DNA from: an uncultured Acidobacteriota bacterium
GTDB taxonomy: Bacteria > Acidobacteriota > Thermoanaerobaculia > UBA5066 > Gp7-AA6
DNA length: 64,000 bases
Direction: 5' to 3'
Assembly: GCA_963724465.1 (NCBI GenBank)
Contig: CAVRUT010000003.1
Location: 142,854-206,853 of the forward strand
Shown: piece by piece, positions 1-64,000 of the stretch
How positions within the stretch are numbered: the stretch's first letter is position 1
Layout: each line of letters starts with the position of its first letter
Program-made: the position numbers and the translations under genes
The notes under the pieces: model-generated
What the model saw: only the letters and a program-made list of their open reading frames with translations
Database searches by the model: none
What the model was told of the DNA's origin: nothing

Positions 1-856
1 GGCGAACGAGTCCCCAGTAGGCCAGGTCCTCCTCCGCGCGCTCGCTCCACTCGGGCTCGACGGTTTCGGCCAGAATGCGGAATTTCCGCTCGCCGAAGGC
101 GTACGTCGTCACGAGCGTGAAGCTCCGATACCGGGCCGGCAGGTCCTTGTTGATGAAGGTGTCCACGGCGATCCGCCGGGTCACTCCGTCCGGGCCGAAC
201 TCGACGTCCACGCCCGAGCGCGGGGCCGTGATCGAGAGCGTCGTGTCCAGCCGGCCACGGTCGAGGCGGTAGAAGTGCGTCTCGAACAGGCGCGGCTCGC
301 CCGCATGGACGATCTGCAGCGCCACCTGCGGACGATCGTCGAAGCGAAAGAGCACGCTCCGGAAGGCGGAGAGCTGGTCGCACCGCGCGGGCTCGTCCGT
401 CTGCGAGCAGCGCAGCGGCAGGTGCCCCACGAGCAGGAGGCTCCAGTCCGAGCCCTTCCCTTTCTGAAACACGGCGAAGATCGGGTTCTCGAAAGGCAGC
501 TTCGTGCGGGACACGAAGCCAACGACCGGGATGTCGGGCGGCAGGCCCCGGACCGTCCCGATCCCCTCGACGAGCGCCTCGGCCACGCCGTCGTTGTCCA
601 GGTCCACTTCCTCGACCCGCGTGATCTTCGAGAAGCCGACGAATGGATTTTCGTACCGCGCGATGCGCCGCTCGGCGACCGCGCCCCTTCTCTGCGAGAC
701 GGGCACCCGCGGAGGCGGCACCGGCGTGGGCACTGGCGTCGGAACGGGAGTCGGCGCCCTCTGCGGCGCCGCGACGGCCGACGCGGCCAGGACCGCCAGC
801 CCGGCTGCGATCACGGCGGCGCCGAGCAGAGGGTTCCTCGGGGTGCTGCGAGGCAT
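1..856 (-). CDS. hypothetical secreted protein (C-terminus runs off the window)
   Basis: Reverse frame is open from ATG at 856 to base 1. It is absent from the ORF track because it has no stop in the window. N-terminus MPRSTPRNPLLGAAVIAAGLAVLAASAVAAP looks like a signal peptide and is followed by a PTPV x3 linker. Third positions are G/C-rich. Confidence 0.5.
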   Translation of the reverse strand, partial: MPRSTPRNPLLGAAVIAAGLAVLAASAVAAPQRAPTPVPTPVPTPVPPPRVPVSQRRGAVAERRIARYENPFVGFSKITRVEEVDLDNDGVAEALVEGIGTVRGLPPDIPVVGFVSRTKLPFENPIFAVFQKGKGSDWSLLLVGHLPLRCSQTDEPARCDQLSAFRSVLFRFDDRPQVALQIVHAGEPRLFETHFYRLDRGRLDTTLSITAPRSGVDVEFGPDGVTRRIAVDTFINKDLPARYRSFTLVTTYAFGERKFRILAETVEPEWSERAEEDLAYWGLVR

Positions 857-917
857 CGCGATCGAAGGAATTTACCAGACTTACGGCTCGCGGGCCTGCA
901 TTACCCTATGCGCGCCG

Positions 918-1763
918 ATGCGCGTCTTCGACTGTCACATTCACGTTCAGCCCTGGGAGCAGATGCGTCCCGGCTCCCGCGCTCTCATGACCGCTGGCCG
1001 CCGCGACCTCGCCGAGATTCAGCAGGCTCTCTCGGACCCCGCGGAGCTCTTGCGCCTGATGGACCGCGACGGTGTCGAGCGCGCGGCCCTCATCAACTAC
1101 GTCGCGCCCGAGGTGATGGGCTTCGACGCCTCGGCCAACGACTGGGTCGCCCGCTACGTGCGCGGGCGCGAGGACCGGCTCCTCTCGGTCGGGTCCGTCC
1201 ATCCGCGCCACGCTCCGGACTCCGGGGCCGAGGCGCGGCGCCTCTTCGAGGATCTCGGAATCCGGATGCTCAAGATCCATCCGCCCCACCAGCTCTTCGC
1301 GGCCAATGCCTACCGCGACGGTCTCGAGGGACTCGGGGCGGTGTACGCCGCCGCCGAGCGGGCCGGGCGGCCGGTCATGATCCACACGGGAACCTCGATC
1401 TTCCCGGGAGCCCGCAACCGCTTCGCGGACCCGATGGCGGTGGACGACGTCGCCGTGGACTATCCCGCTCTGAAGATCATCCTGGCGCACGCGGGCCGGC
1501 CGCTCTACATGGACACCGCGGTCTTCCTCGCGCGCCGGCACCCCAACGTCCATATGGACCTCTCCGGCATCCCGCCCAGGAAGCTCCTCGAGTACCTGCC
1601 GCGGCTCGAGGACATCGCGGACCGCTGCCTCTGGGGCACCGACTATCCGAGCCCGGGTGTCGCCTCCATGCGCAGGAACGTCGAGGACTTCCTGTCGCTG
1701 CCGCTCTCGGAAGCGGCTCGACGGCGGATCCTCTGGGACAACGCCGCCGCGCTCTTCGGATAA
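918..1763 (+). CDS. amidohydrolase-family metal-dependent hydrolase
   Basis: Frame of ORF 504..1763. Start moved to ATG 918 (MRVFDCHIHVQPW, HxH metal motif). Later ILAHAGRP and WGTDYPSPG are typical of amidohydrolase-2-type proteins. Confidence 0.75.
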   Translation: MRVFDCHIHVQPWEQMRPGSRALMTAGRRDLAEIQQALSDPAELLRLMDRDGVERAALINYVAPEVMGFDASANDWVARYVRGREDRLLSVGSVHPRHAPDSGAEARRLFEDLGIRMLKIHPPHQLFAANAYRDGLEGLGAVYAAAERAGRPVMIHTGTSIFPGARNRFADPMAVDDVAVDYPALKIILAHAGRPLYMDTAVFLARRHPNVHMDLSGIPPRKLLEYLPRLEDIADRCLWGTDYPSPGVASMRRNVEDFLSLPLSEAARRRILWDNAAALFG

Positions 1764-1773
1764 GCTCGGTCTC

Positions 1774-2680
1774 ATGGCGGAGGGCCGGATTCTCGTCGTC
1801 GGCGCCGGGACGATGGGCCGCGGGATCGCCGGTGTCTGCGCTCTCGCCGGGTACGACACCCGGGTCTTCGACGCCGATCCCTCCGCACAGCGCGCGGTGC
1901 GGCCGGCCATCGAGTCGTCCTGGAGCCGGGCGATCGACAGGGGCAGGCTCTCGACCGAGGCCGCGGACGCCGCCCGCCACCGCCTGCGCATCGCCGAGCG
2001 CCTCCGGGACGCCGCCGATGTGGACTTCGCGATCGAGGCCGTTCCCGAGGCGCTCGACTTGAAGCGCATGGTGTTCTCGGAGCTCGACGACCTCTGCCCC
2101 GATCGCACGGTGTTCGGCTCGAACACCTCCTCACTGCCCATCACGCGCATCGCCCACGCGACGGGCCGCCGGGACCGCGTGATCGGTATCCACTTTTTCA
2201 ACCCCGTTGCGGCGATGCCGCTCGTCGAGGTCGTGCGCGGCAAGGACACCTCCGCATCGACCGAGGCGCGCACTCTCGAGCTCGTCCGCTCGCTCGGCAA
2301 GGAGGCCGTCCGGGTATTCGACTCGCCCGGCTTCGCGACCTCGCGACTCGGCGTCGCCCTCGGTCTCGAGGCGATGAGGATGGTGGAGGAGGGCGTGGCC
2401 GGAGCGGCCGACATCGACCGCGCCATGGAGCTCGGCTACGGCCACCGGATGGGGCCGCTCAAGACGAGCGATTTCGTCGGACTCGACGTGCGCCTTGCGA
2501 TCGCCGAGACCCTCGCGGCCGAGCTTGCCGTCGGACCGCTTTCAGCCCCCCGGCATCCTGAGGACGCTGGTTGCCGAGGGGCTGACGGGCAGGAAGGCCG
2601 GAGAGGGGTTCTTCCGCTGGGAGGGGGACAGGGCGGTCGGCGAGGGCACGCGCGCCGCCGCCCTCCGGAGGAAACGATGA
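1774..2680 (+). CDS. 3-hydroxyacyl-CoA / 3-hydroxybutyryl-CoA dehydrogenase (one frame break)
   Basis: MAEGRILVVGAGTMGRGIAGVCALAGYDTRVFD (Rossmann GxGxxG) and IHFFNPVAAMPLVEVV. The conserved C-terminus FQPPGILRTLVAEGLTGRKAGEGFFRW is in the +1 frame (ORF 2495..2680). The break is near 2527-2535. Confidence 0.8.
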
Positions 2681-3246
2681 ACGTCAACGACCGGCGGGGC
2701 CTGAACCTCGGCGTGGTGCTCGTGGCCCTCGGCGTCTATTTCATCCTGCGACGGTCGCTGCACTTGCACGGCCCGGGACCGATCCTGCTGCTGATCGGCA
2801 CGATCCTGTTCGCCCTGTCCGCGCTGCGCCGGTTTCGGGGCCCTCTCGTCCCCGCGAGCGTGATGCTCGGCCTGGGCGCAGCCTTTCTGATGCGCGACCC
2901 TCTCGAGCCCTGGATGCCGGGCTGGGCCACGCTGCTGCTCGGTATCGGCGCGGGCCTGCTGCTCGCCTCCGGGCTGGATCGCCTCCTCGGCCGCGAGCGC
3001 CGGCCGGCGCCTTTCGTTCCCGGACTCGTTCTCGTCGCGATCGCTCTCGTCACGGCGGCCTCCGCAAACCTGAGCATCCCGGAGTCCTTCTCCGACGTGG
3101 CGTGGCGCCTCTGGCCGTTCGTGCTCGTCGCAGCGGGCGCCGTGCTCGTGCTCCAGGCCCTGCGGTCCGGAAGTAGCAACTCGTCCCGGTACTGCAGCGG
3201 ACGGCATTTGGCCGGCACCTACGGTCGCACTTCCGCGAGCACCTGA
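2677..3246 (+). CDS. multi-pass membrane protein, unknown function
   Basis: ATG 2677 overlaps the dehydrogenase stop (ATGA) and follows GGAGG. The translation has 5-6 hydrophobic segments. The 3' end is uncertain because the next gene overlaps out of frame. Confidence 0.5.
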   Translation: MNVNDRRGLNLGVVLVALGVYFILRRSLHLHGPGPILLLIGTILFALSALRRFRGPLVPASVMLGLGAAFLMRDPLEPWMPGWATLLLGIGAGLLLASGLDRLLGRERRPAPFVPGLVLVAIALVTAASANLSIPESFSDVAWRLWPFVLVAAGAVLVLQALRSGSSNSSRYCSGRHLAGTYGRTSAST

Positions 3247-3834
3247 AGGGATGACGATCGTGGACATGGGCGCCAACGTCGGCACACGGTCCTGTTTTCG
3301 AGGCTCGTCGGCGAGAGCGGCGCGGTCTACGCCTTCGAACCGGACCCGCTCTGCTCGAGCATCCTGCGCGACCGGGTGCGCGCGCTCCCGTCCGCCGGCA
3401 ACGTCCACATCGAAAATGCGGCGCTCGGGGACACGGAGGGCGAGGCGACGCCTATTGCAGCAACGGGACCGGGCCGAGAGCAACCCGCTCGACCGACAAT
3501 CCCCTTCGAGACCGTCCGAGTGCCGACGCTCTCCCGATGACGTCGAGGGCGCGAGGTGAGCGCGCTGCGGGGGATGCGCGAGATCATGGCCGACCGCCGC
3601 CCTCCGGCCTGGATGTTATCGAGTTCTGCCCTCGGCAACGCCGGCGCAGGCGAGAGCCCGGAGGCCTTCTGGCAGGTCCTGGAGGCCGACAGGTACGAGG
3701 TCTACGAGATGGACGACCGGTGCCAGCTCCGGAGGATCCGCGACACGGCGGCCTTCACCCGCGAGCACGCGCGCGACCAGATCAACGTGTGGGCCGTGCA
3801 GCGGGCCCCGTCTGGATCCGTCGCAGACGCCTAA
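3177..3834 (+). pseudogene. FkbM-family methyltransferase, at least 3 frame breaks
   Basis: Pieces are spread over three frames: HFREHLKG / MTIVDMGANVG / TVLFSRLVGESGAVYAFEPDP...NVHIENAALGD / ALRGMREIMADRRP / GLDVIEF / SPEAFWQVLEADRYEVYEMDD. Joined, they follow the FkbM (Methyltransf_21) pattern. Confidence 0.5.
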
Positions 3835-4391
3835 CCCAGGTCCAGGATCTTCGGTGGGGGCTTGGGCGCGGCGGGCGGCGTTTCTTCGGCGCGGCGCTCC
3901 CCGAGAAGGCGCGCCGTCACGAGCAGCACCAGGAGCGCGGCCGCGATCTCGAGGGAGAAAAACCCGGTCGCCAGGCGGTGGTAGCGGGCAAGCAGGAGCC
4001 GCGCCGGGTCCGACGCCGGAAGATTGTCGATCAGCCCGGGCGCCTCCGCGCGAATCCGGTCGATGGGCGGAATGAGCAGCTGACGGATCACGAGCGCGGC
4101 GAAGAAGCCGAGAACCGGCAGGCGGGTCAGCAGGGCCCGGGTTCCCTTCGCGGATTCGCGCGTCAGGAGCCAGGAGGTGGCGAAGAGGACGAGAAAGCTC
4201 GCCTCGGCCAGGCCGCACAGCTGCGAGAGGATGGGGCTCTGGAGCGCTCCGGCCATGTCCCGAGTCGGGAGCACCCGGAAGACCGCCGGCGCCACGACTC
4301 CGCCGAAGAAGATCGGGGGTGCCAGCGCCATGGCCAGCGCCGCCAGGTGCAGCGCGAGGACGAGCGGCTCGAGCCGGGAGTCGAGCTTCAC
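3831..4391 (-). CDS. DUF4149-like membrane protein
   Basis: C-terminal part of ORF 3831..4901. GTG 4391 overlaps the upstream stop (GTGA). Four hydrophobic helices (LVLALHLAALAMALAPPIFFGGVVAP...). Confidence 0.55.
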   Translation of the reverse strand: MKLDSRLEPLVLALHLAALAMALAPPIFFGGVVAPAVFRVLPTRDMAGALQSPILSQLCGLAEASFLVLFATSWLLTRESAKGTRALLTRLPVLGFFAALVIRQLLIPPIDRIRAEAPGLIDNLPASDPARLLLARYHRLATGFFSLEIAAALLVLLVTARLLGERRAEETPPAAPKPPPKILDLG

Positions 4392-5236
4392 GGCTCGGCC
4401 GCGTATTCCGCGGTGACCCGCGGTGTCAGGCCCGCGGCGTGCGCCCGGTCGAGCAGGAGCTGGACGGCCCGCCGCCCGGCCTCTCCGTATCCCCTCGTCC
4501 AGGAGTTGACGTACATGCCGACGAAGCGATCCGCCTTCTCCCGATCCAGGCCCCGGGCATATCGCATCGCGTGGTCGAGCGCCGCCCCGCGGTGGGCCAG
4601 CCCGTACTCGATCGAGCGGGAGAGAGCGCGTGAAATACGGCCGATCCGTTCGGCCCCGAGGTCCCGCCGTACGACGTTGCCCCCGAGAGGCAGCGGCAGG
4701 CCCGTCTCCTGTTTCCACCAGCGGCCGAGGTCGACGACCTCGACGAGACCCTCCTCCCCGAACGTCAACTGGCCTTCGTGGATGAGCAGCCCCGCCTGGA
4801 AGTCGCCCGCGCGCACGGCCTCCTGGATCCGGTCGAACGCCAGCGGCGCGGTGGCGACACCCGGGGCCCAGAGCTCGAGCGCGAGCGCCGCCGTCGTCCA
4901 CCGCCCTGGCGAGGCGACGACCACCCGGCCCGCGGCGATCTCCTCGCGCGAGACCGGCTCGCGCGCCGCGACGACCGGCCCGTAGCCGTCGCCGAACGAT
5001 GCGCCGTGCGGCAGGAGCAGGTAGCGGTCGGCCAGGCGCGTGTAGGCGTGGAAGGAAACGGCGGTCACGGCGAGCTCGCCGGCCATCGCGCGCCGGTTGA
5101 GCGACTCGATGTCGGACAGCTCGTGCACGAACGCGAGCCCTTCGGTGTCGACGCGCCCTTCGGCGAGCGCGTAGAACATGAAGGCGTCGTCGGAGTCGGG
5201 ACTGTGAGCGACGGTGATGGTCTCGGCAGAAGTCAC
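4388..5236 (-). CDS. MqnA/MqnD-family menaquinone (futalosine-route) biosynthesis protein
   Basis: ITVAHSPDSDDAFMFYALAEGRVDTEGL...LLIHEGQLTF...GLPLPLGGNVVRRDL resembles the MqnA/MqnD/periplasmic-binding-like family. Confidence 0.65.
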   Translation of the reverse strand: MTSAETITVAHSPDSDDAFMFYALAEGRVDTEGLAFVHELSDIESLNRRAMAGELAVTAVSFHAYTRLADRYLLLPHGASFGDGYGPVVAAREPVSREEIAAGRVVVASPGRWTTAALALELWAPGVATAPLAFDRIQEAVRAGDFQAGLLIHEGQLTFGEEGLVEVVDLGRWWKQETGLPLPLGGNVVRRDLGAERIGRISRALSRSIEYGLAHRGAALDHAMRYARGLDREKADRFVGMYVNSWTRGYGEAGRRAVQLLLDRAHAAGLTPRVTAEYAAEP

Positions 5237-5282
5237 CGGGCGATTCTATGACCTCGCGGAGCCTCGCCCGGGCCGCTCCGAC

Positions 5283-5311
5283 TTGACTTGCGCCGCGCGG
5301 AACGCCACAAT
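5283..5311 (+). promoter_or_regulatory. sigma70-like promoter candidate (TTGACT - 17 nt - CACAAT)
   Basis: TTGACT at 5283-5288, a 17-nt spacer, then CACAAT at 5306-5311, inside a low-GC intergenic region. Confidence 0.35.
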
Positions 5312-5537
5312 GAACTCAAGAGGCAATTGCAAGGAAATTTTCTTGTACCGAACCGAGAGAAACTTTTAGAATGAAAACGCCGGATGGGTTGCGGCCCATC
5401 CGGCGAAGGGACAGAACGTATGACCCATCAATCGTTCGGCAGCGACAGACTGAAGGCGATACGCCCTTTCACGGGGGCGGAAAAATTAGCACCTCGCCCG
5501 AGAGCTGTCAATTGGCTGTCGGGAGGGAGGTGACGTA

Positions 5538-5597
5538 ATGGCCACGAAGAAGAAGGCTGCGAAGAAGGCGAAGAAGGCGACCAAGAAGAAGAAGTAA
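5538..5597 (+). CDS. 19-residue lysine-rich peptide MATKKKAAKKAKKATKKKK
   Basis: ATG 5538 is preceded by GGGAGGGAGG 7-8 nt upstream. The TAA stop is followed 33 nt later by an intrinsic terminator. Confidence 0.45.
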   Translation: MATKKKAAKKAKKATKKKK

Positions 5598-5630
5598 GTC
5601 AAGCACTTACGGCTTCGAACACGGTTTCTC

Positions 5631-5655
5631 GGGGGCCTGCGGGCCCCCTTTTTTT
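5631..5655 (+). terminator. rho-independent terminator
   Basis: GGGGGCC-tgcg-GGCCCCC stem followed by T7. Confidence 0.7.
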
Positions 5656-5735
5656 GTCCTCGAACGGAGACGGCCGGGCGGTGTCGAAGGCGCGGTTTCC
5701 GGACCCATCTATATCTATATTGATATAGTCCTCGC

Positions 5736-6281
5736 GTGTCGCTCCCCCACGTCCTCCTCGGCCTTCTGCACGGCGCGCCTCGAACGGGCTACGACCTCGC
5801 TCGCGCGATGCGCGAAGAGTTGGATCCAGTCTGGAGCGCCGGCTTCTCCCAGATCTACCCCGCTCTCGCGCGCCTGCGGCGCCGGGGGTGGGTCCTCCTC
5901 CGGGTGCTCGGCCCCCGCCATGGCCCCCGCCGCCTCCTCTACCGCGTGACCGCCGCCGGCCGGAGAGAGCTCGCCCGCTGGATCGCCGAGTCGCCGCCAC
6001 CCCCCCGCGGGAACGACGAAGGCCTCGCCCGGATCGCCCTGCTCGACGCCCTTCCGGCCCCCGAGCGGCGCCGGGCTCTGGCGGCCGCCGAGGCGGTCCT
6101 CGCCGCCGAGGTCGCGCGCCTGACGGCCCTGCCTCCGCCCGGCGGCTACCGCAGCCTCGCCCGCCGGGGCTCGATCGAGCGGCACGAGGCGCTGCGCCGC
6201 TTGCTGCGGGCCGGAGGCGCGGCGGCGGCGCCGGTCTCCGAGACGACGCGCGGCCGCAGAGCCGTTCGCAAGAAGCGCTGA
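5736..6281 (+). CDS. PadR-family transcriptional regulator
   Basis: LLGLLHGAPRTGYDLARAM...FSQIYPALARLRRRGWV...RRLLYRVTAAGRREL is the PadR winged-helix signature. Confidence 0.8.
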   Translation: MSLPHVLLGLLHGAPRTGYDLARAMREELDPVWSAGFSQIYPALARLRRRGWVLLRVLGPRHGPRRLLYRVTAAGRRELARWIAESPPPPRGNDEGLARIALLDALPAPERRRALAAAEAVLAAEVARLTALPPPGGYRSLARRGSIERHEALRRLLRAGGAAAAPVSETTRGRRAVRKKR

Positions 6282-6355
6282 GCTCCCGAGGGCCTGTCCG
6301 GAGGGAAACACGACCAGCTGTCGGACGTATGATCCCTTCAGGCCAGGAGGGGCGC

Positions 6356-7066
6356 ATGAGCGACGAACCGCGCGGCGGGTTCACACGCCGGGATCTGGTG
6401 CGAGGCAGCCTCGTCGGCGCCATCGCGGCCAGCGTCGGGGCCAGGGCCGAGGCGGCCGAGTCCGGCCGGGTCGGGCCCGGCGCCGCGCCTCTCGAGCTCA
6501 CCGTCAACGGAACGGTTCACCGGCTCTCCGTCGAGCCCCGCGTCACGCTCGTGGACGCGCTCCGGGAACGGATCGGCCTGACGGGCACAAAGGTCGTCTG
6601 CGGCCGAGGCGCCTGCGGGGCCTGCACGGTACTCCTCGACGGCAAGACCGTCTGCTCCTGCCTGATGCTGGCGCACGAGGCCGCCGGAAAGCCGATCACG
6701 ACGATCGAGGGCCTCGCCGCGGACGGAAGGCTGACGCCCCTCCAGGAAGCCTTCATCGCCGCCGACGCCCTCCAGTGCGGCTTCTGCACGTCCGGAATGA
6801 TCCTCTCCTGCAAGGCTCTGCTCGATCGCGAACCCAAGCCGACCCGCCAGGCGATCCGCGAGGCGATCTCGGGCAATCTCTGCCGCTGCGGCACCTACAA
6901 TCACGTCTTCGACGCCGTCGAGCGCGCCGCCGGGATCCAGAAAGCGGACGCCGCCCCGGCGCTCTCGCCTGCATACCGACTCCTGCCTTCTGCTTCCTCC
7001 ATCGAAGACGACCCCCGGGTGGCGCAGGCCATCCGCGAAGCCATGGAAGAGGAGGGGCTGGTATGA
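6356..7066 (+). CDS. (2Fe-2S)-binding small subunit of a xanthine dehydrogenase-family oxidoreductase, Tat signal
   Basis: ATG 6356 follows AGGAGG. FTRRDLVRGSLVGAIAASVGA is a twin-arginine signal. CGRGACGACTV and CGFCTSGM...CRCGTY are the two [2Fe-2S] motifs. Confidence 0.85.
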   Translation: MSDEPRGGFTRRDLVRGSLVGAIAASVGARAEAAESGRVGPGAAPLELTVNGTVHRLSVEPRVTLVDALRERIGLTGTKVVCGRGACGACTVLLDGKTVCSCLMLAHEAAGKPITTIEGLAADGRLTPLQEAFIAADALQCGFCTSGMILSCKALLDREPKPTRQAIREAISGNLCRCGTYNHVFDAVERAAGIQKADAAPALSPAYRLLPSASSIEDDPRVAQAIREAMEEEGLV

Positions 7067-9353
7067 CCGAGAAGATCCGCGTCGGCTTCGACGGCAGCTT
7101 CGAGGTCAAGGAGGTCGTCGTCGCGCCGGGCGACCCGGCGCCCTGGGACCCCTCCCGGAAGTTCGCGATCGTCGGAACCCGCGTCCCCCGCCTCGACGGG
7201 AAGGCCAAGACGACCGGCGAGGCGAAGTACTCGATCGACGTGCGCCTGCCGGGCATGCTCTACGGGAGGATCCTGCGGTGCCCGCTGGCGGCCGCGACCG
7301 TCAGGTCCGTCGATCTCGTCCGCGGCGCGCGGGATGCCCGGCGTGCGCGCGGCCCTCGCCCTCGCCGAGCCGGGTGAGAAGGTCCGCTTCGCCGGCCAGG
7401 AGATCGCGGCGGTGGCCGCCGACACCCCCGAGCAGGCCGACGACGCCCTGGCGGCGATCCGCGTCGCGTACGAGCCGCGGCCGTTCGTGGTCGGGCTCGA
7501 GGCGGCCCGCAAGCCGGATGCGCCCCTCGTCTTCGAGGGCAAGGCCGAGACGAAGACCTCGGCCGGCGACGTGGAGTCGGCGCGCAAAGGGCCTCGCGCG
7601 AAACGGCAACGTCCACGGGCCCCGCTCGACGGCCAAGGGCAACGTCGAGGAGGGGTTCAGGAAGGCCGACGCCGTCGTCGAGGCGACCTACGTGACCCAG
7701 GTCCAGACGCACACGGCTCTCGAGACCCACGGCCTCGTGGCGCGCTGGGACGGCGACGAGCTGACGGTCTGGGCTTCGACACAGGGCATCTTCGGGGTCC
7801 GCGACGAGCTCGCGGAGACCCTGAAGATCCCGGTGTCGAAGATCCGCGTCATCACGGAGTACATGGGAGGAGGCTTCGGAGCCAAGTTCGGCGCGCGGAT
7901 CGAGGGCCTGACCGCGGCCCGCCTCGCGAAGGAGGCCGGCGCCCCGGTCAAGCTCTTCCTCGACCGCAAGGAGGAGCAGCTGGCGACCGGAAACCGCCCC
8001 TCCTCGGTCCAGACGGTCAAGGCGGGGGCCACGAAGGACGGCAAGCTCACGGCCCTGCAGCTGACCGTCTACGGCGACGGCGGCACCAACGGCGGCACGG
8101 GAACGTCGGGCCCGATCAAGAACGTCTACGCCTGCGACAACCTCAAGGTGGACGAGTACGACGTCTTCACCAACGCCGGCCCCTCCACCGCCATGCGCGC
8201 GCCCGGGCACCCCCAGGGCGCCTTCGCCCTCGAGGCGACGATGGACGAGCTCGCCCGCGCGATCGGCATGGACCCGCTCGAGTTCCGGATGAAGAACGAC
8301 CCCTCGGCGGTGCGCCGCGAGGAGTTCCGCATCGGCGCCGAGAAGATCGGCTGGAAAGGGCGCGATTCCCGGCGGCAGGCGCCGGACCCGTGGATCCGCC
8401 GGGGCGTCGGCGTCGGCGCGGCTGTCTGGTACAACACCGGCGACACGGGCCCGCGGGCCACCGTCACGATCCACCGCGACGGCTCGGCCGAGGTCGAGCA
8501 CGGCGTGCAGGACCTCGGAACCGGCTCGCGCACGATGGTCGCGATCGTCGCGGCCGAGGAGCTCGGGCTTCCGCTCGAGAAAGTCTCGGTCTCGATCGGG
8601 GACACGCGGCTGCCCTACGGGCCCGAGTCGGGGGGCTCGACGACGACGCCCTCGAGCGCGCCGACCATCCGCCGCGCCGCCTACCAGGCGAAGAAGGGCC
8701 TTGCCGAAGCCGTCGCGAAGGAATGGAAGGTCCCGGCGGATTCGGTCACCGTCGCCAGCGGCGTCGTCTCGGTGCCCGGCGACCCGAAGCACAGCCTCCC
8801 CTGGGCCGAGGCCTGCAAGCTGCTGCCCGGCCAGGGCGTCTCGGCGACGGCCGAGCGCGCCGAGAACCACGAGGACGCCTGGAAGCGCTTCACGACGGGC
8901 GCCCAGTTCGCCGAGGTCGAGGTGGACACGGCGACCGGAAAGGTCCGGGTCGAACGCGTCGTCGCCGTCCACGACTGCGGCGTCGTCGTCAACGCGCTCG
9001 CGACCGAGAGCCAGGTCCAGGGCGGCGTGATCCAGGGCGTCTCGTACGCCCTCTACGAGGACCGCGTGCTCGACCGCCAGACCGGCCGCATGGTCAATCC
9101 CAACGTCGAGTCGTACAAGATCGCGGGCGCCCTCGACGTGCCGGAGATCGACGTGACGCTCGTCTCCGTCTGGGACGGGATCAACAACACGAACTCGGTC
9201 GGCATCGGCGAGCCGGCCACCGTGCCGACCGCCGCGGCCATCGCCAACGCCGTCTCGCACGCGGTCGGGGCGCGCATCCGGCAGCTGCCGATCACGCCGG
9301 AGGTCGTCCTGGCGGCCGTGGAAGAGGCCCGAACGAAGGGAGGTCGGGCATGA
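7063..9353 (+). CDS. molybdopterin-binding large subunit of a xanthine dehydrogenase-family oxidoreductase (two frame breaks)
   Basis: ATGA overlap with the small subunit. MTEKIRVG...GEAKYSIDVRLPGMLYGRILR (frame 1), MPGVRAALA...FAGQEIAAVAADT (frame 2), then QVQTHTALETHG...YMGGGFGAKF through GIGEPATVP (frame 3). Breaks near 7320-7330 and 7575-7600. Confidence 0.8.
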
Positions 9354-10321
9354 AGCCGTTCGTCCTCGTTCATCCCCGCACCCTCGCCGACGCCGCCCGC
9401 CAGTCGGCCCCGTCCGACGCCGAGGTGAAAGCCGGCGGCGTGGACCTGCTCGACCGCATGAAGGAGGGCCTCGACAGCCCGAAGACCGTCGTCTCGATCA
9501 TCGAGATCCCGGGCCACGACCGGATCGAGGCCGGGCCCCCGGCGAGGATCGGCGCTCTGGCCACGCTGGCGCTGCTCGCCGAGGACGCGGGCCTGCGCAA
9601 GTCCTATCCGGCCCTCTCGGAGGCCGCCGCCGGAGCCGCCACGCCCCAGATCCGCCACATGGCGACCCTCGGGGGGAACCTCTGCCAGCGGCCGCGCTGC
9701 TGGTATTACAGGCTGGAGGAGTTCGACTGCCGCAAGAAGGGCGGCAACGAGTGCTTCGCGCGCGACGGAGAGAATCGTTTCCACGCGATCTTCGACACCG
9801 ACCTCTTGTGCTGCTGCGTGCATCCGTCGGCCACAGGAACGGCCCTGCTCGCGTACGGGACGACGCTCGACGTCGTCGGGCCGAAGGGCCGGCGGAAGCT
9901 CCCGATCGACCGTTTCTTCTTCCGCCCCGTGGGCGACGCGACCCGCGAGAACACCCTGGCAGCCGGCGAGATCGTCGAGGCCGTCTCGATCCCGGCCCCA
10001 TCCGCCGGATCTCGCTCGGTCTACCGCAAGCTCAAGGAGAAGGAGTCCTTCGACTGGCCCCTCGTCGAGACCTGCGTCGCCCTCGCGATCACGGGGGGCG
10101 TCGTGCGCAACGCGCGCGTCGTCTTCGGGTCGGTCGCCCCGACGCCCTATCGCTCGAAAGCGGCCGAGGCCGCGCTCGAAGGCGGACGGCCCTCGGAAGA
10201 GCTCGCCCGCCGTGCCGCCGAGGCGGCCGTCCGCGACGCAAAGCCGCTCGGTCAGAACGCTTACAAGGTGCCACTCGCCAAGGTGGAGCTCGAGCGCGCC
10301 CTGCGCCAGGCCTTCGCCTGA
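9350..10321 (+). CDS. FAD-binding (CO dehydrogenase flavoprotein-like) subunit
   Basis: ATGA overlap with the large subunit. KAGGVDLLDRMKEG...MATLGGNLCQRPRCWYYR is typical of the FAD_binding_5 / PaoB-like subunit. Confidence 0.85.
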   Translation: MKPFVLVHPRTLADAARQSAPSDAEVKAGGVDLLDRMKEGLDSPKTVVSIIEIPGHDRIEAGPPARIGALATLALLAEDAGLRKSYPALSEAAAGAATPQIRHMATLGGNLCQRPRCWYYRLEEFDCRKKGGNECFARDGENRFHAIFDTDLLCCCVHPSATGTALLAYGTTLDVVGPKGRRKLPIDRFFFRPVGDATRENTLAAGEIVEAVSIPAPSAGSRSVYRKLKEKESFDWPLVETCVALAITGGVVRNARVVFGSVAPTPYRSKAAEAALEGGRPSEELARRAAEAAVRDAKPLGQNAYKVPLAKVELERALRQAFA

Positions 10322-10344
10322 GCCGGCTTACCACCTACCGGCCG

Positions 10345-10628
10345 ATGACCGACGATCCGCTGGCCCCGATGCGGCGCTTTGCGAAGCCCGCCGGCGAAGG
10401 CAGGCTCGAGGCGGATCCGTTCCTCTGCCGTCACCTGCGGACGAAGACCTGGCTCGCACCCGATGCCTTCGGCCAGGGCGACCCACGGCAGTCGCCCTCG
10501 ACCGCCCAGTACTGGTGCCTGCGCACGATGCGCTCGAGCGGGCCCGACGGAGACCTTGCCGTGCCCGAGGCCTGCACCGACGAGCGGATCTGCTTCGAAG
10601 CTGCGGTGAGCAAGGGGGAGAGAGCTGA
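10345..10628 (+). CDS. small Cys-rich conserved hypothetical (3' end uncertain)
   Basis: MTDDPLAPMRRFA...FLCRHLRTKTW...QYWCLRTMRSSGPDGD...EACTDERICFEA has four Cys in a zinc-ribbon-like spacing. The in-frame stop is missing until 10866, inside mglA, so a frame break is suspected near 10600-10628. Confidence 0.35.
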
Positions 10629-10664
10629 CCCGAGCGAAGCAAGGGCCAGCCGGAGGGCGCGCAG

Positions 10665-11249
10665 TCAGCGCTTCTTCAGGTCCATCAGCACCTGGCGGGC
10701 CACGGCCTTGAGTGTGTCGAAGACGCCCGCACCAGTGGTGGCCACCGCCTCGAAAGTGGGTTCGCGCTTGATGTTCAGGCGCCGGTACAGCTCGTCGGCC
10801 GGCATCGCCGTGGGCAGGTCCCGCTTGTTGAACTGTAGGACGTACGGCATGTTGGCGATGTCGTAGCCCTGGTCCTTCAGGTTCTTGTCGAGGTTACGTA
10901 TCGACTCGATGTTCGCTTCGAGGCGCGCCTCCTGGGAGTCCGCCACGAAGACGACGCCGTCCACGCCCTTCAGGATGAGCTTTCGCGAGGCGTCGTAGAA
11001 GACCTGACCGGGCACCGTGTAGAGGTGGAAGCGCGTCTTGAAGCCCTTGACGGTGCCGAGATCGAGGGGCAGGAAGTCGAAGAAGAGCGTGCGGTCGGTC
11101 TCGGTCGCGAGCGAGATCAGCTTGCCCTTGGCCGAGGGGTTCGTGCGGTCGTAGATGTACTGCAGGTTGGTCGTCTTCCCGCACAGGCCGGGGCCGTAAT
11201 AGACGATCTTGCAGTTGATCTCCCGAGCCGCGTAGTTGATGAACGTCAT
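10665..11249 (-). CDS. mglA: Ras-like GTPase MglA
   Basis: [30 protein letters not shown]...[11 protein letters not shown]...[11 protein letters not shown]...QFNKRD is near-canonical MglA sequence. Confidence 0.95.
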
Positions 11250-11291
11250 CGGGACACCGTCACCGGAAGGTCAAACGCGGGGCGCAGAACG

Positions 11292-11792
11292 CTACTCCGA
11301 GAAGAGACGGTCGATGTCTTCGTCCGTGATCTCGGCGAAGGGAGAGTCGAAGTCGGTGGCCACGACCTGCTTCTCCTTCTCGGCCTTGCGCGCGATGTCC
11401 TCGAAGATCTTTTCGAGCTCGGACATCGCCCGTCGAACACGGAGGCGGACGAGTCCCAGTGAGGTCCGCTCGTCGAAGATCACGACGAGAATTACGCGCT
11501 GAGCGACGATGGAAATGTGGATGTTGTCCCGCTCCCCCTCGTGGAACAGGATCGAGAACTCGCGCTCGCCGATCAGGCGGGCGAGCCCGTCCGTGGCGGC
11601 GACGTTTCCGGCCGTCAGGGAGGCGAGCGAGGTCGTGTCGAGCGTCGTGAGGTCCCCGACCGCCGCGATCTGCTGGCCGTTCTTGTCAACGAGGAACACC
11701 ACGTTCGCGTTGGCGTCCGAGGCGAGCCGCGAGAGCGAGTCCTTGATCTTGCGAAACTCGTCGTCGTACAGGACGAGGTCGGGCAGCGTCAT
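11292..11792 (-). CDS. mglB: Roadblock/LC7-domain protein MglB (MglA GAP)
   Basis: Lies immediately upstream of mglA. VFLVDKNGQQIAAVGD...SLASLTAGNVAAT...FSILFHEGERDNIHI is a Roadblock/LC7 pattern. Confidence 0.85.
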   Translation of the reverse strand: MTLPDLVLYDDEFRKIKDSLSRLASDANANVVFLVDKNGQQIAAVGDLTTLDTTSLASLTAGNVAATDGLARLIGEREFSILFHEGERDNIHISIVAQRVILVVIFDERTSLGLVRLRVRRAMSELEKIFEDIARKAEKEKQVVATDFDSPFAEITDEDIDRLFSE

Positions 11793-11860
11793 CGATTAAC
11801 TATTTCTCCAGTCTGAGTTTATTGTACAGCACTCGGCCTTGGGCCCTCGGCCGCCGCGTG

Positions 11861-12457
11861 CTAGAGCTCCCGCCTGTTCTCCAGCGACCGCGCCATCGTC
11901 ACCTCGTCGGCGTACTCGATGTCTCCGCCCACGGGAAGCCCGAAGGCGATCCGCGTGATCCGCGCTCCCGTCTCCTTCAAGCGCCGCGCGAGGTAGAGGG
12001 CCGTCGCTTCCCCTTCGACGTTCGGGTTGGTCGCGATCACGACCTCCTTGACTTCGGGTGTGACACGGGCCACAAGCCCCGCCACGTCGATGTCGTCCGG
12101 ACCGATCCCCTTCAGGGGCGACAGGGCCCCCCAGAGAACGTGGTAGCGGCCCTTGAACTCGCGCGTCTTCTCGATCGCCGCGAGGTTGCCGGGCTCCTCG
12201 ACGACACACAGGATCCCGGCGTCGCGGCGGGGATCCGAGCAGATCTCGCAGGGATCCTCCTCCGTGAGCGTGTTGCAGACCGAGCACCGTCGAACGGCCG
12301 CGCGGGACTCGCGGATGGCGCTGGCCAGGCGCTCGGCCTCCTCGTCGGACGATCGCAACAGGTAGTACGCCAGCCGCGCCGCACTCTTCGACCCGATGCC
12401 GGGCAGGCGCTGGAACTCGGCGGCCAGGCGCTCGAGGCTCTTCGGGGTTCCGGCCAA
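11861..12457 (-). CDS. recR: recombination protein RecR
   Basis: LPGIGSKSAARLAYYLL, a C4 zinc finger (CSVCNTLTEEDPCEIC) and a Toprim region (ILCVVEEPGNLAAIEKT...NPNVEGEATA). Confidence 0.95.
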   Translation of the reverse strand: MAGTPKSLERLAAEFQRLPGIGSKSAARLAYYLLRSSDEEAERLASAIRESRAAVRRCSVCNTLTEEDPCEICSDPRRDAGILCVVEEPGNLAAIEKTREFKGRYHVLWGALSPLKGIGPDDIDVAGLVARVTPEVKEVVIATNPNVEGEATALYLARRLKETGARITRIAFGLPVGGDIEYADEVTMARSLENRREL

Positions 12458-12461
12458 CGGA

Positions 12462-12758
12462 CTACCGCATTCCCGGCAGCATTCCGCCGAGCAGCGACGC
12501 CGTCTTCCTCTGGACCGCTTCGTCCACGCGGCGCGAGGCTTCGCGGGAGGCCGCGAGGATGAGGTCCTGGAGCGTTTCGACGTCCTCGGGATCGACGGCG
12601 GCCTTCTCGATGTGCACCGCGAGGACCTCCTTGGTTCCCGACATCTCGATCCTGACCATTCCCCCGCCCGCGGTCGCCTCGATCCGCAAGGCCCCGAGCT
12701 CTTCCTGCATCTTGCTCTGCATGGCCTGGGCCTGCTGCATCATCTTTTGAATGTTCAT
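12462..12758 (-). CDS. ybaB: YbaB/EbfC nucleoid-associated protein
   Basis: MNIQKMMQQAQAMQSKMQEELGAL...GGGMVRIEMSGTKEV, in the conserved dnaX-ybaB-recR order. Confidence 0.9.
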   Translation of the reverse strand: MNIQKMMQQAQAMQSKMQEELGALRIEATAGGGMVRIEMSGTKEVLAVHIEKAAVDPEDVETLQDLILAASREASRRVDEAVQRKTASLLGGMLPGMR

Positions 12759-12777
12759 GGTCGCTGCGCGACGTAGA

Positions 12778-12841
12778 CCGTGAGCCGTGAACCGTGAGCC
12801 GCCGGTTTCCTCGGCTTACGGCTTACGACTTACGGCTTACG
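12778..12841. repeat. heptad-arm hairpin H1 (CCGTGAG-type arms)
   Basis: Left arm CCGTGAGCCGTGAACCGTGAGCCG, a ~10-nt loop, right arm CGGCTTACGGCTTACGACTTACGGCTTACG. Located between the dnaX stop and the ybaB start. Confidence 0.75.
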
Positions 12842-12846
12842 ATCGG

Positions 12847-14483
12847 TCACTCCTCCTCCTTGATCTCGGTCAGCTCCCCGTGAAAGAGCTCCATCGCCGA
12901 GCGAACCATCGGGTCCGACTCGGCCCGTGTGCTCGCGCGCTCGCGAGCGATCGTCGCGCGTGGCACTTCCCGCGCTGCCTTGCCGAGATCGCCGTCCGCC
13001 GGAGGGCCGGTCTTGAGCACGATGCGCATCGGCCGGCCGAAGGCCTCCCGGGCCACCTCGCCGAGAAGCCGCTTCGCGGCTTGGTCCTCGAGGGCCTCCT
13101 TGGCAGCGGCGCGGTCGATCCCGAAGCGCAGCACGAGGTCGTCTCCGGCGGACGAGATCGACTCGGCCAGGCTCACCTGCGCGGCGGTCACGCGGCGCCG
13201 CGAGTCCAGAATCTCGTGAAAGCGCTGGAGCGGGTCGCCCCCGGGCGGGACGGTCGACGCCGCCGGCTCCCCCGGCTCGGGCTCGACCGGGACGAGCGAC
13301 ACGATTCGCGGACCGGCCGACGCCGGCCGCGGTGACGCGGCGGGCGGGGGGACGAACCGCCCGCTCCGGCCGGCAGACCGGCCAGGGTGGCTTCGATCCC
13401 GCGCAGTCGCGGCAGCTCGGCGAGCTTGAGCACGAGCATCTGGACCGCCAGGGCAGGGTCGTCCACCCGACGCGCGAGCGCGTCGGCCTCGAGCGCCAGC
13501 GACACGGCGCGCAGGAGGTTGTCGTAGGGCATCGCTTTCGACAGGACGGCCACGCGCTCGCGCTCCTCTTCCGGAACGTCCGCCATGGCTCCGGCGGCGG
13601 CCATCAGAAGGCGCCTCAGCAGGGCCACGAACTCCTTGAGAACGTGCCGGGGATCGGCGCCCGCCTCCGTGAGCCGCCCGAGGTGAGCGATCGCGGCCGC
13701 CCGGTCGCCCCCGGCCACCGCCGAGTACATGCCCTCGAGCAGCTCCCGGTTGACCAGGGCCAGGATCTCCGCACACCGCGCCTCGTCCACGGCCCCGCCG
13801 GCGACCGTCGCCGCCTGGTCGAGCAGCGAAAGCCCGTCCCGCAGGCTCCCCTCGGCGGCCGACGCCAGCAGGCGCAACGCCCCCGGCGTCGCGTGGATCT
13901 TCTCGGCCTTCGCGACCTTCTGGAGCTGCGCGGCGATCTCCTTGACGGTCAGAGTCCGGAAGGCGAACCGCTGGCAGCGCGAGACGATCGTGGGTGGGAT
14001 CTTGTGGAGCTCCGTGGAGGCGAGGATGAACCGCGTGTGCGGCGGCGGCTCCTCGAGGGTCTTCAGGAGAGCGTTGAAGGCCTCGTTGGTCAGCATGTGA
14101 ACTTCGTCGATGATCGCGATGCGGAAGCGGTCGCGCTGCGGAGCGTACCGGACCGTTTCGATCAGCTCGCGGGCGTGCTCGATCTTGCGGTTGGAGGCGC
14201 CGTCCATCTCGAGGACGTCGAGCGAGTCGCCTCGGTCGAGGATCTCGCGGCAGGAGGCGCATTCGCCGCACGGCCGGACCGTCGGCCCCTTGTCGCAGTT
14301 GAGGGCCCGGGCGAGCATCCGCGCCGTCGAGGTCTTGCCGACCCCGCGCGGCCCGGTCAGCAGGTAGGCCGAGGCGACGCGGCCTTCGGCGATGGCGTTC
14401 GAAAGCGTCCGCGCGACGGCCTCCTGGCCGACGAGGTCCTCGAAGGTCCGAGGCCGCCATTTTCTGGGGAGCGCGACATGCAT
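12847..14483 (-). CDS. dnaX: DNA polymerase III subunit gamma/tau (one frame break)
   Basis: MHVALPRKWRPRTFEDLVGQE...LLTGPRGVGKTSTARMLA...CGECASC...IIDEVHMLT. The conserved C-terminus (DPLQRFHEIL...ESDPMVRSAMELFHGELTEI) is in ORF 12847..14460. The break is at the G6 run 13346-13351. Confidence 0.9.
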
Positions 14484-14505
14484 GGAGCGTTGTTCCGAGT
14501 CGACA

Positions 14506-14642
14506 AAAATTCCGGCGGCCGAAGATGAGCTCAGGTTGACCTGCGGCGCACGGGGGCGCCTCCTGATCGCTGCTTCCTTCCGGACCTGACGAGGTTCGGA
14601 GACTTCCGTCGCGCAGGGCCCGAACTCATCCTCGGCCGCCGG
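14506..14642 (-). ncRNA. ffs: signal recognition particle RNA (small bacterial type)
   Basis: The minus strand reads CGGCGGCCGAGGAUGAGUUC...CGUCAGGUCCGGAAGGAAGCAGCGAUCAGG...GAGCUCAUCUUCGGCCGCCG followed by a U-run. It carries the GUCAGGUCCGGAAGGAAGCAGC domain IV motif and a long closing helix, and sits upstream of dnaX as in many bacteria. Confidence 0.85.
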
Positions 14643-14681
14643 GGAACGGATTCTATCTCAGGAGGCGGGAAGCCGGACGCG

Positions 14682-14885
14682 TCACCGCCTGCCGCCGGTC
14701 ACGAGCTGCACGAGGAGCGCCAGGCCGAAGAGGAGGCCGGCGACGAGGTCGGTCCCGCCGAATGCGCCCTCGGGCGGCACGGGCCAGGCGCCGAGGACCG
14801 AGCCGATCGTGAAAACCAGGGCGAAGAGCGCAAGCCACACCAATCCCGCCGCGCCGAGGCGGGTGGTCGGCGAGAGCGGGCTCAC
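14682..14885 (-). CDS. small two-helix membrane protein
   Basis: GTG 14885 overlaps the anti-sigma stop (GTGA). VSPLSPTTRLGAAGLVWLALFALVFTIGSVLGAW...LVAGLLFGLALLVQLV. Confidence 0.45.
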   Translation of the reverse strand: MSPLSPTTRLGAAGLVWLALFALVFTIGSVLGAWPVPPEGAFGGTDLVAGLLFGLALLVQLVTGGRR

Positions 14886-15136
14886 TCCTTCTTTCCGCAC
14901 CGCGCGCGCACGAAGCCCATGACCGCGTCGGCGAGGTTCTTCGGGATCTCGCGAGGCTTGAGCATCCGCAGGGTCCGGCCCGTGGCCCGATAGCTCTTCA
15001 GGAACACGACGCACGGCGGACAGTGCTGGAGGTGCCTCTCGAGCTCCTGGCGCTCGGGCGCGGGCATCGAGCCGTCCTCGTACTCGACGAGGTACTCGAG
15101 AATCAGGCTCTTGCAGGTGATCTCGTCGTGGGTCAT
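14882..15136 (-). CDS. zf-HC2-type anti-sigma factor
   Basis: ATGA overlap with the sigma factor gene. Contains HLQHCPPCVVFL (H-x3-C-x2-C). Confidence 0.65.
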   Translation of the reverse strand: MTHDEITCKSLILEYLVEYEDGSMPAPERQELERHLQHCPPCVVFLKSYRATGRTLRMLKPREIPKNLADAVMGFVRARCGKKE

Positions 15137-15765
15137 GGGGCGGCCATCCGTTCGCCCGCCTGCGGCGGGGCGGTGAGCTCGAGCATGCGGTCCCGCACGT
15201 ACAGGCGCGCCCGATGCAGGCGCGATTTCAGGGCGGGGACCGAGATCTCCAGGATCTCCGCGACGTCGGCCGGCTTCATCTCCTCGACGTCCACCATCCA
15301 GATCGCGTCGCGGTAGGTGTCGGGTAGTTCGGCGATGAAGGCTTCCGCCCGCTCGGCGAGGTCACGGGCGATGGCCTCGCTCTCGGCGCCCTCGACGAAA
15401 GCCGCGAACTCCGGCGAGCTCGCCCGGCCGTCTTCCCGGAAACGCGGCAGGTAGTCTTCCAGGGAGACCGTGATCGCGGGTTTTCGACGACGGGCCCGCG
15501 AGTAGGCCGCGTTCAGGGCCACGCGGTAGAACCAGGAGAAAAACTTCTTGGACTCATCGAACGTCCCGATCTTGCGGTAGAGGGTCAGAAAGGCGTCCTG
15601 CGTGGCCTCCTCCGCGTCCTCGGCGTTTCGGAGGACCCCGTACGAGAGCGAATAAATACGGGCGTTGTAGCGCTCGACCATTTCCCTGAAGGCCTGATCG
15701 TCCCCCCGCTTGATGCGACGCACCAACTCGAGATCCGAGGCGTTCTGATCTTCGTGTACCGCCAT
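15133..15765 (-). CDS. ECF-family RNA polymerase sigma factor
   Basis: Region 2 (DAEEATQDAFLTLYRKIGTFD...FFSWFYRVALNAA) and region 4 (LPDTYRDAIWMVDVEEMKPADVAEILEISVPALKSRLHRAR). Confidence 0.9.
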   Translation of the reverse strand: MAVHEDQNASDLELVRRIKRGDDQAFREMVERYNARIYSLSYGVLRNAEDAEEATQDAFLTLYRKIGTFDESKKFFSWFYRVALNAAYSRARRRKPAITVSLEDYLPRFREDGRASSPEFAAFVEGAESEAIARDLAERAEAFIAELPDTYRDAIWMVDVEEMKPADVAEILEISVPALKSRLHRARLYVRDRMLELTAPPQAGERMAAP

Positions 15766-15826
15766 AGGAACTATGCTGCCTACCGACCCTCCGGTTCCGA
15801 AATGCCTACAACAGTCTCATTATTTC

Positions 15827-15917
<91 letters not shown>

Positions 15918-15928
15918 GGGGGCGGGGA

Positions 15929-15934
15929 ATCCTA
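15929..15934 (-). promoter_or_regulatory. -10-like TAGGAT followed by GC-rich discriminator, 11 nt upstream of the tRNA-Ser 5' end
   Basis: The minus strand reads TTGTAGGATTCCCCGCCCCC then the tRNA. The same TAGAAT/CCCCGC arrangement precedes several kinase genes. Confidence 0.35.
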
Positions 15935-16032
15935 CAACAGGGCCCCAGATCTCGGCGAACAGGTCCATGCGAGTAAACGCCGCGCTGCGCGCGGCGTTGC
16001 CTACTGCCGCGGGTCTGCCTTCGCTGGTCGGC

Positions 16033-16131
16033 TCCAAGCGTGCTCCTTAAGCCACTCGGACACCTCTCCGGGGGCGGGGAATCCTACAACAGGGCCCCAG
16101 ATCCCGGCGAACAGCTCCATGCGAGTAAACG
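16033..16131 (-). pseudogene. duplicated tRNA-Ser(GGA) 5' half plus 62 nt of its upstream region
   Basis: 99-bp direct repeat of 15881-15979 with 2 mismatches. It contains tRNA positions 1-37 and ends in the anticodon loop. Confidence 0.8.
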
Positions 16132-16195
16132 GCCTGCGGCCGAGGGTGCCGCAGCGTAACCCTTGAACCGGGGTTACACTGGGGCCGGCGGCGGC

Positions 16196-16831
16196 ATGAC
16201 CGAGAAGACCGAAAGAGCCGAAAAGACCGAGTTCCTGTTCCTCGCGGGCCAACCCTGTCTCGACTTTCTCAACACGCGGCCGGTCGTCAAGGGGCGCGCC
16301 GTGGAACTGCTCACGAGCCTCGACGAGTTTCTCCGCTGGCTGACCCGCGCCGGACGGATCGACGCGCGCGGCGCGGCCGACGCTCTCAAGCGATGGAGCG
16401 ACGCCTCGGAAGGCACCCGCATCGTGGAGCGGGCGCGCGGGTTTCGCGAGACCCTGCGCCACATGACCGAAGGCCTCGTCCGTGGCCGCGGCGTCTCGAC
16501 GGAGGGCCTGGCGGCCATCAACTTCATCCTCGCAGAAAACGACGGGAACCTGCGGCTCGAGCGGCAGGGCGGCGGTTTCCGGACCCGCTTCGCGGCCCGG
16601 CCCACGAGCGCCATCACCCTGCTCGGCAGCGTGGCCGAGGCCGCGGCCGACCTGCTTTCCCGCTCGGACCTCGGCCTCGTACGGCGTTGCGGCAACCCGG
16701 AGTGCGTCCTCTTCTTCTACGACACGACCCGCAACCACCGCCGCCAGTGGTGCGCGATGGGCACCTGCGGCAACCTCATGAAGGTCCGCGCGTTCCGCAA
16801 GCGCCACCGCAAGAACCGCCCCGCCCCCTGA
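16196..16831 (+). CDS. CGNR zinc-finger domain protein (ABATE + zf-CGNR)
   Basis: C-terminal CGNPECVLFFYDTTRNHRRQWCAMGTCGNLMKVRAFRKR. Start taken at ATG 16196. Confidence 0.8.
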   Translation: MTEKTERAEKTEFLFLAGQPCLDFLNTRPVVKGRAVELLTSLDEFLRWLTRAGRIDARGAADALKRWSDASEGTRIVERARGFRETLRHMTEGLVRGRGVSTEGLAAINFILAENDGNLRLERQGGGFRTRFAARPTSAITLLGSVAEAAADLLSRSDLGLVRRCGNPECVLFFYDTTRNHRRQWCAMGTCGNLMKVRAFRKRHRKNRPAP

Positions 16832-17141
16832 CCGGCGGCGCGAGGTGTGAGGTTCGTCACAGGCGCCTGTCCGCCGCGGGTGGGACAATCCGGTCACACG
16901 TCCATGCGTCCGAAGGCCCCGAATTCCCCTGCTCCGCGGGAGCCCGCGGATCGTAGAACGGCTCAATTCGAGGTCGTTCCCGATTCCGTCGAGGGAGCCC
17001 GACCGTTTCGATGGCGAAGTCACCTCGGTCACCCCGCGGCGCCGCAGCACCGATCCGGGACCCGAAGCCAACATCATCCTGATCGCGCACCCGAAGGGGC
17101 TGGGCCTCGGGACCCGCTACCGGTTTCGCCCGGGCTCGACC

Positions 17142-17924
17142 GTGATCCTGGGTCGCGCGAAGAACGTGGACGTCAGCCTTCCCGAGGTCTCCGCGATCTC
17201 GCGCAAGCACGCGTCGCTGACCTACCGGGTCGAATCGGTCGTCCTCGAGGATCTTGGCAGCACCAACGGGACGTTCGTCAACGACGTCCGCATCGAGCAG
17301 CCCACCCTCTTGAAGAGCGGCGACCGGTTCCAGATCGGCGCCGTCCACTTCAAGTTTCTCCAGGAGCGGGACGTCGAGAACGCCTACTTCCAGGCCATCC
17401 ACGAGATGATGGTCCGCGACGGCCTGACGCAGATCTCGAACAAGAGAAAGTTCGAGGACGAAGCCGTTCGCGAGGTCGCGCGCGCTCGGCGCTACGGCCG
17501 GCCGCTGTCGCTGCTGCTCTTCGACGTCGACCGCTTCAAGTCCATCAACGACGAGCGCGGGCACCTCTGCGGGGACTTCGTCCTCAAAGAGGTCGTGCGC
17601 CTCGTCTCGGACTTCTTCCGCAAGGAGCAGGTCTTCGCGCGCGTCGGCGGCGACGAGTTCGCCGTGCTGACACCGGAGGCGCGCCTCGACGGCGCCAGCA
17701 TCCTCGGCGAGCGCCTGCGCAGCCGGGTGGCCAATCATGACTTCGACTACGCCGGAACGTCGTTCCACGTCACCTGCTCGTTCGGGATCGCGGAGCTTCT
17801 GCCCGACATGAAGTCTCCCCAGGAGCTCTACGAGGCCGCCGACCGTGCGCTCTACGCGGCCAAGCGCGCCGGCCGCGACCGGGTCGAGACATTCGTCCGG
17901 CCCGCCGTGCGCTCCGTCGGCTAG
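17142..17924 (+). CDS. FHA-domain diguanylate cyclase (FHA + GGDEF)
   Basis: FHA: ILGRAKNVDVSLPEVSAISRKHASL...LGSTNGTFVND. GGDEF: LTQISNKRKFED...LLLFDVDRFKSINDERGH..GD...RVGGDEFAVL. The FHA strand upstream (ANIILIAHPKGLGLGTRYRFRPGSTV) is in frame but has no start. ATG 17011 lies in another frame, so an N-terminal frame break near 17050-17062 is likely. Confidence 0.85.
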   Translation: MILGRAKNVDVSLPEVSAISRKHASLTYRVESVVLEDLGSTNGTFVNDVRIEQPTLLKSGDRFQIGAVHFKFLQERDVENAYFQAIHEMMVRDGLTQISNKRKFEDEAVREVARARRYGRPLSLLLFDVDRFKSINDERGHLCGDFVLKEVVRLVSDFFRKEQVFARVGGDEFAVLTPEARLDGASILGERLRSRVANHDFDYAGTSFHVTCSFGIAELLPDMKSPQELYEAADRALYAAKRAGRDRVETFVRPAVRSVG

Positions 17925-17933
17925 GGTCGCCCG

Positions 17934-18246
17934 CTAAGACTCCGCGGCCAGCCGCCGCAGCGTCTCGAAGCTGTAGATCCCGTCGTTGTGGCCGTCGGCC
18001 CAGTCGATCTGGAGGGCGTACGCCCCGACGCGCCGGTGCGCCGTCGCCTGGAACGAGCGCGGCGTCAGCGGCCGCTCGGGCCCGCGGTAGACGTTGCCCA
18101 TGATGTCCTTCTCGCCCTTGCACATCGCGCACGGGCACTCGCGGCGCAGCTTCTCGAGCGGAAAGTAGCTCTCGCGTCCCGTCGGCCCACACGACCACGA
18201 GCTCGTTGCCGACGAGGAGGATTTCTTTGGGAACGGCGGTGGCCAC
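17934..18246 (-). CDS. DUF971-family protein (one frame break)
   Basis: VATAVPKEILLVGNELVVVWADGTRE / SYFPLEKLRRECPCAMCKGEKD...YALQIDWADGHNDGIYSFETLR. The break is near 18175-18180. Confidence 0.6.
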
Positions 18247-18251
18247 GCGAG

Positions 18252-20864
18252 CTACTTCACGCCCTCGGCGAGAAAGAGGTCCGAGAGGATGCGGTTGTAG
18301 GAGTAGACGTAGGCCTTGCCGTCCGGCGTGATGCGGGGCGGCGAGATCGCGTTGATGCCGGCCGGGTCGGGAGGCGTCAGCTCCTTCCAGAGCTCGCGCT
18401 TCCCCGTCGCCAGGTCGAGCCGCGAGACGCGCGCGGGATACTCGCCGCGCTTGTAGATGTACAGAGACTTTCCGTCCTCGGTCCAGCCGAGCGGAGTCTC
18501 GAGGCCGACCAGCGCCGGGATCGGCGTCGGCTCGCCCCCGTCGATCGGATAAAGGTAATTCCGGCGGTCGGGTCCGACCGCGACGACGAGCTTCCCGTCG
18601 CGCGAGACCGTGCCGTTGACGGCCCGATACCCCTCCGGGGAAATGGCTCGCGGCTTGCCGCCCTCGACGTCCCGCAGGTAGAGCCGGTTGCCGCGGCCCT
18701 TCTCGGATGCCGTCACGAGGATGCGCTTTCCGTCGGGAAGGAAGTCTGCACCGGACGCCATGAGGCCCTCGATGGGAAGCTGCCTCGGCTGCCCGGCGCC
18801 AGTCGGGAGCAGCACGAGCTTGCCGCCCGTGGTGATCCCGACGAACGCGGCGACCCAGCTGCCGTCGGGCGAGATCGAGAAGCCGGTCCCGTCGCCCAGC
18901 CGCACCGGCGGCGAGCCGTCCATGTCCCGCAGGTAGTTGGAGTAGCCGGGGCCTCCACCCTCCCCCGATTCCGAAAACGCGACCTTGCGCCCGTCGGGCG
19001 AGAGGGCAGTACACGCTGGACCAGTCCAGCCACGAAAGGTCGCGCTCCTTCTCGGCGCCGGGCGCCTTCCCCAGAATGCCCGAGCGCAGCGTGTCGTGAC
19101 AGATCAGGACCCGGCCGTCCCGGGCCACGTCCTGGAGCGTCAGGTTCCCGGTCACCCGGACGAGGAGCCTTTGCGCTCCCGCGGGAGTGACCGCCCAGAG
19201 GGCTCGATTGCCGCCGACCTCGGCCGCCGTGAACCAGATCTCGCTCGCGTCCGGCGACCACGCGAGTCCGCCCTCCGTCGCAAACTCCTTCGTCAGCGTC
19301 GTCTTCTTTCCCGAGAGGTCGACGAGGGCGACGGATCCGCCGTCGTCGCCTGCTGGCGGGATGGTCCATGAACGCGATGACGCCGCCCCTCGGGGACACG
19401 CGCACGTCGCTCAGCCACCCGCTCGTGTCGTAGAGGACCTTGCCGATCGGGCACTCGAGGCGTGCGCGGCCGGCCACCTCGCGGACGATGGCAAATCCCG
19501 ATCCGTCCGAAAGCCAGCTCGCGCTCTGGACGTCGTCCTGGATCTCACGCGGCGTCCCACCGCCCGTGATGCCGATGCGCGCCAGCATGCCAATGCGCTC
19601 GAAGGCGCCGGCCGAGCGCTGGTTGAGCCCGACCGCGAGCTCGCCCGGCTGCCGAGATCGCCAGGACGTCGGCGCCCTTCAGGCCGAAAGGCCGCGATTC
19701 CGGGCTGTCGAGCCGGGCGACGAAGATCTCCGACGGGCCGGCCCTCCCAGGCTCGCCGAGTAGAGGATCGTCTGACCGTCCGGCGCGAACCGGGCCGAGT
19801 AGATCTGGCCTCGCTGGAAGGTGAGCTGGCGGAACGACGGCAGCGCGTTCGGCCGCGCCTTCTTGCCGGCAGCGAAGGCGGCGAGGCCGACGGCGATCGC
19901 CAGCGCCGCCGCCACGAGCAGCGACGGCCAGCCGCTTCCGACCCGCGCGCATCGCCGCCGCCGCGGCCTCCGTGTGGTCGGTCGTCGACGACAGGGAGGC
20001 CTCCGAGAGGTGGTCGCGGACGTCCGCGAGGTCGCGCGCAAGGTCCTTGGTCGTTCCGAACCGGTCCTCCGGGTCCTTCGATAGGCAGCGCTCGACGATC
20101 CAGCGCACCGGCGCGGGCACGCGGGCGTTCAGCTGCGACACCGGCTCCGGCTCCTCGCGGATGATCGCCGTCAGCGTCTCCGCCGTCGTCCCGCGCTCGA
20201 ACGCGCGCTTGCCCGTCGCCATCTCGTACAGAATCGAACCGAACGAGAACTGGTCCGACCGAAAGTCGAGCGGCCGTCCCGCCGCCTGCTCCGGCGACAT
20301 GTACCCGACCGTCCCCATCACCATCCCGGGGCGTGTCGGCTCTCCCGCCGCCGTCTGAAGCGCCGAGACCTCCTGGTCCTCCGGCGTCATCAGCTTCGCC
20401 AGCCCGAAGTCCAGGATCTTGGCGTGGCCGTGCTTGGACACCATCACGTTGGCGGGCTTCAGGTCCCGGTGCACGATCCCCGCCGCGTGCGCCGCCGCAA
20501 GGCCCTCGGCGATCTGGGTCGCGAGCTCCAGCAGCTTGCGCGTCGGCACCGAGCCGGACGCCGTCAGGTCCTTCAGCGTCCCGCCCTCGACGAGCTCCAT
20601 CGCGATGTAGACCGTCTCGTTCGCCGCCCCGATGTCGAAGATCGTCAGGATGTTCGGGTGCGACAGCGCCGAGGCCGCCCGCGCCTCGCGCTCGAACCGC
20701 GACCGCCGCTCCGCGTCCGCGGCCAGCTCCGCCGGCAGCACCTTCACCGCCACGTCGCGCTTCAACCGCTCGTCCCGCGCCCGGTACACCTCCCCCATCC
20801 CTCCGGCGCCGATGGGCGCGAGGATCTCGTAGGGGCCGAGCTTCGTTCCGGCGGTCAGTGTCAT
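18252..20864 (-). CDS. receptor Ser/Thr kinase with PD40/TolB-like beta-propeller region, K1 (at least 5 frame breaks)
   Basis: Kinase region: [29 protein letters not shown]...HRDLKPANV...DFGLAK...GTVGYMSPEQ. TM segment in ORF 19679..20041. Propeller pieces in ORFs 18713..19588, 17770..19155 and 18252..18923, ending AYVYSYNRILSDLFLAEGVK. Confidence 0.85.
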
Positions 20865-20876
20865 CGGGCCGCGGGG

Positions 20877-20882
20877 ATTCTA
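20877..20882 (-). promoter_or_regulatory. -10-like TAGAAT 12 nt upstream of the K1 start
   Basis: The minus strand reads GGTTAGAATCCCCGCGGCCCGATG. The same motif lies upstream of K3 (25530-25535) and the K8 remnant (38620-38625). Confidence 0.3.
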
Positions 20883-20890
20883 ACCGGGGA

Positions 20891-22922
20891 TCACTTCGCG
20901 CCGGCCACGAGCTTTTGGAAGCGCGGGTTGCCGCGAAGGGCTTCGAAATTCGGATCGATCGCGAGCCACGCCGGCGTGACGTAGTAGCCGGGAGCCTTCA
21001 CTGCGAGCTCCAGCTGGCGGACGGCCTTCTCGGGCTCGCCGACGAGTGTGTCGACCCGCGCGAGCAGATGCTTGACGTAGCCGTTCTCGGGCCAGAGCTG
21101 CACGGCTCGCTCTCCTTCCCGGATCGCAGCCTCTTTTTCGCCGAGGTAGGCCAGCGCCAGTCCGAGAAAGGCGTGGAGCTGCGCGTCGTCGGGAGCGGAC
21201 CGGAGTTGCTCCTCGCTTGCCTTTCTCGCCTCCTCGGCATGGACGCGAAGGTTCCGCGCGTCGCCCTTCAGAGCATCCGCTTGAGCCATACAAATCCCCC
21301 AGGCGGCACGATTGCCGTCGAACGCGCTCGGAGTCAGGCGAAGGAGAAGCTCTCTCTGCTCGGCGTCGAGCACCCACGCCAGATCGCCGTAGCTCGCCAG
21401 GTAGGCCACGAGGGCCGTCGGCTCGACCACCCTGGCCGCCGTGGCGACCGTGGCCCGGGCTCCGGCGAGGTTCCCCTCCGCGAGGAACGACGTGCTCTTC
21501 AACCCGATCATCCCGAGGTGATCCGGCGCCAGGGCGAGGCCGCGATCGAGCACCTCTCTTGCCTCCGCATCGCGCCGCGCGAATGCGAGCATCCGGCCGA
21601 ACAGATAAAGCACAGCCACCGAGCGGGGGTCGAGGCGCTCGGCCTCGCGAAAGCGCTCCACAGCCGCGTCGGGCTGGGTCTGCGTGCGCGCGATGCCGAC
21701 CAGGGCGGCCACGTTCGTGGGCGCCAGTCGCTGCGCTTTCGTGTACTGCTCCAACGCGTCCGCGTGGCCGATGAACCACTCGTAGTCGCCGCGAGCGAGG
21801 TACCCTTCCGGACGGTCGGGGGCGATCGCCACGGCCCTCTCCGCCGACTGACGGGCACGCTCGGCCAGGTCGGGCGTGGGTGCGGAGAACCTGTAGAGAA
21901 GGCTGGTCGCCCGCGATATCTGGGCCCAGCCGACGGCAAATCCGGGATCGAGCGCCACGGCCTGCTCATAGAAGCCCAGCGCCTTGCGCAAACTGGGCGG
22001 ATCGTTGACGCCCATCCCCCGCGACGCCTCCTCGCCTTTGAGGAACGCGTCGTAGGCGGCGAGGTTGCCAGTCGGCTTTTCGGACAGTCGCTTCTCCTCG
22101 CTCGCCCCGAGGGCTACGCCGAGCGCCTGCGCGACACGCGACGCGATGTCCGATTGCACCTGGAAGACGTCCGTCAGCGCCGCGTCGAACGGTTGCTGCC
22201 ATCGCGAGGTCGGGGCCGGCCCGCCCGACACTTCCACGAGCTCGGGACTGACCTCCACGCGGCTTGCCGTGCCCTTCTGCCAGCGCACGGTCGCCGTCAA
22301 GAGATAGCGCACGCCGAGCTCGTCGGCGATCTGCTTCGGCGTCTTCGTGGTCTTCCTGTACGGCGTCGAGCTCGCCCGCGCGATCACCTCCACGCCCGGC
22401 AGGGTCGTGAGCTTTCCGCGCACCGCGTCGGAGATGCCGTCGGCGAAGTAATCGTCCTCGGCCGAGCCCAGGTTCTCGAATGGCAGAACGGCGACGCGCT
22501 TGTGGCCTCCCCCTTCCACCGCCGCACGGCGCGGCGCCCGCTTCGTGGGCGCGAGCCAGACCCTCGGCGACCTGCGGCGCGATCTGGAGCAGTTCTTGAT
22601 CGGCAGCGGGCCGCTCGCGAGCAGCTCCCGCAGCGTCGTCCCGTCCACCAGCTCCATGGCGATGTACGGACACGCCGCTCTCGCCGCCGATGTCGTGGAT
22701 CGTGACGATGTTGGGATGGTTCAACGCCGAGGCCGACCGCGCCTCCTTCTCGAACCGCCGCAGCCGCTCCTGGTCCGACGCCAGCGACTCCGGCAGCACC
22801 TTGATCGCCACCTCGCGCGCCAGGCGACTGTCACGCGCCCGATACACCTCCCCCATCCCGCCTACGCCCAGCGGCGCGACGATCTCGTAGGGGCCGAGGC
22901 GTGTCCCGACCGCGAGCGTCAC
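20891..22922 (-). pseudogene. chimeric gene K2: kinase N-lobe remnant joined to a TolB-N-like plus TPR module
   Basis: [29 protein letters not shown]...VAIKVL...[13 protein letters not shown]...[19 protein letters not shown], then no HRDLKPxN, DFG or TM. The sequence continues [31 protein letters not shown]...VIARASS...[12 protein letters not shown] followed by ~400 aa of TPR-like repeats. At least 3 frame changes lie between 22640 and 22530. Confidence 0.7.
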
Positions 22923-22952
22923 AAAGCCTCAGAACCTTTCCCCGTCCGGCAC

Positions 22953-25516
22953 CTACTTCGCGCCCTCGACGACGTACAGGTCGTCCGCAATGATGCGGTA
23001 GTACTGGTACGCATAGGACTCGCCGTCCGGTGCCATGACCACGTTCGCCACGCCACGAACGCCGGTCGAGTCCTGGGGCGCGATCTTCTTCCAAGGCTCT
23101 CTTCGGCCCGTCGCGAGCTCCAGCCGGTCGATGACCGTCGGAATCTCTCCGGACCGCCAGATGTACAGGAATCGGCCGTCCGCGCTCCACTGGGAGAGAT
23201 GGTCCTCCAGCATCAAAGGAGCGCCGGGGACCGTCGTCGACTCCCCACCCGAAAGAGCCGCGATTCTGAGCTGCCCTCCCTTCGTCGCATAGACGAAGCG
23301 GTTACCGTCCGGCGACAGGGCCATCGCCCGGTCGGTGTAATCGTCGGCCCGCACCGGGGTGGGTTTACCCCCTTCCGGGCCGACGAGGAGAAGGGGATGG
23401 CTGGCGTTGTCCGGAGCTCGGACCAGGATCCCTTTCCCGTTCGGGAGCAGCCACGCCCACTTCGGCTCGACACCCTCGACCGGGATCTTCTTCAAGGTTC
23501 CCGCGCCTGTCGGGATCATGATCAGTTCGCGAGGCGGTCCATCCAGCAGAGTCAGCACCCATCGGCCGTCGGATGAAAGGCCAAGGGTGTTACCTTCGCC
23601 CAGGCGTACCGGCGGACTTCCATCCGTCTTCTGGAAGTAGATTCCCATGTCCTCCCCTCCTTCGGAGAAGAGGAGGAACTTGCCATCCTCCGAGATGAGC
23701 ATCGGCTGAGGTTGCGGAGGTCGCCCGAGCTCTCGCTCGCGATTCTCGCCCCGAGGCTGGCACGAGATTTCCCCGCGCCACGCACGTTGCTCGATGAGAA
23801 GGCGGCCATCGGTTGCTACGTCGTGAAGGACCAGTCCAAGACCAAAAGGAATCAGGACCCGACTCCGCCCTGACAATGACACCCCGCGAAGCGCCTGCTG
23901 GCGCTCCGAGGGACCCCCGACAAATAGGATTTCGTCTCCTCGCGGCGACCAGGCGAGCCCGTTCATCCACGGCATCTTCAGGATGTCGCTGCGCTTCCCC
24001 TTCCGGTCGTACGACGTGATTGTGCCGCCTTCGTTGCAAGCCACGAGATCTCCGTTCGGCGAGACACGAATGATGTTGAAGTCGTCGTCTTCGGCGAGAA
24101 CGGTTCCGATGGGATACTGGAGCTGGCTCTTGCCCTTCGGCATGGCAACGACTACCGCCAGATCCTCGCCGTTGGGGGCCCAGTCTGCTCCGACAACCTC
24201 TTCGAGGATCTCTCGTGGCGTGCCACCCGCGATGGGAACCCGCGCGAGGAGGCCGAACGGCGCCCACAGGTGGGACTTGAAGACCAGGACCGCGAGCTCG
24301 CCTTTGGAGGACACGCTCATCACGTTCGCTCGCGAAAGGCCGATCGGGCGCGACTCCCCGGAATCCGTGCGGACCGAGAAGATCTCGAAGGGCTTTCCGT
24401 CCCAGGACGCGGAATAGACGACGGTCCTTCCGTCTGGCGCAAAGCGCGCCGTCAGCACGTCGCCGCGGCCGAATGTCAGTTGTCGGAAGGACGGTACGTC
24501 GGTCGTGCTTCGCCGCGCCGCGAGCCATCGATCGACCAGGACGGTCGCCAGAATCAGCGCGACGGCTGCGCCGATGGCGCCGAGGACCGGGAGAGCCAGC
24601 CGGCGTCGGGCGGGGCCTGCGGTGGAGAGGGATCCGCTCCAGGTCGCCTCGGAAAGGTGATCGCGCAGTGACGACAGGTCTCGCGCAAGGTCTTCGGTGG
24701 ACGCGAATCGCTGTCGCGGCTCTTTCGCGAGACAGCGCTCCACGATCCAGCGCAGCGGCGCAGGCGTCTGGGGGTTCGTCGAGGCGATCGGCTCGGGCTC
24801 GTCGTTGAGGATCGCCGCGAGCGTGTCGATCGGCGGTCTTATTCTGGAACGCGCGCTTGCCCGGTCGCCATCTCGTACAGGATCGATCCCAGCGAGAACT
24901 GATCCGATCGAAAGTCCAGCGGCTGTCCGCTCGCCTGCTCCGGAGACATGTAGCCCTACCGTCCCCACCACGACGCCCGGCGTCGTCCCCGTCATCGTCG
25001 GCAACTGCGACGCCTCGTCGCTGCCCGACCCGGTCGACGACAGCTTCGCCAGACCGAAGTCCAGGATCTTGACGAGCCCGTCCTTCTTGACCATCACGTT
25101 CTCGGGCTTCAGGTCCCGATGGACGATGCCGGCCTCGTGGGCTCTGGCCAGGCCCTCCGCGATCTGGGGCGCGATCTGGAGCAGCTTCTTGATCGGCAAG
25201 CGGTCCGCTCGCCAGCAGCTCGCGCAGCGTCGTTCCGTCCACCAGCTCCATGGCGATGTAGGACACGCCGTTCTCGCCGCCGATGTCGTGGATCGTGACG
25301 ATGTTGGGGTGGTTCAGGGCCGAGGCCGACCGCGCCTCCTTCTCGAAACGCTTCAGCCGCTCCTGCGTCCGACGCCAGCGACTCCGGCAGCACCTTGATC
25401 GCCACCTCGCGCGCCAGGCGCGTGTCCCGCGCCCGGTACACCTCCCCCATCCCGCCTGCACCGAGAGGCGACAGGATCTCGTAGGGGCCGAGCCTCGTTC
25501 CGGCAGAGAGAGCCAT
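22953..25516 (-). CDS. receptor Ser/Thr kinase with PD40/TolB-like propeller, K3 (about 4 frame breaks)
   Basis: [29 protein letters not shown] (ATG 25516), [66 protein letters not shown], propeller to [20 protein letters not shown]. Breaks near 25375, 25205, 24950 and 24850. Confidence 0.85.
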
Positions 25517-25580
25517 CGGGTTGCGGGAAATTCTATGCCTGGACCGTGGCATATCCTTGGCGCACTTTCGCGAGGACACG

Positions 25581-27800
25581 ATGAAGCCGATCTGCCGAGG
25601 CGCCCTGCTCCTGCTGCTCGCCGCGAGCCCGCTCTTCGCCCAGAGCCCGAAAGACATCACGGTCGCCTGGGCCTACTCCGACGACGGGCAGGCGGTCGGG
25701 AAGGTGCCGAAGACCTTCTGGACCTCGGGCGACGACGTGATCCTTCTCGACGAGCGCGAAGCCGCGGCGCGAGCGCGGCGCTCGAGCGCGTCAAGGCCTC
25801 GACCGGCGAGCGGCGGCCGGCGGTCGACCGGGTCGCCGCGCGCGCGAGCCTCGACGAAGCTCCTCGGCGGCGCGACGCCTCCGGAGACCTTCCCCTGGCC
25901 CGACTCCTTCGACGCGGCCGGCCGTCAGGCCGTCTACGTCCTCGCCGACGACCTGTCTTCTGCTCGACCTCGCGACTTCGCGCTTCGAGCGCCTCACGCA
26001 GACGCCCGAGAAGGAGTCGGTCGCCCGCCTCTCGCCCGACGGCCGCAGGGTCGCGTTCGTGCGCGGCAACGATCTCTGGGTCTACGACCTCGCGACGAAG
26101 GCCGAGACGCGCCTGACCTCCGACGGGAGCGCCACCGTCCTGAACGGCGCCCTCTCCTGGGTCTACTGGGAGGAGATCTTCGATCACGCCGAGGCGGGCT
26201 ACTGGTGGTCCGACGACTCGCAGGCGATCGCCTTCCTGAGAACCGACGAGGAGGGCGTCGATCTCGTCACCTTTCCCGAAGTTCTCGCCGGCGGTGCCGG
26301 AGATCCTGACGCAGCGCTATCCGAAGGCCGGCAACAAGAATCCGGCCGTCCGCCTCGGCATCGCCGACCTCGCGACCGGAAAGACCTCGTGGATGAGCGA
26401 GGCCGCGGTACGAATACATCCTGGGCGTGCGGTGGCTGCCCGACGGCCGCGCCGTGGCGGTCCAGACGACCGACCGGCCTCAGACGCGTCTCGACCTCTG
26501 GCTCGTCGCCCGGGACGACGGCCGCGACCAGGCACGTCCTGACGGACCTCGACGACGCGTGGGTCAATCAGAAGGAGCTGCAGTTTCTCGACGGCGGGAA
26601 GAAATTTCTCCTGACCTCCGAGCGCGACGGCCACACCCACCTCTACCTCTACGACATCGACGGCAACCTCCTGAACGCCGTGACCCGCGGGCCCTGGTCC
26701 GTCCGCGGCCCGTCCGGGCTTCTACGGCGCACCGCTCGGGCTCGGCCTGGATCGACGAGTCGGGCGGCTGGGTCTACTTCACGTCGCTCGAGAAGTCGCC
26801 CGTCGAACGCCACCTCTACCGGGTCCGTCTGGACGGCACCGGGATGCGCCGCCTGACACACGAGGATGGCACGCACAGGATCACGATGAGCCCGGACCGG
26901 CGTTTCTACCTCGACGAGTACTCGCGCCACGACGCGCCGCCCTCGCTGATTCTTTACGAGGTGGGAGGCGTCGTGCGCGCCACGCTCGCCGCGCCGCGGA
27001 CCGACCTGGTCGCGCCCTTCGGGTTCCAGAAGGCCGAGATCTTCACCGTTCCCGCGCCCGACGGCTTCGCGCTGCCGGCCCGCATCCTCAAGCCGCGCGG
27101 CTTCGACGCGTCGACGAAGTACCCCGCCATCGTCTACATCTACGGCGGCCCGGGCGCGCCGACGGTCAACGACTCCTGGGACTACTCGTTTGCCGGCAAC
27201 GCGCTCTTCGATCAGGTCCTCGCGGCGCGCGGCTACGTCGTCTTCTCGGTCGATCCGCGCAGCGCCACCGGCCAGAGCAAGACGCTCGAGAACACGATCG
27301 TCCGAAAGATGATGACCGACGGCGAGCTGAACGACATCGTTGCCGGCGTCAAATGGCTCAAGGCCCAGCCGTTCGTGGACCCCGCGCGCGTCGGCGTGTG
27401 GGGCTGGAGCGGCGGCGGAACCGACACGCTCCTCGTCATGACGCGCTCGCAGGAGTTCAAGGCCGGCATCGCGGTGGCGCCGGTCACGGACTGGCACTTC
27501 TACGACACCAAGTTCACGGAGACCTACATGAAGACGCCGGCGGACAACCCCGAGGGCTACGCGCACTTCTCCCTCGTCCCGCGCGCGAAGGACCTGCACG
27601 GGCGGCTCATGCTCGTCTTCGGCACGTACGACGACAACGTCCACCCGCAGAACTCGTGGAGCTTCGTCGACGAGCTCGTCAAGGCCGGCAAGCCCTTCGA
27701 CCTGATGGTCTACCCGATGCGCAAGCACACGATCGACGACCGCCCGGCGCGGATTCACCTCTTCGAGAAGATGCTGGAGTTCTGGAAGCTGTACCTGTAG
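25581..27800 (+). CDS. S9-family dipeptidyl-peptidase IV-like serine peptidase (at least 7 frame breaks in the N-terminal half)
   Basis: Signal peptide [27 protein letters not shown]-like pieces ([43 protein letters not shown]) are scattered over three frames between ~25750 and ~26740. A continuous catalytic domain carries GVWGWSGGG. Confidence 0.85.
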
Positions 27801-27849
27801 GGTCGTCGCCTCCGCTTCGCTGTTGATTTCGAGCCGCCCGGGTTCTACG

Positions 27850-28008
27850 CGCACGCGGCGCGAGGAGTCTCCGCGAGAGCAGCGGAGGAGCCTCGCGCCG
27901 CGGGAGCGAGCGCGAAGCGAGGGGTCAGGCGTCCGGTCGAGCCCGCATCCGGGCGAGCCGGACGCCGGTGCGCCCGCAGGGCGCAGATGCCTCGCTGCGC
28001 GCGAGCGA
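27850..28008 (+). repeat. ~160-bp three-hairpin intergenic element, copy 1
   Basis: Aligns with 38377-38536 and 58669-58837. Shared core CGAGGGGTCAGGCGTCCGGTCGAGCCCGCATCCGGGCGAGCCGGACGCCGGTGCGCC. Confidence 0.85.
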
Positions 28009-28011
28009 CGG

Positions 28012-30600
28012 TTACTTCACGCCCTCGACGAGATACAGGTCCGAGAGCGCCGTCGCGTAGGAGTAGGCGTAGTTGCGGCCGTCCCGCGTCATGCGCAGTC
28101 CGTAAAGGCCGACGATTCCCGTCAGCTCGGCCGGCATGATCTCCTTGATCCTTTCCTCTCTCCCGCTCGACAACTCGAACAGGACGAGGCGCGCGGGAAG
28201 CTCGCGCCCGCGCCTGACGTAGACCCAGCCTTCGCGCGCGCTCGCACTGACGACGAAGTCCGGCGGACCGAGGCCGGGAACCGCCACCGGCGTGGCGCCT
28301 TCGGACGAACAGAGGAACGTCCCGCCGTCCAGGCCCCGCGCGAGAAATCGCTTCGCGTCGATGGGTTGCACGCGTCGCCCGGCCCCACCGGTCCCGAATC
28401 CCTCGGGCGTGACGGGCCGGGGAACACCGCCCTCGGAATCGACGAGATAGACCCGGCTCCCGTGACCCGGCTCTGCCGCGATCATGAGGAAGCGGCGATT
28501 GTCCGCCAGCCAGACGGCGTCGCTGATGCGCAGAGTCGGGAACGCGAGCGGCTTCGCTTCGCCAGGGCCGGTCGGGTAGATGACGAGCTGCTGGTCGGTC
28601 GTCGGATGGACGATCGCGAGCACCCGCTTGCCGTCCGGAGAGATCGCCGTGGCGCTGCCCTCCCCGAGGCGCACGGCAGGAGATCCGTCGATCGACCGGA
28701 TGTAGCAGGAGTAGCCGGCCCCGCCGGCCTCGCCGGACTCGCTGAAGAGAACGCTCTTCCCGTCCTCGGAGATGTCGGCAATCAGGCTCCAGTCGAACCA
28801 GGAGAGGTCTTTCTCCCTGATCGTCGGACGGCCCGAGGGCGGCCAGGCCGATTCGATTCCGGCCGTCGCTCATGAGCACGCGACCGTCGGGCGACACGTC
28901 CTCGAGCGTCAAGGTGCCGGTCACCCGGACGAGCAGGCGCGGGCGACCCGAGATCGAGATGGCGCGCAGGCGCGGCTTGCGCCCACGTCGGCGGCCGTGA
29001 ACCAGACTTCGGACTCGTCGGGCGACCAGGCGAGCCCGAAACCGCTCGCAAAGAGCGGCGAGAGCCGCCGCACGTTGCCGGAGAGGTCGACGAGCGCCAC
29101 CGTGCCCCCGTCGTCGTTCGAGACCGGGTGGTCCAGGAACGCGATCCGGTCGCCCCGGCGCGAGAAGCGGGGGTTCCCGATCCAGCCCGTCGTCTCGTAG
29201 AGCACCTTGCCGGCCGGGTACTCGAGGCGGCGGCGCCCCTGAACCGCTCGCACGACGGCGACGCCCTTCCCATCCGGCGACCAATCCGCAAACTCGACGC
29301 CTTCCAGCATCTCCCGGGGAGCACCGCCGCCCGTCGCGGCCACGCGCGCGAGCGTCCCGGAACGCACGAAGGCTCCGGATTGCCGCGCGCGGAGCGCGAC
29401 GGCGACGTCTCCCGTGCGGCTGACGGAGAGGATGTCCGCCCCCTGCAACCCGAACTGCCGCGCCTCCGGGCTCTCGGGACTGCCGACGTAGACCTCTTCG
29501 GGGAGGCCGTCCCAGGCGGCGGCGTAAAGCACCGACTTGCCGTCCGAACCGAAACGCGCGTTCCAGATCGTCCCGCGCCGGAACGTGAGCTGACGAAAAC
29601 TTGGCGGCACGGGAGACCCCTTGCGGGCGTGCAGCCAGTACCCGGCCGCCGCGGCGGCGACAAGCCCCAAGATCGTGCCGAGAATCGGGACGCCGCGCCG
29701 GAGCGCGGACGGCCCTGCGGCCGCCGCCACGGCGGCTCCGGAAAGCCCCGAGAGCGCCTCCAGGTCGAAGGCGAGATCGCGCGCGGAGTAGAAGCGCTCT
29801 TCCGGGTTCTTCTCGAGGCAATGGCGAACGACCCGCTCGAGTCCCGGCTGCACGCTCTTGTTCGTCGCCGACAGGTCGGGAGGTTCCTCTCTCAGGATCG
29901 CCGACATCGTCTCGGCCGCCGAGTCCCGGTGAAAGGCCCGCTGCCCCGACAGCGTCTCGAACAGAATCGCGCCGAATGCGAAGATGTCCGAGCGCTGGTC
30001 GGCGGGCTTTCCCTTCACCTGCTCGGGCGACATGTACCCGAGCGTGCCCATCACGACCCCCGGCTCCGTGCCCGCGGACGCGGTGGGCAGGTTCGTCTGC
30101 TGTTCGGCCTGCGCTTCGGTTTGCGTCAGCTTCGCCAGGCCGAAATCCAGGATCTTGACGCGCCCGTCGTTGGTCAGGAACAGGTTCTCGGGCTTCAGGT
30201 CCCGGTGGATGATCCCCTTCTCGTGCGCCGCCGCCAGCCCTCTGGCGATCTGCACCGCGTAGTCCGTCGCCTTGCGCACCGGGATCGCCCCGCCCGCCAG
30301 CCGCGCCCGCAGGGTCTCCCCTTCGAGCAGCTCCGTCACGATGTACGGCGACCCCTCGTGCGAACCGAGGTCGTGCACCGCCATGATGTTCGGATGGTTC
30401 AGTCCGCCCGCCGCCTGCGCTTCCTGTTCGAAACGACGCAAACGGTCCTTGTCCTGCGAATAGGAAGCCGGCAGCACCTTGATCGCAACGTCGCGCTTCA
30501 GACGCTCGTCCCGCGCGCGGTACACCTCTCCCATGCCACCCGCCCCGATCGGCCCGACGACCTCGTAGGGACCCAGACGCGATCCCGCAGACAGCGTCAC
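28012..30600 (-). CDS. receptor Ser/Thr kinase with PD40/TolB-like propeller, K4 (two frame breaks)
   Basis: GTG 30600 overlaps the K5 stop. [29 protein letters not shown]...HRDLKPENL...[28 protein letters not shown]. Breaks near 28975 and 28820. Ends [19 protein letters not shown]. Confidence 0.85.
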
Positions 30601-33182
30601 TTGACCCCTTCCACGAGAAACAGGTCCGAGAGCGTGCGGACATAGCCGTAGATGTAGGCCGACCCGTCCGGGGTCGGGCCCGGGCCGAGGCTCGAGACCC
30701 CCGCCGCGTCCGCCGGCATCACCGTGCGCCACAGCTCCTTGCGCCCCGTCGCGATTTCGAGGCGATACCCCTTCGACGGAGCCTCGCCGTTCCGATGAAC
30801 GTAGAGGAGCCTTCCGTCGGCGCTGCGCTGGTCTACGCTGTCCTCTGGCTCGAGCCCCGGTATCAGCTGCGGCTCGCCCCCGGAAAGCGGATAGAGGTAC
30901 CGCTTGCGGTCAGGGCCCCTCACCACGCACCACTTTCCATCCGGCGCCGTGATGCCGGCCCCCGTGTAACCCTCCGGTGTCAGGGGGCGCGGCTTTCCGC
31001 CGGTGAAGTCCCGAAGGTACAGCCTCGGACCATGTCCCGGTTCGCTCCCCGTGAGGAGAACCTGCTTGCCGTCGGGTAGGAAGGAGGCGCCGAACACGGA
31101 AATGCCCTCCTTCGAGAAGACTTTCGGTTCGCCCGCGCCGGTCGGGTAGGCCGCGAGCTGCGGGTCGGAGGCCGAGTGCACGATTGCCAGGGCCCACTCT
31201 CCGTCGGCCGACAAGTCCTGGCTGCTGCCCTCGCCGAGGCGCACCGCGGGCGACCCATCCGTCTTTCGGATGTAGACGGAATATCCAGCGCCGCCGCCCT
31301 CTCCCGTCTCGGAGAAGAGCACCGTCTTGCCGTCCGCCGATATCGCCGTGGGCAGCGACCAATCGAGCCACGTGAGGTCGCGCTCCTTCGATTCGCCCGG
31401 AGCGAGCGCCATCATCTCCGACCTGACGGTGTCGCGCGAGACCAGAAGCCGGCCTTCGCGCGACACGTCCTGAAGCGTCAGATTGCCGGGGACCCGAATT
31501 CGCAGCCGGCTCTTGCCCGACCGCGTGGTCGAGTAGACGGCGCGGTTGCCGCCGACTTCCGTGGCCGTGAACCAGATCTCCGAGCCATCGGGAGACCACC
31601 CGAGCCCCTGCGCCGACGCGAAGGGATGCGAGAGATTTTGCTTCTTGCCTGCACGATCCACGACGGCGACGGAGCCTCCGTCGTCGTTGGGCGTCGGGTG
31701 GTCGATGAAGGCCACGAGATCCCCGTCCGGAGACACGCGCAGGTGGCTGACCCAGGCGCTCGTCTCGTACAGGACCTTCCCGAGAGGAAACTCGATGCGC
31801 ATCCTGCCCGGAACGACACGCACGATCGCGAGGCTCTTGCCGTCCGGCCCCCAATCCGCCCACTCGACTTCCTTGAGGATGTCCCTCGGCGCGGCACCAC
31901 CGGCAACCGAGAGCTGCGCCAGCGTACCCGTGCGCCGGAAGGCGGCGCCCACGACCCGATTCAGCGAAACGGCCATGTCGCCGGATTTCGAGATCGACAG
32001 GACCTCAGCGCCGACGAGGCCGAACGGCCGTGACTCGGGGCTCTCGGGACGGCCGACGAAAATCTCCATGGGCTTGCCATCCCATGCCGCCGAGTACATG
32101 ACCGTCTGGCCGTCGGGTGCGAACCGAGCCGAGAAGATCTGGCCGCGGCGAAATGTGAGCTGGCGAAAAGTGGGTGGGGGCCGGTCGCCGGCCTTGCGAA
32201 TCGCGACGAAGGCAATCGTGCCGCACACGAGCGCGGTTCCGAGGGCCGTCGCGGCGAGCAGGAGCCAGGAAGGACGCTTCGTCGCCTCGCGCCCGGCCGC
32301 GGCCAGGGCGGCTTGCGGCGCGGAGAGCCCCGACAGGGCCTCGAGGTCGAAGGCGACGTCGCGGGTCGAGTAGAACCGTTCCTCAGGGTTCTTTTCCAGG
32401 CAGTGCCGCACCACGCGCTCCAGCCCCGGCTGCACGCTCTTGTTCGTCGCCGACAGGTCCGGCGGCTCCTCCCTCAGGATCGCCGACATCGTCTCCGCCG
32501 CCGAGTCCCGGTGGAACGCGCGGGCACCCGAGAGCATCTCGTACAGGATCGCCCCGAACGCGAAGATGTCCGACCTCTGGTCCGCAGGCTTGCCCTTGAC
32601 CTGCTCGGGCGACATGTACCCGAGTGTCCCCATCACGACGCCCGGCTCCGTCGCCGCCGCCGCAGTCGGAAGGTTCGTCTGCTGCGCCGCCTGCCCCTCG
32701 AACTGCGTCAGCTTCGCCAGGCCAAAATCCAGGATCTTGACGCGCCCGTCGTTCGTCAGGAACAGGTTCTCGGGCTTCAGGTCCCGGTGAATGATCCCCT
32801 TCTCGTGCGCCGCTGCCAGACCCTTGGCAATCTGCACCGCGTAGTCCGTCGCCTTGCGCACCGGTACCGCTCCGCCCGAAAGGCGCGCCCGCAGCGTCTC
32901 CCCTTCCAAGAGCTCCGTTACGATGTACGGCGACCCCTCGTGAGACCCCAGGTCGTACACCGCCGTGATGTTCGGGTGGTTCAGGCCGCCCGCCGACTGG
33001 GCCTCCTGCTCGAACCGCCGCAGACGGTCCGCATCCTGCGAGTACGACGCCGGCAACACCTTGACCGCCACGTCCCGCTTCAGCCGCTCGTCCCGCGCCC
33101 GGTACACCTCACCCATCCCGCCGGCGCCAATTGGCGCCACAATCGCGTAAGGACCCAAGCGAGACCCGGCGGCCAGGCTCAC
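30597..33182 (-). CDS. receptor Ser/Thr kinase with PD40/TolB-like propeller, K5 (intact)
   Basis: ORF 30597..33263, with the start placed at GTG 33182 overlapping the K6 stop (GTGA). Full kinase motifs, [25 protein letters not shown] and about 10 (S/A)PDG-type blades. Confidence 0.9.
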
Positions 33183-35752
33183 TTCACGCCATCCACGACA
33201 TACAGATCCGCGAGGCTCCGGATATAGGAGTACGCGTACCACCGCCGGTCTGGCGTGATCCAAACGGGGCCCACGGTTGTTATTCCGGCCGGATCGGGAG
33301 GAACCAACTCTTTCCAGAGCTCCCTTCGGCCGGACCGGATGTCGAGCATGAAGATCTTGGCGGGCACCTCGCCGCGCCGCCGCACGAGGAGTGACCGTCC
33401 GTCGTCCGTCCAGGTATCCGGAATGTCGCCCACGGTGAGGCCGGGAACCAGGACCGGCTCGCCTCCGTCGATCGGATAAAGGTAGAAGCGTTGATCCGGC
33501 CCGGTGACCGCGACGTACTTCCCGTCGGGAGATATGCCCTTCGAGAAGGCACGGTAGCCTTCAGGCGAGATGGCACGAGGCTTCGCATCTTCGAGGCCCT
33601 GCACCCACAGCCGCACGCCGTGATCGGGCTCGTTGGCGGAAAACAGGACCCGGCGTCCGTCCGGGAGCCAGGAGGCCTGGCCGATCCGCAGAGCGCTCGG
33701 AGGAAATGCCTTCGGCTCTCCGGTGCCGATCGGGTACAGCACGATCCGCTGAGTCGGGGAGTCTCCCACGACCGCCAGCGCGAGGCGCCGGTCGGGCGAA
33801 AGGCTGTAAACCGCCCCCGGACCCAAACGCACAGCCGGCGATCCATCGGCCTTTCGCACATAGGCCGAGTAGCCGGCGCCGCCGCCCTCCCCGCTCTCGT
33901 CGAACAGAAGAACCTGGCCGTCGGGCGAAAGATCCCGGACGAGCGACCAGTCGAGCCATGAAAAATCCCGCTCCTTGTCCGACCCGGGCACGAGTGCAGA
34001 AACGCCCTGGCGCGCCTTGTCCTGAATCATCAATGCGCGACCGTCCCGGGACGCGTCCTCGATCGTGAGACCGCCGGTTCCCTGGGCGAGCACTCGGACG
34101 CTTCCGGAGCGCGTTGCGGCATGCAGACCTCGATTGAATCCGACGGCGGAGCCCGTGAACCACACTTCGTTTCCCGAGGGCGACCAGCAAAGCCCCTGGG
34201 CACTGGCGAAGAACCCGGTGACCGTCCGGCGCTTGCCCGAGCGATCGACGATGGCCACGGAACCTCCGTCGTCGCCCTGGATCGGGTGATCCAGGAACGC
34301 GACCTCATCGCCCCCGGGCGAGATGCGCGGATGCCCGATCCAGCCCGCCGTCTCATACAACGTGTGGCCGACGGGGAACTCCAGCCGGACTTTTCCGCCG
34401 GCTTCCCGGACCACTGCCATGCTCTGGCCGTCCGGACTCCAGTCGGCCCACTGAATATCTTCGAAGATCTCCTTCGGCGCGCCTCCGCCGGTCATGCCGA
34501 GACGGGCGAGCGTGCCCGTTCGCGTGAACGGGATCGAGATGCGGCGGCCGAGCGAAACGGCCATGTCTCCCGACCGCGAAACGGACAGGACCTCGGCCCC
34601 GGAGAGGCCGAACGGCCGCGACTCGGGACTGTCGAGCCGGCCGACGAAGATCTCCATCGGCTTTCCGTCCCAGCTCGCTGAGAAGAGAATCGTCTGGCCA
34701 TCCGGCGCAAACCGCGCCGAGCCGATCAGGCCGCGGCGAAACGTGAGCTGCCGGAAGGACGGCGGCGAGATATGACCCGCCTTCTTGCCGGCGACGTACG
34801 TGGCCGCCATGCCGGCAAGGGCCAGGACGATTCCCGCATAGAGCGGGACCGAGCGGCGGCGCGGCGCGCGCCCGGGCTCCGCCACCGCGAGGCGCGGCGT
34901 CGAGGCGCCGGAGAGCGTTTCCAGGTCGAAAGCCAGGTCGTGGGCCGAGTGGAACCGTTCCTCCGGGTTTTTCTCGAGGCAGTGCCGCACGATGCGATCC
35001 AGTCCTGGATGCACGTTCTTGTTCGTGGCGGAGAGATCCGGCGGCTCCTCCTTGAGGATCGCGGACATAGTCTCGGCCGCCGAGTCGCGCTGGAACGCCC
35101 GGCTTCCCGACAGCATCTCGTAGAGGATCGCGCCGAAGGAAAAGATGTCGCTGCGCGCGTCGGCGGATCTTCCCTTCACCTGCTCGGGGGACATGTAGCC
35201 GAGCGTTCCGAGAACCACACCGGGCTCCGTGCCGGCCGTCGGAACCTCCGTCTGCGGACCCTTCTCCTCGACCTGCGTCAGCTTCGCCAGGCCGAAGTCC
35301 AGGATCTTGACGCGGCCGTCCCTGGTCACAAATAGGTTCTCGGGTTTCAGGTCCCGATGCACGATGCCCTTCTCGTGCGCCGCTGCAAGGCCGTGGGCGA
35401 TCTGCAACCCATAGTCGATCGCCTTTCGGACGGGCAACGCGCCCCCCGCGAGCCGCGCCCGCAGCGTCTCGCCCTCCAGAAGCTCGGTCACGATGTAGGG
35501 CGAGCCTTCGTGCGATCCGAGGTCGTAGACGGCGGTGATGTTGGGATGGTTCAGACCGCCGGCCGTTTGCGCCTCGTTCTCGAAGCGCCGCAGCCGGTCC
35601 GCATCCTGCGAGAAGCTTGCCGGCAAGACCTTGACCGCGACGTCTCGCTTCAGCCGCTCGTCCCGCGCCCGGTACACCTCCCCCATCCCGCCCGCTCCGA
35701 TGGGCGCGACGACCTCGTAGGGCCCGAGCTTCGAGCCGGCGGCGAGACTCAC
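33179..35752 (-). CDS. receptor Ser/Thr kinase with PD40/TolB-like propeller, K6 (intact, 857 aa)
   Basis: ORF 33179..35752. GTG start overlaps the K7 stop. [66 protein letters not shown], then the propeller region. Confidence 0.9.
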   Translation of the reverse strand: MSLAAGSKLGPYEVVAPIGAGGMGEVYRARDERLKRDVAVKVLPASFSQDADRLRRFENEAQTAGGLNHPNITAVYDLGSHEGSPYIVTELLEGETLRARLAGGALPVRKAIDYGLQIAHGLAAAHEKGIVHRDLKPENLFVTRDGRVKILDFGLAKLTQVEEKGPQTEVPTAGTEPGVVLGTLGYMSPEQVKGRSADARSDIFSFGAILYEMLSGSRAFQRDSAAETMSAILKEEPPDLSATNKNVHPGLDRIVRHCLEKNPEERFHSAHDLAFDLETLSGASTPRLAVAEPGRAPRRRSVPLYAGIVLALAGMAATYVAGKKAGHISPPSFRQLTFRRGLIGSARFAPDGQTILFSASWDGKPMEIFVGRLDSPESRPFGLSGAEVLSVSRSGDMAVSLGRRISIPFTRTGTLARLGMTGGGAPKEIFEDIQWADWSPDGQSMAVVREAGGKVRLEFPVGHTLYETAGWIGHPRISPGGDEVAFLDHPIQGDDGGSVAIVDRSGKRRTVTGFFASAQGLCWSPSGNEVWFTGSAVGFNRGLHAATRSGSVRVLAQGTGGLTIEDASRDGRALMIQDKARQGVSALVPGSDKERDFSWLDWSLVRDLSPDGQVLLFDESGEGGGAGYSAYVRKADGSPAVRLGPGAVYSLSPDRRLALAVVGDSPTQRIVLYPIGTGEPKAFPPSALRIGQASWLPDGRRVLFSANEPDHGVRLWVQGLEDAKPRAISPEGYRAFSKGISPDGKYVAVTGPDQRFYLYPIDGGEPVLVPGLTVGDIPDTWTDDGRSLLVRRRGEVPAKIFMLDIRSGRRELWKELVPPDPAGITTVGPVWITPDRRWYAYSYIRSLADLYVVDGVK

Positions 35753-38335
35753 TTCATCCCCTCGACGAGCTGCAAATAGGAGAGCACGCGGAGATAGCTG
35801 TAGGCATACGTCTTACCGTCCGGCGTGACGACGAAACGGCTGACGGTGTTCAGGCCGGCCGCATCCGCGGGCGCCACTTCTTTCCAGAGATCCTTCTTCC
35901 CCGAGACGATGTCGTACCGATAGACCCGGGAGGGAACGCCGACGTTGGTCTGAACGAAGAGCGTGCGGCCGTCCGGCGAGAACCGAACCGGCCGGTCGCC
36001 CGTGCCGAGCCCCGCGAGCGGCGTCGGCTCGCCGCCTTCGAGGGGATAGAGGTAGATCCGCCGATCCGGGCCGCCGACCACCGCGGACTTCGAGTCGGGC
36101 GTGATCGTGCCGCGGAAGAGAGAATAGCCCTCGGGCGTGATCGCCCGCGGCTTGCCGCCCGCGAGGTCGCGGACGTAGAGCCGCGTGCCGTGCCCGGCCT
36201 CCGTCGCCGTGAAAACGATTCGCTTCCCGTCGGGAAAGAAGTCGGCGTTGAACGGGTCGAGGCCCTCCCGCGACAGAGCGCGCGGTTCGCCCACGCTCGT
36301 GGGCAGCAGAATGATCTGCGGCGCTGCCGGGTGGGCGAGCGAGATCGCCCAGTTGCCGTCCGGAGAAAAGGCTTCCGTGGCCCCTTCACCGAGGCGGACG
36401 GCTGGCGAACCGTCCATCTTCCGCAGGTACGCCGCGTAGCCCGGACCTCCGCCCTCTCCGGACTCGGTGATGAGAATCGCTCGTCCGTCTGGAGTCATGT
36501 CGGTCACGAGCGAGTAGTCGAGCCAGGAAAGCTCCCGCTCCTTCTCTTCTCCGGGGCCCCGTCCGAGGATGCCCAGGCGCGCGCTCTCGTTCGTCATCAG
36601 GACCCGCCCGTCCTTCGAGATGTCGCGGATCGTGCTGATGCCCGGCACCCGCCCGACCAGCCGCTCCTTGCCGGAGAGCGTGATGGCGTGCACGGCGCGG
36701 TTGAATCCTCCCTCGGCCGCGGTGTACCAGATCTCGCTGCCGTCCGGTTTCCAAGCGATCCCCTGCGCAGTCGCATAAAGGGGCGACAGGGCCTTCGCCT
36801 TTCCTGCCCGGTCGACGACCGTCACACGCCCCCCGTCGTCCGAAGGGTACGGATGATCGATGAAGGCCACGAGGTCCCCGCCGGGCGAAACCCTGGGGTT
36901 CTGGACCCAGCCGCTCGTCTCGAAGAGCACCTTGCCGATGGGAAACTCGAGGCGGTTCTTGACCCCGGCGTCGCGGACGATCGCGAGGCTCTGGGCGTCC
37001 GGGCCCCAGTCGGCCAACTGGATGTCGTCGAGGATGTCGCGCGGCGCCCCGCCGGCGATCGAGATGCGGGCCAGGCGCCCGGTGCGCGTGAACGGCTGCA
37101 CCCCTCGCCGATTGAGCGAGACCAGCATCTCCCCGGATTTCGAGATCGCCAGGACCTCCGAGTCGGCCAGGCCAAACGGCCGCGACTCCGGGCTCTCGGG
37201 CCGGTTGATGAAGATCTCGAAGGGCTTGCCCTCCCACGCGGCCGAATAGACGATCGTCTGGCCGTCCGGCGCAAAGAGGGATCCGCCGACCTCGCCGCGC
37301 GAGAACGTGATCTGGCGGAAGGACGGCGGGGCGACGTACGCGGACTTCCTGCCAGCGGAAAAGGCGAAGAAGCCCGCGATCGCGGCCGAAACGAGCGCCG
37401 TGCCCGCGATCAGAGGCCAGGTGCGGCGCTTGCCTTGCGCCGACACGTGCAGCGCTCCGGTCGTCGTGCCCGGTGTCGAGAGGCCCGACAGCGCCTCGAG
37501 GTCGAACGCGAGGTCGCGCGCCGACTCGAATCGCTCCTCGGGGTTCTTCTCCAGGCAGTGCCGCACGATCCGGTCGAGCCCCGGGTGGACCTCCTTGTTG
37601 GTCTGCGAAAGGTCCGGCGGCTCCTTCGTCAGGATCGCGGTGATCGTGTCGGCAGCCGACTCCCCCCGGAACGCCTTCTGCCCCGAGAGCATCTCGTAGA
37701 GGATCGTCCCGAACGCGAAGAGGTCGCTGCGTTTGTCGGCGGCTCGACCCCGCACCTGCTCCGGCGCCATGTATCCCATCGTCCCGAGGACGACACCGGG
37801 TTGGGTCCCCCCCGAGACCGTTTGCATGTCGGTCTTGCCGTCCTCGCCCGTTTCCGTCTTGAGCTTGGCCAGTCCGAAGTCGAGGATCTTGACCCGGCCG
37901 TCCTTCGTCAGGAACAGGTTCTCGGGCTTCAGGTCCCGGTGGACGATGCCCTTCTCGTGCGCCGCGGCGAGGCCCCTGGCGATCTGCACGGCGTAGTCGA
38001 TCGCCTTGCGCGGCGGCACCGCGCCCGCTGGAGATCCGCTGCCGCAGCGTCTCGCCCTCGAGGAGCTCCGTCACGATGTAGGGCGCCCCGTCCGCCGACC
38101 CGATGTCGTACACCGACGTGATGTTGGGATGGTTCAGCACGCCTGCGGCGCGCGCCTCCTGCTCGAAACGGCGGAGGCGATCGGCGTCCTGCGAAAAACT
38201 TGGCGGGAGAACCTTGATCGCCACGTCGCGGCCGAGCCGCGGGTCCTTCGCCCGGTAGACCTCCCCCATCCCCCCCGCTCCAATCGGCGCCAGGATTTCG
38301 TAAGGGCCCAGACGCGAGCCGGCGGAAAGCGTCAC
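35749..38335 (-). CDS. receptor Ser/Thr kinase with PD40/TolB-like propeller, K7 (one frame break)
   Basis: [29 protein letters not shown] starts at GTG 38335 (alternative ATG 38350). Break near 38020-38035, then [34 protein letters not shown] and an intact remainder (ORF 35749..38019). Confidence 0.85.
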
Positions 38336-38610
38336 TTCGGATCTCCGCATCCCGTACCCGCGGCACTCCTTCTGTCGTTCGCGGCGCGAGGAGTCTCCGC
38401 GAGGGCAGCGGAGGAGCCTCGCGCCGCGGGAGCGAGCGCGCAGCGAGGGGTCAGGCGTCCGGTCGAGCCCGCATCCGGGCGAGCCGGACGCCGGTGCGCC
38501 GCAGGCGCAGACCCCCGAGCGAAGCGCGAGCGACGGTCCCCCATCCCCCCCGCTCCGATGGGCGCGAGGATCTCGTAGGGGCCGAGGCGCGATCCGGATG
38601 TCAGCGGCAA
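38332..38610 (-). pseudogene. kinase N-terminal remnant (24 codons, K8) reading in frame through repeat copy 2
   Basis: ORF 38332..38610 reads (M)[23 protein letters not shown], then 68 codons encoded by the repeat element, ending ..GDPK-TGA. That stop overlaps the K7 GTG in the same AAGTGA junction used by K4-K6. Confidence 0.7.
38377..38536 (+). repeat. ~160-bp three-hairpin intergenic element, copy 2
   Basis: Aligns over its full length with copy 1 at 27850-28008. Confidence 0.85.
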
Positions 38611-38645
38611 AGCGCGGAGATTCTACGCCGAACGCCCGGCGCGTC

Positions 38646-39485
38646 TCAGACCCGCATTTCGAGCAGCCGGCGGATCCTCTCCTCGAGCGGCGGGTGGGTG
38701 CTGAAGAGACTCATGAGGCCCCCGCCCGAGAGCGGATTGACGATGCACAGGTGCGCGTTCGTGGGCGAAGCCCCCTCGAGCGGGATGGCCTGGGCCTGGG
38801 GCGATCCGAGCTTGCGCAGGGCGTTCGCCAGCGGCCGGGGGTCCCCCACGAGCTTCGCTCCCGAGGCGTCGGCCCCGTACTCGCGGCTGCGGCTGACGGC
38901 GAGCTGGATGAGCATCGCGGCGATGGGCGCGATCAGGATCGCGAGCAGCGCCAGCGGGTTGCCGCGCCTTCCCTCCCGGTCTCCGCCCTGCGGCATGAAA
39001 TAGGCGAACCGCGTGAGATAGGTCAGCGCACCCGCGAGCGTGGCCGCGACCGACGACGTGAGGATGTCGCGGTTCAGGACGTGAGACAGCTCGTGGCCGA
39101 GGACGCCCTCGAGCTCCTGCTCGCTCATCGCCTCGACGATCCCGGTCGTGGCCGCCACCGCCGCGTGCTCGGGATTTCGCCCCGTCGCGAAGGCGTTCAG
39201 GGCCGGGCTCGGGACGACGTAGAGACGCGGCATCGGGATCCCGGCCTTCGACGCCAGGCGCTGGACGATCGCGTGGAGCCCAGGGGCCTCGGCCTGCGTG
39301 ACGGGTTGCGCCCCGTAGGCCGCGAGCGCGAGCTTGTCGCTGAAGAAATAGGAGACGAAGTTCATGATGCCCGCCATCAGGAGCGCCACGAGCATCCCGC
39401 GCTGGCCGCCGACGGCCGCGCCGATGAAGAGGAAGAGGCCCGTCAGCAGGCCCAGCAGCAACGTCGTCTTCATCCGGTTCATCAA
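38646..39485 (-). CDS. htpX: zinc metalloprotease HtpX
   Basis: N-terminal TM helices, [10 protein letters not shown] (HExxH) and [13 protein letters not shown]...[12 protein letters not shown]. Confidence 0.9.
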
Positions 39486-39533
39486 GACACCTCCGCGTTG
39501 CGCCCGGACGGCAACGATATCGCGTAGGGCGGC

Positions 39534-40822
39534 TCACTCGTACCGGAGGGCCTCGATCGGGTCGAGGCGCGAGGCTTTGACGGCCGGATAGAGGCCGAAG
39601 AAGATGCCGACCGAGATCGAGACGACGAGCCCGACCACGACCGACCAGACCGGCGTCTCGGCGGGAAGGGCGTCGAAGGCCTTCTTGACGCCCGCCGGGA
39701 CCGCGATACCCACGGCCACGCCGATGACGCCTCCGATGAGCGAGAGCGTCGTGGCCTCGGTCAGGAACTGCAGCACGATGTCGCGGCGGAAGGCGCCGAC
39801 CGCCTTGCGCACACCGATCTCGCGGGTGCGCTCGGTGACCGAGACGAGCATGATGTTCATCACGCCCGACGCCTCCGATCAGAAGCGACACGAACGCGAT
39901 GAACACCATCGCCAGCGTGATGCCCTTCGTGATCCCCTGGAAGCTCTCGATCATCTTGTCGGGCGTGACGATGCCGAAGTCGTCGGGCTGGTCGAAGCGC
40001 ACGTGGCGACGGGTCCGCAGCACCTGCCGGATCTTCTCGATCAGCCCCGGCACCTGCTCGGGCCGGTACGGCACCGTCGCAATCCGCAGCGCGTCGCCGT
40101 TCGAGCCGCCCGCCCGGATCCAGGGGAACCGGCGGTCGAAGGTCGTCAGTGGGATCGCGACGAAGGCGTCCTGCGATTCGCCGAACATCTTGCCCTTCTT
40201 CTCGAACACGCCGATCACGGTGTAGGTGTCGTGGCCGAGCTGGATGCGCTTGTTCAGGGGGTCCTCGCGCGGAAAGAGCTTTTCGGCGATTTCCGCTCCC
40301 AGGACGATCACATCGGCCGCGTGTTCGACGTCGAGCTCCGTCAGGAACCGGCCCTGGGCCACGAAGCGGCTGGTCGCGACCGCGTACGGCTCCATCACGC
40401 CGAAGACCCGCGGCGACTGGACCTCGTTGGTCCGGTGCTTCAGGTGGTAGTCCGTGTTGTCCCAGAGGTAGCGCTGTGGCGACACGGCGCGCGCCTCCGG
40501 GATCTGCTCCCGGATGGCCGACCGCGTCCTCGAGGGTCAGGTCCTTGCGGCGCAGCTCCGACTCCGGGCGGGGGCCGCCGGGCCCGAACCGCGGCTCGTA
40601 CTTCTGGACCATCACGAGCGAGGCGCCGAAGCTCTGGAAGTTGCGCACCATGCCGTTGTTGAAGCCCGTCACGATGGAGACCATCGCGATGACCGTCGCG
40701 ACTCCGACCACGATGCCGAGGATGGTCAGCGAGGCGCGCAGCTTGTGAGCGCGCACGGCGAGCAGGGCAAATCTGACGTTTTCGCCGAAGCCGCGGCGCA
40801 GATGTCCGAACAGCCTGGACAA
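39534..40822 (-). CDS. MacB/FtsX-type ABC transporter permease 1 (two frame breaks)
   Basis: Paralog of the next gene. N-terminus in ORF 39860..40822, periplasmic core in ORF 38623..40485, FtsX C-terminus in ORF 39534..39863 ([24 protein letters not shown]...[11 protein letters not shown]). Breaks near 40510 and 39866. Confidence 0.8.
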
Positions 40823-40828
40823 GCTGGG

Positions 40829-42106
40829 CTATTCGTAGCGCAGGGCTTCGATCGGGTCCAGTCGCGAGGCCTTGACGGCCGGGTAGAGGCCGAAGAAGAC
40901 GCCGACCGACATCGAGACGAGCAGGCCCACGAGGATCGCCCAGAACGGCGTCTCGGCCGGCAGCGCGGCGAAGGCGGCCTTGATCGCCGCCGGCACCGCC
41001 ACGCCGACGACGACGCCGATGACGCCGCCGAGCAGCGCCAGCGTCGTCGCCTCGGTCAGAAACTGCAGGACGATGTCGCGGCGGAAGGCGCCGACCGCCT
41101 TGCGCACGCCGATCTCTCGCGTGCGCTCGGTCACCGAGACCAGCATGATGTTCATCACGCCGACGCCGCCGATCAGAAGCGAGATGAAGGCGATGAAGAT
41201 CATCGCGCCCGTGATGCCGCGCGTGATGCCCTGGAAGCTCTCGATCATCCGGTCGGGAGTCAGGATGTAGAAGTCGTCCTCGGCGTTGAACTTCACGCCG
41301 CGGCGCGCGCGCAGCAGGGCCCGGCCCTTCTCGATGACGGCGTCCACCTGCTCCGGGCCGTACGGCACCGTCGCGATGTGGATCGTGTCGCCCCGGCTGT
41401 TCTTGATCTGCGGGAACTGCCGGTCGAACGCCGAAAAGGGGACGAAGAACCAGTGGTTGCTGGAGCCGCCGCCGAAATCGCCCTTCTCTTCCAGGACGCC
41501 GATGACGACGTACTTCCAGCCGTTGAGCTCCACCGTCTTGTTGAGCGGGCTCTCGCGCGGGAAGAGCGCCTTCTGCACGTCGGTGCCGATGACCGCCACG
41601 GCCGCCGAGTGCTCGATGTCCGCGTCCGTGATGAAGCGCCCGTGCTCGACGAAGTGGTTGTTCGCCAGGGAGTAGTCCGGGTACACGCCGGCGACGGTCG
41701 GCGCCGTGGACTCCTGGTCCCGGTACTTGACGGTGACCGAGGTGCCGTCGAAGAGATACCGCTCGGGGGACACGGCGCGGATCTCCGGGATCTGGGCCTT
41801 CAGAGCCAGCGCGTCCTCGAGGGTCAGGTCCTTGCGGTTGCGCTCGGTGTCGGAGCGGTGACCCGGGCCGAACCGCATCGAGAACTTCTGGAACTGGACG
41901 AGGGTCGCGCCGAAGCTCTGGAAGTTGCGGATCATGTTGTTGTTGAAGCCCGTCACGATGGACACCATCGCGATCACGGTGGCCACGCCCACGACGATGC
42001 CAAGCACCGTCAGGCCCGCGCGCAGCTTGTGCGCGCGCACGGCCATCATCGCGAAGCGCACGTTCTCGCCGAAGCCGCGGCGCAGGTGGGAGATCAACGA
42101 CGACAT
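40829..42106 (-). CDS. MacB/FtsX-type ABC transporter permease 2 (intact, 425 aa)
   Basis: [24 protein letters not shown], a MacB-like periplasmic core and an FtsX domain ending [14 protein letters not shown]. Confidence 0.85.
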   Translation of the reverse strand: MSSLISHLRRGFGENVRFAMMAVRAHKLRAGLTVLGIVVGVATVIAMVSIVTGFNNNMIRNFQSFGATLVQFQKFSMRFGPGHRSDTERNRKDLTLEDALALKAQIPEIRAVSPERYLFDGTSVTVKYRDQESTAPTVAGVYPDYSLANNHFVEHGRFITDADIEHSAAVAVIGTDVQKALFPRESPLNKTVELNGWKYVVIGVLEEKGDFGGGSSNHWFFVPFSAFDRQFPQIKNSRGDTIHIATVPYGPEQVDAVIEKGRALLRARRGVKFNAEDDFYILTPDRMIESFQGITRGITGAMIFIAFISLLIGGVGVMNIMLVSVTERTREIGVRKAVGAFRRDIVLQFLTEATTLALLGGVIGVVVGVAVPAAIKAAFAALPAETPFWAILVGLLVSMSVGVFFGLYPAVKASRLDPIEALRYE

Positions 42107-42114
42107 GGGGCGTT

Positions 42115-42203
42115 AGCCGTGAGTCGTGAGCCGTGAGCCGACCGAGGAGGACCGCCCGAGCCGTTCCGGCTCCCGGCTTACGGCTACCGGCTTACGGCTC
42201 CGG
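42115..42203. repeat. heptad-arm hairpin H2
   Basis: AGCCGTGAGTCGTGAGCCGTGAGCCG ... CCGGCTCCCGGCTTACGGCTACCGGCTTACGGCTCCGG, located between the permease 3 stop and the permease 2 start. Confidence 0.75.
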
Positions 42204-43418
42204 TCACTCATAGCGCAGCGCCTCGACCGGCGGCAGCTTGCTCGCCTGGTTCGAGGGGATCCACCCGGCGAGGAGGCCCGTGACGGTCGCCACGGTCACG
42301 CCGAGGACCATGAAAGACACGCGCATCTGGGCGGGAAAGACCTGCTTGACCGCGAGCGCGATGAGCGAACCCAGGATCACCCCGATCACGCCGCCGACCG
42401 CCGAGAGCAGCGCCGCCTCGAGCAGGAACTGCCGCCGGATGTCCTTCTTGCGCGCGCCGAGCGCGCGCCGCACGCCGATCTCCTTGGTCCGCTCGACGAC
42501 GGACACGAACATGATGTTGGCGATCACGATGGCTCCGACGACGAGCGAGATGCCGGAGATGAGGACCATCAGCAGGAACATGCCGGCCGAGATGCTCCTC
42601 CAGAGCGTCTGGAGCAGCTCCGCCGTGACGAGGCCGAAGGGGTCGTCCGAGTTGTACCCGGTCTTTCGCAGCGATCGCAGGATCGTCCGCACCTCGTCGG
42701 TCGCCGTGGTCACTCCCTCGACGCCCCCCTTGGGCTTCAGGAAGATGCTGATGTCCTCGGTCGGCGCCACTCGCTTGTGGAACACGGTGAGCGGGATGTA
42801 GACGACGTTGTCCTGGCTCTGGCCCATGACGCTGCCCTGCTTGGCCAGCGTGCCGATGACTTTGACGGGGAATCCGTCGATCTTGATGACCCGGCCGATC
42901 GGATCGATGTTCGGGAAGAGCTCGTCCTGGACGTCCCAGCCGATCACGGCGACGGGCACCGACTGGTTGTACTCGGCCTCGGTGAAGTACCGCCCGCTGG
43001 CGATGTCGAAATTCATCGCCTCGCCCATGTTGGGCGTGTGCCCCTGGATCTCGGAGGCGGGAAGCTTGCGGTCCCCGTATTTGACCGGCCGGTTGCGGTC
43101 GCCCCGCGCCCCGATCGACTCGCAGAGGCGGCACTCGCGGCGCACGACCTCCATGTCGGTCAGCGTCAGGTCCTTGCGCTTGCGCGCCAGGAGCCACTCC
43201 TCGCGGCTGGTGATGATCCCGTACTTGGTGAAGATGACGATGTCGGGGTTCAGGCCGATGACCTTGTCCTTGACATAGGTGTTTAGGCCCGAGATCACCG
43301 ACACGACGCCGACGACCGTCGCCACGCCGATGATCACGCCGAGCAGGGTCAGGAACGCGCGTAGCTTGTGGCGCGTCAGCGCCGAGCCCGAGACGCGGAA
43401 GAGCTCCGAGACGGTCAT
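42204..43418 (-). CDS. MacB/FtsX-type ABC transporter permease 3 (404 aa)
   Basis: C-terminal part of ORF 42204..44807. ATG 43418 overlaps the MFP stop (ATGA). MTVSELFRVSGSALTRHKLRAFLTLLGVIIGVATVV... ending KLPPVEALRYE. Confidence 0.85.
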   Translation of the reverse strand: MTVSELFRVSGSALTRHKLRAFLTLLGVIIGVATVVGVVSVISGLNTYVKDKVIGLNPDIVIFTKYGIITSREEWLLARKRKDLTLTDMEVVRRECRLCESIGARGDRNRPVKYGDRKLPASEIQGHTPNMGEAMNFDIASGRYFTEAEYNQSVPVAVIGWDVQDELFPNIDPIGRVIKIDGFPVKVIGTLAKQGSVMGQSQDNVVYIPLTVFHKRVAPTEDISIFLKPKGGVEGVTTATDEVRTILRSLRKTGYNSDDPFGLVTAELLQTLWRSISAGMFLLMVLISGISLVVGAIVIANIMFVSVVERTKEIGVRRALGARKKDIRRQFLLEAALLSAVGGVIGVILGSLIALAVKQVFPAQMRVSFMVLGVTVATVTGLLAGWIPSNQASKLPPVEALRYE

Positions 43419-44671
43419 GCCGGTTTCGAACCCTTCTTGTCGCCGCCTTCCTTCTCGATGAGGACCTTGTCGCCCTCCTTGACCTGGCGCAGGACCTTGA
43501 AGGGCCCCGTGACGATCTCGGACCCCGCCTTCGGGCCGGTCTTGACTTCGATCATGAGCTCGCCGGCGATGCCGGTCTGGACCTTGTCGAACACGAGCTT
43601 GCCGTCCTTGACCTCGTAGACGCCTTCCTCGGTCTCGGGCCGCGAGCCGGCCGCGGGCTTCTTCTCCTTCGAGGGCACGTCGCGCACGACGAGCGCCTGG
43701 ATCGGGATCGCGGTCGCGCCGTCGATGCGGCCGGTCACGATGTCGGCCGTCACCGAGAAGCCCGGACGGATCGTGTCGGGCGGCTTGTCGAGGCGGATCT
43801 TGACCTTGAAGTTGATCGCCTCGGAGTTGGCGACCAGGGCCAGAAGGTCCGGGTCGTTCTTCGGAATCGGTGACGAGCCGACCTCGGTCACCGTCCCCTC
43901 GAACTTGCGGTTCGGGTAGGCGTCGATCGCGAGCGTGGCCTTCTGGCCGATCTTCACCTGCGGGACGGAGGTTTCGTCGACCATCATCACCGCTTCGACC
44001 TCGCCCATGTCCGAGATCGTCATGAGCTGCGTGCCGGCGTTGTTCATGGTTCCGATCACGGTCACTTCGCCCTCTTTGATCGGAAGGGTCGTCACGATGC
44101 CCTCGATCGGCGCCGTGACGGTCGTCTTGGACAGCGAGTCGCGGCTGGCCGCGAGGTCCGCGATCGTCCCATTCATGCGCTGCTCGGTGGCGGCCAGCGT
44201 CGCCTCGGCCGCGTCGAGACTCGATTTGGCCTTCTGATAGTCCGCTTCGGCCAGGATCTTGGCCTGGAAGTTCTGCTTCGCCCTCTCGTAGTCCAGCTTG
44301 GCCTGGGCGGCGTTGGCCCGTGCCGCGTCCAGATCGTGCCGCATCGCGGCGAGGCTCGCCTCGCGCCCCTGGGCCTGGGCCGCCAGCTGGGCTCGGTCGA
44401 TCTGGAGGAGCAGCTGGCCCTTCTTGACGTGGTCGCCTTCCTTGACCGCCAGGTTGACGATCTGGCCCATTACCAGGGCGGACATGTCCACCTTGCGCTT
44501 GGCCTGGATCTTCCCGTTGGCGGTGACCTTGGAGACCAAGTCGATCTTCTCGACCTTGGCCGTGGTCACCCGCGGGACGTCCTTGTCCCGGCCGCGGATG
44601 AATGCGGTCAGAGCCCCCACGACGACGACCGCCGCCCCGAGGCCCAGGATGATTTTCGTCTTCTTCGACAT
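43415..44671 (-). CDS. HlyD/MacA-type membrane fusion (periplasmic adaptor) protein
   Basis: Start at ATG 44671 after GGAGGG. MSKKTKIILGLGAAVVVVGAL anchor, coiled-coil (LDYERAKQNFQAKILAEADYQKAKSSLDAAEATL), lipoyl and beta-barrel motifs (VTAPIEGIVTTL, GFSVTADIV). Confidence 0.85.
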   Translation of the reverse strand: MSKKTKIILGLGAAVVVVGALTAFIRGRDKDVPRVTTAKVEKIDLVSKVTANGKIQAKRKVDMSALVMGQIVNLAVKEGDHVKKGQLLLQIDRAQLAAQAQGREASLAAMRHDLDAARANAAQAKLDYERAKQNFQAKILAEADYQKAKSSLDAAEATLAATEQRMNGTIADLAASRDSLSKTTVTAPIEGIVTTLPIKEGEVTVIGTMNNAGTQLMTISDMGEVEAVMMVDETSVPQVKIGQKATLAIDAYPNRKFEGTVTEVGSSPIPKNDPDLLALVANSEAINFKVKIRLDKPPDTIRPGFSVTADIVTGRIDGATAIPIQALVVRDVPSKEKKPAAGSRPETEEGVYEVKDGKLVFDKVQTGIAGELMIEVKTGPKAGSEIVTGPFKVLRQVKEGDKVLIEKEGGDKKGSKPA

Positions 44672-44799
44672 GCCTTGGACCCTCCGGCTGTTCGAGCAGC
44701 CTTTCAGCGTATCTTTTTCTACGGAAGGGGGCTGCGAAAGTTCCGATCCCCGCCAGGCCATTGAAAATGCGGGGCATTTTCGTTAGCCTCACGCCCCCT

Positions 44800-44876
44800 G
44801 CGCCCATAGCTCAATTGGATAGAGCGTCTGACTACGGATCAGGAGGTTGGGGGTTCGACTCCCTCTGGGCGCACCA
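44800..44876 (+). tRNA. tRNA-Arg(ACG)
   Basis: GCGCCCATAGCTCAATTGGATAGAGCGTCTGACTACGGATCAGGAGGTTGGGGGTTCGACTCCCTCTGGGCGCACCA. The anticodon loop CTACGGA gives ACG. Confidence 0.9.
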
Positions 44877-44901
44877 AATTCCCCTGATATAGCCTCCCGC
44901 C

Positions 44902-45360
44902 ATGGGTTTTTCCCCCTCCGATGAAGGATTCATGCGCGAGGCGCTCGCCTTCGCCCGGATCGCCTACGCCGAGCAGGAGGTCCCGATAGGGGCGGTCGTG
45001 GTTCGCGACGGGCGGATGATCGGCCGGGGTCGAAACCGCCGGGAACGCCTCGCCGACCCGACCCACCATGCCGAGATCGAGGCCATCCGGGAGGCGGCCA
45101 TCGAGACGGGGACCTGGCGGCTCGACAACGCCATCCTCTACGCGACCCTGGAGCCCTGCGCCATGTGCGCCGGCGCCGCCGTCAACGCGCGAATGGCCCG
45201 GATCGTCTACGGCTGCGCGGACCCGAAAGCGGGCTTTTGCGGCAGCCTCGGGAACATCCCGCAGGACAAGCGCCTGAACCATCGGTGCGAGGTCGAAGCG
45301 GGGCTTCTCGGGGAGGAGTCGGCGGAGCTGCTGCAGCAGTTCTTCCGCGCCAAGCGGTAG
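44902..45360 (+). CDS. tadA: tRNA adenosine(34) deaminase TadA
   Basis: EVPIGAVVV...HAEIEAIREA...LYATLEPCAMCAGA is the CDA zinc motif set (HAE ... PCxxC). Confidence 0.9.
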   Translation: MGFSPSDEGFMREALAFARIAYAEQEVPIGAVVVRDGRMIGRGRNRRERLADPTHHAEIEAIREAAIETGTWRLDNAILYATLEPCAMCAGAAVNARMARIVYGCADPKAGFCGSLGNIPQDKRLNHRCEVEAGLLGEESAELLQQFFRAKR

Positions 45361-45416
45361 AAGACATCGACCGGAGCAACGGGGCCCTCCGACGAGGGGC
45401 CCCGGGAACACCCTGG

Positions 45417-47169
45417 TTAGGGACCGTACAGGAGCAGGCCGAAAGTTCTCGTCAGGAAGACGGCCATCTGGCTGCGGGCGACAGGGCTGCTCGGGCAGTA
45501 GAGTAGCGGGTCTAGGCGGGTTGGCGCTGCAGCCGCTCGTGATGCCCTCCGTGGCAAGCTGGTAGATGAAGTCCGTGGTGTTGCCCGGCACCACCGGGAC
45601 CGGGACAGGTAACGTCCGTGAAGGAGCTCGCCGGGAATGGCGGCTGAGGCAACGGCCCACAGGCCGGCGGCACATAGCCCGATCCGTGCTCGGCCCTCAG
45701 AAGAAAGATCGCCATCTGGGCGCGGCTGACCGTGTCCGACGGGCAGAATTTGAGCTGAGCTGGATTGCAGCCGGTCGTGATGCCCTCCTGGGCGAGCTGG
45801 TAGATGAAGTCCGAGAAGTTCCCCGGCCCACCCGGACCGGGACACGGAACGTCCACGAAGTAGCTCGCGGGGGCGAATGGCGGAGAAGGCAAAGGCCCAC
45901 AAGCCGGCGGCACGTAGCCCGACCCGTGCTCGGCCCTGAGCAGGAACGCCGCCATCTGCGAGCGCAATACGCCGTTGAGCGGGCCGTACTGCAGCGGGTT
46001 GCCGAAACCGGTCGTGACTCCGTTGTGGAAGAGGGTCTCGATGAACGGGTAGAAGAAGGTGTTGTTCGACACATCGGAGAAGCTGTTCCCGACGTGCAGC
46101 GTCCAGGTCTTCGCCCCTCCCGTCGAGAGCGCCTCCTTGAACGACGCGTCCCAGTGCGGGGCCGGCCGCGAAACGGGATTGCCCACCGTCATCTCGTAGC
46201 AATTGGCCGTCGCCGAAAAGCAGTCGTTCGAGCCGATCGAACCGTAGTCGGCGGCCGGATCGTCGACCGTATAATTGGCGGGCGAGCCCGGTCCCGTAAA
46301 GCTCGAATCGGTGCCCGTCAGCATCACCGGGCTCATCGAGTTGAACATAGCTCGGCGCGACAACGACCGTCTCGCCCGGCTCCAGCACGCCGTTCAGGTT
46401 CGACGTACCGCCCGAGGCGTGCTCATCCACGCTCATTGGCGCCGCAGCCAAGCACAAGACGTCGAGCGTGACGTCGTCGACGTCGAAATTCGCCTTGTTG
46501 TCGTCGGCGGGCGAGCCCTGCGTATAAGAGAACCGAATCTTGTGAGTCAAGCCGTCGGCAAACGCGGTGAGGTTTAGGCGGTGCAGGGTATAGATGGATT
46601 CCGCAACGGACGGCTCCGCAAACGTCTGCTGCGTCACGCCGTCGACCTGTACTTCGAGCGTGTCCGTAAAGGGTGATGTCACGAAGCCGATCTGAAGGAA
46701 GAAGCTGAGGGTCACCGACGAAGGCGGCGCGAGCAGGGGAAAAGTGACGGTCTGCTCGGCGTATGCGATTTCTACCGAACCGTCGTTGACGTTGTTTCCT
46801 CCGAACCACGCCCAGGAGCTACCACTTCGCGGGGTAGTACATGCCGTTGGTACCGTCCTGGCAGTCCGAGTACCCAGATGTTGCACAGCGGCGTCCCCGA
46901 CGGCGGCGTCCCCGCCGGGTGCCCGCTAGGAAAATGGGTGGAGAAAACGACGGGATAGTTTGGATTGACCAAGGGATTGAGCAAGGTCGAGCAGGTGGCT
47001 TCGAAGCCTCCGTCCGTCCAGATGTCCCCGTCCACGCATTGAGCTCCCGCGCTCCCGCGAGCACTGCCGCCAATGCCAGAGCCACCAGGGCGACCCGAAC
47101 GAGGACCGCCAGCCGGCGCGCCGTGTAAATGGTGATCAGACGCTCTTCGCCGATGGTACCCAGAGCCAT
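45417..47169 (-). CDS. secreted protein with three C-terminal SLH-like repeats (at least 4 frame breaks)
   Basis: ATG 47169 follows GAAGGGAG. Signal RRLAVLVRVALVALALAAVLAGA. The middle region lies in ORFs 46772..47035 and 45417..46886. Three repeats of F.DV...(F)..I..L...GIT.GC....(F/Y)CP...V.R.QMA.FL.R lie in ORFs 45512..46363, 44839..45675 and 45417..46886. Confidence 0.6.
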
Positions 47170-47342
47170 GCCAAAGCTCCCTTCTTCGGGTGCACCCGCC
47201 ACAACCTCAATTCCGTAGTCAGTCCCAGGACGCCAATAGGGTACCACGGCATCGTGCCGGACAGCCACCGAAGCCCTCGGGCAACCGACAAGGATCGAGC
47301 CCCGATCTCTCGGGGCCCATCTGATCCTTCGTGCCTGCTATG

Positions 47343-47434
47343 TGGCGGAGAGGGTGGGATTTGAACCCACGAGACCCTTTCGGGCCTACCGGTTTTCGAG
47401 ACCGGCCTGATCAACCACTCCAGCACCTCTCCGC
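47343..47434 (-). tRNA. tRNA-Ser(CGA)
   Basis: The minus strand reads GCGGAGAGGTGCTGGAGTGGTTGATCAGGCCGGTCTCGAAAACCGG...GGGTTCAAATCCCACCCTCTCCGCCA. The anticodon loop CTCGAAA gives CGA. Confidence 0.9.
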
Positions 47435-47585
47435 GTGGGTGGACGGCGAGCCGACCAGCAAAGGGCGACCCTCAACAGTAGGCAGCGCCGCGTCAAACGC
47501 GGCGCTTATCCTAGCCGATTCCCGGGTCCTTTGGTAAGGCGGGCCAAACCACGGACCATGCAATCCGTAATAATCCGCAACTCCG

Positions 47586-48509
<924 letters not shown>

Positions 48510-48516
48510 GGCGCCC

Positions 48517-49845
48517 ATGAACTGGAAGAAGACCTTTGCCGTCGTCCGCCGGGAGTACGTCGAGCGCGTCCGGACCAAGGCGTTCTGGATCGCGACGCTC
48601 CTGATCCCGCTCCTCTTTCTCGGATATGTCGCGGTTCAGATCGCGATCTCCCGAAAGACCGGCGGCGAGCGCCAGCTCGTTGTCGTGGACCTGACGGGTA
48701 AGCTCTACGCCCCTCTGGTGAAGGAGCTCGCCGACACCGAAGCGAAGCAGAGGAAGGAGAACGGGGGCTCCCGGGGACCCCACTGGTCTCTCGTCGAGCG
48801 GCCGCTGACCGGAGACCTGGCCGCGACGAAGGAGGGTCTCCGCAAGCAGGTCCTGGAGAAGAAGATCAACGGCTACCTGGTTCTCGAGCCGGCCAAGCTC
48901 GAGAAGGAGGAGGTCGAGTATTACTCGACGACCGTCTCGGACTGGATCGCTCTGCAGCAGCTCCAGTCGGCCATCAACCGCATCTCGATGCGGCAGAAGA
49001 TGGCGGCGCGGGGCCTTCCGGCCGACCTCTCGGCGGAGCTCGAGAAGCGCATCGACCTGAAGCCCTTCAAGGTCACCGAGAAGGGGACGGCCGAGGAGAA
49101 GGGCGCCGGGATCATCGCCGCGATCGTTTTTCTGATCCTGATGTACTCGACCTTCTTCATGTACGGCTACCAGGTCATGCGCGGCGTCATCGAGGAAAAG
49201 TCGAACCGCATCGTCGAGATCATCGTGGCCTCGGTGCGCCCCACCGAGCTCATGGTCGGCAAGATCATCGGGATCGGCCTCGTCGGCCTGACCCAGTACT
49301 TCGTGTGGTCCCTCGTCGCGATGAACCTGTCGCTGCCGGCGATCGCGGGCCTGATGGCCAGCCCGGACATGGGCGTGCCCCACATCCCGATCTCGATGCT
49401 CGGCTACTTCATTCTCTTCTTCATCCTCGGCTACTTCTTGTACGCCAGCGTCTACACGATGATCGCCGCACCCTTCAACACCGACCAGGAAGCGCAGCAG
49501 CTGGCGATGATCCCGATGATGATGATCATCAGCGGCATCGCCGTTTACCCCGCCGTCATGAACAACCCCTCCGGCGGAGTCGCGCTCTTCTTCTCGCTCT
49601 TTCCGTTCACGGCCTCGCTCATCATGTTCCTGCGAACCGCGCTCTCGGAACCGCCGGTCTGGCAGATCCTGCTGTCGGTCGCGGTGATGCTCGGCACGAC
49701 GTTCGGGCTGGCGTGGTTCGCGGGACGCATCTACCGCGTCGGCATCCTGATGTACGGCAAGAAGCCGACGATTCCCGAGATCATCCGCTGGGTCCGATAT
49801 TCCCCCGGAAAAGCGCCCCAGCCCGCCGTCAAACAGGCCTCCTGA
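48517..49845 (+). CDS. ABC-2 family transporter permease (NatB-like)
   Basis: One N-terminal TM, a large extracytoplasmic loop, then 5 TMs. Immediately follows the ATPase gene. Confidence 0.8.
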   Translation: MNWKKTFAVVRREYVERVRTKAFWIATLLIPLLFLGYVAVQIAISRKTGGERQLVVVDLTGKLYAPLVKELADTEAKQRKENGGSRGPHWSLVERPLTGDLAATKEGLRKQVLEKKINGYLVLEPAKLEKEEVEYYSTTVSDWIALQQLQSAINRISMRQKMAARGLPADLSAELEKRIDLKPFKVTEKGTAEEKGAGIIAAIVFLILMYSTFFMYGYQVMRGVIEEKSNRIVEIIVASVRPTELMVGKIIGIGLVGLTQYFVWSLVAMNLSLPAIAGLMASPDMGVPHIPISMLGYFILFFILGYFLYASVYTMIAAPFNTDQEAQQLAMIPMMMIISGIAVYPAVMNNPSGGVALFFSLFPFTASLIMFLRTALSEPPVWQILLSVAVMLGTTFGLAWFAGRIYRVGILMYGKKPTIPEIIRWVRYSPGKAPQPAVKQAS

Positions 49846-49935
49846 GGCCCCCCGGGGGCAAATCGATGAGGCTGCCCCATAGACAAGGGGCCACCTCCTG
49901 CCATATATGGTGTGACAGTGAGCAGGAGGAAGGCC

Positions 49936-50877
49936 ATGCGTGTTCAATTTCTGAAAGGCTTGTCCCTGGTGGTTCTCGTTTGCTGTCTCGGTATCGTGGT
50001 CGGCTGCGCAGATATGGAGTACGTCCCCGGCGGCCAGTATTTCTTCTACCACAAGGAGTTGCCCGCTTCGAAGAGGGCCATCGCGGCGGCCCGGAGCGCC
50101 GGAAAGGACAAGGAGTGTCCGGCGGACTTCGCGGCTGCCGAGAAGCTCATGAAGGACGCCTACGCGCTCTACTACGCCTGTCACACCAAGGAGGCGATCG
50201 CCAAGGCCAACGAAGCGATCGCCAAGGCCAAAGCGCTCTGCCCGCCCAAGCCGACTCCGACGCCGGCGCCCGCCCCGCCGGTCGCGCCCGCTCCGACAAT
50301 CTCTCTTTCGGCGGCTTCGAGCTCGATCGCGTCGGGCGCGTGCACGAGTCTGAACTGGACCACGGCGAACGCGAGCAAGGTCTCGATCGACCAGGGCGTG
50401 GGAAGCGTCGAGGAGAACGGTTCTCGGCAGGTGTGTCCGACGAGCACCACCCGCTACACGTTGACCGCGACGGGACCGGGAGGGTCCCGCACCGACTCGA
50501 CGACGGTGACCGTAACGGAGAAGGCCAAGCCGACCGACCGCCTCACGATTCACGTCAACTTCGACACGAACAAGTCCGACATCCGCAAGGCCGACGTCGG
50601 GGATCTGCAGAAGGCCGAGCAGTTCGTCCGGAAGTACCCGAACTGCAAGATCGAGGTCGACGGCTACACGGACTCCACGGGCTCCGATTCCTACAACATG
50701 CGCCTCTCCGAGAAGCGCGCCGAGGCCGTCAAGAAGTATCTCCTCGACCATCAGGCCGTCGCGGCCGACAAGATCTCGATCAAGGGTTTCGGCAAGAGCA
50801 ACCCAATCGCCGACAACAAGACCGTCAAGGGCCGTTTCGAGAACCGCAGGGCCGAGATCCTGATCTTCTGCCAGTAA
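49936..50877 (+). CDS. OmpA-family lipoprotein
   Basis: ATG 49936 follows AGGAGGAAGG. Lipobox LGIVVGC. C-terminal OmpA domain (VNFDTNKSDI...VDGYTDSTGSDSYNMRLSEKRAEAV...NRRAEI). Confidence 0.85.
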   Translation: MRVQFLKGLSLVVLVCCLGIVVGCADMEYVPGGQYFFYHKELPASKRAIAAARSAGKDKECPADFAAAEKLMKDAYALYYACHTKEAIAKANEAIAKAKALCPPKPTPTPAPAPPVAPAPTISLSAASSSIASGACTSLNWTTANASKVSIDQGVGSVEENGSRQVCPTSTTRYTLTATGPGGSRTDSTTVTVTEKAKPTDRLTIHVNFDTNKSDIRKADVGDLQKAEQFVRKYPNCKIEVDGYTDSTGSDSYNMRLSEKRAEAVKKYLLDHQAVAADKISIKGFGKSNPIADNKTVKGRFENRRAEILIFCQ

Positions 50878-50904
50878 GGGATCGCCGCCAGATTCGAAGC
50901 CGCC

Positions 50905-50944
50905 GGGCCGGCACTCCCTCGCGGGGGTGCCGGCCCTGTTGTTT
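50905..50944 (+). terminator. rho-independent terminator
   Basis: GGGCCGGCAC - 12-nt loop - GTGCCGGCCC followed by TGTTGTTT. Confidence 0.6.
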
Positions 50945-51005
50945 GGCCGGCGCCCGGCCCGTTTGCCCGCTGGCGAGCCCTTGTGCTAACTTTCGCGCCC
51001 CGTTT

Positions 51006-51080
51006 GGCCCATTCGTCTAACGGTTAGGACGCGGCCCTCTCAAGGCCGAAATACGGGTTCGATTCCCGTATGGGCTACCA
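51006..51080 (+). tRNA. tRNA-Glu(CTC)
   Basis: GGCCCATTCGTCTAACGGTTAGGACGCGGCCCTCTCAAGGCCGAAATACGGGTTCGATTCCCGTATGGGCTACCA. The anticodon loop CTCTCAA gives CTC. Confidence 0.9.
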
Positions 51081-51172
51081 CGATCCCTCGGCTCTGTAAG
51101 TTTCTACCACTCAAATCAAAGGCCTTAACCTCGCGCTCGGCCTCCCCTTGCATGCTGCCAATCCGTGTGCTA

Positions 51173-51198
51173 TATACTGAACCATATGGTTCAGTATA
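51173..51198. promoter_or_regulatory. perfect 26-bp palindrome (putative ArsR operator) spanning the ArsR start codon
   Basis: TATACTGAACCATATGGTTCAGTATA. The central CATATG contains ATG 51186. Confidence 0.55.
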
Positions 51199-51551
51199 CG
51201 CGGGCCCGCCTCGATGCCTCGTTCGCCGCGCTCTCGGACGCCACCCGACGCGGCGTTCTGGAGCAGCTCGGCCGTTCCGACGCTTCGATCACGGACCTTG
51301 CCGAGAGGTTCCACATGACCCTCACGGGCATGAAGAAGCACGTCGGCGTCTTGGAGCAGGCCGGGCTCGTCACCACGGAAAAGGTCGGGCGCGTGCGGAC
51401 CTGCAAGGTCGGCCCGCGCCGATTGGAGGAAGAGACGGCCTGGATCGAGAGGTATCGCCAGCTCTGGGACGCACGCTTCGACGAGCTGGACAAAGTTGTC
51501 GAGGAATTGAAACGGAAGGAGAAGGTCGATGGACGCAAGAAGAGAGAGTGA
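51186..51551 (+). CDS. ArsR/SmtB-family transcriptional regulator
   Basis: FAALSDATRRGVLEQLGRSDASITDLAERFHMTLTGMKKHVGVLEQAGLV is a winged-helix ArsR pattern. An alternative GTG start lies at 51165. Confidence 0.8.
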   Translation: MVQYTRARLDASFAALSDATRRGVLEQLGRSDASITDLAERFHMTLTGMKKHVGVLEQAGLVTTEKVGRVRTCKVGPRRLEEETAWIERYRQLWDARFDELDKVVEELKRKEKVDGRKKRE

Positions 51552-51561
51552 GGTTGCCCCC

Positions 51562-52044
51562 ATGAAGAACCGTACGACGGTGGAGCGGAAGTCCGAGCGT
51601 GAGCTCGTCGTCACGCGAACTTTCAACGGCCCGGCGCGCCTCGTGTTCGAGGCGTGGACCAAGCCCGAGCTGTTCAGGCAGTGGTGGGTGCCGAAGTCGA
51701 TGGGAATGTCCCTGCTTTCCTGCGAAATGGATGTTCGTGTCGGGGGCAGGTACCGTTTGGAGTTCGCACACGGGGACTCACAGTCGGCGTTCTTCGGCAC
51801 GTACAAGGAAGTAACACCGCACTCGCGCCTCGTCTGGACCAATGAGGAAAGTGACGAGGGTTCCGTCACGACCGTGACCTTCGCGGAAAAAGGCGGCAAG
51901 ACGTTGCTGGTCATGCACGAGCTTTATCCCTCGAAGGAAGCTCTCGACGCCGCCGGCACCGGGGCGGCGGATGCGATGGGAGAGACGTTCGAGCAACTGG
52001 ACGAGCTTCTCGCAGCCCTGGGCGCGAGCGTGGGACGGTCATGA
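51562..52044 (+). CDS. SRPBCC / AHSA1-like domain protein
   Basis: RTFNGPARLVFEAWTKPELFRQWW...GGRYRLEF...FFGTYKEVTPHSRLVWT. This is the usual partner of ArsR-type regulators. Confidence 0.75.
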   Translation: MKNRTTVERKSERELVVTRTFNGPARLVFEAWTKPELFRQWWVPKSMGMSLLSCEMDVRVGGRYRLEFAHGDSQSAFFGTYKEVTPHSRLVWTNEESDEGSVTTVTFAEKGGKTLLVMHELYPSKEALDAAGTGAADAMGETFEQLDELLAALGASVGRS

Positions 52045-52382
52045 ACTCGTCGACCTTCCGGTCCGCCGCCTGGCTCATTCGTTCTAACTTCGATCCCTCG
52101 TGGCACACCATGAGCGAGTGGGCAATCGGTCCTCATGGCTGACCTCGCGCGCTGCTTGCCCCGGCCGGCATGGCTCACATGCAGGCCGGGGCTACCGGGC
52201 CGCGCCGTGAAAATTCGACGACGACGTTCTCGATCGGGGCGCCCTCGACGTGGGCCGTCTTGACTCGCCTCCTTGGTCCCACGACCCTGCTTCGGCAACG
52301 ACCTGCTCCGGTTCTCCGGCGCCCCCCGAAGTCACGGGTGGCGCCGGCATCACCATCCGCGCACGCGTAGCAAGACTTGGGA

Positions 52383-52459
52383 TCAAGCGGCCCGAAGCGA
52401 CTCTAGATCCCGCAGGAACTGGGCCAGCTGGTTCCATGTAAGGCCCGTATGGGCTACCA
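52383..52459 (+). repeat. tRNA-Glu-derived unit A (ends with the 16-nt tRNA 3' core)
   Basis: The core CCCGTATGGGCTACCA at 52444-52459 is identical to tRNA positions 51065-51080. It is preceded by a GGTTCCA T-loop-like segment. Confidence 0.85.
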
Positions 52460-52488
52460 GTTCAACCCCCACTCCAAGTCTCACGCCG

Positions 52489-52581
52489 CGTCCTGCGGAC
52501 GCAGCCCTCTCAAGGCGGCACCTCTGAGCGCGCCCTTTCGGGCGCGACACGGGTTCGAACTGGCGCCCGTATGGGCTACCA
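52489..52581 (+). repeat. pseudo-tRNA-Glu unit B with ~30-nt hairpin insertion
   Basis: GGACGCAGCCCTCTCAAGGCGGC [ACCTCTGAGCGCGCCCTTTCGGGCGCGAC] ACGGGTTCGAACTGGCGCCCGTATGGGCTACCA, compared with the tRNA GGACGCGGCCCTCTCAAGGCCGAAATACGGGTTCGATTCCCGTATGGGCTACCA. Confidence 0.8.
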
Positions 52582-52671
52582 GCAACCTCGTCACCATAAG
52601 CGGCGCCGTTCTACGTCCACGGCTCTCTCTGCGCCTACCTGGAATAGGATTTCCTGGCGGAGGGAATCGTC

Positions 52672-53361
52672 ATGTCTGGGAAACCGCGATCTGTAGTTCT
52701 CGTCCACGGCGGCTTCGTCGACGGCTCGGGCTGGGAAGGCGTCTATAGGATCCTGAGGAAGGACGGCTACACGGTCGGCATCGTCCAGAATCCGACGACC
52801 TCGTTGGCCGACGACGTCGCGACAACCAGACGCGCCATCGCCGCCCAGGGGGATCCCGTGATTCTGGTCGGCCACTCGTACGGCGGCGCCGTCATCACCG
52901 AAGCCGGCAATGACCCCAAGGTGGTCGGGCTCGTCTACATCACCGCGTTTGCTCCAGATCAGGGCGAGTCCGTCGCTGGCCTCATCAAGGACCCCCCGCC
53001 AGGAGCTCCCGTGCCGCCAATCCTGCCACCCCAGGACGGCTACCTCTTCCTCGACAGGGCGAAGTTCCCCGCCTCGTTCGCGGCCGACGTGGAGGCAGAG
53101 AAGGCTGCATTCATGGCCGACTCCCAGGTCCCGTGGGGCGTCCAGGCGTTGAGCGGCACGATCACGACGCCGGCATGGAAGAGCAAACCGAGCTGGTACC
53201 TGCTCGTTACCGAGGACAAAATGATCCCGCTTGCAGCCCAGCGCTTCATGTCGAAACGTGCTGGCTCGACGGTGGTCGAGGTTGGGGGCAGCCACGCGAT
53301 TTACGTCTCGCAACCGGAGGCGGTGGCCGCTCTCATCGAACGAGCCGCCAAGGAAGCGTGA
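52672..53361 (+). CDS. alpha/beta hydrolase
   Basis: VVLVHGGFVDGSGW...ILVGHSYGG (nucleophile elbow GxSxG)...GSHAIYVSQPE. Confidence 0.8.
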   Translation: MSGKPRSVVLVHGGFVDGSGWEGVYRILRKDGYTVGIVQNPTTSLADDVATTRRAIAAQGDPVILVGHSYGGAVITEAGNDPKVVGLVYITAFAPDQGESVAGLIKDPPPGAPVPPILPPQDGYLFLDRAKFPASFAADVEAEKAAFMADSQVPWGVQALSGTITTPAWKSKPSWYLLVTEDKMIPLAAQRFMSKRAGSTVVEVGGSHAIYVSQPEAVAALIERAAKEA

Positions 53362-53404
53362 CGACGAGGCTGGCCGATCGTTGAGAGAGTGAGGTAGCCC
53401 AAGA

Positions 53405-53484
53405 TCACGCGGCGCACCTCAAGGACGCAAGGTCTCGGAGGAAGGCTGCGATCTGGTTCCAACTCCGGCCCGTATGGGCTACCA
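53405..53484 (+). repeat. tRNA-Glu-derived unit C
   Basis: Core at 53469-53484. The left part TCACGCGGCGCACCTCAAGGACGCAAGG...CTGGTTCCA is homologous to units B and D. Confidence 0.85.
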
Positions 53485-54403
53485 CGAGCTTCCCGGATTC
53501 CTCAGTCACGCGCCGAGGCCTCTCCGGCCAGATCGGGCAGGAGATAATCCCCGCGTGCCAGCGACTTCCTGGCGTGGCCCGCGCGCGCCGCTGCGTCTTC
53601 TGAGCTACCTCGCACCGAGCCTTCCCGAGAGCCTCTTCGAGCTCCTCGCGGAAGCGATCGCGGCCGGAACGGGGCGCCGCGTCACCGTGGACTTCGAGAC
53701 CAGCGTCTCCGGGCCCGTGCCCGAGACCGATCCCTTTGCCTCCGGCCGCGCCGATGCGGCCTTCGTGTGTGGCCCTTCCTACGCGCTGCTGCGCTCGGCC
53801 GGAGTGCCGGTGGAAATCGTGCCGGCCGCCGCTGTCTTCGACGATCCGCGTAACCATGGCCACCCCGTCTATTTCTCGGATGTCGTGGTCCGTCGCGATC
53901 ATCCGGCCCGCGCCCTGGCGGACCTGCGGGGAGCGGTCTGGACCTACAACGATCGGCAGTCCCTCTCGGGTTGGCATCGCATGCTGGCCCGACTCGTGGG
54001 GCTCGGCCTCGGCGCACCCGAGCACTTCTTCTCGCGCATCGTCGCCTCGGGGGCGCACGTAAGATCGATCGAGCTGGTGTCCCGCGGCGAGGCCGACCTT
54101 TCCGCCGTCGACTCGAATGTGCTTCTCTTGGAGCGCCGCCGCGACCCCGACCTCGACTGCCGGCTTCGCGTGCTGGAATCCTGGGGCCCTTCGGCGATCC
54201 AGCCCGTTCTCGTCCGGTCCGCGCTCGATCCGGTGCTCAAGGCCTCGATCGCCGACATCCTTCTGGCACTCCACCGCGACACGAAGATAGCGTCCCGGCT
54301 GGCCGCCTTCGGTGTCTTGTGTTTCGCGAGCGTGGACGAGGCAACATACCTCCGGCTTGGAACGGAGGACGTGCCTGCGGGGACCCGGAGCGTGGCCTCT
54401 TGA
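53474..54403 (+). CDS. PhnD/SsuA-like substrate-binding-fold protein
   Basis: LRLLSYLAPSLPE...DAAFVCGPSYALL...VYFSDVVVRRDHP...LSGWHRMLARL...DLSAVDSNVL. The ATG 53474 of the ORF track lies inside the tRNA core repeat. GTG 53555, 11 nt after AGGAG, is the more likely start. Confidence 0.6.
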   Translation: MGYHELPGFLSHAPRPLRPDRAGDNPRVPATSWRGPRAPLRLLSYLAPSLPESLFELLAEAIAAGTGRRVTVDFETSVSGPVPETDPFASGRADAAFVCGPSYALLRSAGVPVEIVPAAAVFDDPRNHGHPVYFSDVVVRRDHPARALADLRGAVWTYNDRQSLSGWHRMLARLVGLGLGAPEHFFSRIVASGAHVRSIELVSRGEADLSAVDSNVLLLERRRDPDLDCRLRVLESWGPSAIQPVLVRSALDPVLKASIADILLALHRDTKIASRLAAFGVLCFASVDEATYLRLGTEDVPAGTRSVAS

Positions 54404-54431
54404 AGGCCATAACGTCTTCACGCCGTTGACC

Positions 54432-54511
54432 TCACGCGGCGTGCTTCAAGTCCCCGAAGTCACGGAGCAAGGCCGCAATCTGGTTCCATCTCGGGCCCGT
54501 ATGGGCTACCA
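54432..54511 (+). repeat. tRNA-Glu-derived unit D
   Basis: Core at 54496-54511. ...GAGCAAGGCCGCAATCTGGTTCCATCTCGGGCCCGTATGGGCTACCA retains the CAAGGCCG of the tRNA anticodon arm. Confidence 0.85.
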
Positions 54512-54539
54512 GATCCATCCCGGCTTCGTCGTTCCCATG

Positions 54540-54670
54540 CCGCGTCCTCGGACGCAGCCCTCTCGAAGCGACACCTTTGCTCTTTGAACCGCGCGCCCTT
54601 GCGCGCGCGTCACGGGTCACGCTCTTCGGGAATTGGTCGCTCGGGAGCGGGGTTCGAAGAGCCGTAGAGC
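54540..54670 (+). repeat. decayed pseudo-tRNA-Glu unit D' (B-like)
   Basis: CCGCGTCCTCGGACGCAGCCCTCTCGAAGCGACACCT...GCGCGCCCTTGCGCGCGCGTCACGGGTC...GGGGTTCGAAGAGCCGTAGAGCG parallels unit B, but its core is degraded. Confidence 0.55.
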
Positions 54671-54684
54671 GAAGGAGTCTCGCG

Positions 54685-55650
54685 ATGAAGCGTCTTCTTC
54701 CGGTGACAGCCCTGCTCCTGGCCTGCCTCACTCCTGCCCCCGTTTCCTCTCAGCAGGCGCAACCCACTCCGACGCCGCCTCCGGCCTCGCCGCCCGCCAT
54801 GGACGATCTTCGCTTCATCCGGATGAAGATCTCGGCCGGGGACCTCTCGAGCGCCGAGTCGATCCTCGAGGTCCACCGCGCCGCCAAAGGCGAGGACGGG
54901 GAGTACCTGCTCGGGCTCGCATGGCTCGCGCGGGGAGCGGCGCTGACGGGCGACTGGGCGGAGGCCTCACGGTACGCCAGAGCCGCCCGCGAACTCGCGG
55001 CCTCGACGCTCGGCATGCCCGCCGACTACCCGAACCACTCCGAGGCGACGTACGCGCTCGGCACGTCGATCGAGGTCGAGGCGCAGGTCCTCGTCGCCGA
55101 CGGCAAGAAAACGGAAGCGATCCGCCTCCTCGACGTTAGCTCCCGAAACCTCGAGACGGCGCCGTACAACGTGCGGGCGCGCATCTGGAAGCGCCGGAAT
55201 CAGATCGAACTCGTCGGCCAGAGGGCTCCCGCCTTCCGCGCGGAGGACCGTATCGGGCTGGAGTTCGCGGGGCTCGAGTCGCTGCGCGGAAAGCCCGTCG
55301 TCCTGTTCTTCTGGTGGCAAGCCTGCGGCGATTGCAAGCAGCAGGCGGCGGCCTTCCGCCGGGCGGTCGAGAAGTACGCTCCCAGGGGTGTCGCGTTCGT
55401 CGCGCCGACGCGCTTCTACGACGAGGACCGCTCCGAGGAGAAGGCGAGGATCGAAAAGTCCTGGAGCGACGTTTACGGCCTCGCCGGCTCGGTCCCCGTG
55501 CCGATCAGCAACGAGGCCATGCTCCGATACGGCGTGTCGGCGACCCCGACCTTTGCTTTCGTCGACCGCAACGGCCTGGTCACCCGGTACCTGCCCTACC
55601 GCATGACGGAAGAGCGACTGTCGGCGGCGATCGAGGAGCTGCTGCGGTAA
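54685..55650 (+). CDS. secreted TlpA/redoxin-like thiol-disulfide oxidoreductase with helical N-terminal domain
   Basis: ATG 54685 follows GAAGGAG. Signal MKRLLPVTALLLACLTPAPVSS. Thioredoxin fold with GKPVVLFFWWQACGDCKQQ (CxxC = CGDC) and ATPTFAFVDRNG. Confidence 0.7.
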   Translation: MKRLLPVTALLLACLTPAPVSSQQAQPTPTPPPASPPAMDDLRFIRMKISAGDLSSAESILEVHRAAKGEDGEYLLGLAWLARGAALTGDWAEASRYARAARELAASTLGMPADYPNHSEATYALGTSIEVEAQVLVADGKKTEAIRLLDVSSRNLETAPYNVRARIWKRRNQIELVGQRAPAFRAEDRIGLEFAGLESLRGKPVVLFFWWQACGDCKQQAAAFRRAVEKYAPRGVAFVAPTRFYDEDRSEEKARIEKSWSDVYGLAGSVPVPISNEAMLRYGVSATPTFAFVDRNGLVTRYLPYRMTEERLSAAIEELLR

Positions 55651-56039
55651 CCCGGAGATTCGACGGTCAGCTCTCGCGGGAGTGGGTTACCGGCTCATGT
55701 TCCCGCCGCTCGGCCCAGACGGAACGGGCACCCCGGTCGAAAGCACGGCAATCCCGACGAGAGCCCCGATGCCCGTATAGGCGACGCTTGCCGCCGCTCG
55801 GGGGACCCCTGATGTAAACGAATCTCGTGCAGGCCCGGGTTACTCCTTACACTTCCCACTCGTCGAAATGCCGGAGCCGAAGACGTTTGCGAACGTAACT
55901 ATCTGTAAATGCGACTGTTATAGTCAGACCGACACGCCAGACGATAGATCGGGAGCCCTTGGAGCGGAAATCTTGAATAGAATCCGCCAGCTTGCCCGTA
56001 CCGGGCTTCATTGCAAATTGGAGTGAAGGAGGAGAAAGC

Positions 56040-56768
56040 ATGGTTAACAGATCTCGAGGGTGGGTCGTGGCGCTTGCCGCGTGCCTGATGCTGGCGTTCG
56101 CCGGCGTCGCCGCGGCGCAATATTCGGTCGTCGCCGTCATGCCCGACGGCACGGTGATCCTTAGGAGTCCCGCCGGTGTCCGTTCTTATCAGGTCCCGGC
56201 TGGCACCACGTTCAACGCCGACGGCAAGCCCGACGTCGCGGTTGCGGACCTCAAGCCCGGCATGCAGGTGACCGGGTTCGAGTCCGGCATCGCGAGCTGG
56301 AAGAGCACCAACGTGATGGTTCATGAGGAGCTCAACGCCGAGGTCGTCGCGGCCGCCGGCAACTCGCTCCTCATCAAGGGTGCGAAGGGCGTCGAGAAGT
56401 ACCAATGGAAGGAATCCAGCGAAATCACGATCGTCAAGGACGGCAAGGTCGTGGACGCCTCGTCCATCCACGTCGGCGATCGGATCACCGGCATGATCGT
56501 CCAGAAGTCCGTGGCACCTCCGCCGGCGGCGCCGCCGGTCGCTGCCGCAGCGCCGCCCCCGGCCGCCCCACCCCCGGCGCCGACCAAGGTGGTCGAAAAG
56601 CCGGCACCCGCACCGGCTCCGGCCCCCGCCGCGGCCCCGGCTCCGGCTCCGGAGAAGAAGCTCCCGAAGACGGCGAGCGAAGTGCCGGCGGCGGGCCTCC
56701 TCGGCGCCCTCGCCCTCGCGGCCGGCGCCGGTCTCACCGCGATCCGGAAGTCCCGCTCCGCGAAGTAG
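56040..56768 (+). CDS. secreted Pro/Ala-rich protein with LPxT(A/G)-type C-terminal sorting signal
   Basis: ATG 56040 follows GAAGGAGGAG. Signal WVVALAACLMLAFAGVAAA. C-terminus LPKTAS-EVPAAGLLGALALAAGAGLTAI-RKSRSAK. Confidence 0.7.
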   Translation: MVNRSRGWVVALAACLMLAFAGVAAAQYSVVAVMPDGTVILRSPAGVRSYQVPAGTTFNADGKPDVAVADLKPGMQVTGFESGIASWKSTNVMVHEELNAEVVAAAGNSLLIKGAKGVEKYQWKESSEITIVKDGKVVDASSIHVGDRITGMIVQKSVAPPPAAPPVAAAAPPPAAPPPAPTKVVEKPAPAPAPAPAAAPAPAPEKKLPKTASEVPAAGLLGALALAAGAGLTAIRKSRSAK

Positions 56769-56916
56769 CGTTTTCCCGCGTTTTCCTCGATGTGCCCGCC
56801 CCCGCGGCGGGCACATCTGTTTTCGGCCCCCGTCACATGTCGTCGCCCGCACGAAGGGCACCGTAAGGGACCGAGAAAAGGGGGCCGTCCGCTCCTCTGC
56901 GCTACTCTTGCGCTCC

Positions 56917-58333
56917 ATGCCGCGCACCAAGATCGTCTGCACGATCGGGCCTGCCTCTCGCTCGCCCGACGCGCTCGAGCGCCTGGTCGCGGCCGGAATG
57001 GACGTGGCGCGCCTGAACTTCTCGCACGGCACCCACGAGGAGCACGCGGCCGTCATCGCCGCCCTGCGGCGGATCGCCTCCGGGGTCCGGCGCCCGATCG
57101 CGATCCTCCAGGACCTCGCGGGCATCAAGATCCGCATCGGGGACGTCGCCGGCGGGCCCGTCCGTCTCGACGCCGGCGCGTCCTTCACGCTGACAAGCCG
57201 CTCCGTCCCCGGCGACGCGCGGCAGGTCTCGGTCAGCTTTCCGGACCTGCCGGCAGCGTCCATCCGGGCGACCGCCTCCTGCTCGCCGACGGCGAGATCG
57301 AGCTGCGCGCCGAGACGATGACGCCGACGGACATCCGCTGCCGGGTCGTCGCCGGCGGACCGCTCTCCTCCCACAAGGGGATCAGCCTGCCGGCCGGCTC
57401 GATCGCCGCGCCCGGCCTGACCGAAAAGGACCGCGGACGACCTCGCGTTCGGCGTCGCCCAGGGGGTGGATTACGTGGCCCTCTCGTTCGTCCGGTCGGC
57501 GGACGACGTCCGGCGAGCCCGGGCCTTCATCGCGGATCGCGGCGCCTCGATCCCGCTCGTCGCGAAGATCGAGAAGCACGAGGCCCTCGGACGCGATCGA
57601 CGCGATCCTCGCCGAGGCGGACGGACTCATGGTCGCCCGCGGCGACCTCGGCGTCGAGACGCCGCTCGAGCACGTTCCGCTGCTGCAGAAGATGCTCATC
57701 GAGAAGTCGAACCGGGCCGGCAAGCCCGTCATCACGGCCACCCAGATGCTGCTGTCCATGGTCGAGAGCCCGCGGCCCACGCGCGCCGAGGTCGGCGACG
57801 TCGCCAACGCGATCCTCGACGGCACCGACGCCGTGATGCTTTCCGAGGAGACGGCGTCCGGGCGCTACCCGGTCGAGGCGGTCGCGACGATGCGGCGCAT
57901 CGCGGACGACACCGAGGCGGCGTTCCCGTTCGAGCGGTGGATGCGCCGCTTCGAGGACAGCAGCCTCCAGGGCCTGCCCGAGGCCGTCGCGGGGGCGGCA
58001 TGCGAGCTGGCCGAGCACATCGGCGCCTCGGTCATCGTCGCCTGGACCGAGTCGGGGGCTACGGCACGCCTGGTCGCCAAGCACCGGCCCCGCAGCCCGA
58101 TCCTGGCCCTTTCGTCGGTCCCCTCGACCGCGAGGCGCCTGGCTCTCGTCTGGGGCGTCATACCCGTCGTGGCGGAGGCAGGAGGCAGCACGGACGCGAT
58201 GATGGAGGCCGCGCCGGCCCTGGCCGCCGCCGCGGGGCTCCTGCGTTCAGGCGAGAAGGCGGTCATCACCGCCGGCATCCCGATGGGCGTCGCCGGCAGC
58301 ACGAACCTCATCAAGGCGGCCGTCGCCCCGTGA
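56917..58333 (+). CDS. pyk: pyruvate kinase (three frame breaks)
   Basis: [14 protein letters not shown]...[51 protein letters not shown]...ATQMLLSM...[27 protein letters not shown]. Breaks near 57258, 57434 and 57590. Confidence 0.9.
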
Positions 58334-58635
58334 CGAAGCCGATCCGGCAGGCCGCCCGCCGCAGCAAGGCGCGCAACCTCGCCTTCGCCGTCTTCTTCTT
58401 CGTCCTCGGCGTCATCGGCATCCTCATTCCGGTGGTGCCGCAGGTCCCCTTCTTCATCATGAGCGCACTCTTTCTCTCGCTCGTGTCTCCGAGGCTTCGC
58501 CGGGCGATGCGCCGGTGGCGCCACCGGCATCCCAAGCTCGACGCGTCCTACAGGAAGTGGCGCGCGAAAGCGCGCCACAAGCGCCGGCAAGCGATCCACC
58601 ATCGACGCGAACACGGTCCGAAGGGCGCCCACTAA
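58330..58635 (+). CDS. YbaN/DUF454-like small inner-membrane protein
   Basis: GTG 58330 overlaps the pyk stop (GTGA). [42 protein letters not shown]. Confidence 0.5.
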
Positions 58636-58668
58636 GCCGGTCTCCATCGACGCGGCAGCAGCGACTCT

Positions 58669-58837
58669 TCGTTCGCGGCGCGCGAAGTCTCCCGACCGAA
58701 GGAAGGGAGGAGGCGCGCGCCGCGGGAGCCGGAGCGCGAAGCGAGGGGTCAGGCGTGCGGTCGAGCCCGCATCCGGGCGAGCCGGACGCCGGTGCGCCCC
58801 GAAGGGGCGCAGATCCCGCGCGGAGCGGAGGCGACGT
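58669..58837 (+). repeat. ~160-bp three-hairpin intergenic element, copy 3
   Basis: Same core as copies 1 and 2. The outer hairpins carry compensatory substitutions. Confidence 0.8.
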
Positions 58838-59999
58838 TTAGTCCATCTGTCGGCGCAGCACGGTCGGAATGTCGAAATCGTCCCTCGAAGACACGTTCGG
58901 CCCGAAGCCGCCCGAGTCGTCTCCGCGCAGGAAGGGCGGGCGGAGCGTCTTCGAGGCCACGGTCAGGGGCTTCGGCTCCTCCTCGATCTCCGCGAGGTCG
59001 CGCTCGAGGCGGTCGAAACCCGTGGCGATCACGGTGACCTTGACGTTGCCGGCCATCCTCTCGTCGTGCACGCAGCCGAAGAGGATCTCGGCCTCCGGGT
59101 CTGCCGCCTGCTGGATGATCTGCGCCGCCTCGGTGACCTCGAAGAGCGTCAGGTCCGCGCCGCCCGTGATGTTGATGAGGACCCCGCGGGCGCCCTCGAT
59201 GGACGCGTCCTCGAGCAGCGGCGAGCGAGATCGCCGCCTGCGCCGCGTGGATCGCGCGGTTCTCGCCGTCGGCGACGGCCGTGCCCATGAGCGCGCGCCC
59301 CATGTCCGACATGATCTTGCGCACGTCGGCGAAGTCGAGGTTGATCTCGCCGGGGCAGTTGATGAGGTCCGAGATTCCCTGGATCGCCTGGCGCAGCACG
59401 TCGTCGGCGATCTTGAAGGAGTCCTGCAGCGGCGTGTTGCGCTCGACGAAGGCGAGCAGCCGCTGGTTCGGGATCGTGATGAGCGTGTCGACGTGGTCGC
59501 GCAGCTCGCGGGAGGCGCGCTCGGCCTGCCGCATGCGCTTCTTGCCCTCGAACTCGAAGGGCTTGGTGACGACGGCGACCGCGAGGGCCCCGGCCTCGGC
59601 CGCGAGCTTGGCGAGGATCGGGCCCGCGCCCGAGCCCGTGCCGCCGCCGAGACCCATCGCGAGGAAGATCATGTCGGCGCCGGCCACGGCCTGCGCGAGC
59701 TTCTCCTGGTCCTCGAGCGCGGCGTTTCTTCCGACGTCGGGGTCCGCACCCGCGCCGAGGCCCTTGGTCAGGCGCGAGCCGATCTGCAGCTTGTTCGGGG
59801 CCGCGCACTTGCGCAGCGCCTGGAGGTCGGTGTTGCACGCGAAGTACTCGACGCCCTTGACCCCGGCGGCGATCATCCGGTTGACGGCGTTCGATCCGCC
59901 GCCTCCGACGCCGATCACGCGGATCGTGGCCGGCGAGGCGTCGCCCCCGTCCAGCTCGATGGAGAGCTTCGGGTTCTCGTCGTCCATGAACTCGATCAT
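58838..59999 (-). CDS. ftsZ: cell division GTPase FtsZ (one frame break)
   Basis: ATG 59999 follows [27 protein letters not shown]...[13 protein letters not shown]...NLDFADV. After ...AAQAAIS the sequence [22 protein letters not shown]...VTVIATGF continues in ORF 58838..59071. There is a one-base insertion near 59225. Confidence 0.95.
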
Positions 60000-60037
60000 G
60001 GGTCCTTCCCTCCGTCGCCGCGTCTTTTTCGTAGTCA

Positions 60038-61261
60038 TCAAAAGAAGTCCCGGATGAATCGGGAGACCGAGTTGGCCGCGTGAAAGAACGCCCGGGCCCG
60101 CCGCCGAGCCGGCTTGTAGCGGTGACCGTACAACAGAAGACCGGTCGCTGTCGCCCACTCCGGGCGCGAGACCACGTCGACCAGCCCGCCGACGCCCGAC
60201 GGCACGCCGCGACGCACCGGGCCGTCGAAGATCCCCTCGGCGATCTCGACCACGCCCTCGAGCTCGGAGCCGCCGCCCGTCAGCACCACGCCCGAGCGGA
60301 TTTCCTTGTCGAGACCGAGCCTCTGGATGTCCTCGTGGATGAGGCCGAGCAGCTCCTCGGCTCTCGGCTGCAGGATGTCGGCGAGCGTCGTGCGGGGGCA
60401 GAGCTTCGGGGCCCGGCCCCCGACCATGGGGACCTCGACCATCTCGTCTTCGGAGACCGCCGACCGCAGAGCGCAGCCGTACTTCTTCTTCAGGCGCTCG
60501 GCGTCGGTGATCGGCGCCCGCAGGACCACGGCGAGATCGTTGGTGAAGTGGTCGCCGCCGATCGGGATGACCGCGGTGTGGGCGATCGTGCCCTTCTGGT
60601 AGACAGCGACCTCCGTCGTGCCCCCACCGATGTCCACCAGGCAGATTCCGAGCTCCTTCTCGTCGGGCGTCAGGACGGCCTCCGCCGCCGCGAACTGCTC
60701 GAGGACGAGCTGGACGACCTCGATGCCCGCCTTGTTCATGCAGGTCACGATGTTCTGGGTGACCGCCACGGGCGCCGTCACGACGTGGACGTCCACCTCG
60801 AGCCGGCTGCCGATCATTCCGAGCGGGTCGGCGACCCCGTCCTGCCCGTCCACGGCGAAATCGCGGGGCACGACGTGGACGACCTCGTGATCCTGAGGGA
60901 TCTGGACGCCCCGCGCCGCATCGATGACCCGCGCGACGTCCTCCTTGGTGATCTCCCGGTCCTTGCCCGCCACCGCGACGACGCCGCGGCTGTTGAACGA
61001 CCGGACGTGGGAGCCCGAAATCCCCACCCAGGAGCGCGAAATCTGGACTCCTGCCATGATCTCGGCCTCTTCGGCGGCCCGCTTGATCGCCTCGATCGTG
61101 GCGTCCACGTTGATGATGTTGCCCTTGCGGGTCCCGCGGTTGGCCGAGGAACCCTTGCCGATCACGTCGAGCGCCCCGGCGGCGTTCTGCTCCCCGATGA
61201 GGACGCAGATCTTGGACGTGCCGATGTCGCAGGCGACGAGGAAGTTCTCGGGCTTAGCCAT
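60038..61261 (-). CDS. ftsA: cell division protein FtsA
   Basis: Start at ATG 61261. [17 protein letters not shown]...[13 protein letters not shown]...[12 protein letters not shown]. Confidence 0.95.
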
Positions 61262-61267
61262 CGCTAA

Positions 61268-61352
61268 CCCGTGAACCGTAAGCGCGTGAGCCGTGAGCCG
61301 TGAGGAGCCCGGGATCGATTTCGGCTCACGTGCTACCGGCTCACCGCTCACG
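61268..61352. repeat. heptad-arm hairpin H3
   Basis: CCCGTGAACCGTAAGCGCGTGAGCCGTGAGCCGTGAGG - loop - CGGCTCACGTGCTACCGGCTCACCGCTCACG, located between the ftsQ stop and the ftsA start. Confidence 0.75.
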
Positions 61353-61359
61353 CCCCGCA

Positions 61360-62141
61360 TCAGAGACGATTCCCTGCGCCGTAGGCGCCGACGAGAATGA
61401 TGCGATCGGCAAAACGGAGATCGATGGCCCGCGCCTCCCACCCGCGACTTTCAACGAACCCGCGCGCCTCGAGCAACGCGCGGACCTTTGCCGGCGCGTC
61501 CGTCCGCAGCACGCGAACCGGCTTTCGAAATATCGCGTCCATCATACCGAATCCGCCGTCGGGGAGCGAGGCGATTTCCGACAGCGCCGCGACGTAGTCG
61601 GGGCGCGCCGCGCGCAGATCTTCGATCAGCCCGACCGCATCCGGCAGCAGGCGCCGCTCTCCCGTGACGATCACGTATTCCGTGCGGTCGCGCCGCGGAT
61701 CGTACGGTGCGATGAGGTTGCCGTCGACGCCGACCCACCAGAAGTCCGTGCCGTCGCGGTAGAGCGCGACCGCGCGGCGCTCGGTGATCCGGACCGAGAG
61801 CCCGTCCGGAAAACGCTTCGAGAGCGTGACGCGCTCGATCCAGGGGTGGCCGGACAGCCGGACCGCCATCGGCGCCAGATCGAGCGCGACGAGGTTTCGC
61901 CCGGTCCACTCGCCCGCGACCGCGAGGACTTCCTCGGTGCGGGCGCGGGAGTTGCCGGCCACCTCGAAGCGGCGAAGCGCGAAGCGCGGGCCCGAGACGA
62001 AGCGCGACGAGGCCGAACGCCGCCGCGAGTACGGCGAGGCCGAGCGGCGACGAACTTGAGCGCGGGCGGCTTCCTTCCCCGGCGGGGGACGACCCCCCCG
62101 CGGCGCAGGAAGGGGGCGTCCTTCCTATCCGCGCTGGCCAC
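61360..62141 (-). CDS. ftsQ: cell division protein FtsQ (about two frame breaks near the N-terminus)
   Basis: POTRA and FtsQ body lie in ORF 61360..61962 (RFEVAGNSRARTEEVLAVAG...). The TM PLGLAVLAAAFGLVAL and the N-terminus (GTG 62141) are in two other frames. Breaks near 62040 and 61975. Confidence 0.75.
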
Positions 62142-63511
62142 GCTTCAGGTACTCCTCTCCGAACTTCACGACGTCCCCGGCTCCGAGCGTCAGCAGCAGG
62201 TCCCCGGGAACCAGCGTCTGCTCGAGGCAGTCGACAACTCTTTTCTTTTCATGGACATAGATGACTCGGTCGTGACCGGCGCGGCGGGCGGCCTCGGCCA
62301 CGATTTCACCCGTGACCCCCGGGATCGGCCGCTCGCGCGAGGGGTAGACGTCCATGACGATGTTCAGGTCGGCCGCCGTCGAGCGCCCTGCCGAATTCGT
62401 CGGCGAAGTCGCGCGTCCGCGAGAAGAGGTGAGGCTGGAACAGGGCCACGAGCCGGCGGTCGGGGTAGACCTGCCGCGCCGCCGCGAGGGTCGCGCGGAT
62501 CTCGGTGGGATGGTGGGCGTAGTCGTCCACGACGAGGACGCCACCGCGCTCGCCCTTGAGCTCGAACCGGCGGACGACGCCGGTGAAGGCGGCGAGCGCC
62601 CGCGCGATGATCTCGAACGGGATGAGCAGCTCGCGCCCGGCCGCGACGGCCGCCAGCGCGTTGGAGACGTTGTGGCGCCCGGGAAGCCGAAGGCGCACGG
62701 CTCCGAGCCGGCCCTGTTCCGCGTCCCACACGTCGAAGGTGGTCGAAGTCGCCTCGAGCCGGACGCTGCGAGCCGCGAGGCGCGCGTCGGGGGACTCTCC
62801 GTAGGTGACGACTCGGCGCTTGATCCGCGGCAGGATGCTCCGCGCGCCGGCGTCGTCGGCGCACGCCACGACCGCACCGAAGAAGGGAACGCGGTTGGCG
62901 AACGCCACGAAGGCGTCCAGGATGTCGTCGAGGTCGCGGTACGTGTCGAGGTGGTCGGCCTCGATGTTGGTGATCACGGCCACGACCGGCGTCAGCTCGA
63001 GGAAGGACCGGTCGTACTCGTCCGCTTCCGCCACGAGATAGTCGCCCTTCCCGAGCCGGGCATTGGTCCCGAGGACGTGGACCTGTCCCCCGACGACGAT
63101 CGTCGGGTCGAAGCCGGCCTCCGTCAGGACCATGCCCGTCAGGGACGTCGTGGTCGTCTTGCCGTGCGTGCCCGCGACGGCGACCCCCTGCTTCAAGCGC
63201 ATGATCTCGCCGAGCATCTCGGCGCGGCGGATGACCGGAATGCCCTTTCCCCGGGCGGCTGCGACCTCGGCGTTCGACTCGGCGATGGCCGAGGAAATGA
63301 CCACGAGGTCCGCGCTCTCGACGTGGGACGGGTCGTGGCCGAGGGCGATCTTCGCTCCCAGCCGCTCGAGCCGCGCGGTGACGTCCGAGCGGGCGAGGTC
63401 GCAGCCGGAGATCTCGAGCGGCGTGGCCTGGAGCAGGACCTCCGCGATTCCGCTCATCCCGACGCCCCCCGCGCCCACGAAGTGCAGGCGCCGCAGACGC
63501 AGGAACCTCAC
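62125..63511 (-). CDS. murC: UDP-N-acetylmuramate--L-alanine ligase (one frame break)
   Basis: LHFVGAGGVGMSGIAEVL...VAVAGTHGKTTTTS...EADEYDRSF...DDYAHHP. The C-terminus AADLNIVMDVYPSRERPIPGVTGE... is in ORF 62125..62877. Break near 62380. Confidence 0.9.
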
Positions 63512-64000
63512 CGGGCTACCTCCGCTTCGAACAGCAGGCGCGCCAGGTCGCGCGCCGCGTCGGGCCGCGCGAGCGATCTAGCCTTCTGCCCCATCGCCGC
63601 CAGCCGCGAGCGGTCCTTGAAGAGCTCCGCGATCGTCCCGGCGAGGGTCTCGGCCGTGAAGTCCTTCTCGGCGATCACGACGGCCGCGCCGGCCCTCGCC
63701 AGGGCCCGGGCGTTCTCGAGCTGGTGCCCCGCGGCCGCCGCGCCGAAGGGCACGAGAATCGAGGTCCGCCCAGCGGCGGCGAGCTCGGCCACGGTCATCG
63801 CCCCGGCGCGCGAGACGACGAGGTCCGCGGCCGCCATCTGCTCCCAGAGGCGAGGCAGAAAGGATTCGAGCCTCCACCCGGCGGGCATCCGAGGGTAGCG
63901 CTGTCGCGTGCCCGCGAGATCCTTTTCGCCCGTCTGGTGCACGACCTCGAGGGCCGACTTCTCGAGCAGCACCGCTGCCCGCGCCATCGCCCGGTTGAGG
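63508..64000 (-). CDS. murG: MurG glycosyltransferase, C-terminal part (5' end outside the window)
   Basis: AADLVVSRAGAMTVAELAAAGRTSILVPFGAAAAGHQLENARAL. ATGA-type overlap with the murC start. Confidence 0.85.
   Translation of the reverse strand, partial: LNRAMARAAVLLEKSALEVVHQTGEKDLAGTRQRYPRMPAGWRLESFLPRLWEQMAAADLVVSRAGAMTVAELAAAGRTSILVPFGAAAAGHQLENARALARAGAAVVIAEKDFTAETLAGTIAELFKDRSRLAAMGQKARSLARPDAARDLARLLFEAEVAR

Follow-up and report, generated by a model that had tools for sequence, protein, structure and literature searches.

The window (the whole stretch of 64,000 nucleotides analysed here) contains six genes that encode a kinase, a transmembrane (TM) helix and a propeller domain: K1, K3 and K4 to K7. 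They lie in two tandem arrays on the minus strand, and the kinase-propeller family covers approximately 17.5 kb. The features at the locus are:

16851..17924, plus strand: FHA-GGDEF diguanylate cyclase gene, convergent with K1 (Pfam FHA 73 bits, GGDEF 144 bits)
18255..20864, minus strand: K1, kinase, TM helix and 12-blade PD40 ectodomain; 868 aa when frame-corrected (frameshift-aware alignment to K6)
20891..22922, minus strand: K2, chimeric truncated gene, non-PD40
22956..25516, minus strand: K3, kinase-TM-PD40; 852 aa corrected; most divergent member
25578..27800, plus strand: S9 (DPP-IV-type) peptidase gene, which separates the two arrays and is convergent with K4
28015..30600, minus strand: K4, kinase-TM-PD40; 862 aa corrected
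30600..33182, minus strand: K5, intact member of 861 aa; GTG start
33182..35752, minus strand: K6, intact member of 857 aa; reference for all analyses
35752..38335, minus strand: K7, member of 861 aa corrected
38537..38609, minus strand: kinase 5'-end remnant ([22 protein letters not shown]), not followed by a gene

Gene boundaries, strand, the S9 gene between the arrays and the 5' remnant agree with an earlier sequence-only reading of this DNA. That reading counted seven genes plus a remnant; the remnant stands, but seven is an overcount because K2 is truncated and differs in architecture, which leaves six members, the chimera K2 and the remnant. The arrays are two operon-like tandem units, with GTGA stop/start overlaps at K7/K6, K6/K5 and K5/K4. 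The repeats have a period of about 2.58 kb and are far above chance (tblastn E-values down to 0; eight registered DNA copies). Only K5 and K6 are uninterrupted ORFs among the members.

K2 joins a kinase N-lobe (about 129 aa) directly to a [13 protein letters not shown] domain, and its C-terminal part is the post-[12 protein letters not shown] and TPR portion of a kinase-TPR receptor. About 192 aa, with the catalytic loop, the activation loop, the C-lobe and the TM helix, are missing, and a Pfam scan finds TPR families together with Pkinase profile positions 1-117 only. Relatives of K2 measure about 880 aa; on the full-length relative P0122 (882 aa), K2 aligns to residues 1-129 and 322-882 only. 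Its N-lobe shares 117/129 residues with K3 and 73/129 with P0122, and over its first 370 nt K2 is about 92% identical to K3. Judged by these alignments, K2 is a K3-derived kinase N-lobe fused to a kinase-TPR gene and not a family member. A 73-nt segment from the kinase 5' end (repeat family D11) occurs eight times, the remnant at 38537-38609 being the eighth; it is 85% identical to the K1 copy, and its tblastn match runs from 38604 to 38506. Both K2 and the remnant are real by-products of recombination in the array.

One hydrophobic segment and intact catalytic motifs are found in all six proteins. Pkinase scores are about 172-177 bits (Pfam, cut-off 31.7; K1 176.9 bits) and the domain is 33-36% identical to that of Mycobacterium tuberculosis PknB and PknA; it is a PknB-like Hanks Ser/Thr kinase, N-terminal and cytoplasmic. 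K6 consists of the kinase (residues 12-268), a TM helix (about 302-325) and the ectodomain (330-857), while K1 has its TM segment at 315-333; a linker of about 50 aa separates kinase and TM helix. The N-in/C-out topology rests on the lack of a signal peptide and on the kinase's requirement for cytoplasmic ATP, as K/R counts around the TM helix do not discriminate topology.

The propellers proposed earlier are backed by profile searches: in the four that were scanned, K1, K3, K5 and K6, PD40 reaches 24.6-48.3 bits (Pfam, cut-off 20.9; 42.8 bits for K1). Instead of the suggested ten or so blades we count 12 PD40-like repeats in the K6 ectodomain, recurring every 39-51 aa, and we confirm the conserved tail at the C-terminus. 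An AlphaFold2 model of the ectodomain is all-beta (pLDDT 89.6, pTM 0.84), and its top Foldseek matches are double propellers: 2ymu (2e-16), Aip1 (1nr0), tricorn (1k32) and LRP6. The 530-aa ectodomain is predicted with high confidence to form two beta-propellers. Whole-ectodomain TM-scores against solved structures are low (about 0.3), and the arrangement of the two propellers relative to each other is without counterpart among these structures.

Tandem double propellers (tricorn protease beta6/beta7, Aip1, LRP6 E3E4, Nostoc 2ymu) likewise have two consecutive beta-propellers per chain (Foldseek E 1e-11 to 2e-16), but at 10-15% sequence identity, whole-chain TM-scores of about 0.3, another inter-propeller geometry and an unrelated function. 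A precomputed Pfam Tricorn_N match on relatives agrees with a double propeller. M. tuberculosis PknD (Good et al. 2004, as cited in PMC6213207 and PMC2877116) is likewise built of an N-terminal Hanks kinase, one TM helix and an extracytoplasmic beta-propeller sensor at the C-terminus; for it, too, receptor dimerisation is the model of activation, and it belongs to a multi-paralogue STK repertoire. PknD differs in having one six-bladed NHL-repeat propeller, against 12 PD40-type blades in two propellers here, and belongs to another host phylum, whereas the present genes form tandem, translationally coupled arrays; the NCBIfam PknD model scores 150 bits here (cut-off 839). The PASTA kinases (PknB, PrkC, Stk1) have the closest kinase domains (NF033483 at 308 bits, below the equivalog cut-off of 450) and share the bitopic receptor layout and the model of ligand-induced dimerisation (PMC6213207), but their sensor consists of PASTA repeats that bind peptidoglycan fragments.

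Elsewhere the same ectodomain module (about 530 aa, 42-48% identity over its full length) is fused to a Trans_reg_C winged-helix domain (P0246, P0255, P0258, P0267). In these ToxR/CadC-like membrane-bound regulators the double-propeller module also follows a TM segment, but the output is a DNA-binding domain; none of these regulators is encoded in the window. The ectodomain thus appears to be a portable sensor module in which the kinase can be replaced by a Trans_reg_C output.

The family is spread across the phylum Acidobacteriota, with its closest relatives in Thermoanaerobaculia, and the kinase-TM-propeller layout is already common and annotated in the phylum. PD40 has been described as a common partner of bacterial STKs, with the kinase-PD40 fusion catalogued (Tyagi et al. 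2010, PMC2877116), and for Candidatus Solibacter usitatus Challacombe et al. 2011 (PMC3174227) report an expansion to many old STK paralogues that share less than 50% identity and evolve under purifying selection. The relevant passages of both papers do not mention tandem arrays, which we find with 2-5 copies in 21 of 60 related loci.

Pairwise protein identity among the copies is 42-64%. Orthologues from other Acidobacteriota MAGs (69-81%) interleave with the window copies in the tree: L005_7858 for K4 (69%), copies in L002 (79%) and L062 (78%) for K5, one in L001 (81%) for K6 and others for K7 (76-78%). K1 and K3 form a deep separate clade, and among the related loci compared their best matches are 56% (K1) and 47% (K3). 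Since K4 to K7 each have an orthologue in other Acidobacteriota, their duplications predate the species splits. The earlier description of a locally amplified family diversifying in place does not fit these relationships; the paralogues are old and not a recent local amplification. Orthologue pairs give dN/dS ratios of 0.08-0.17 for the kinase and 0.13-0.24 for the ectodomain (0.35 for the K4 ectodomain), rough values given that dS is near saturation; both domains are under purifying selection. The higher K4 value may mean that its nearest relative is no true orthologue, or that constraint on K4 is relaxed.

As had been expected, the propeller has diverged further than the kinase: copies share on average 49% identity in the ectodomain and 67% in the kinase, and the K4-K5 pair reaches 52% against 92%. 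That divergence sits mainly in the propeller is true of the identities, but both domains are constrained and the contrast is owed partly to exchange of kinases, not only to faster sensor evolution. The kinase tree conflicts with the ectodomain tree (bootstrap 0.97-1.0). Together with the 92% identity of the K2 N-lobe to K3 at the nucleotide level, this conflict indicates that kinase modules are swapped between neighbouring copies.

Taken as a whole, the locus probably encodes six functional bitopic receptor Ser/Thr kinases, ancient paralogues with periplasmic double-propeller sensors, whose breaks are consensus errors. The proposal of extracytoplasmic-sensor paralogues is hereby upheld, as a kinase, a TM helix and a PD40 double propeller.

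Alternatively, the propellers could be docking or surveillance modules for a resident periplasmic or outer-membrane partner, as in TolB-Pal; the kinases would then monitor the integrity of the envelope or be localised to an envelope machine. The PD40 repeats do resemble TolB, which is also periplasmic (PDB phmmer match to 7mx5, 3.7e-5; Foldseek match of the ectodomain model to 4pwz and 4r40, 1e-10), and neighbouring genes are envelope-related: three MacB/FtsX genes, an M48 peptidase, the S9 peptidase (Pfam Peptidase_S9 and DPPIV_N on its last ORF) and an OmpA-family protein. In L005 the S9 gene likewise sits beside the K4 orthologue, and L004 also retains its position. However, neighbour associations hold among close relatives only, and the TolB equivalog model gives 38.6 bits against a cut-off of 343. 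A locus with at least six divergent paralogues, all of them having conserved orthologues, suits a ligand repertoire better than one partner, and we regard such docking as rather unlikely. TolB itself differs in domain make-up: one propeller of six blades, preceded by an alpha/beta domain, and neither kinase nor membrane anchor.

As to the frameshifts, the sequence-only reading spoke of frame-corrected proteins and left open whether pseudogenes lay behind them. The members carry 14 one-base indels, nearly all +1 insertions, and K2 about 3 more. K1 has six apparent +1 insertions (near 20027, 19750, 19731, 19652, 19351 and 19011), K3 five between 25363 and 24831 (two visible as extra bases in a nucleotide alignment with K2) and K7 one near 38029. 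In K4 a stretch of 50 codons between a deletion (about 28971) and an insertion (about 28819) is read in the wrong frame, giving rise to three in-frame stops. One could therefore picture a graveyard in which K5 and K6 alone function, whereas frameshift mutations have inactivated K1, K3, K4 and K7 as duplicates in decay: as sequenced, four members out of six are broken, and K2 and the remnant show real degradation in the array. The same one-base indels, however, occur in the essential, single-copy ftsZ (+1 C at 59225, splitting the Tubulin and FtsZ_C parts), in the S9 peptidase gene (eight, 25779 to 26738; 80% identical to its L005 orthologue without stops in a frameshift-aware alignment) and in the MacB/FtsX gene FtsX3 (2). 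Of the 27 indels about 24 add one base, a bias atypical of bacterial mutation, where deletions usually outnumber insertions. Once corrected, the K frames contain zero stop codons and are 53-78% identical to relatives, and K7 and its orthologues show dN/dS of 0.14-0.24.

Within the family DNA of related loci, we count 90 frameshift-like junctions in the 172 kb that come from MFD MAGs and 0 in the 154 kb that come from short-read MAGs; the MFD MAGs are Nanopore-only and received a single Medaka polishing round (PMC12313526). The window may itself stem from a Nanopore assembly, as its 380-kb contig and the error pattern hint. Given this Nanopore-only occurrence and the indels in ftsZ, the S9 peptidase and the MacB/FtsX gene, we attribute the breaks in K1, K3, K4 and K7, frameshifts and in-frame stops alike, to probable long-read consensus errors and not to pseudogenisation. 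The errors are clustered (zero in K5 and K6, six in K1), which counts against this attribution; even so, a pseudogene graveyard seems highly improbable. Although tandem repeats of this period are a classic spot for assembly error, the idea that one or two real genes, collapsed or expanded in assembly, account for the arrays is effectively refuted: the copies (protein identity 42-64%, nucleotide identity 46-95% in 40-codon windows) are too unlike for an assembler to confuse, K4 to K7 have separate orthologues in independent assemblies, and the short-read L001 locus holds an intact five-gene array with 4-nt overlaps.

For the six receptors a mode of action can be proposed by analogy. A periplasmic ligand would bind the propellers and alter receptor oligomerisation, as for M. 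tuberculosis PknD and PknB; judging from TolB-Pal, tricorn and DPP-IV propellers, it would most likely be a protein, peptide or envelope component. Oligomerisation would then lead to N-lobe dimerisation and autophosphorylation of an activation-loop Thr, and the active kinase would phosphorylate cytoplasmic targets such as FHA-domain proteins (PMC6213207 reviews the propeller sensor of PknD, dimerisation-driven activation and substrates with FHA domains). The adjacent FHA-GGDEF cyclase might be a candidate phospho-threonine-dependent target; its gene is not conserved beside the arrays across related loci.

Our analysis reports a double-propeller model for the ectodomain, an operon structure and the exchange of kinase modules. 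As K4 to K7 each have an orthologue under purifying selection, each copy presumably senses a different ligand, and since the kinase modules are more alike and exchanged, the family suggests many inputs that would feed a shared output.

A tblastn search with the protein of K6, the intact member used as reference, shows that the kinase arrays are real and far beyond chance, and bears out both the family placement and the minus-strand orientation of all members given by the sequence-only reading. The matches, with K1-K3 forming array 1 and K4-K7 array 2, are:

20864-18255, minus: K1
22922-20891, minus: K2, match limited to about 129 N-terminal residues
25516-22956, minus: K3
30600-28015, minus: K4
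33182-30600, minus: K5
35752-33182, minus: K6, the query protein
38335-35752, minus: K7
38604-38506, minus: 5' fragment, 37 residues matched

A direct-repeat search returns eight copies, in register, of the 73-nt segment that opens the kinase, the eighth at 38537-38609. A plus-strand S9/DPP-IV-type peptidase gene (25578-27800) does separate the two arrays, as judged from Pfam and from alignment to its orthologue. Within array 2, three consecutive GTGA overlaps (35749-35752, 33179-33182 and 30597-30600) join K7-K6-K5-K4, the TGA stop overlapping the GTG start of the following gene. The identical 4-nt overlap type is seen in L001, a related locus from a short-read metagenome-assembled genome (MAG) with five tandem genes, all intact. 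These overlaps suggest translational coupling. Intergenic gaps in array 1 are 26-30 nt. The window has a GC content of about 68-70%, and a scan of 17.5-28.3 kb, uninformative at 70% GC, gave no promoter-like sites and two terminator-like sites, which is below the shuffled expectation.

Pfam Pkinase (PF00069) matches K1, K3, K5 and K6 at 171.7-176.9 bits (gathering cut-off 31.7). The Gly-rich loop, the VAIK Lys, HRDLKPxN, DFG and SPE are all present in K1 and K3-K7, the catalytic residues are invariant among the 57 homologues compared, and conserved activation-loop Thr residues are found within TxxTxPGxxxGTxGYMSPEQ. Identity of the kinase domain to PknB and PknA of M. tuberculosis is 33-36%. 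On these features the six proteins qualify as predicted Hanks-type (eukaryotic-like) Ser/Thr protein kinases. Each of these full-length members has exactly one hydrophobic segment, at about residues 302-333; the K/R counts on its two flanks are alike, and the positive-inside rule therefore does not discriminate the topology. None of the NCBIfam equivalogs scores above its cut-off or covers the kinase-propeller architecture.

K2 departs from this layout. It had been counted among the seven kinase-propeller genes, but its large ORF carries TPR families only (Pfam), and the Pkinase match in its 5' ORF (38.3 bits) is restricted to profile positions 1-117. More than 100 full-length relatives share 64-69% identity with the TPR part; relatives of this part form a family of their own, with over 6000 members and a length of about 880 aa. 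When aligned to P0122, a full-length relative whose 882 aa comprise a kinase, a TM helix, a [10 protein letters not shown] module and a TPR part, K2 covers residues 1-129 and 322-882, with no DNA between them for residues 130-321. K2 thus lacks the catalytic loop, the activation loop, the C-lobe and the TM helix, along with every motif from HRD onward. A full kinase-TPR receptor of this kind can therefore be ruled out for K2. Its N-lobe is identical to K3 at 117/129 positions, against only 73/129 for P0122. At the DNA level the 5' end of K2 shares a tract of about 370 nt, about 92% identical, with the 5' end of K3 (25120-25516); the first 25 nt or so of K2 and its upstream region are unrelated to K3. 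The tract stops just where K2, compared with the full-length kinase-TPR proteins, lacks about 576 nt reaching from the catalytic loop to the TM helix. Judging from the K3-like N-lobe and the missing residues 130-321, K2 is a chimera, formed inside the array by recombination with K3 and an internal deletion. With this predicted content it cannot be a working receptor.

Several of the remaining copies appear broken. Frameshift-aware protein-to-DNA alignment locates one-base indels in K1 (6), K3 (5), K4 (2) and K7 (1), nearly all of them +1 insertions; the two in K4 compensate each other and enclose three in-frame stops. Pseudogenisation would be one explanation, but the corrected proteins of all four genes contain zero stops and match K6 over their whole length, and K7 compared with its orthologues gives a dN/dS of 0.14-0.24. 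Equal indels are also present in other genes of the window. The S9 peptidase gene has eight between 25779 and 26738, and still its product is 80% identical to the orthologue at L005 (a related locus in another MAG) with zero stops. The third of three MacB/FtsX permease genes (39537-40756, minus) contains two +1 insertions, at about 40522 and 39867. In ftsZ (58838-59999, minus) a one-base insertion, a C at 59225, lies between ...AAQAAIS and [10 protein letters not shown]...; most of FtsZ_C is thereby out of frame with the Tubulin domain, and the gene falls into two ORFs. FtsZ is essential and a split by frameshift would be lethal, so this gene acts as an internal control showing that the window holds consensus indel errors. 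Among 81 related loci, frameshift-like junctions in family genes number 90 in 172 kb for the MAGs of the 'MFD ... contig_N' type and 0 in 154 kb for short-read MAGs. The former are Nanopore-only assemblies with one round of Medaka polishing (PMC12313526). The contig that holds the window is 380 kb long, compatible with long-read sequencing. Two of the K3 insertions are directly visible as extra bases relative to the K2 copy of the shared tract. Taken together, the other genes hit alike, the technology-specific junctions, the visible K3 insertions and the K7 dN/dS indicate that the indels in K1, K3, K4 and K7 are assembly errors and not pseudogenising mutations. For long-read-only MAGs this means that consensus indels alone can make multi-copy families look like pseudogene graveyards; a frameshifted ftsZ in the same window offers a simple internal control for annotation.

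Elsewhere in the window, a codon-usage frame plot of a molybdopterin oxidoreductase ORF (6301-9353, plus) displays three frame switches, at about 7081, 7351 and 7621, upstream of MoCoBD_1 and MoCoBD_2. This suggests further indel errors in the N-terminal part of that ORF.

The part following the TM helix, about 530 aa and here called the ectodomain, was predicted in the sequence-only reading to be a PD40/TolB-like propeller. Domain search supports this: Pfam PD40 (PF07676) scores 48.3 bits in K6, 27.5 in K5, 42.8 in K1 and 24.6 in K3, all above the gathering cut-off of 20.9. The number of blades has to be revised from about ten to 12, as the K6 ectodomain contains 12 PD40-like repeats with a period of 39-51 aa. 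The full-length AlphaFold2 model places the TM helix at 305-325, with a confident all-beta C-terminal half and a low-confidence kinase half; for fold comparison the ectodomain-only model was used (pLDDT 89.6, pTM 0.84, all-beta, about 45 strands). Its best Foldseek matches are two consecutive propellers: 2ymu, Aip1 (described as 'two seven-bladed beta-propeller domains'), tricorn protease and LRP6 E3E4. TolB is matched at 1e-10, and the first ectodomain blades tie to TolB by sequence alone. Whole-chain TM-scores to the Foldseek matches are only about 0.3, which points to a two-propeller arrangement without a close solved counterpart. According to this confident model, the ectodomain is a 12-blade double propeller.

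Known systems with related parts can be set apart from these proteins. PASTA kinases (PknB/Stk1) are ruled out: model NF033483 reaches 308 bits against a cut-off of 450, in the kinase only, and Pfam finds no PASTA domain in the scanned kinase-propeller proteins. An orthologue of TolB, the Tol-Pal component, is likewise ruled out, with 38.6 bits for the TolB equivalog TIGR02800 (cut-off 343). TolB is soluble and periplasmic with an N-terminal TolA-binding domain, whereas the proteins studied here are TM-anchored and have a kinase in that place. Closest in layout is PknD, which shares the order of kinase, single TM helix and predicted extracytoplasmic propeller sensor. However, PknD has a single six-bladed propeller of NHL repeats where the present proteins have 12 blades of PD40 repeats, and its equivalog model (NF009651) reaches 150 of the 839 bits required, with the match confined to the kinase part; a PknD equivalog is thus also rejected.

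An exhaustive search with the ectodomain yields 3257 clusters at 50% identity (E <= 1e-30). In 150/150 matches listed the module is C-terminal, mostly in proteins of about 860 aa. In several matches of 650-700 aa an N-terminal Trans_reg_C winged helix replaces the kinase, and one protein carries both. Proteins outside the window that combine Trans_reg_C with the 530-aa double propeller include P0246, P0255, P0258, P0267 and P0302; by sequence these fusions look like ToxR/CadC-like membrane regulators. The occurrence of either a kinase or a winged helix on the same ectodomain argues for an extracytoplasmic input module that is portable and can be coupled to different cytoplasmic outputs. Evidence for the double propeller as the sensor is indirect, and this reuse with other outputs is its strongest support here. 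By analogy with PknD/PknB (PMC6213207), binding of a ligand by the periplasmic propellers would change receptor oligomerisation, N-lobe dimerisation and phosphorylation of the activation-loop Thr would activate the kinase, and the active kinase would phosphorylate FHA-type and other targets. Our guess for the ligand is a protein, a peptide or an envelope polymer, going by the partners of the PD40 propellers of TolB, tricorn and DPP-IV.

Other features around the arrays are:

16851-17924, plus: FHA-GGDEF diguanylate cyclase, converging on K1 and about 330 bp beyond it
17934-18251, minus: GBBH-like_N (DUF971) ORF of 105 codons, in frame with K1 and starting directly behind its stop
38646-39533: M48 peptidase gene, standing where L001 has a dodecin gene
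40832-42106 and 42207-43418: MacB/FtsX permease genes 1 and 2, intact and syntenic with L001
43424-44671: RND adaptor gene, intact and syntenic with L001
58838-63999, minus: dcw cell-division cluster at the 3' end of the window, ftsZ (58838-59999) included
60038-61450, minus: ftsA, dcw cluster
61360-62124, minus: ftsQ-type POTRA, dcw cluster
62306-63577, minus: Mur ligase, dcw cluster

The presence of the dcw cluster places the kinase arrays in the core chromosome and not in a mobile element. As FHA domains bind phospho-threonine, the FHA-GGDEF cyclase is a candidate kinase target. Conserved partners of the arrays were sought among FHA-GGDEF, DUF971, ECF sigma, M48 and S9, and all were rejected because synteny across the 81 related loci occurs among close relatives only. 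With tblastn, FHA has no match in these loci and the few FHA-GGDEF matches concern the GGDEF half only; S9 peptidase is found in two loci and M48 in one. An S9 gene is convergent with a K4-type gene also in L005, and one lies near kinases in the related locus L004. At 10665-11795 (minus), a Roadblock/LC7 ORF adjoins a small Ras/Arf-like GTPase ORF, resembling an MglB/MglA-type polarity switch pair.

Close homologues of the kinase-propeller family number more than 8000, and almost all of those with a name come from Acidobacteriota; the closest (up to 81% identity) are from Thermoanaerobaculia. Paralogues within the window are 42-64% identical. By comparison with other genomes, K6 and K7 are 81% and 78% identical to two genes of the L001 array, K5 orthologues are 78-79% identical, and the K4 orthologue is 69% identical with an S9 peptidase in the same relative position. 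In the tree K4-K7 form one clade with orthologues interleaved, and K1 and K3 fall in a deep separate clade. Two to five tandem copies are present in 21/60 loci, counted over 10-kb flanks. The arrays had been read as a local amplification, but the interleaved orthologues and the arrays in other loci show that the duplications predate species splits and are not recent, and that such an arrangement is common.

Comparison of the kinase and ectodomain halves.
Mean paralogue identity: kinase 67%, ectodomain 49%
K4-K5 identity: kinase 92%, ectodomain 52%
K4-K5 third-codon identity: kinase 50-85%, ectodomain 35-52% (near saturation, estimated at about 41% at this GC3)
Orthologue dN/dS: kinase 0.08-0.17, ectodomain 0.13-0.24 (K4 0.35)

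Descriptively, divergence is concentrated in the propeller, as had been expected, and the per-domain dN/dS values of orthologues indicate purifying selection in kinase and ectodomain. Third-codon identity is unsaturated in the kinase half only (K4/K5, 28015-33182). Moreover, kinase and ectodomain trees disagree for K4/K5 of the window, for L001 (12578-20270) and for L003, a further related locus (7379-12577). The K5 kinase is nearer to that of K4 than to the kinases of the K5 ectodomain orthologues (bootstrap 0.994), adjacent genes of L003 share their nearest kinase (bootstrap 1.0), and in L001 the kinase of gene L001_17694 pairs with its neighbour and the ectodomain with the K5 group (bootstrap 1.0). 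Adjacent paralogues thus have unusually similar kinases and sensors from different old lineages. From this tree conflict it follows that the kinase similarity is in part due to exchange between neighbouring copies, of which the K3-derived tract of K2 and the orphan 5' remnant are direct footprints. The K4-K5 kinase identity cannot be put down to recent gene conversion alone, as dS is still at about 0.7; any exchange was not very recent, though the incongruence is still well supported by bootstrap.

A tentative reading, to which we give somewhat less than an even chance, is that the receptor halves behave as separate modules within the arrays. The double-propeller sensors would be ancient, paralogue-specific and conserved, and the kinase-coding 5' halves would be repeatedly exchanged or homogenised between neighbours by gene conversion or unequal recombination, with K2 and the 5' remnant as failed products. 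The 92% kinase identity of K4 and K5, the grouping of the K5 kinase with K4, the same pattern in L001 and L003, and the 370-nt K3-derived tract of K2 all argue for exchange.

Summarizing, the locus is an ordinary representative of a receptor-kinase family that is annotated and very common in Acidobacteriota but uncharacterised, and not a new kind of system. Expansion of acidobacterial STK paralogues under purifying selection (PMC3174227) and the frequent pairing of STKs with PD40 (PMC2877116) have already been published; our literature search turned up no publication dealing with this particular kinase-double-propeller family or with what it binds. Contributed here are the correction of K2, the assembly-error reading of the 'broken' copies, the 12-blade double-propeller model, the wHTH-fused relatives and the signs that kinases are exchanged as modules within arrays. 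In soil, Acidobacteriota rank with the most abundant bacteria, yet next to nothing is known about how they perceive their environment; a large family whose sensor module serves two or more types of output is a reasonable target for ligand discovery. If modular exchange is true, many periplasmic inputs would feed one phosphorylation output, and in combination with GTGA coupling this would imply selection for a stoichiometrically co-expressed, possibly hetero-oligomeric receptor set.

Follow-up and report, generated by a model that had tools for sequence, protein, structure and literature searches.

A tRNA-Glu gene and the cassettes downstream

The locus begins with a tRNA-Glu(CTC) gene on the plus strand (51006..51080; ARAGORN, and Rfam tRNA with 64.3 bits) of the window, by which we mean the whole 64-kb stretch of DNA analysed. 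The final 16 nt of this gene (51065-51080) constitute the attachment core on the attL side, and the same 16-mer, CCCGTATGGGCTACCA, is present as five exact plus-strand sites, starting at 51065, 52444, 52566, 53469 and 54496. Chance alone predicts 0.01 copies, and five copies were reached in 0 of 100 shuffles, which bears out the four further direct copies of the tRNA 3′ end reported in the original prediction. Two decayed cores, CTACCA (51104-51109) and gcgcctacctgga (52631-52643), had not been recorded there. The predicted contents of the intervals, namely ArsR+SRPBCC, 122 nt without a gene, an alpha/beta hydrolase and a PhnD-like protein, agree with the Pfam results.

The array holds three gene-bearing cassettes, delimited on the plus strand and each closed by a unit that we call type A, followed by a core. 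Cassette 1 (51110..52459; Pfam and nucleotide identity to relatives) comprises an ArsR-type HTH regulator (51186-51551), an AHSA1/SRPBCC gene (51562-52044), both identified with Pfam, and about 340 nt of non-coding sequence, and is closed at core 52444-52459. Its homology to other MAGs begins at 51104, and its start, CTCAAATCAAAG, is preceded by a full core in L026, L076 and L090. Cassette 2 (52644..53484; Pfam and homology to L076), closed at core 53469-53484, carries an Abhydrolase_6 gene (52672-53361; Pfam, 94.9 bits), and its start, ATAAGATTTCC, lies directly 3′ of an intact core in L076. Cassette 3 (53485..54511; Pfam), closed at core 54496-54511, encodes a PhnD-like periplasmic binding-domain protein (Phosphonate-bd/PhnD-like; Pfam, 97.2 bits), whose gene likely starts at about 53555-53564 and ends at 54403. 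The ATG at 53474 falls within the 16-mer and is probably not its start.

The four units that end in a core copy had been described as equivalent, ~80-nt diverged copies of the 3′ two-thirds of the tRNA, but they form two classes, A and B. Likeness to the tRNA 5′ of the 16-mer is clear only in the gene-free type B unit at 52460..52581 (plus strand), with a local score of 18 against a shuffle maximum of 14; it is marginal in the units at 53469 and 54496 (13.5 and 14, against shuffle maxima of 13 and 13.5), and in the unit at 52444 the local score is no better than that of shuffled sequence. The type B unit, defined by this score, by repeat comparison and from relatives, is a copy of the 3′ three-quarters of the tRNA with a hairpin inserted: a 42-nt spacer, a tRNA-Glu-like segment (GGACGCAGCCCTCTCAAGGC), the GC hairpin and a modified T arm lead up, in that order, to core 52566-52581. 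Type B units occur in tandem, in 2-5 copies, directly after tRNA-Glu in L001, L030, L038, L045, L059 and L073, arranged head-to-tail with a period of 116-123 nt.

The remaining pieces of the array, all on the plus strand, are leftovers. A type B remnant (cgatccctcggctctgtaagttt; 51081..51109), which includes the vestigial core CTACCA, resembles the left ends of type B units in L073, L075 and L062. The 62 nt at 52582..52643 end in the second decayed core, and the homology of cassette 2 to L076 begins just beyond them, at 52644. At the end of the array, a degenerate, coreless type B unit (54512..54684; repeat families D5, D6 and D9, and direct sequence reading) had been overlooked. The next gene, encoding a TPR + TlpA/AhpC-like thiol-disulfide oxidoreductase (54685..55650, plus strand; Pfam), is chromosomal flank and not a cassette, and its homologue lies past the final array core in L062 (81.7% nucleotide identity, ~430 nt away) and L089 (77%, ~900 nt away). 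The GC3 of the cassette genes is 0.79-0.83, as compared with 0.87-0.93 in the upstream flank (ABC ATPase, ABC-2 permease and OmpA) and 0.86 in the downstream TlpA ORF, so the codon contrast noted earlier holds and is modest.

The type A tail and tyrosine integrases

Type A is present in three copies, one closing each gene-bearing segment of the window, and all three share the minus-strand reading xVAHTG-xx-WNQIAxFLRDLxxLRxAA-stop. Tail 1 (52383..52460), an orphan integrase 3′ end, reads L-VAHTGLT-WNQLAQFLRDLESLRAA-stop (six-frame search, 32-unit alignment and profile matches). Tail 2 (53405..53485), V-VAHTGRS-WNQIAAFLRDLASLRCAA-stop, was found by six-frame search and tblastn, and is matched by the integrase fragments P0264 and P0267 (tblastn, E = 0.001). 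Tail 3 (54432..54512), L-VAHTGPR-WNQIAALLRDFGDLKHAA-stop (six-frame search and 32-unit alignment), has an ending identical to that of P0001, from an ENA metagenome. All three tails are intact, with the stop codon at the canonical site, and each opens with 8 codons that spell out the tRNA 3′ end in reverse complement.

Type A units were aligned as a set of 32 distinct units. The changes between copies are mostly synonymous (for example Leu CTT/TTG and Arg CGG/AGG), and the mean entropy of the tail is 1.41 at third codon positions, against 0.81 at first and 0.79 at second positions. The spacing between the CCA complement and the tail is fixed at 8 codons and the position of the stop is conserved. 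Together, these features indicate that the tail is coding. The tails end in -AA in 78% of cases, and decayed tails are present in some units of L024, L039 and L062.

A search of 1.84 billion proteins with a tail profile retrieved 319 clusters at E <= 1e-3, nearly all of them short ORFs, and the tail matched no Pfam or NCBIfam family. The same architecture was observed in 13 of 18 metagenome matches. In L109 and L110, tyrosine-integrase ORFs, containing the C-terminal part of PF00589 (41.5 and 44.9 bits, respectively; cutoff 27.1), cross the att core, and the tail is their true C-terminus. This identifies the type A units as attR scars of elements in which the integrase gene spans attP. A full-length integrase, P0395, reads across the core into tRNA-Glu(TTC), where it ends in LASPTGFEPVLPA followed by the stop. 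The tail-bearing integrases recovered are all truncated, and clustering of the protein library could hide full-length forms. Within Thermoanaerobaculia, the analysis found no integrase that combines a VAHTG-type core with the tail, and the link is made through homologous tails in other lineages. A classical integrase island does occupy the very same tRNA-Glu in L033/L099, with its integrase convergent on the tRNA; the stop codon of this integrase lies two codons short of the core, in the reading frame of the tail. The proposal that the segments are bounded by tRNA-derived sites thus stands for the core, which is the tRNA 3′ end, and has to be amended for the gene-closing units, which carry a detached integrase 3′ end that ties them to integrase-bearing parent elements.

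Cassette movement and the absence of a recombinase

The original prediction saw no integrase at this locus, and tblastn with XerD, lambda Int and gamma-delta resolvase, together with five integrases from the relevant family, likewise found none in the 64-kb window. Searched with the first three of these queries, all the fetched loci gave L033 as the sole match. A Pfam scan of the cargo ORFs of L001, L007, L009, L039 and L076 revealed no recombinase, and no integrase was found in ~15 related arrays. The lack of any unit with an integrase favours reading the segments as cassettes, and makes it plausible that an integrase from another locus continues to mobilise them in trans.

Comparison of the locus across ~15 Thermoanaerobaculia MAGs shows individual segments present, absent or reshuffled; an identical, syntenic locus in every relative, which would have refuted the original prediction, is thus not what is seen. 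Cassette 1 is 96-97.5% identical at the nucleotide level in L026, L062, L076, L009 and L073, whereas the flanking ABC-2 gene of the same MAGs is only 79-86% identical (L076 has no ABC-2 gene). The left end of this cassette is invariably exact at a core, while its position in the array varies: depending on the MAG, it comes after a B unit, the core of a type A unit or a unit of 3.6 kb, and its downstream neighbours vary too. The hydrolase cassette is reused in L076 (5128-5996; 88.6% nucleotide and 93% amino acid identity), at another array position. By sequence comparison, the cassettes are mobile and have spread horizontally. We also found tRNA-Glu arrays with different core sequences in two other lineages; array cargo includes TIR-pentapeptide genes in L079, and HEPN/MNT and ParE modules in L087. 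Judged from these sequences, the cassette design is common among uncultured bacteria.

Origin of the array and related systems

The locus is probably an accretion array at the tRNA-Glu 3′ end, formed by core-specific tyrosine integrases and including three integrase-less units of cargo, tail and core. The earlier view of serial integrase events at the tRNA 3′ end, with the repeats as attachment-site scars of tyrosine integrases, is upheld. The array would be built by site-specific recombination inside the 16-nt core, catalysed by tyrosine integrases of a family specific to tRNA-Glu. In the parent element the integrase gene would span attP, its last ~26 codons comprising the 8 read from the opposite strand of the tRNA 3′ end, then a conserved 18-codon tail, WNQIxx[WF]LRxLxxLRxAA. 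Integration would cut this gene in two: the body would remain beside the upstream core, reading on into the tRNA itself or into the tail of a neighbouring unit, and the tail, stranded at the insert's distal end, would be the orphan type A unit. The gene-bearing segments of the window would then be minimal units, and type B a putative tRNA-derived att scar, multiplied in tandem in relatives. Swapping of the tail might modulate the activity or stability of the integrase. Observations that count against this model include the early stop, before the core, of the only integrase found at this tRNA, that of L033, and the left ends of the cassettes, which abut cores with no integrase remnant; simple erosion of a full element fits these left ends poorly.

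Pure erosion, in which the segments are immobile remnants of full-size elements (with integrase, excisionase and replication genes) of which one or two cargo genes and attR survive, is an unlikely account of the whole. Erosion does occur, since truncated integrases adjoin core+tail units in the arrays of L109 and L110, and the decayed cores and tails point the same way; similar debris is described in passages on tycheposon islands (bioRxiv 10.1101/2020.12.28.424599). However, a 1.35-kb cassette that keeps identical boundaries and such high identity across five or more MAGs of distinct species level, at differing array positions, would require independent erosion to identical end points, which is implausible, and neither the exact left ends nor the three intact tails with canonical stops are expected of debris. 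The two alternatives first offered, an eroded series of integrations and a cassette array, are each partly right.

A reading of the WNQ micro-ORF as a separate gene for a small protein (~26 aa), or as a structured RNA or DNA element, carried by each cassette for its own use and unrelated to an integrase, is very improbable. Gene callers do predict ORFs of 26-45 aa starting at the NTG of the CCA complement, and amino acid conservation across phyla is strong, with the stop kept in place. Nevertheless, the supposed start is CTG in ~30% of units, no consistent ribosome-binding site is apparent by eye, the tRNA sequence itself fixes the initial 8 codons, integrase ORFs enter the tail in frame, and the orientation to the cargo varies between convergent (the window) and co-directional (L079). 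Least probable of all is tandem duplication by unequal crossing-over or slippage, with genes trapped between copies and no site-specific recombinase, which agrees with the head-to-tail type B arrays and with type B copies near-identical within a genome, post-CCA spacer included (L073, L001 and L045), and is a plausible source of type B amplification only, as it leaves unexplained the type A units with their integrase-derived tail, the foreign cargo of lower GC3 and the horizontal spread of whole cassettes.

An integrase-driven accretion array has several relatives among known systems. Cis-mobilizable elements (CIMEs) are flanked by att sites and lack integrase and transfer genes (as cited in PMC3146451). 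In the ICE/IME accretions of Streptococcus, att-flanked segments without integrase, in tandem with other elements at a single site as here, are thought to move only with, or by way of, the integrase of a neighbour (PMC5704250). In contrast to the units described here, CIMEs are usually several kb long and derive from a recognisable ICE, have no conserved integrase-tail exon at their ends, and are not typically found as three or more one-gene units in an array.

In the Myxococcus phage Mx8, attP lies inside the gene (intP/intX) and ~100 codons are exchanged on integration. Mycobacteriophage BPs has attP in its repressor gene, so that the gene split is the repressor and not, as here, the integrase; on integration this gene loses its 3′ end, and the C-termini of the free and integrated forms differ (PMC4557955). 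Mx8 shows the same kind of split. The piece lost in BPs ends in an ssrA-like degradation tag (PMC4557955), and by analogy the frequent -AA endings may have a role in degradation. Neither phage is known to form arrays of orphan tails bounding cargo cassettes.

The ssrA islands of Dehalococcoides are likewise in tandem downstream of a tRNA-like gene, whose 3′ end is directly repeated over ~20 bp at the island boundaries, and some lack an integration module (McMurdie et al. 2011, PMC3146451). There, dsiB overlaps attL: the reverse-strand integrase by attL runs across the att site to a stop in the neighbouring island or RNA gene, as in our model, and the 3′ gene fragment of the adjacent island was proposed to complete it (PMC3146451). 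Those islands use a large serine recombinase, DsiB, and measure 10-30 kb, whereas the recombinase here is of the tyrosine type and units are as small as single genes; their overlapping C-terminal part is divergent and was judged probably non-functional (PMC3146451), whereas the tail after the core is here strongly conserved across phyla. The passages covered of the report on Prochlorococcus tycheposons (Hackl et al., bioRxiv 10.1101/2020.12.28.424599) describe elements that also target tRNA genes and carry cargo, with only a partial tRNA between successive integrations and with fragmented integrases and extra partial tRNAs scattered about; an integrase-tail signature is not described in them. 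According to the same passages, tycheposons encode an integrase and a replication module of their own, unlike the units here, and host phylum and integrase families differ.

The array resembles an integron in being anchored and built of 0.4-3.6 kb units with one to three accessory genes (toxin-antitoxin in L087), each ending in a family-specific recombination site, with no recombinase inside the units. It differs in that the anchor is a tRNA gene with no intI beside it, the sites are not imperfect palindromes of the attC type, and cassette genes lie in both directions, possibly with their own regulator or operator. In Escherichia coli, 178-bp repeats (rtT RNA) follow the tyrT tRNA gene head-to-tail, each unit ending with the 3′ nucleotides of the tRNA, CCA included. 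Only the type B units resemble these repeats, with a different tRNA, unit length and sequence, and an Rfam search here matched neither rtT nor any other family besides tRNA. Unlike the tyrT repeats, type B units coexist with att scars of the integrase type.

Direct repeats of the tRNA-Glu 3' end and the genes between them

The gene for tRNA-Glu(CTC) lies at 51006-51080 on the plus strand (ARAGORN, Rfam), and its last 16 nt, the core CCCGTATGGGCTACCA, recur in direct orientation at 52444, 52566, 53469 and 54496, all four extra copies being exact, as the original prediction held. The five cores, including the tRNA's own, compare with 0.01 matches expected by chance even when two mismatches are allowed, and none of the shuffled sequences contained five copies. 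As in tRNA-targeted islands, the insert is thus located between an intact tRNA-Glu and direct repeats of the tRNA 3' end. Decayed remnants are also present: a vestigial core, CTACCA (51104-51109), behind the initial 23 nt of a gene-free tRNA-derived repeat (type B unit, see below), a decayed core gcgcctacctgga at 52631-52643, and a type B remnant without core at 54512-54684. Intact cores flank cassettes 2 and 3 on both sides, and cassette 1 on its right side.

The gene content of the intervals was confirmed by Pfam. Cassette 1 (51110-52459), whose left end is CTCAAATCAAAGG and whose tail-core right end reads ...GGCCCGTATGGGCTACCA, contains an ArsR-type HTH gene (51186-51551) and an AHSA1/SRPBCC gene (51562-52044). 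Its core is followed by an empty interval of 122 nt, formed by a type B unit. Cassette 2 (52644-53484) carries an Abhydrolase_6 gene (52672-53361), and cassette 3 (53485-54511) carries a Phosphonate-bd (PhnD-like) gene ending at 54403. The cargo between the cores is limited to these ArsR, SRPBCC, hydrolase and PhnD-like genes, and a TPR+TlpA-like gene follows the array. Look-ups of the cassette proteins of the window as exact proteins returned no record. The longest ORF of the PhnD-like gene begins at an ATG inside the 16-mer core (53474), but its Pfam match covers residues from 52 onward, which makes a GTG near 53555-53564 the probable true start. The cassette genes had also been described as richer in A/T-ending codons, which is correct in direction but modest in size, with a GC3 of 0.79-0.83 for the four cassette genes, 0.87-0.93 for the upstream ABC transporter and OmpA genes, and 0.86 for the downstream TlpA ORF. 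Together with an array content that differs in every MAG examined, this atypical composition fits a genomic island.

Within cassette 1, a near-perfect palindrome, atatactgaaccatatggttcagtatac, at 51165-51195 extends over the start of the ArsR-type gene and probably serves as that regulator's own operator, in which case the cassette would bring its own control region. The cassette also includes about 340 non-coding nt (52045-52385) with a 27-nt inverted repeat (52146-52172 / 52178-52204), and the same stretch occurs in the related loci L026, L062 and L076. In L009 and L073 the blastn match stops at about 52058 and the ArsR units are some 250 nt shorter, so the non-coding stretch appears to be missing there.

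No integrase had been noticed near the array, and this was borne out for the whole 64-kb window, where tblastn with eight recombinase queries (which a very divergent recombinase could escape) detected no integrase homologue. Likewise, Pfam found no recombinase among the cargo ORFs of five related arrays, and tblastn found no integrase in any related array, with the sole exception of L033/L099, which is a different, larger island. The window element therefore does not encode its own integrase, as tRNA-targeted islands do, and has instead the functional-looking att flanks without recombination or transfer genes that define a cis-mobilizable element (CIME).

Two classes of repeat unit

The units that end in the extra cores were originally taken as four equivalent tRNA-derived copies, but they fall into two classes. 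The type B unit at 52460-52581 is indeed clearly derived from the tRNA, with GGACGCAGCCCTCTCAAGGC, a GC-rich hairpin at the position of the variable loop, a T-arm-like segment and the core; it is the one complete type B unit of the window, beside two degenerate ones. In the three units that close gene-bearing segments (type A), the tRNA likeness upstream of the core is marginal or absent, and they resemble one another over 60-118 nt (repeat families D1 and D2).

On the minus strand, the type A units of the window read L/V-VAHTG-xx-WNQ[IL]A[QA][FL]LRD[LF]xxL[RK]xAA-stop, which we call the WNQ tail. The copies differ mostly at synonymous sites (CTT/TTG, CGG/AGG/AAG, GCC/GCA/GCG), which is a protein-coding signature. 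A metagenome scan with a degenerate DNA pattern of the tail retrieved 18 loci, 13 of which share one architecture: NTGG(T/C)..., the reverse complement of the tRNA 3' end in a lineage-specific sequence, is followed by exactly eight codons and then by W-N-Q-[IL]-x-x-[WF]-L-R-D-L-x-x-L-R-x-A-A-stop. Among 1.84 billion representative proteins, searched exhaustively with a profile of the tail, 319 clusters reached E <= 1e-3; almost all are ORFs of 26-135 aa in which the motif lies at the C-terminal end. Counted from the Trp, tails are most often 18 residues long, and -AA is the ending of 76 of the 97 short tails.

A word-indexed profile search with the tail recovered 4 short ORFs only, and neither Pfam nor NCBIfam has a family or a meaningful match for the tail micro-ORF. 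The tail is not part of a long protein family, since the exhaustive search gave short ORFs and integrase fragments instead, and P0125 and P0133 were discarded as false positives (repeat proteins). As for a phage or plasmid origin, tail-derived patterns had no match in IMG/VR contigs, where the tRNA-end pattern matched one unrelated tRNA only, and protein searches of PLSDB returned nothing relevant.

Type B units behave differently in the related loci (described below). They follow tRNA-Glu in gene-free tandem, often as 1-5 units with a period of 116-123 nt (2-5 units in L001, L030, L038, L045, L059 and L073), and, like tyrT/rtT-type repeats, are arranged head-to-tail after the tRNA, each ending with the tRNA 3' end. 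ARAGORN calls the true tRNA alone and Rfam, at E <= 10, likewise matches the tRNA and no type B unit, so these are not real tRNAs or a known RNA. RNAalifold predicts a cloverleaf-like fold with a compensatory change at one pair only, and this covariation is too weak to claim a structured RNA. Unequal exchange between cores, amplifying a tRNA-like att scar, best accounts for the arrays; they may also have a role as RNA, for which covariation is weak.

Tandem arrays of 3-5 near-identical, gene-free type B units lie directly after tRNA-Glu in L073 (3128-3603), L001 (5402-5878), L045 (6092-6440), L038 (606-955) and L030 (2200-2810), each unit copying the 3' three-quarters of tRNA-Glu and having a GC hairpin where the variable region is. 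Two hairpins (132-133 nt) or extra T-loop hairpins occur in some units (L007, L021, L073 3604-3775). Core copies are found upstream (5') of tRNA-Glu, instead of downstream, in L041 (1811-1987), there with type B-like sequence as well, and in L043 (~1606-1621).

Cassettes in related genomes

A pattern scan across species, with one genome for each, identified 77 loci, nearly all in Thermoanaerobaculia or Acidobacteriota MAGs. The ABC-2 permease upstream of tRNA-Glu is kept in about 50 of the 77 (55-91% aa identity), which identifies the same chromosomal site, while the sequence after tRNA-Glu differs in almost every genome. About 15 loci have units of 385-3614 nt closed by a type A unit plus core, and their cargo includes MarC, lipocalin, DUF6134, an OmpR-TPR regulator, DUF1579, a haloperoxidase-like protein, hydrolases, a methyltransferase and glyoxalase, with no recombinase.

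The ArsR+SRPBCC cassette is 96-97.5% identical at the nucleotide level in L009, L026, L062, L073 and L076, with more distant copies in L034 (88.5%) and L063 (91.4%). The ABC-2 gene of L009, L026, L062 and L073 is only 79-86% identical to that of the window, and L076 has no ABC-2 gene. Homology of the cassette begins exactly at the core (CTACCA|CTCAAATCAAAG) and extends through to the type A core in L026, L062 and L076; in L009 and L073 the contiguous match ends near the SRPBCC stop codon (cassette position 978), and a type A unit plus core still closes the unit. The cassette is preceded by a type B unit (L026, L062, L076), a type A core (L090) or a 3.6-kb unit (L009), and its following neighbour is different in each locus. 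L076 also has the hydrolase cassette (93% aa identity), placed immediately behind another unit's core. This comparison across relatives, which the original prediction had proposed, reveals presence, absence and reshuffling that support mobility, and the polymorphic arrays exclude an identical, syntenic locus in all relatives. No relative with a clean empty site (tRNA-B-TlpA) was found, the stretch from the tRNA to TlpA being occupied by other sequence in L046 and L020.

Arrays of the same unit type, with different core sequences, are present at tRNA-Glu in two other lineages, at tRNA-Glu(TTC) with four TIR/pentapeptide genes (L079) and at tRNA-Glu(CTC) with HEPN/MNT and ParE cassettes (L087). 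Wherever the core-matching tRNA is on the contig (L079, L087, L106 and the Thermoanaerobaculia loci), it is tRNA-Glu.

On two contigs, type A and B units are additionally present at a distance from the ABC2-tRNA-Glu site and in the opposite orientation: L024 and L026 share a 909-kb contig, and L063 and L075 a 658-kb contig. In L075 the tRNA no longer comes after the ABC-2 gene. Their arrangement suggests inversions or translocations between cores.

Integrase ends and the proposed origin of the units

Some of the tail ORFs are integrase fragments. P0267 reads ...HDLRH...GHSQVSLTLNTY...LVVSQNFAS-WNQLDGWLRQLEGLRRTA-stop, and P0266 and P0264 are similar to it. On contigs L110 and L109, ORFs that match the C-terminal part of PF00589 (44.9 and 41.5 bits, cutoff 27.1) run unbroken through the core into the tail, so that integrase remnants adjoin core+tail units, and small DUF433 cassettes lie beside them. 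The full-length integrase P0395 (432 aa, L106) has an ORF that crosses the core TTGGCGTCCCCAACCGG into tRNA-Glu(TTC) and ends in ...LASPTG-FEPVLPA-stop; micro-ORFs of the P0395 lineage type read LAS[QLP][ST][IV]PS-WNQI.... An ORF across the att core, as in split-gene att systems, is therefore seen in L109, L110 and P0395, with no direct case in the window's own lineage.

No integrase reads into tRNA-Glu(CTC) in the 77 genome loci, where such ORFs are chance ones only. The classical island at the window's own tRNA (L033/L099) has an integrase (P0005), an HTH_17 excisionase-like gene and a DUF3987 primase-like gene, and its integrase, convergent on the tRNA, stops two codons before the core, in the frame of the tail. 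The WNQ tail is absent from homologues of the L033 and P0123 integrases among the 240 matches listed. The far ends (attR) of the integrase-bearing islands L099 and L106 lie beyond their contigs. Many L033-family integrases (homologues P0006-P0124) have the motif NGTYLAP a few residues before the stop, and the similar FNYLAPSES precedes the core in the tail-bearing fragments P0192, P0195 and P0198.

In the model we propose, the tail would be the last part of an integrase gene spanning attP, and integration would part the two, leaving the gene body on the P' arm and the tail on the P arm. The integrase body, then at attL, would run on into the tRNA, or into the preceding unit's tail where units form an array. 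At attR, the tail would stay behind as an orphan, making type A units P-arm scars, and segments bounded by a core and by tail plus core would be integrase-less derivatives. Mx8 intP, BPs gp33 and Dehalococcoides dsiB are cases of a gene that spans attP. Each unit boundary is likely an att scar with the 3' end of an integrase gene in it. The exact core-to-core boundaries, the small size, the intact tails with canonical stops and the horizontal spread argue that the cassettes are not just independent erosion products, and we infer that each behaves as a separate unit, which a cognate integrase acting in trans could cut out and insert again. Whether they are currently exchanged one by one by a trans-acting integrase is more doubtful, and we propose it only tentatively. 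For mobilization by an integrase-encoding element integrated in tandem, as in a CIME, there are indirect pointers in the integrase remnants beside the core+tail units of L109 and L110 and in the horizontal spread of the cassettes.

The initial observation is thus real, and more structured than first described. Integrase-less units that accrete site-specifically at a tRNA gene are of a known kind, and CIMEs are the source of the concept of att-flanked units devoid of integrase. The closest published parallel is the Dehalococcoides ssrA islands, which are tandem, bounded by a 20-bp repeat and in some cases without an integration module, and in which the integrase gene overlaps attL (PMC3146451). 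McMurdie et al. suggested that this gene is split by its own att site and completed by a neighbouring insert (PMC3146451). The Dehalococcoides enzyme is a serine integrase whose overlapping part is not conserved, whereas here the piece beyond the core shows strong conservation instead of divergence, which makes the completion idea directly testable. The -AA end of most tails invites the further idea that the integrase might carry a degradation tag like that of BPs (PMC4557955), and it is the one hint that the two C-terminal forms might differ in activity or stability. Tycheposons also show tandem integrations separated by partial tRNAs, plus degenerate remnants (bioRxiv 10.1101/2020.12.28.424599). 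What is new is the conserved, previously unannotated integrase-tail module marking each unit, the miniaturisation to single-gene cassettes, and the recurrence at tRNA-Glu in several uncultured lineages.

The array is similar to an integron in outline, but the defining tests fail. There is no head of intI, attI and Pc, its place being taken by tRNA-Glu with the upstream ABC transporter and OmpA genes and no integrase. There are no attC palindromes, the imperfect inverted repeats that integrons recognise in folded single-stranded form, since type A units are conserved at the amino-acid level and the GGAAC/GTTCC inverted repeat of one type A copy is missing from W-type tails; moreover, gene orientation in the arrays is mixed. 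A bolder reading, which we consider unlikely, is that of a widespread, undescribed tRNA-Glu-anchored cassette system functionally parallel to integrons, in which each single-gene cassette bears an exon-like integrase end and the array switches the recombinase, letting integrase-less cassettes be individually excised and exchanged. An integrase landing beside a cassette would be completed by its neighbour's tail, and one landing beside the bare tRNA would acquire a different, tRNA-encoded C-terminus, so that the array would set whether the recombinase is active or inactive, or else stable or unstable.

In uncultured bacteria of soil and sediment, the limits of islands as a rule cannot be seen. 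There the tail, …SWNQIxxWLRxLExLRxAA right after the complement of the tRNA 3' end, provides a conserved and easily searchable marker of integration scars and small accessory-gene cassettes. Movement of single cassettes by an integrase acting in trans would, if real, give Acidobacteriota and other phyla a route of gene exchange resembling that of integrons, for a cargo that ranges over regulators, hydrolases, binding proteins, toxin-antitoxin pairs and TIR-domain genes.

In L105, a serine recombinase fragment (P0176, 9878-10375; PF00239, IYVRVSTKEQ...) lies between two WNQ units, the first of which is fused in frame to its start. Large Ser/Thr kinase genes with Tricorn/PD40 repeats adjoin WNQ units in L103 (10364-13276) and L105 (10427-13306), and in the window several ORFs at ~19545-25199 and 35749-38019 resemble kinase paralogues by their N-terminal sequence in a rough gene call.
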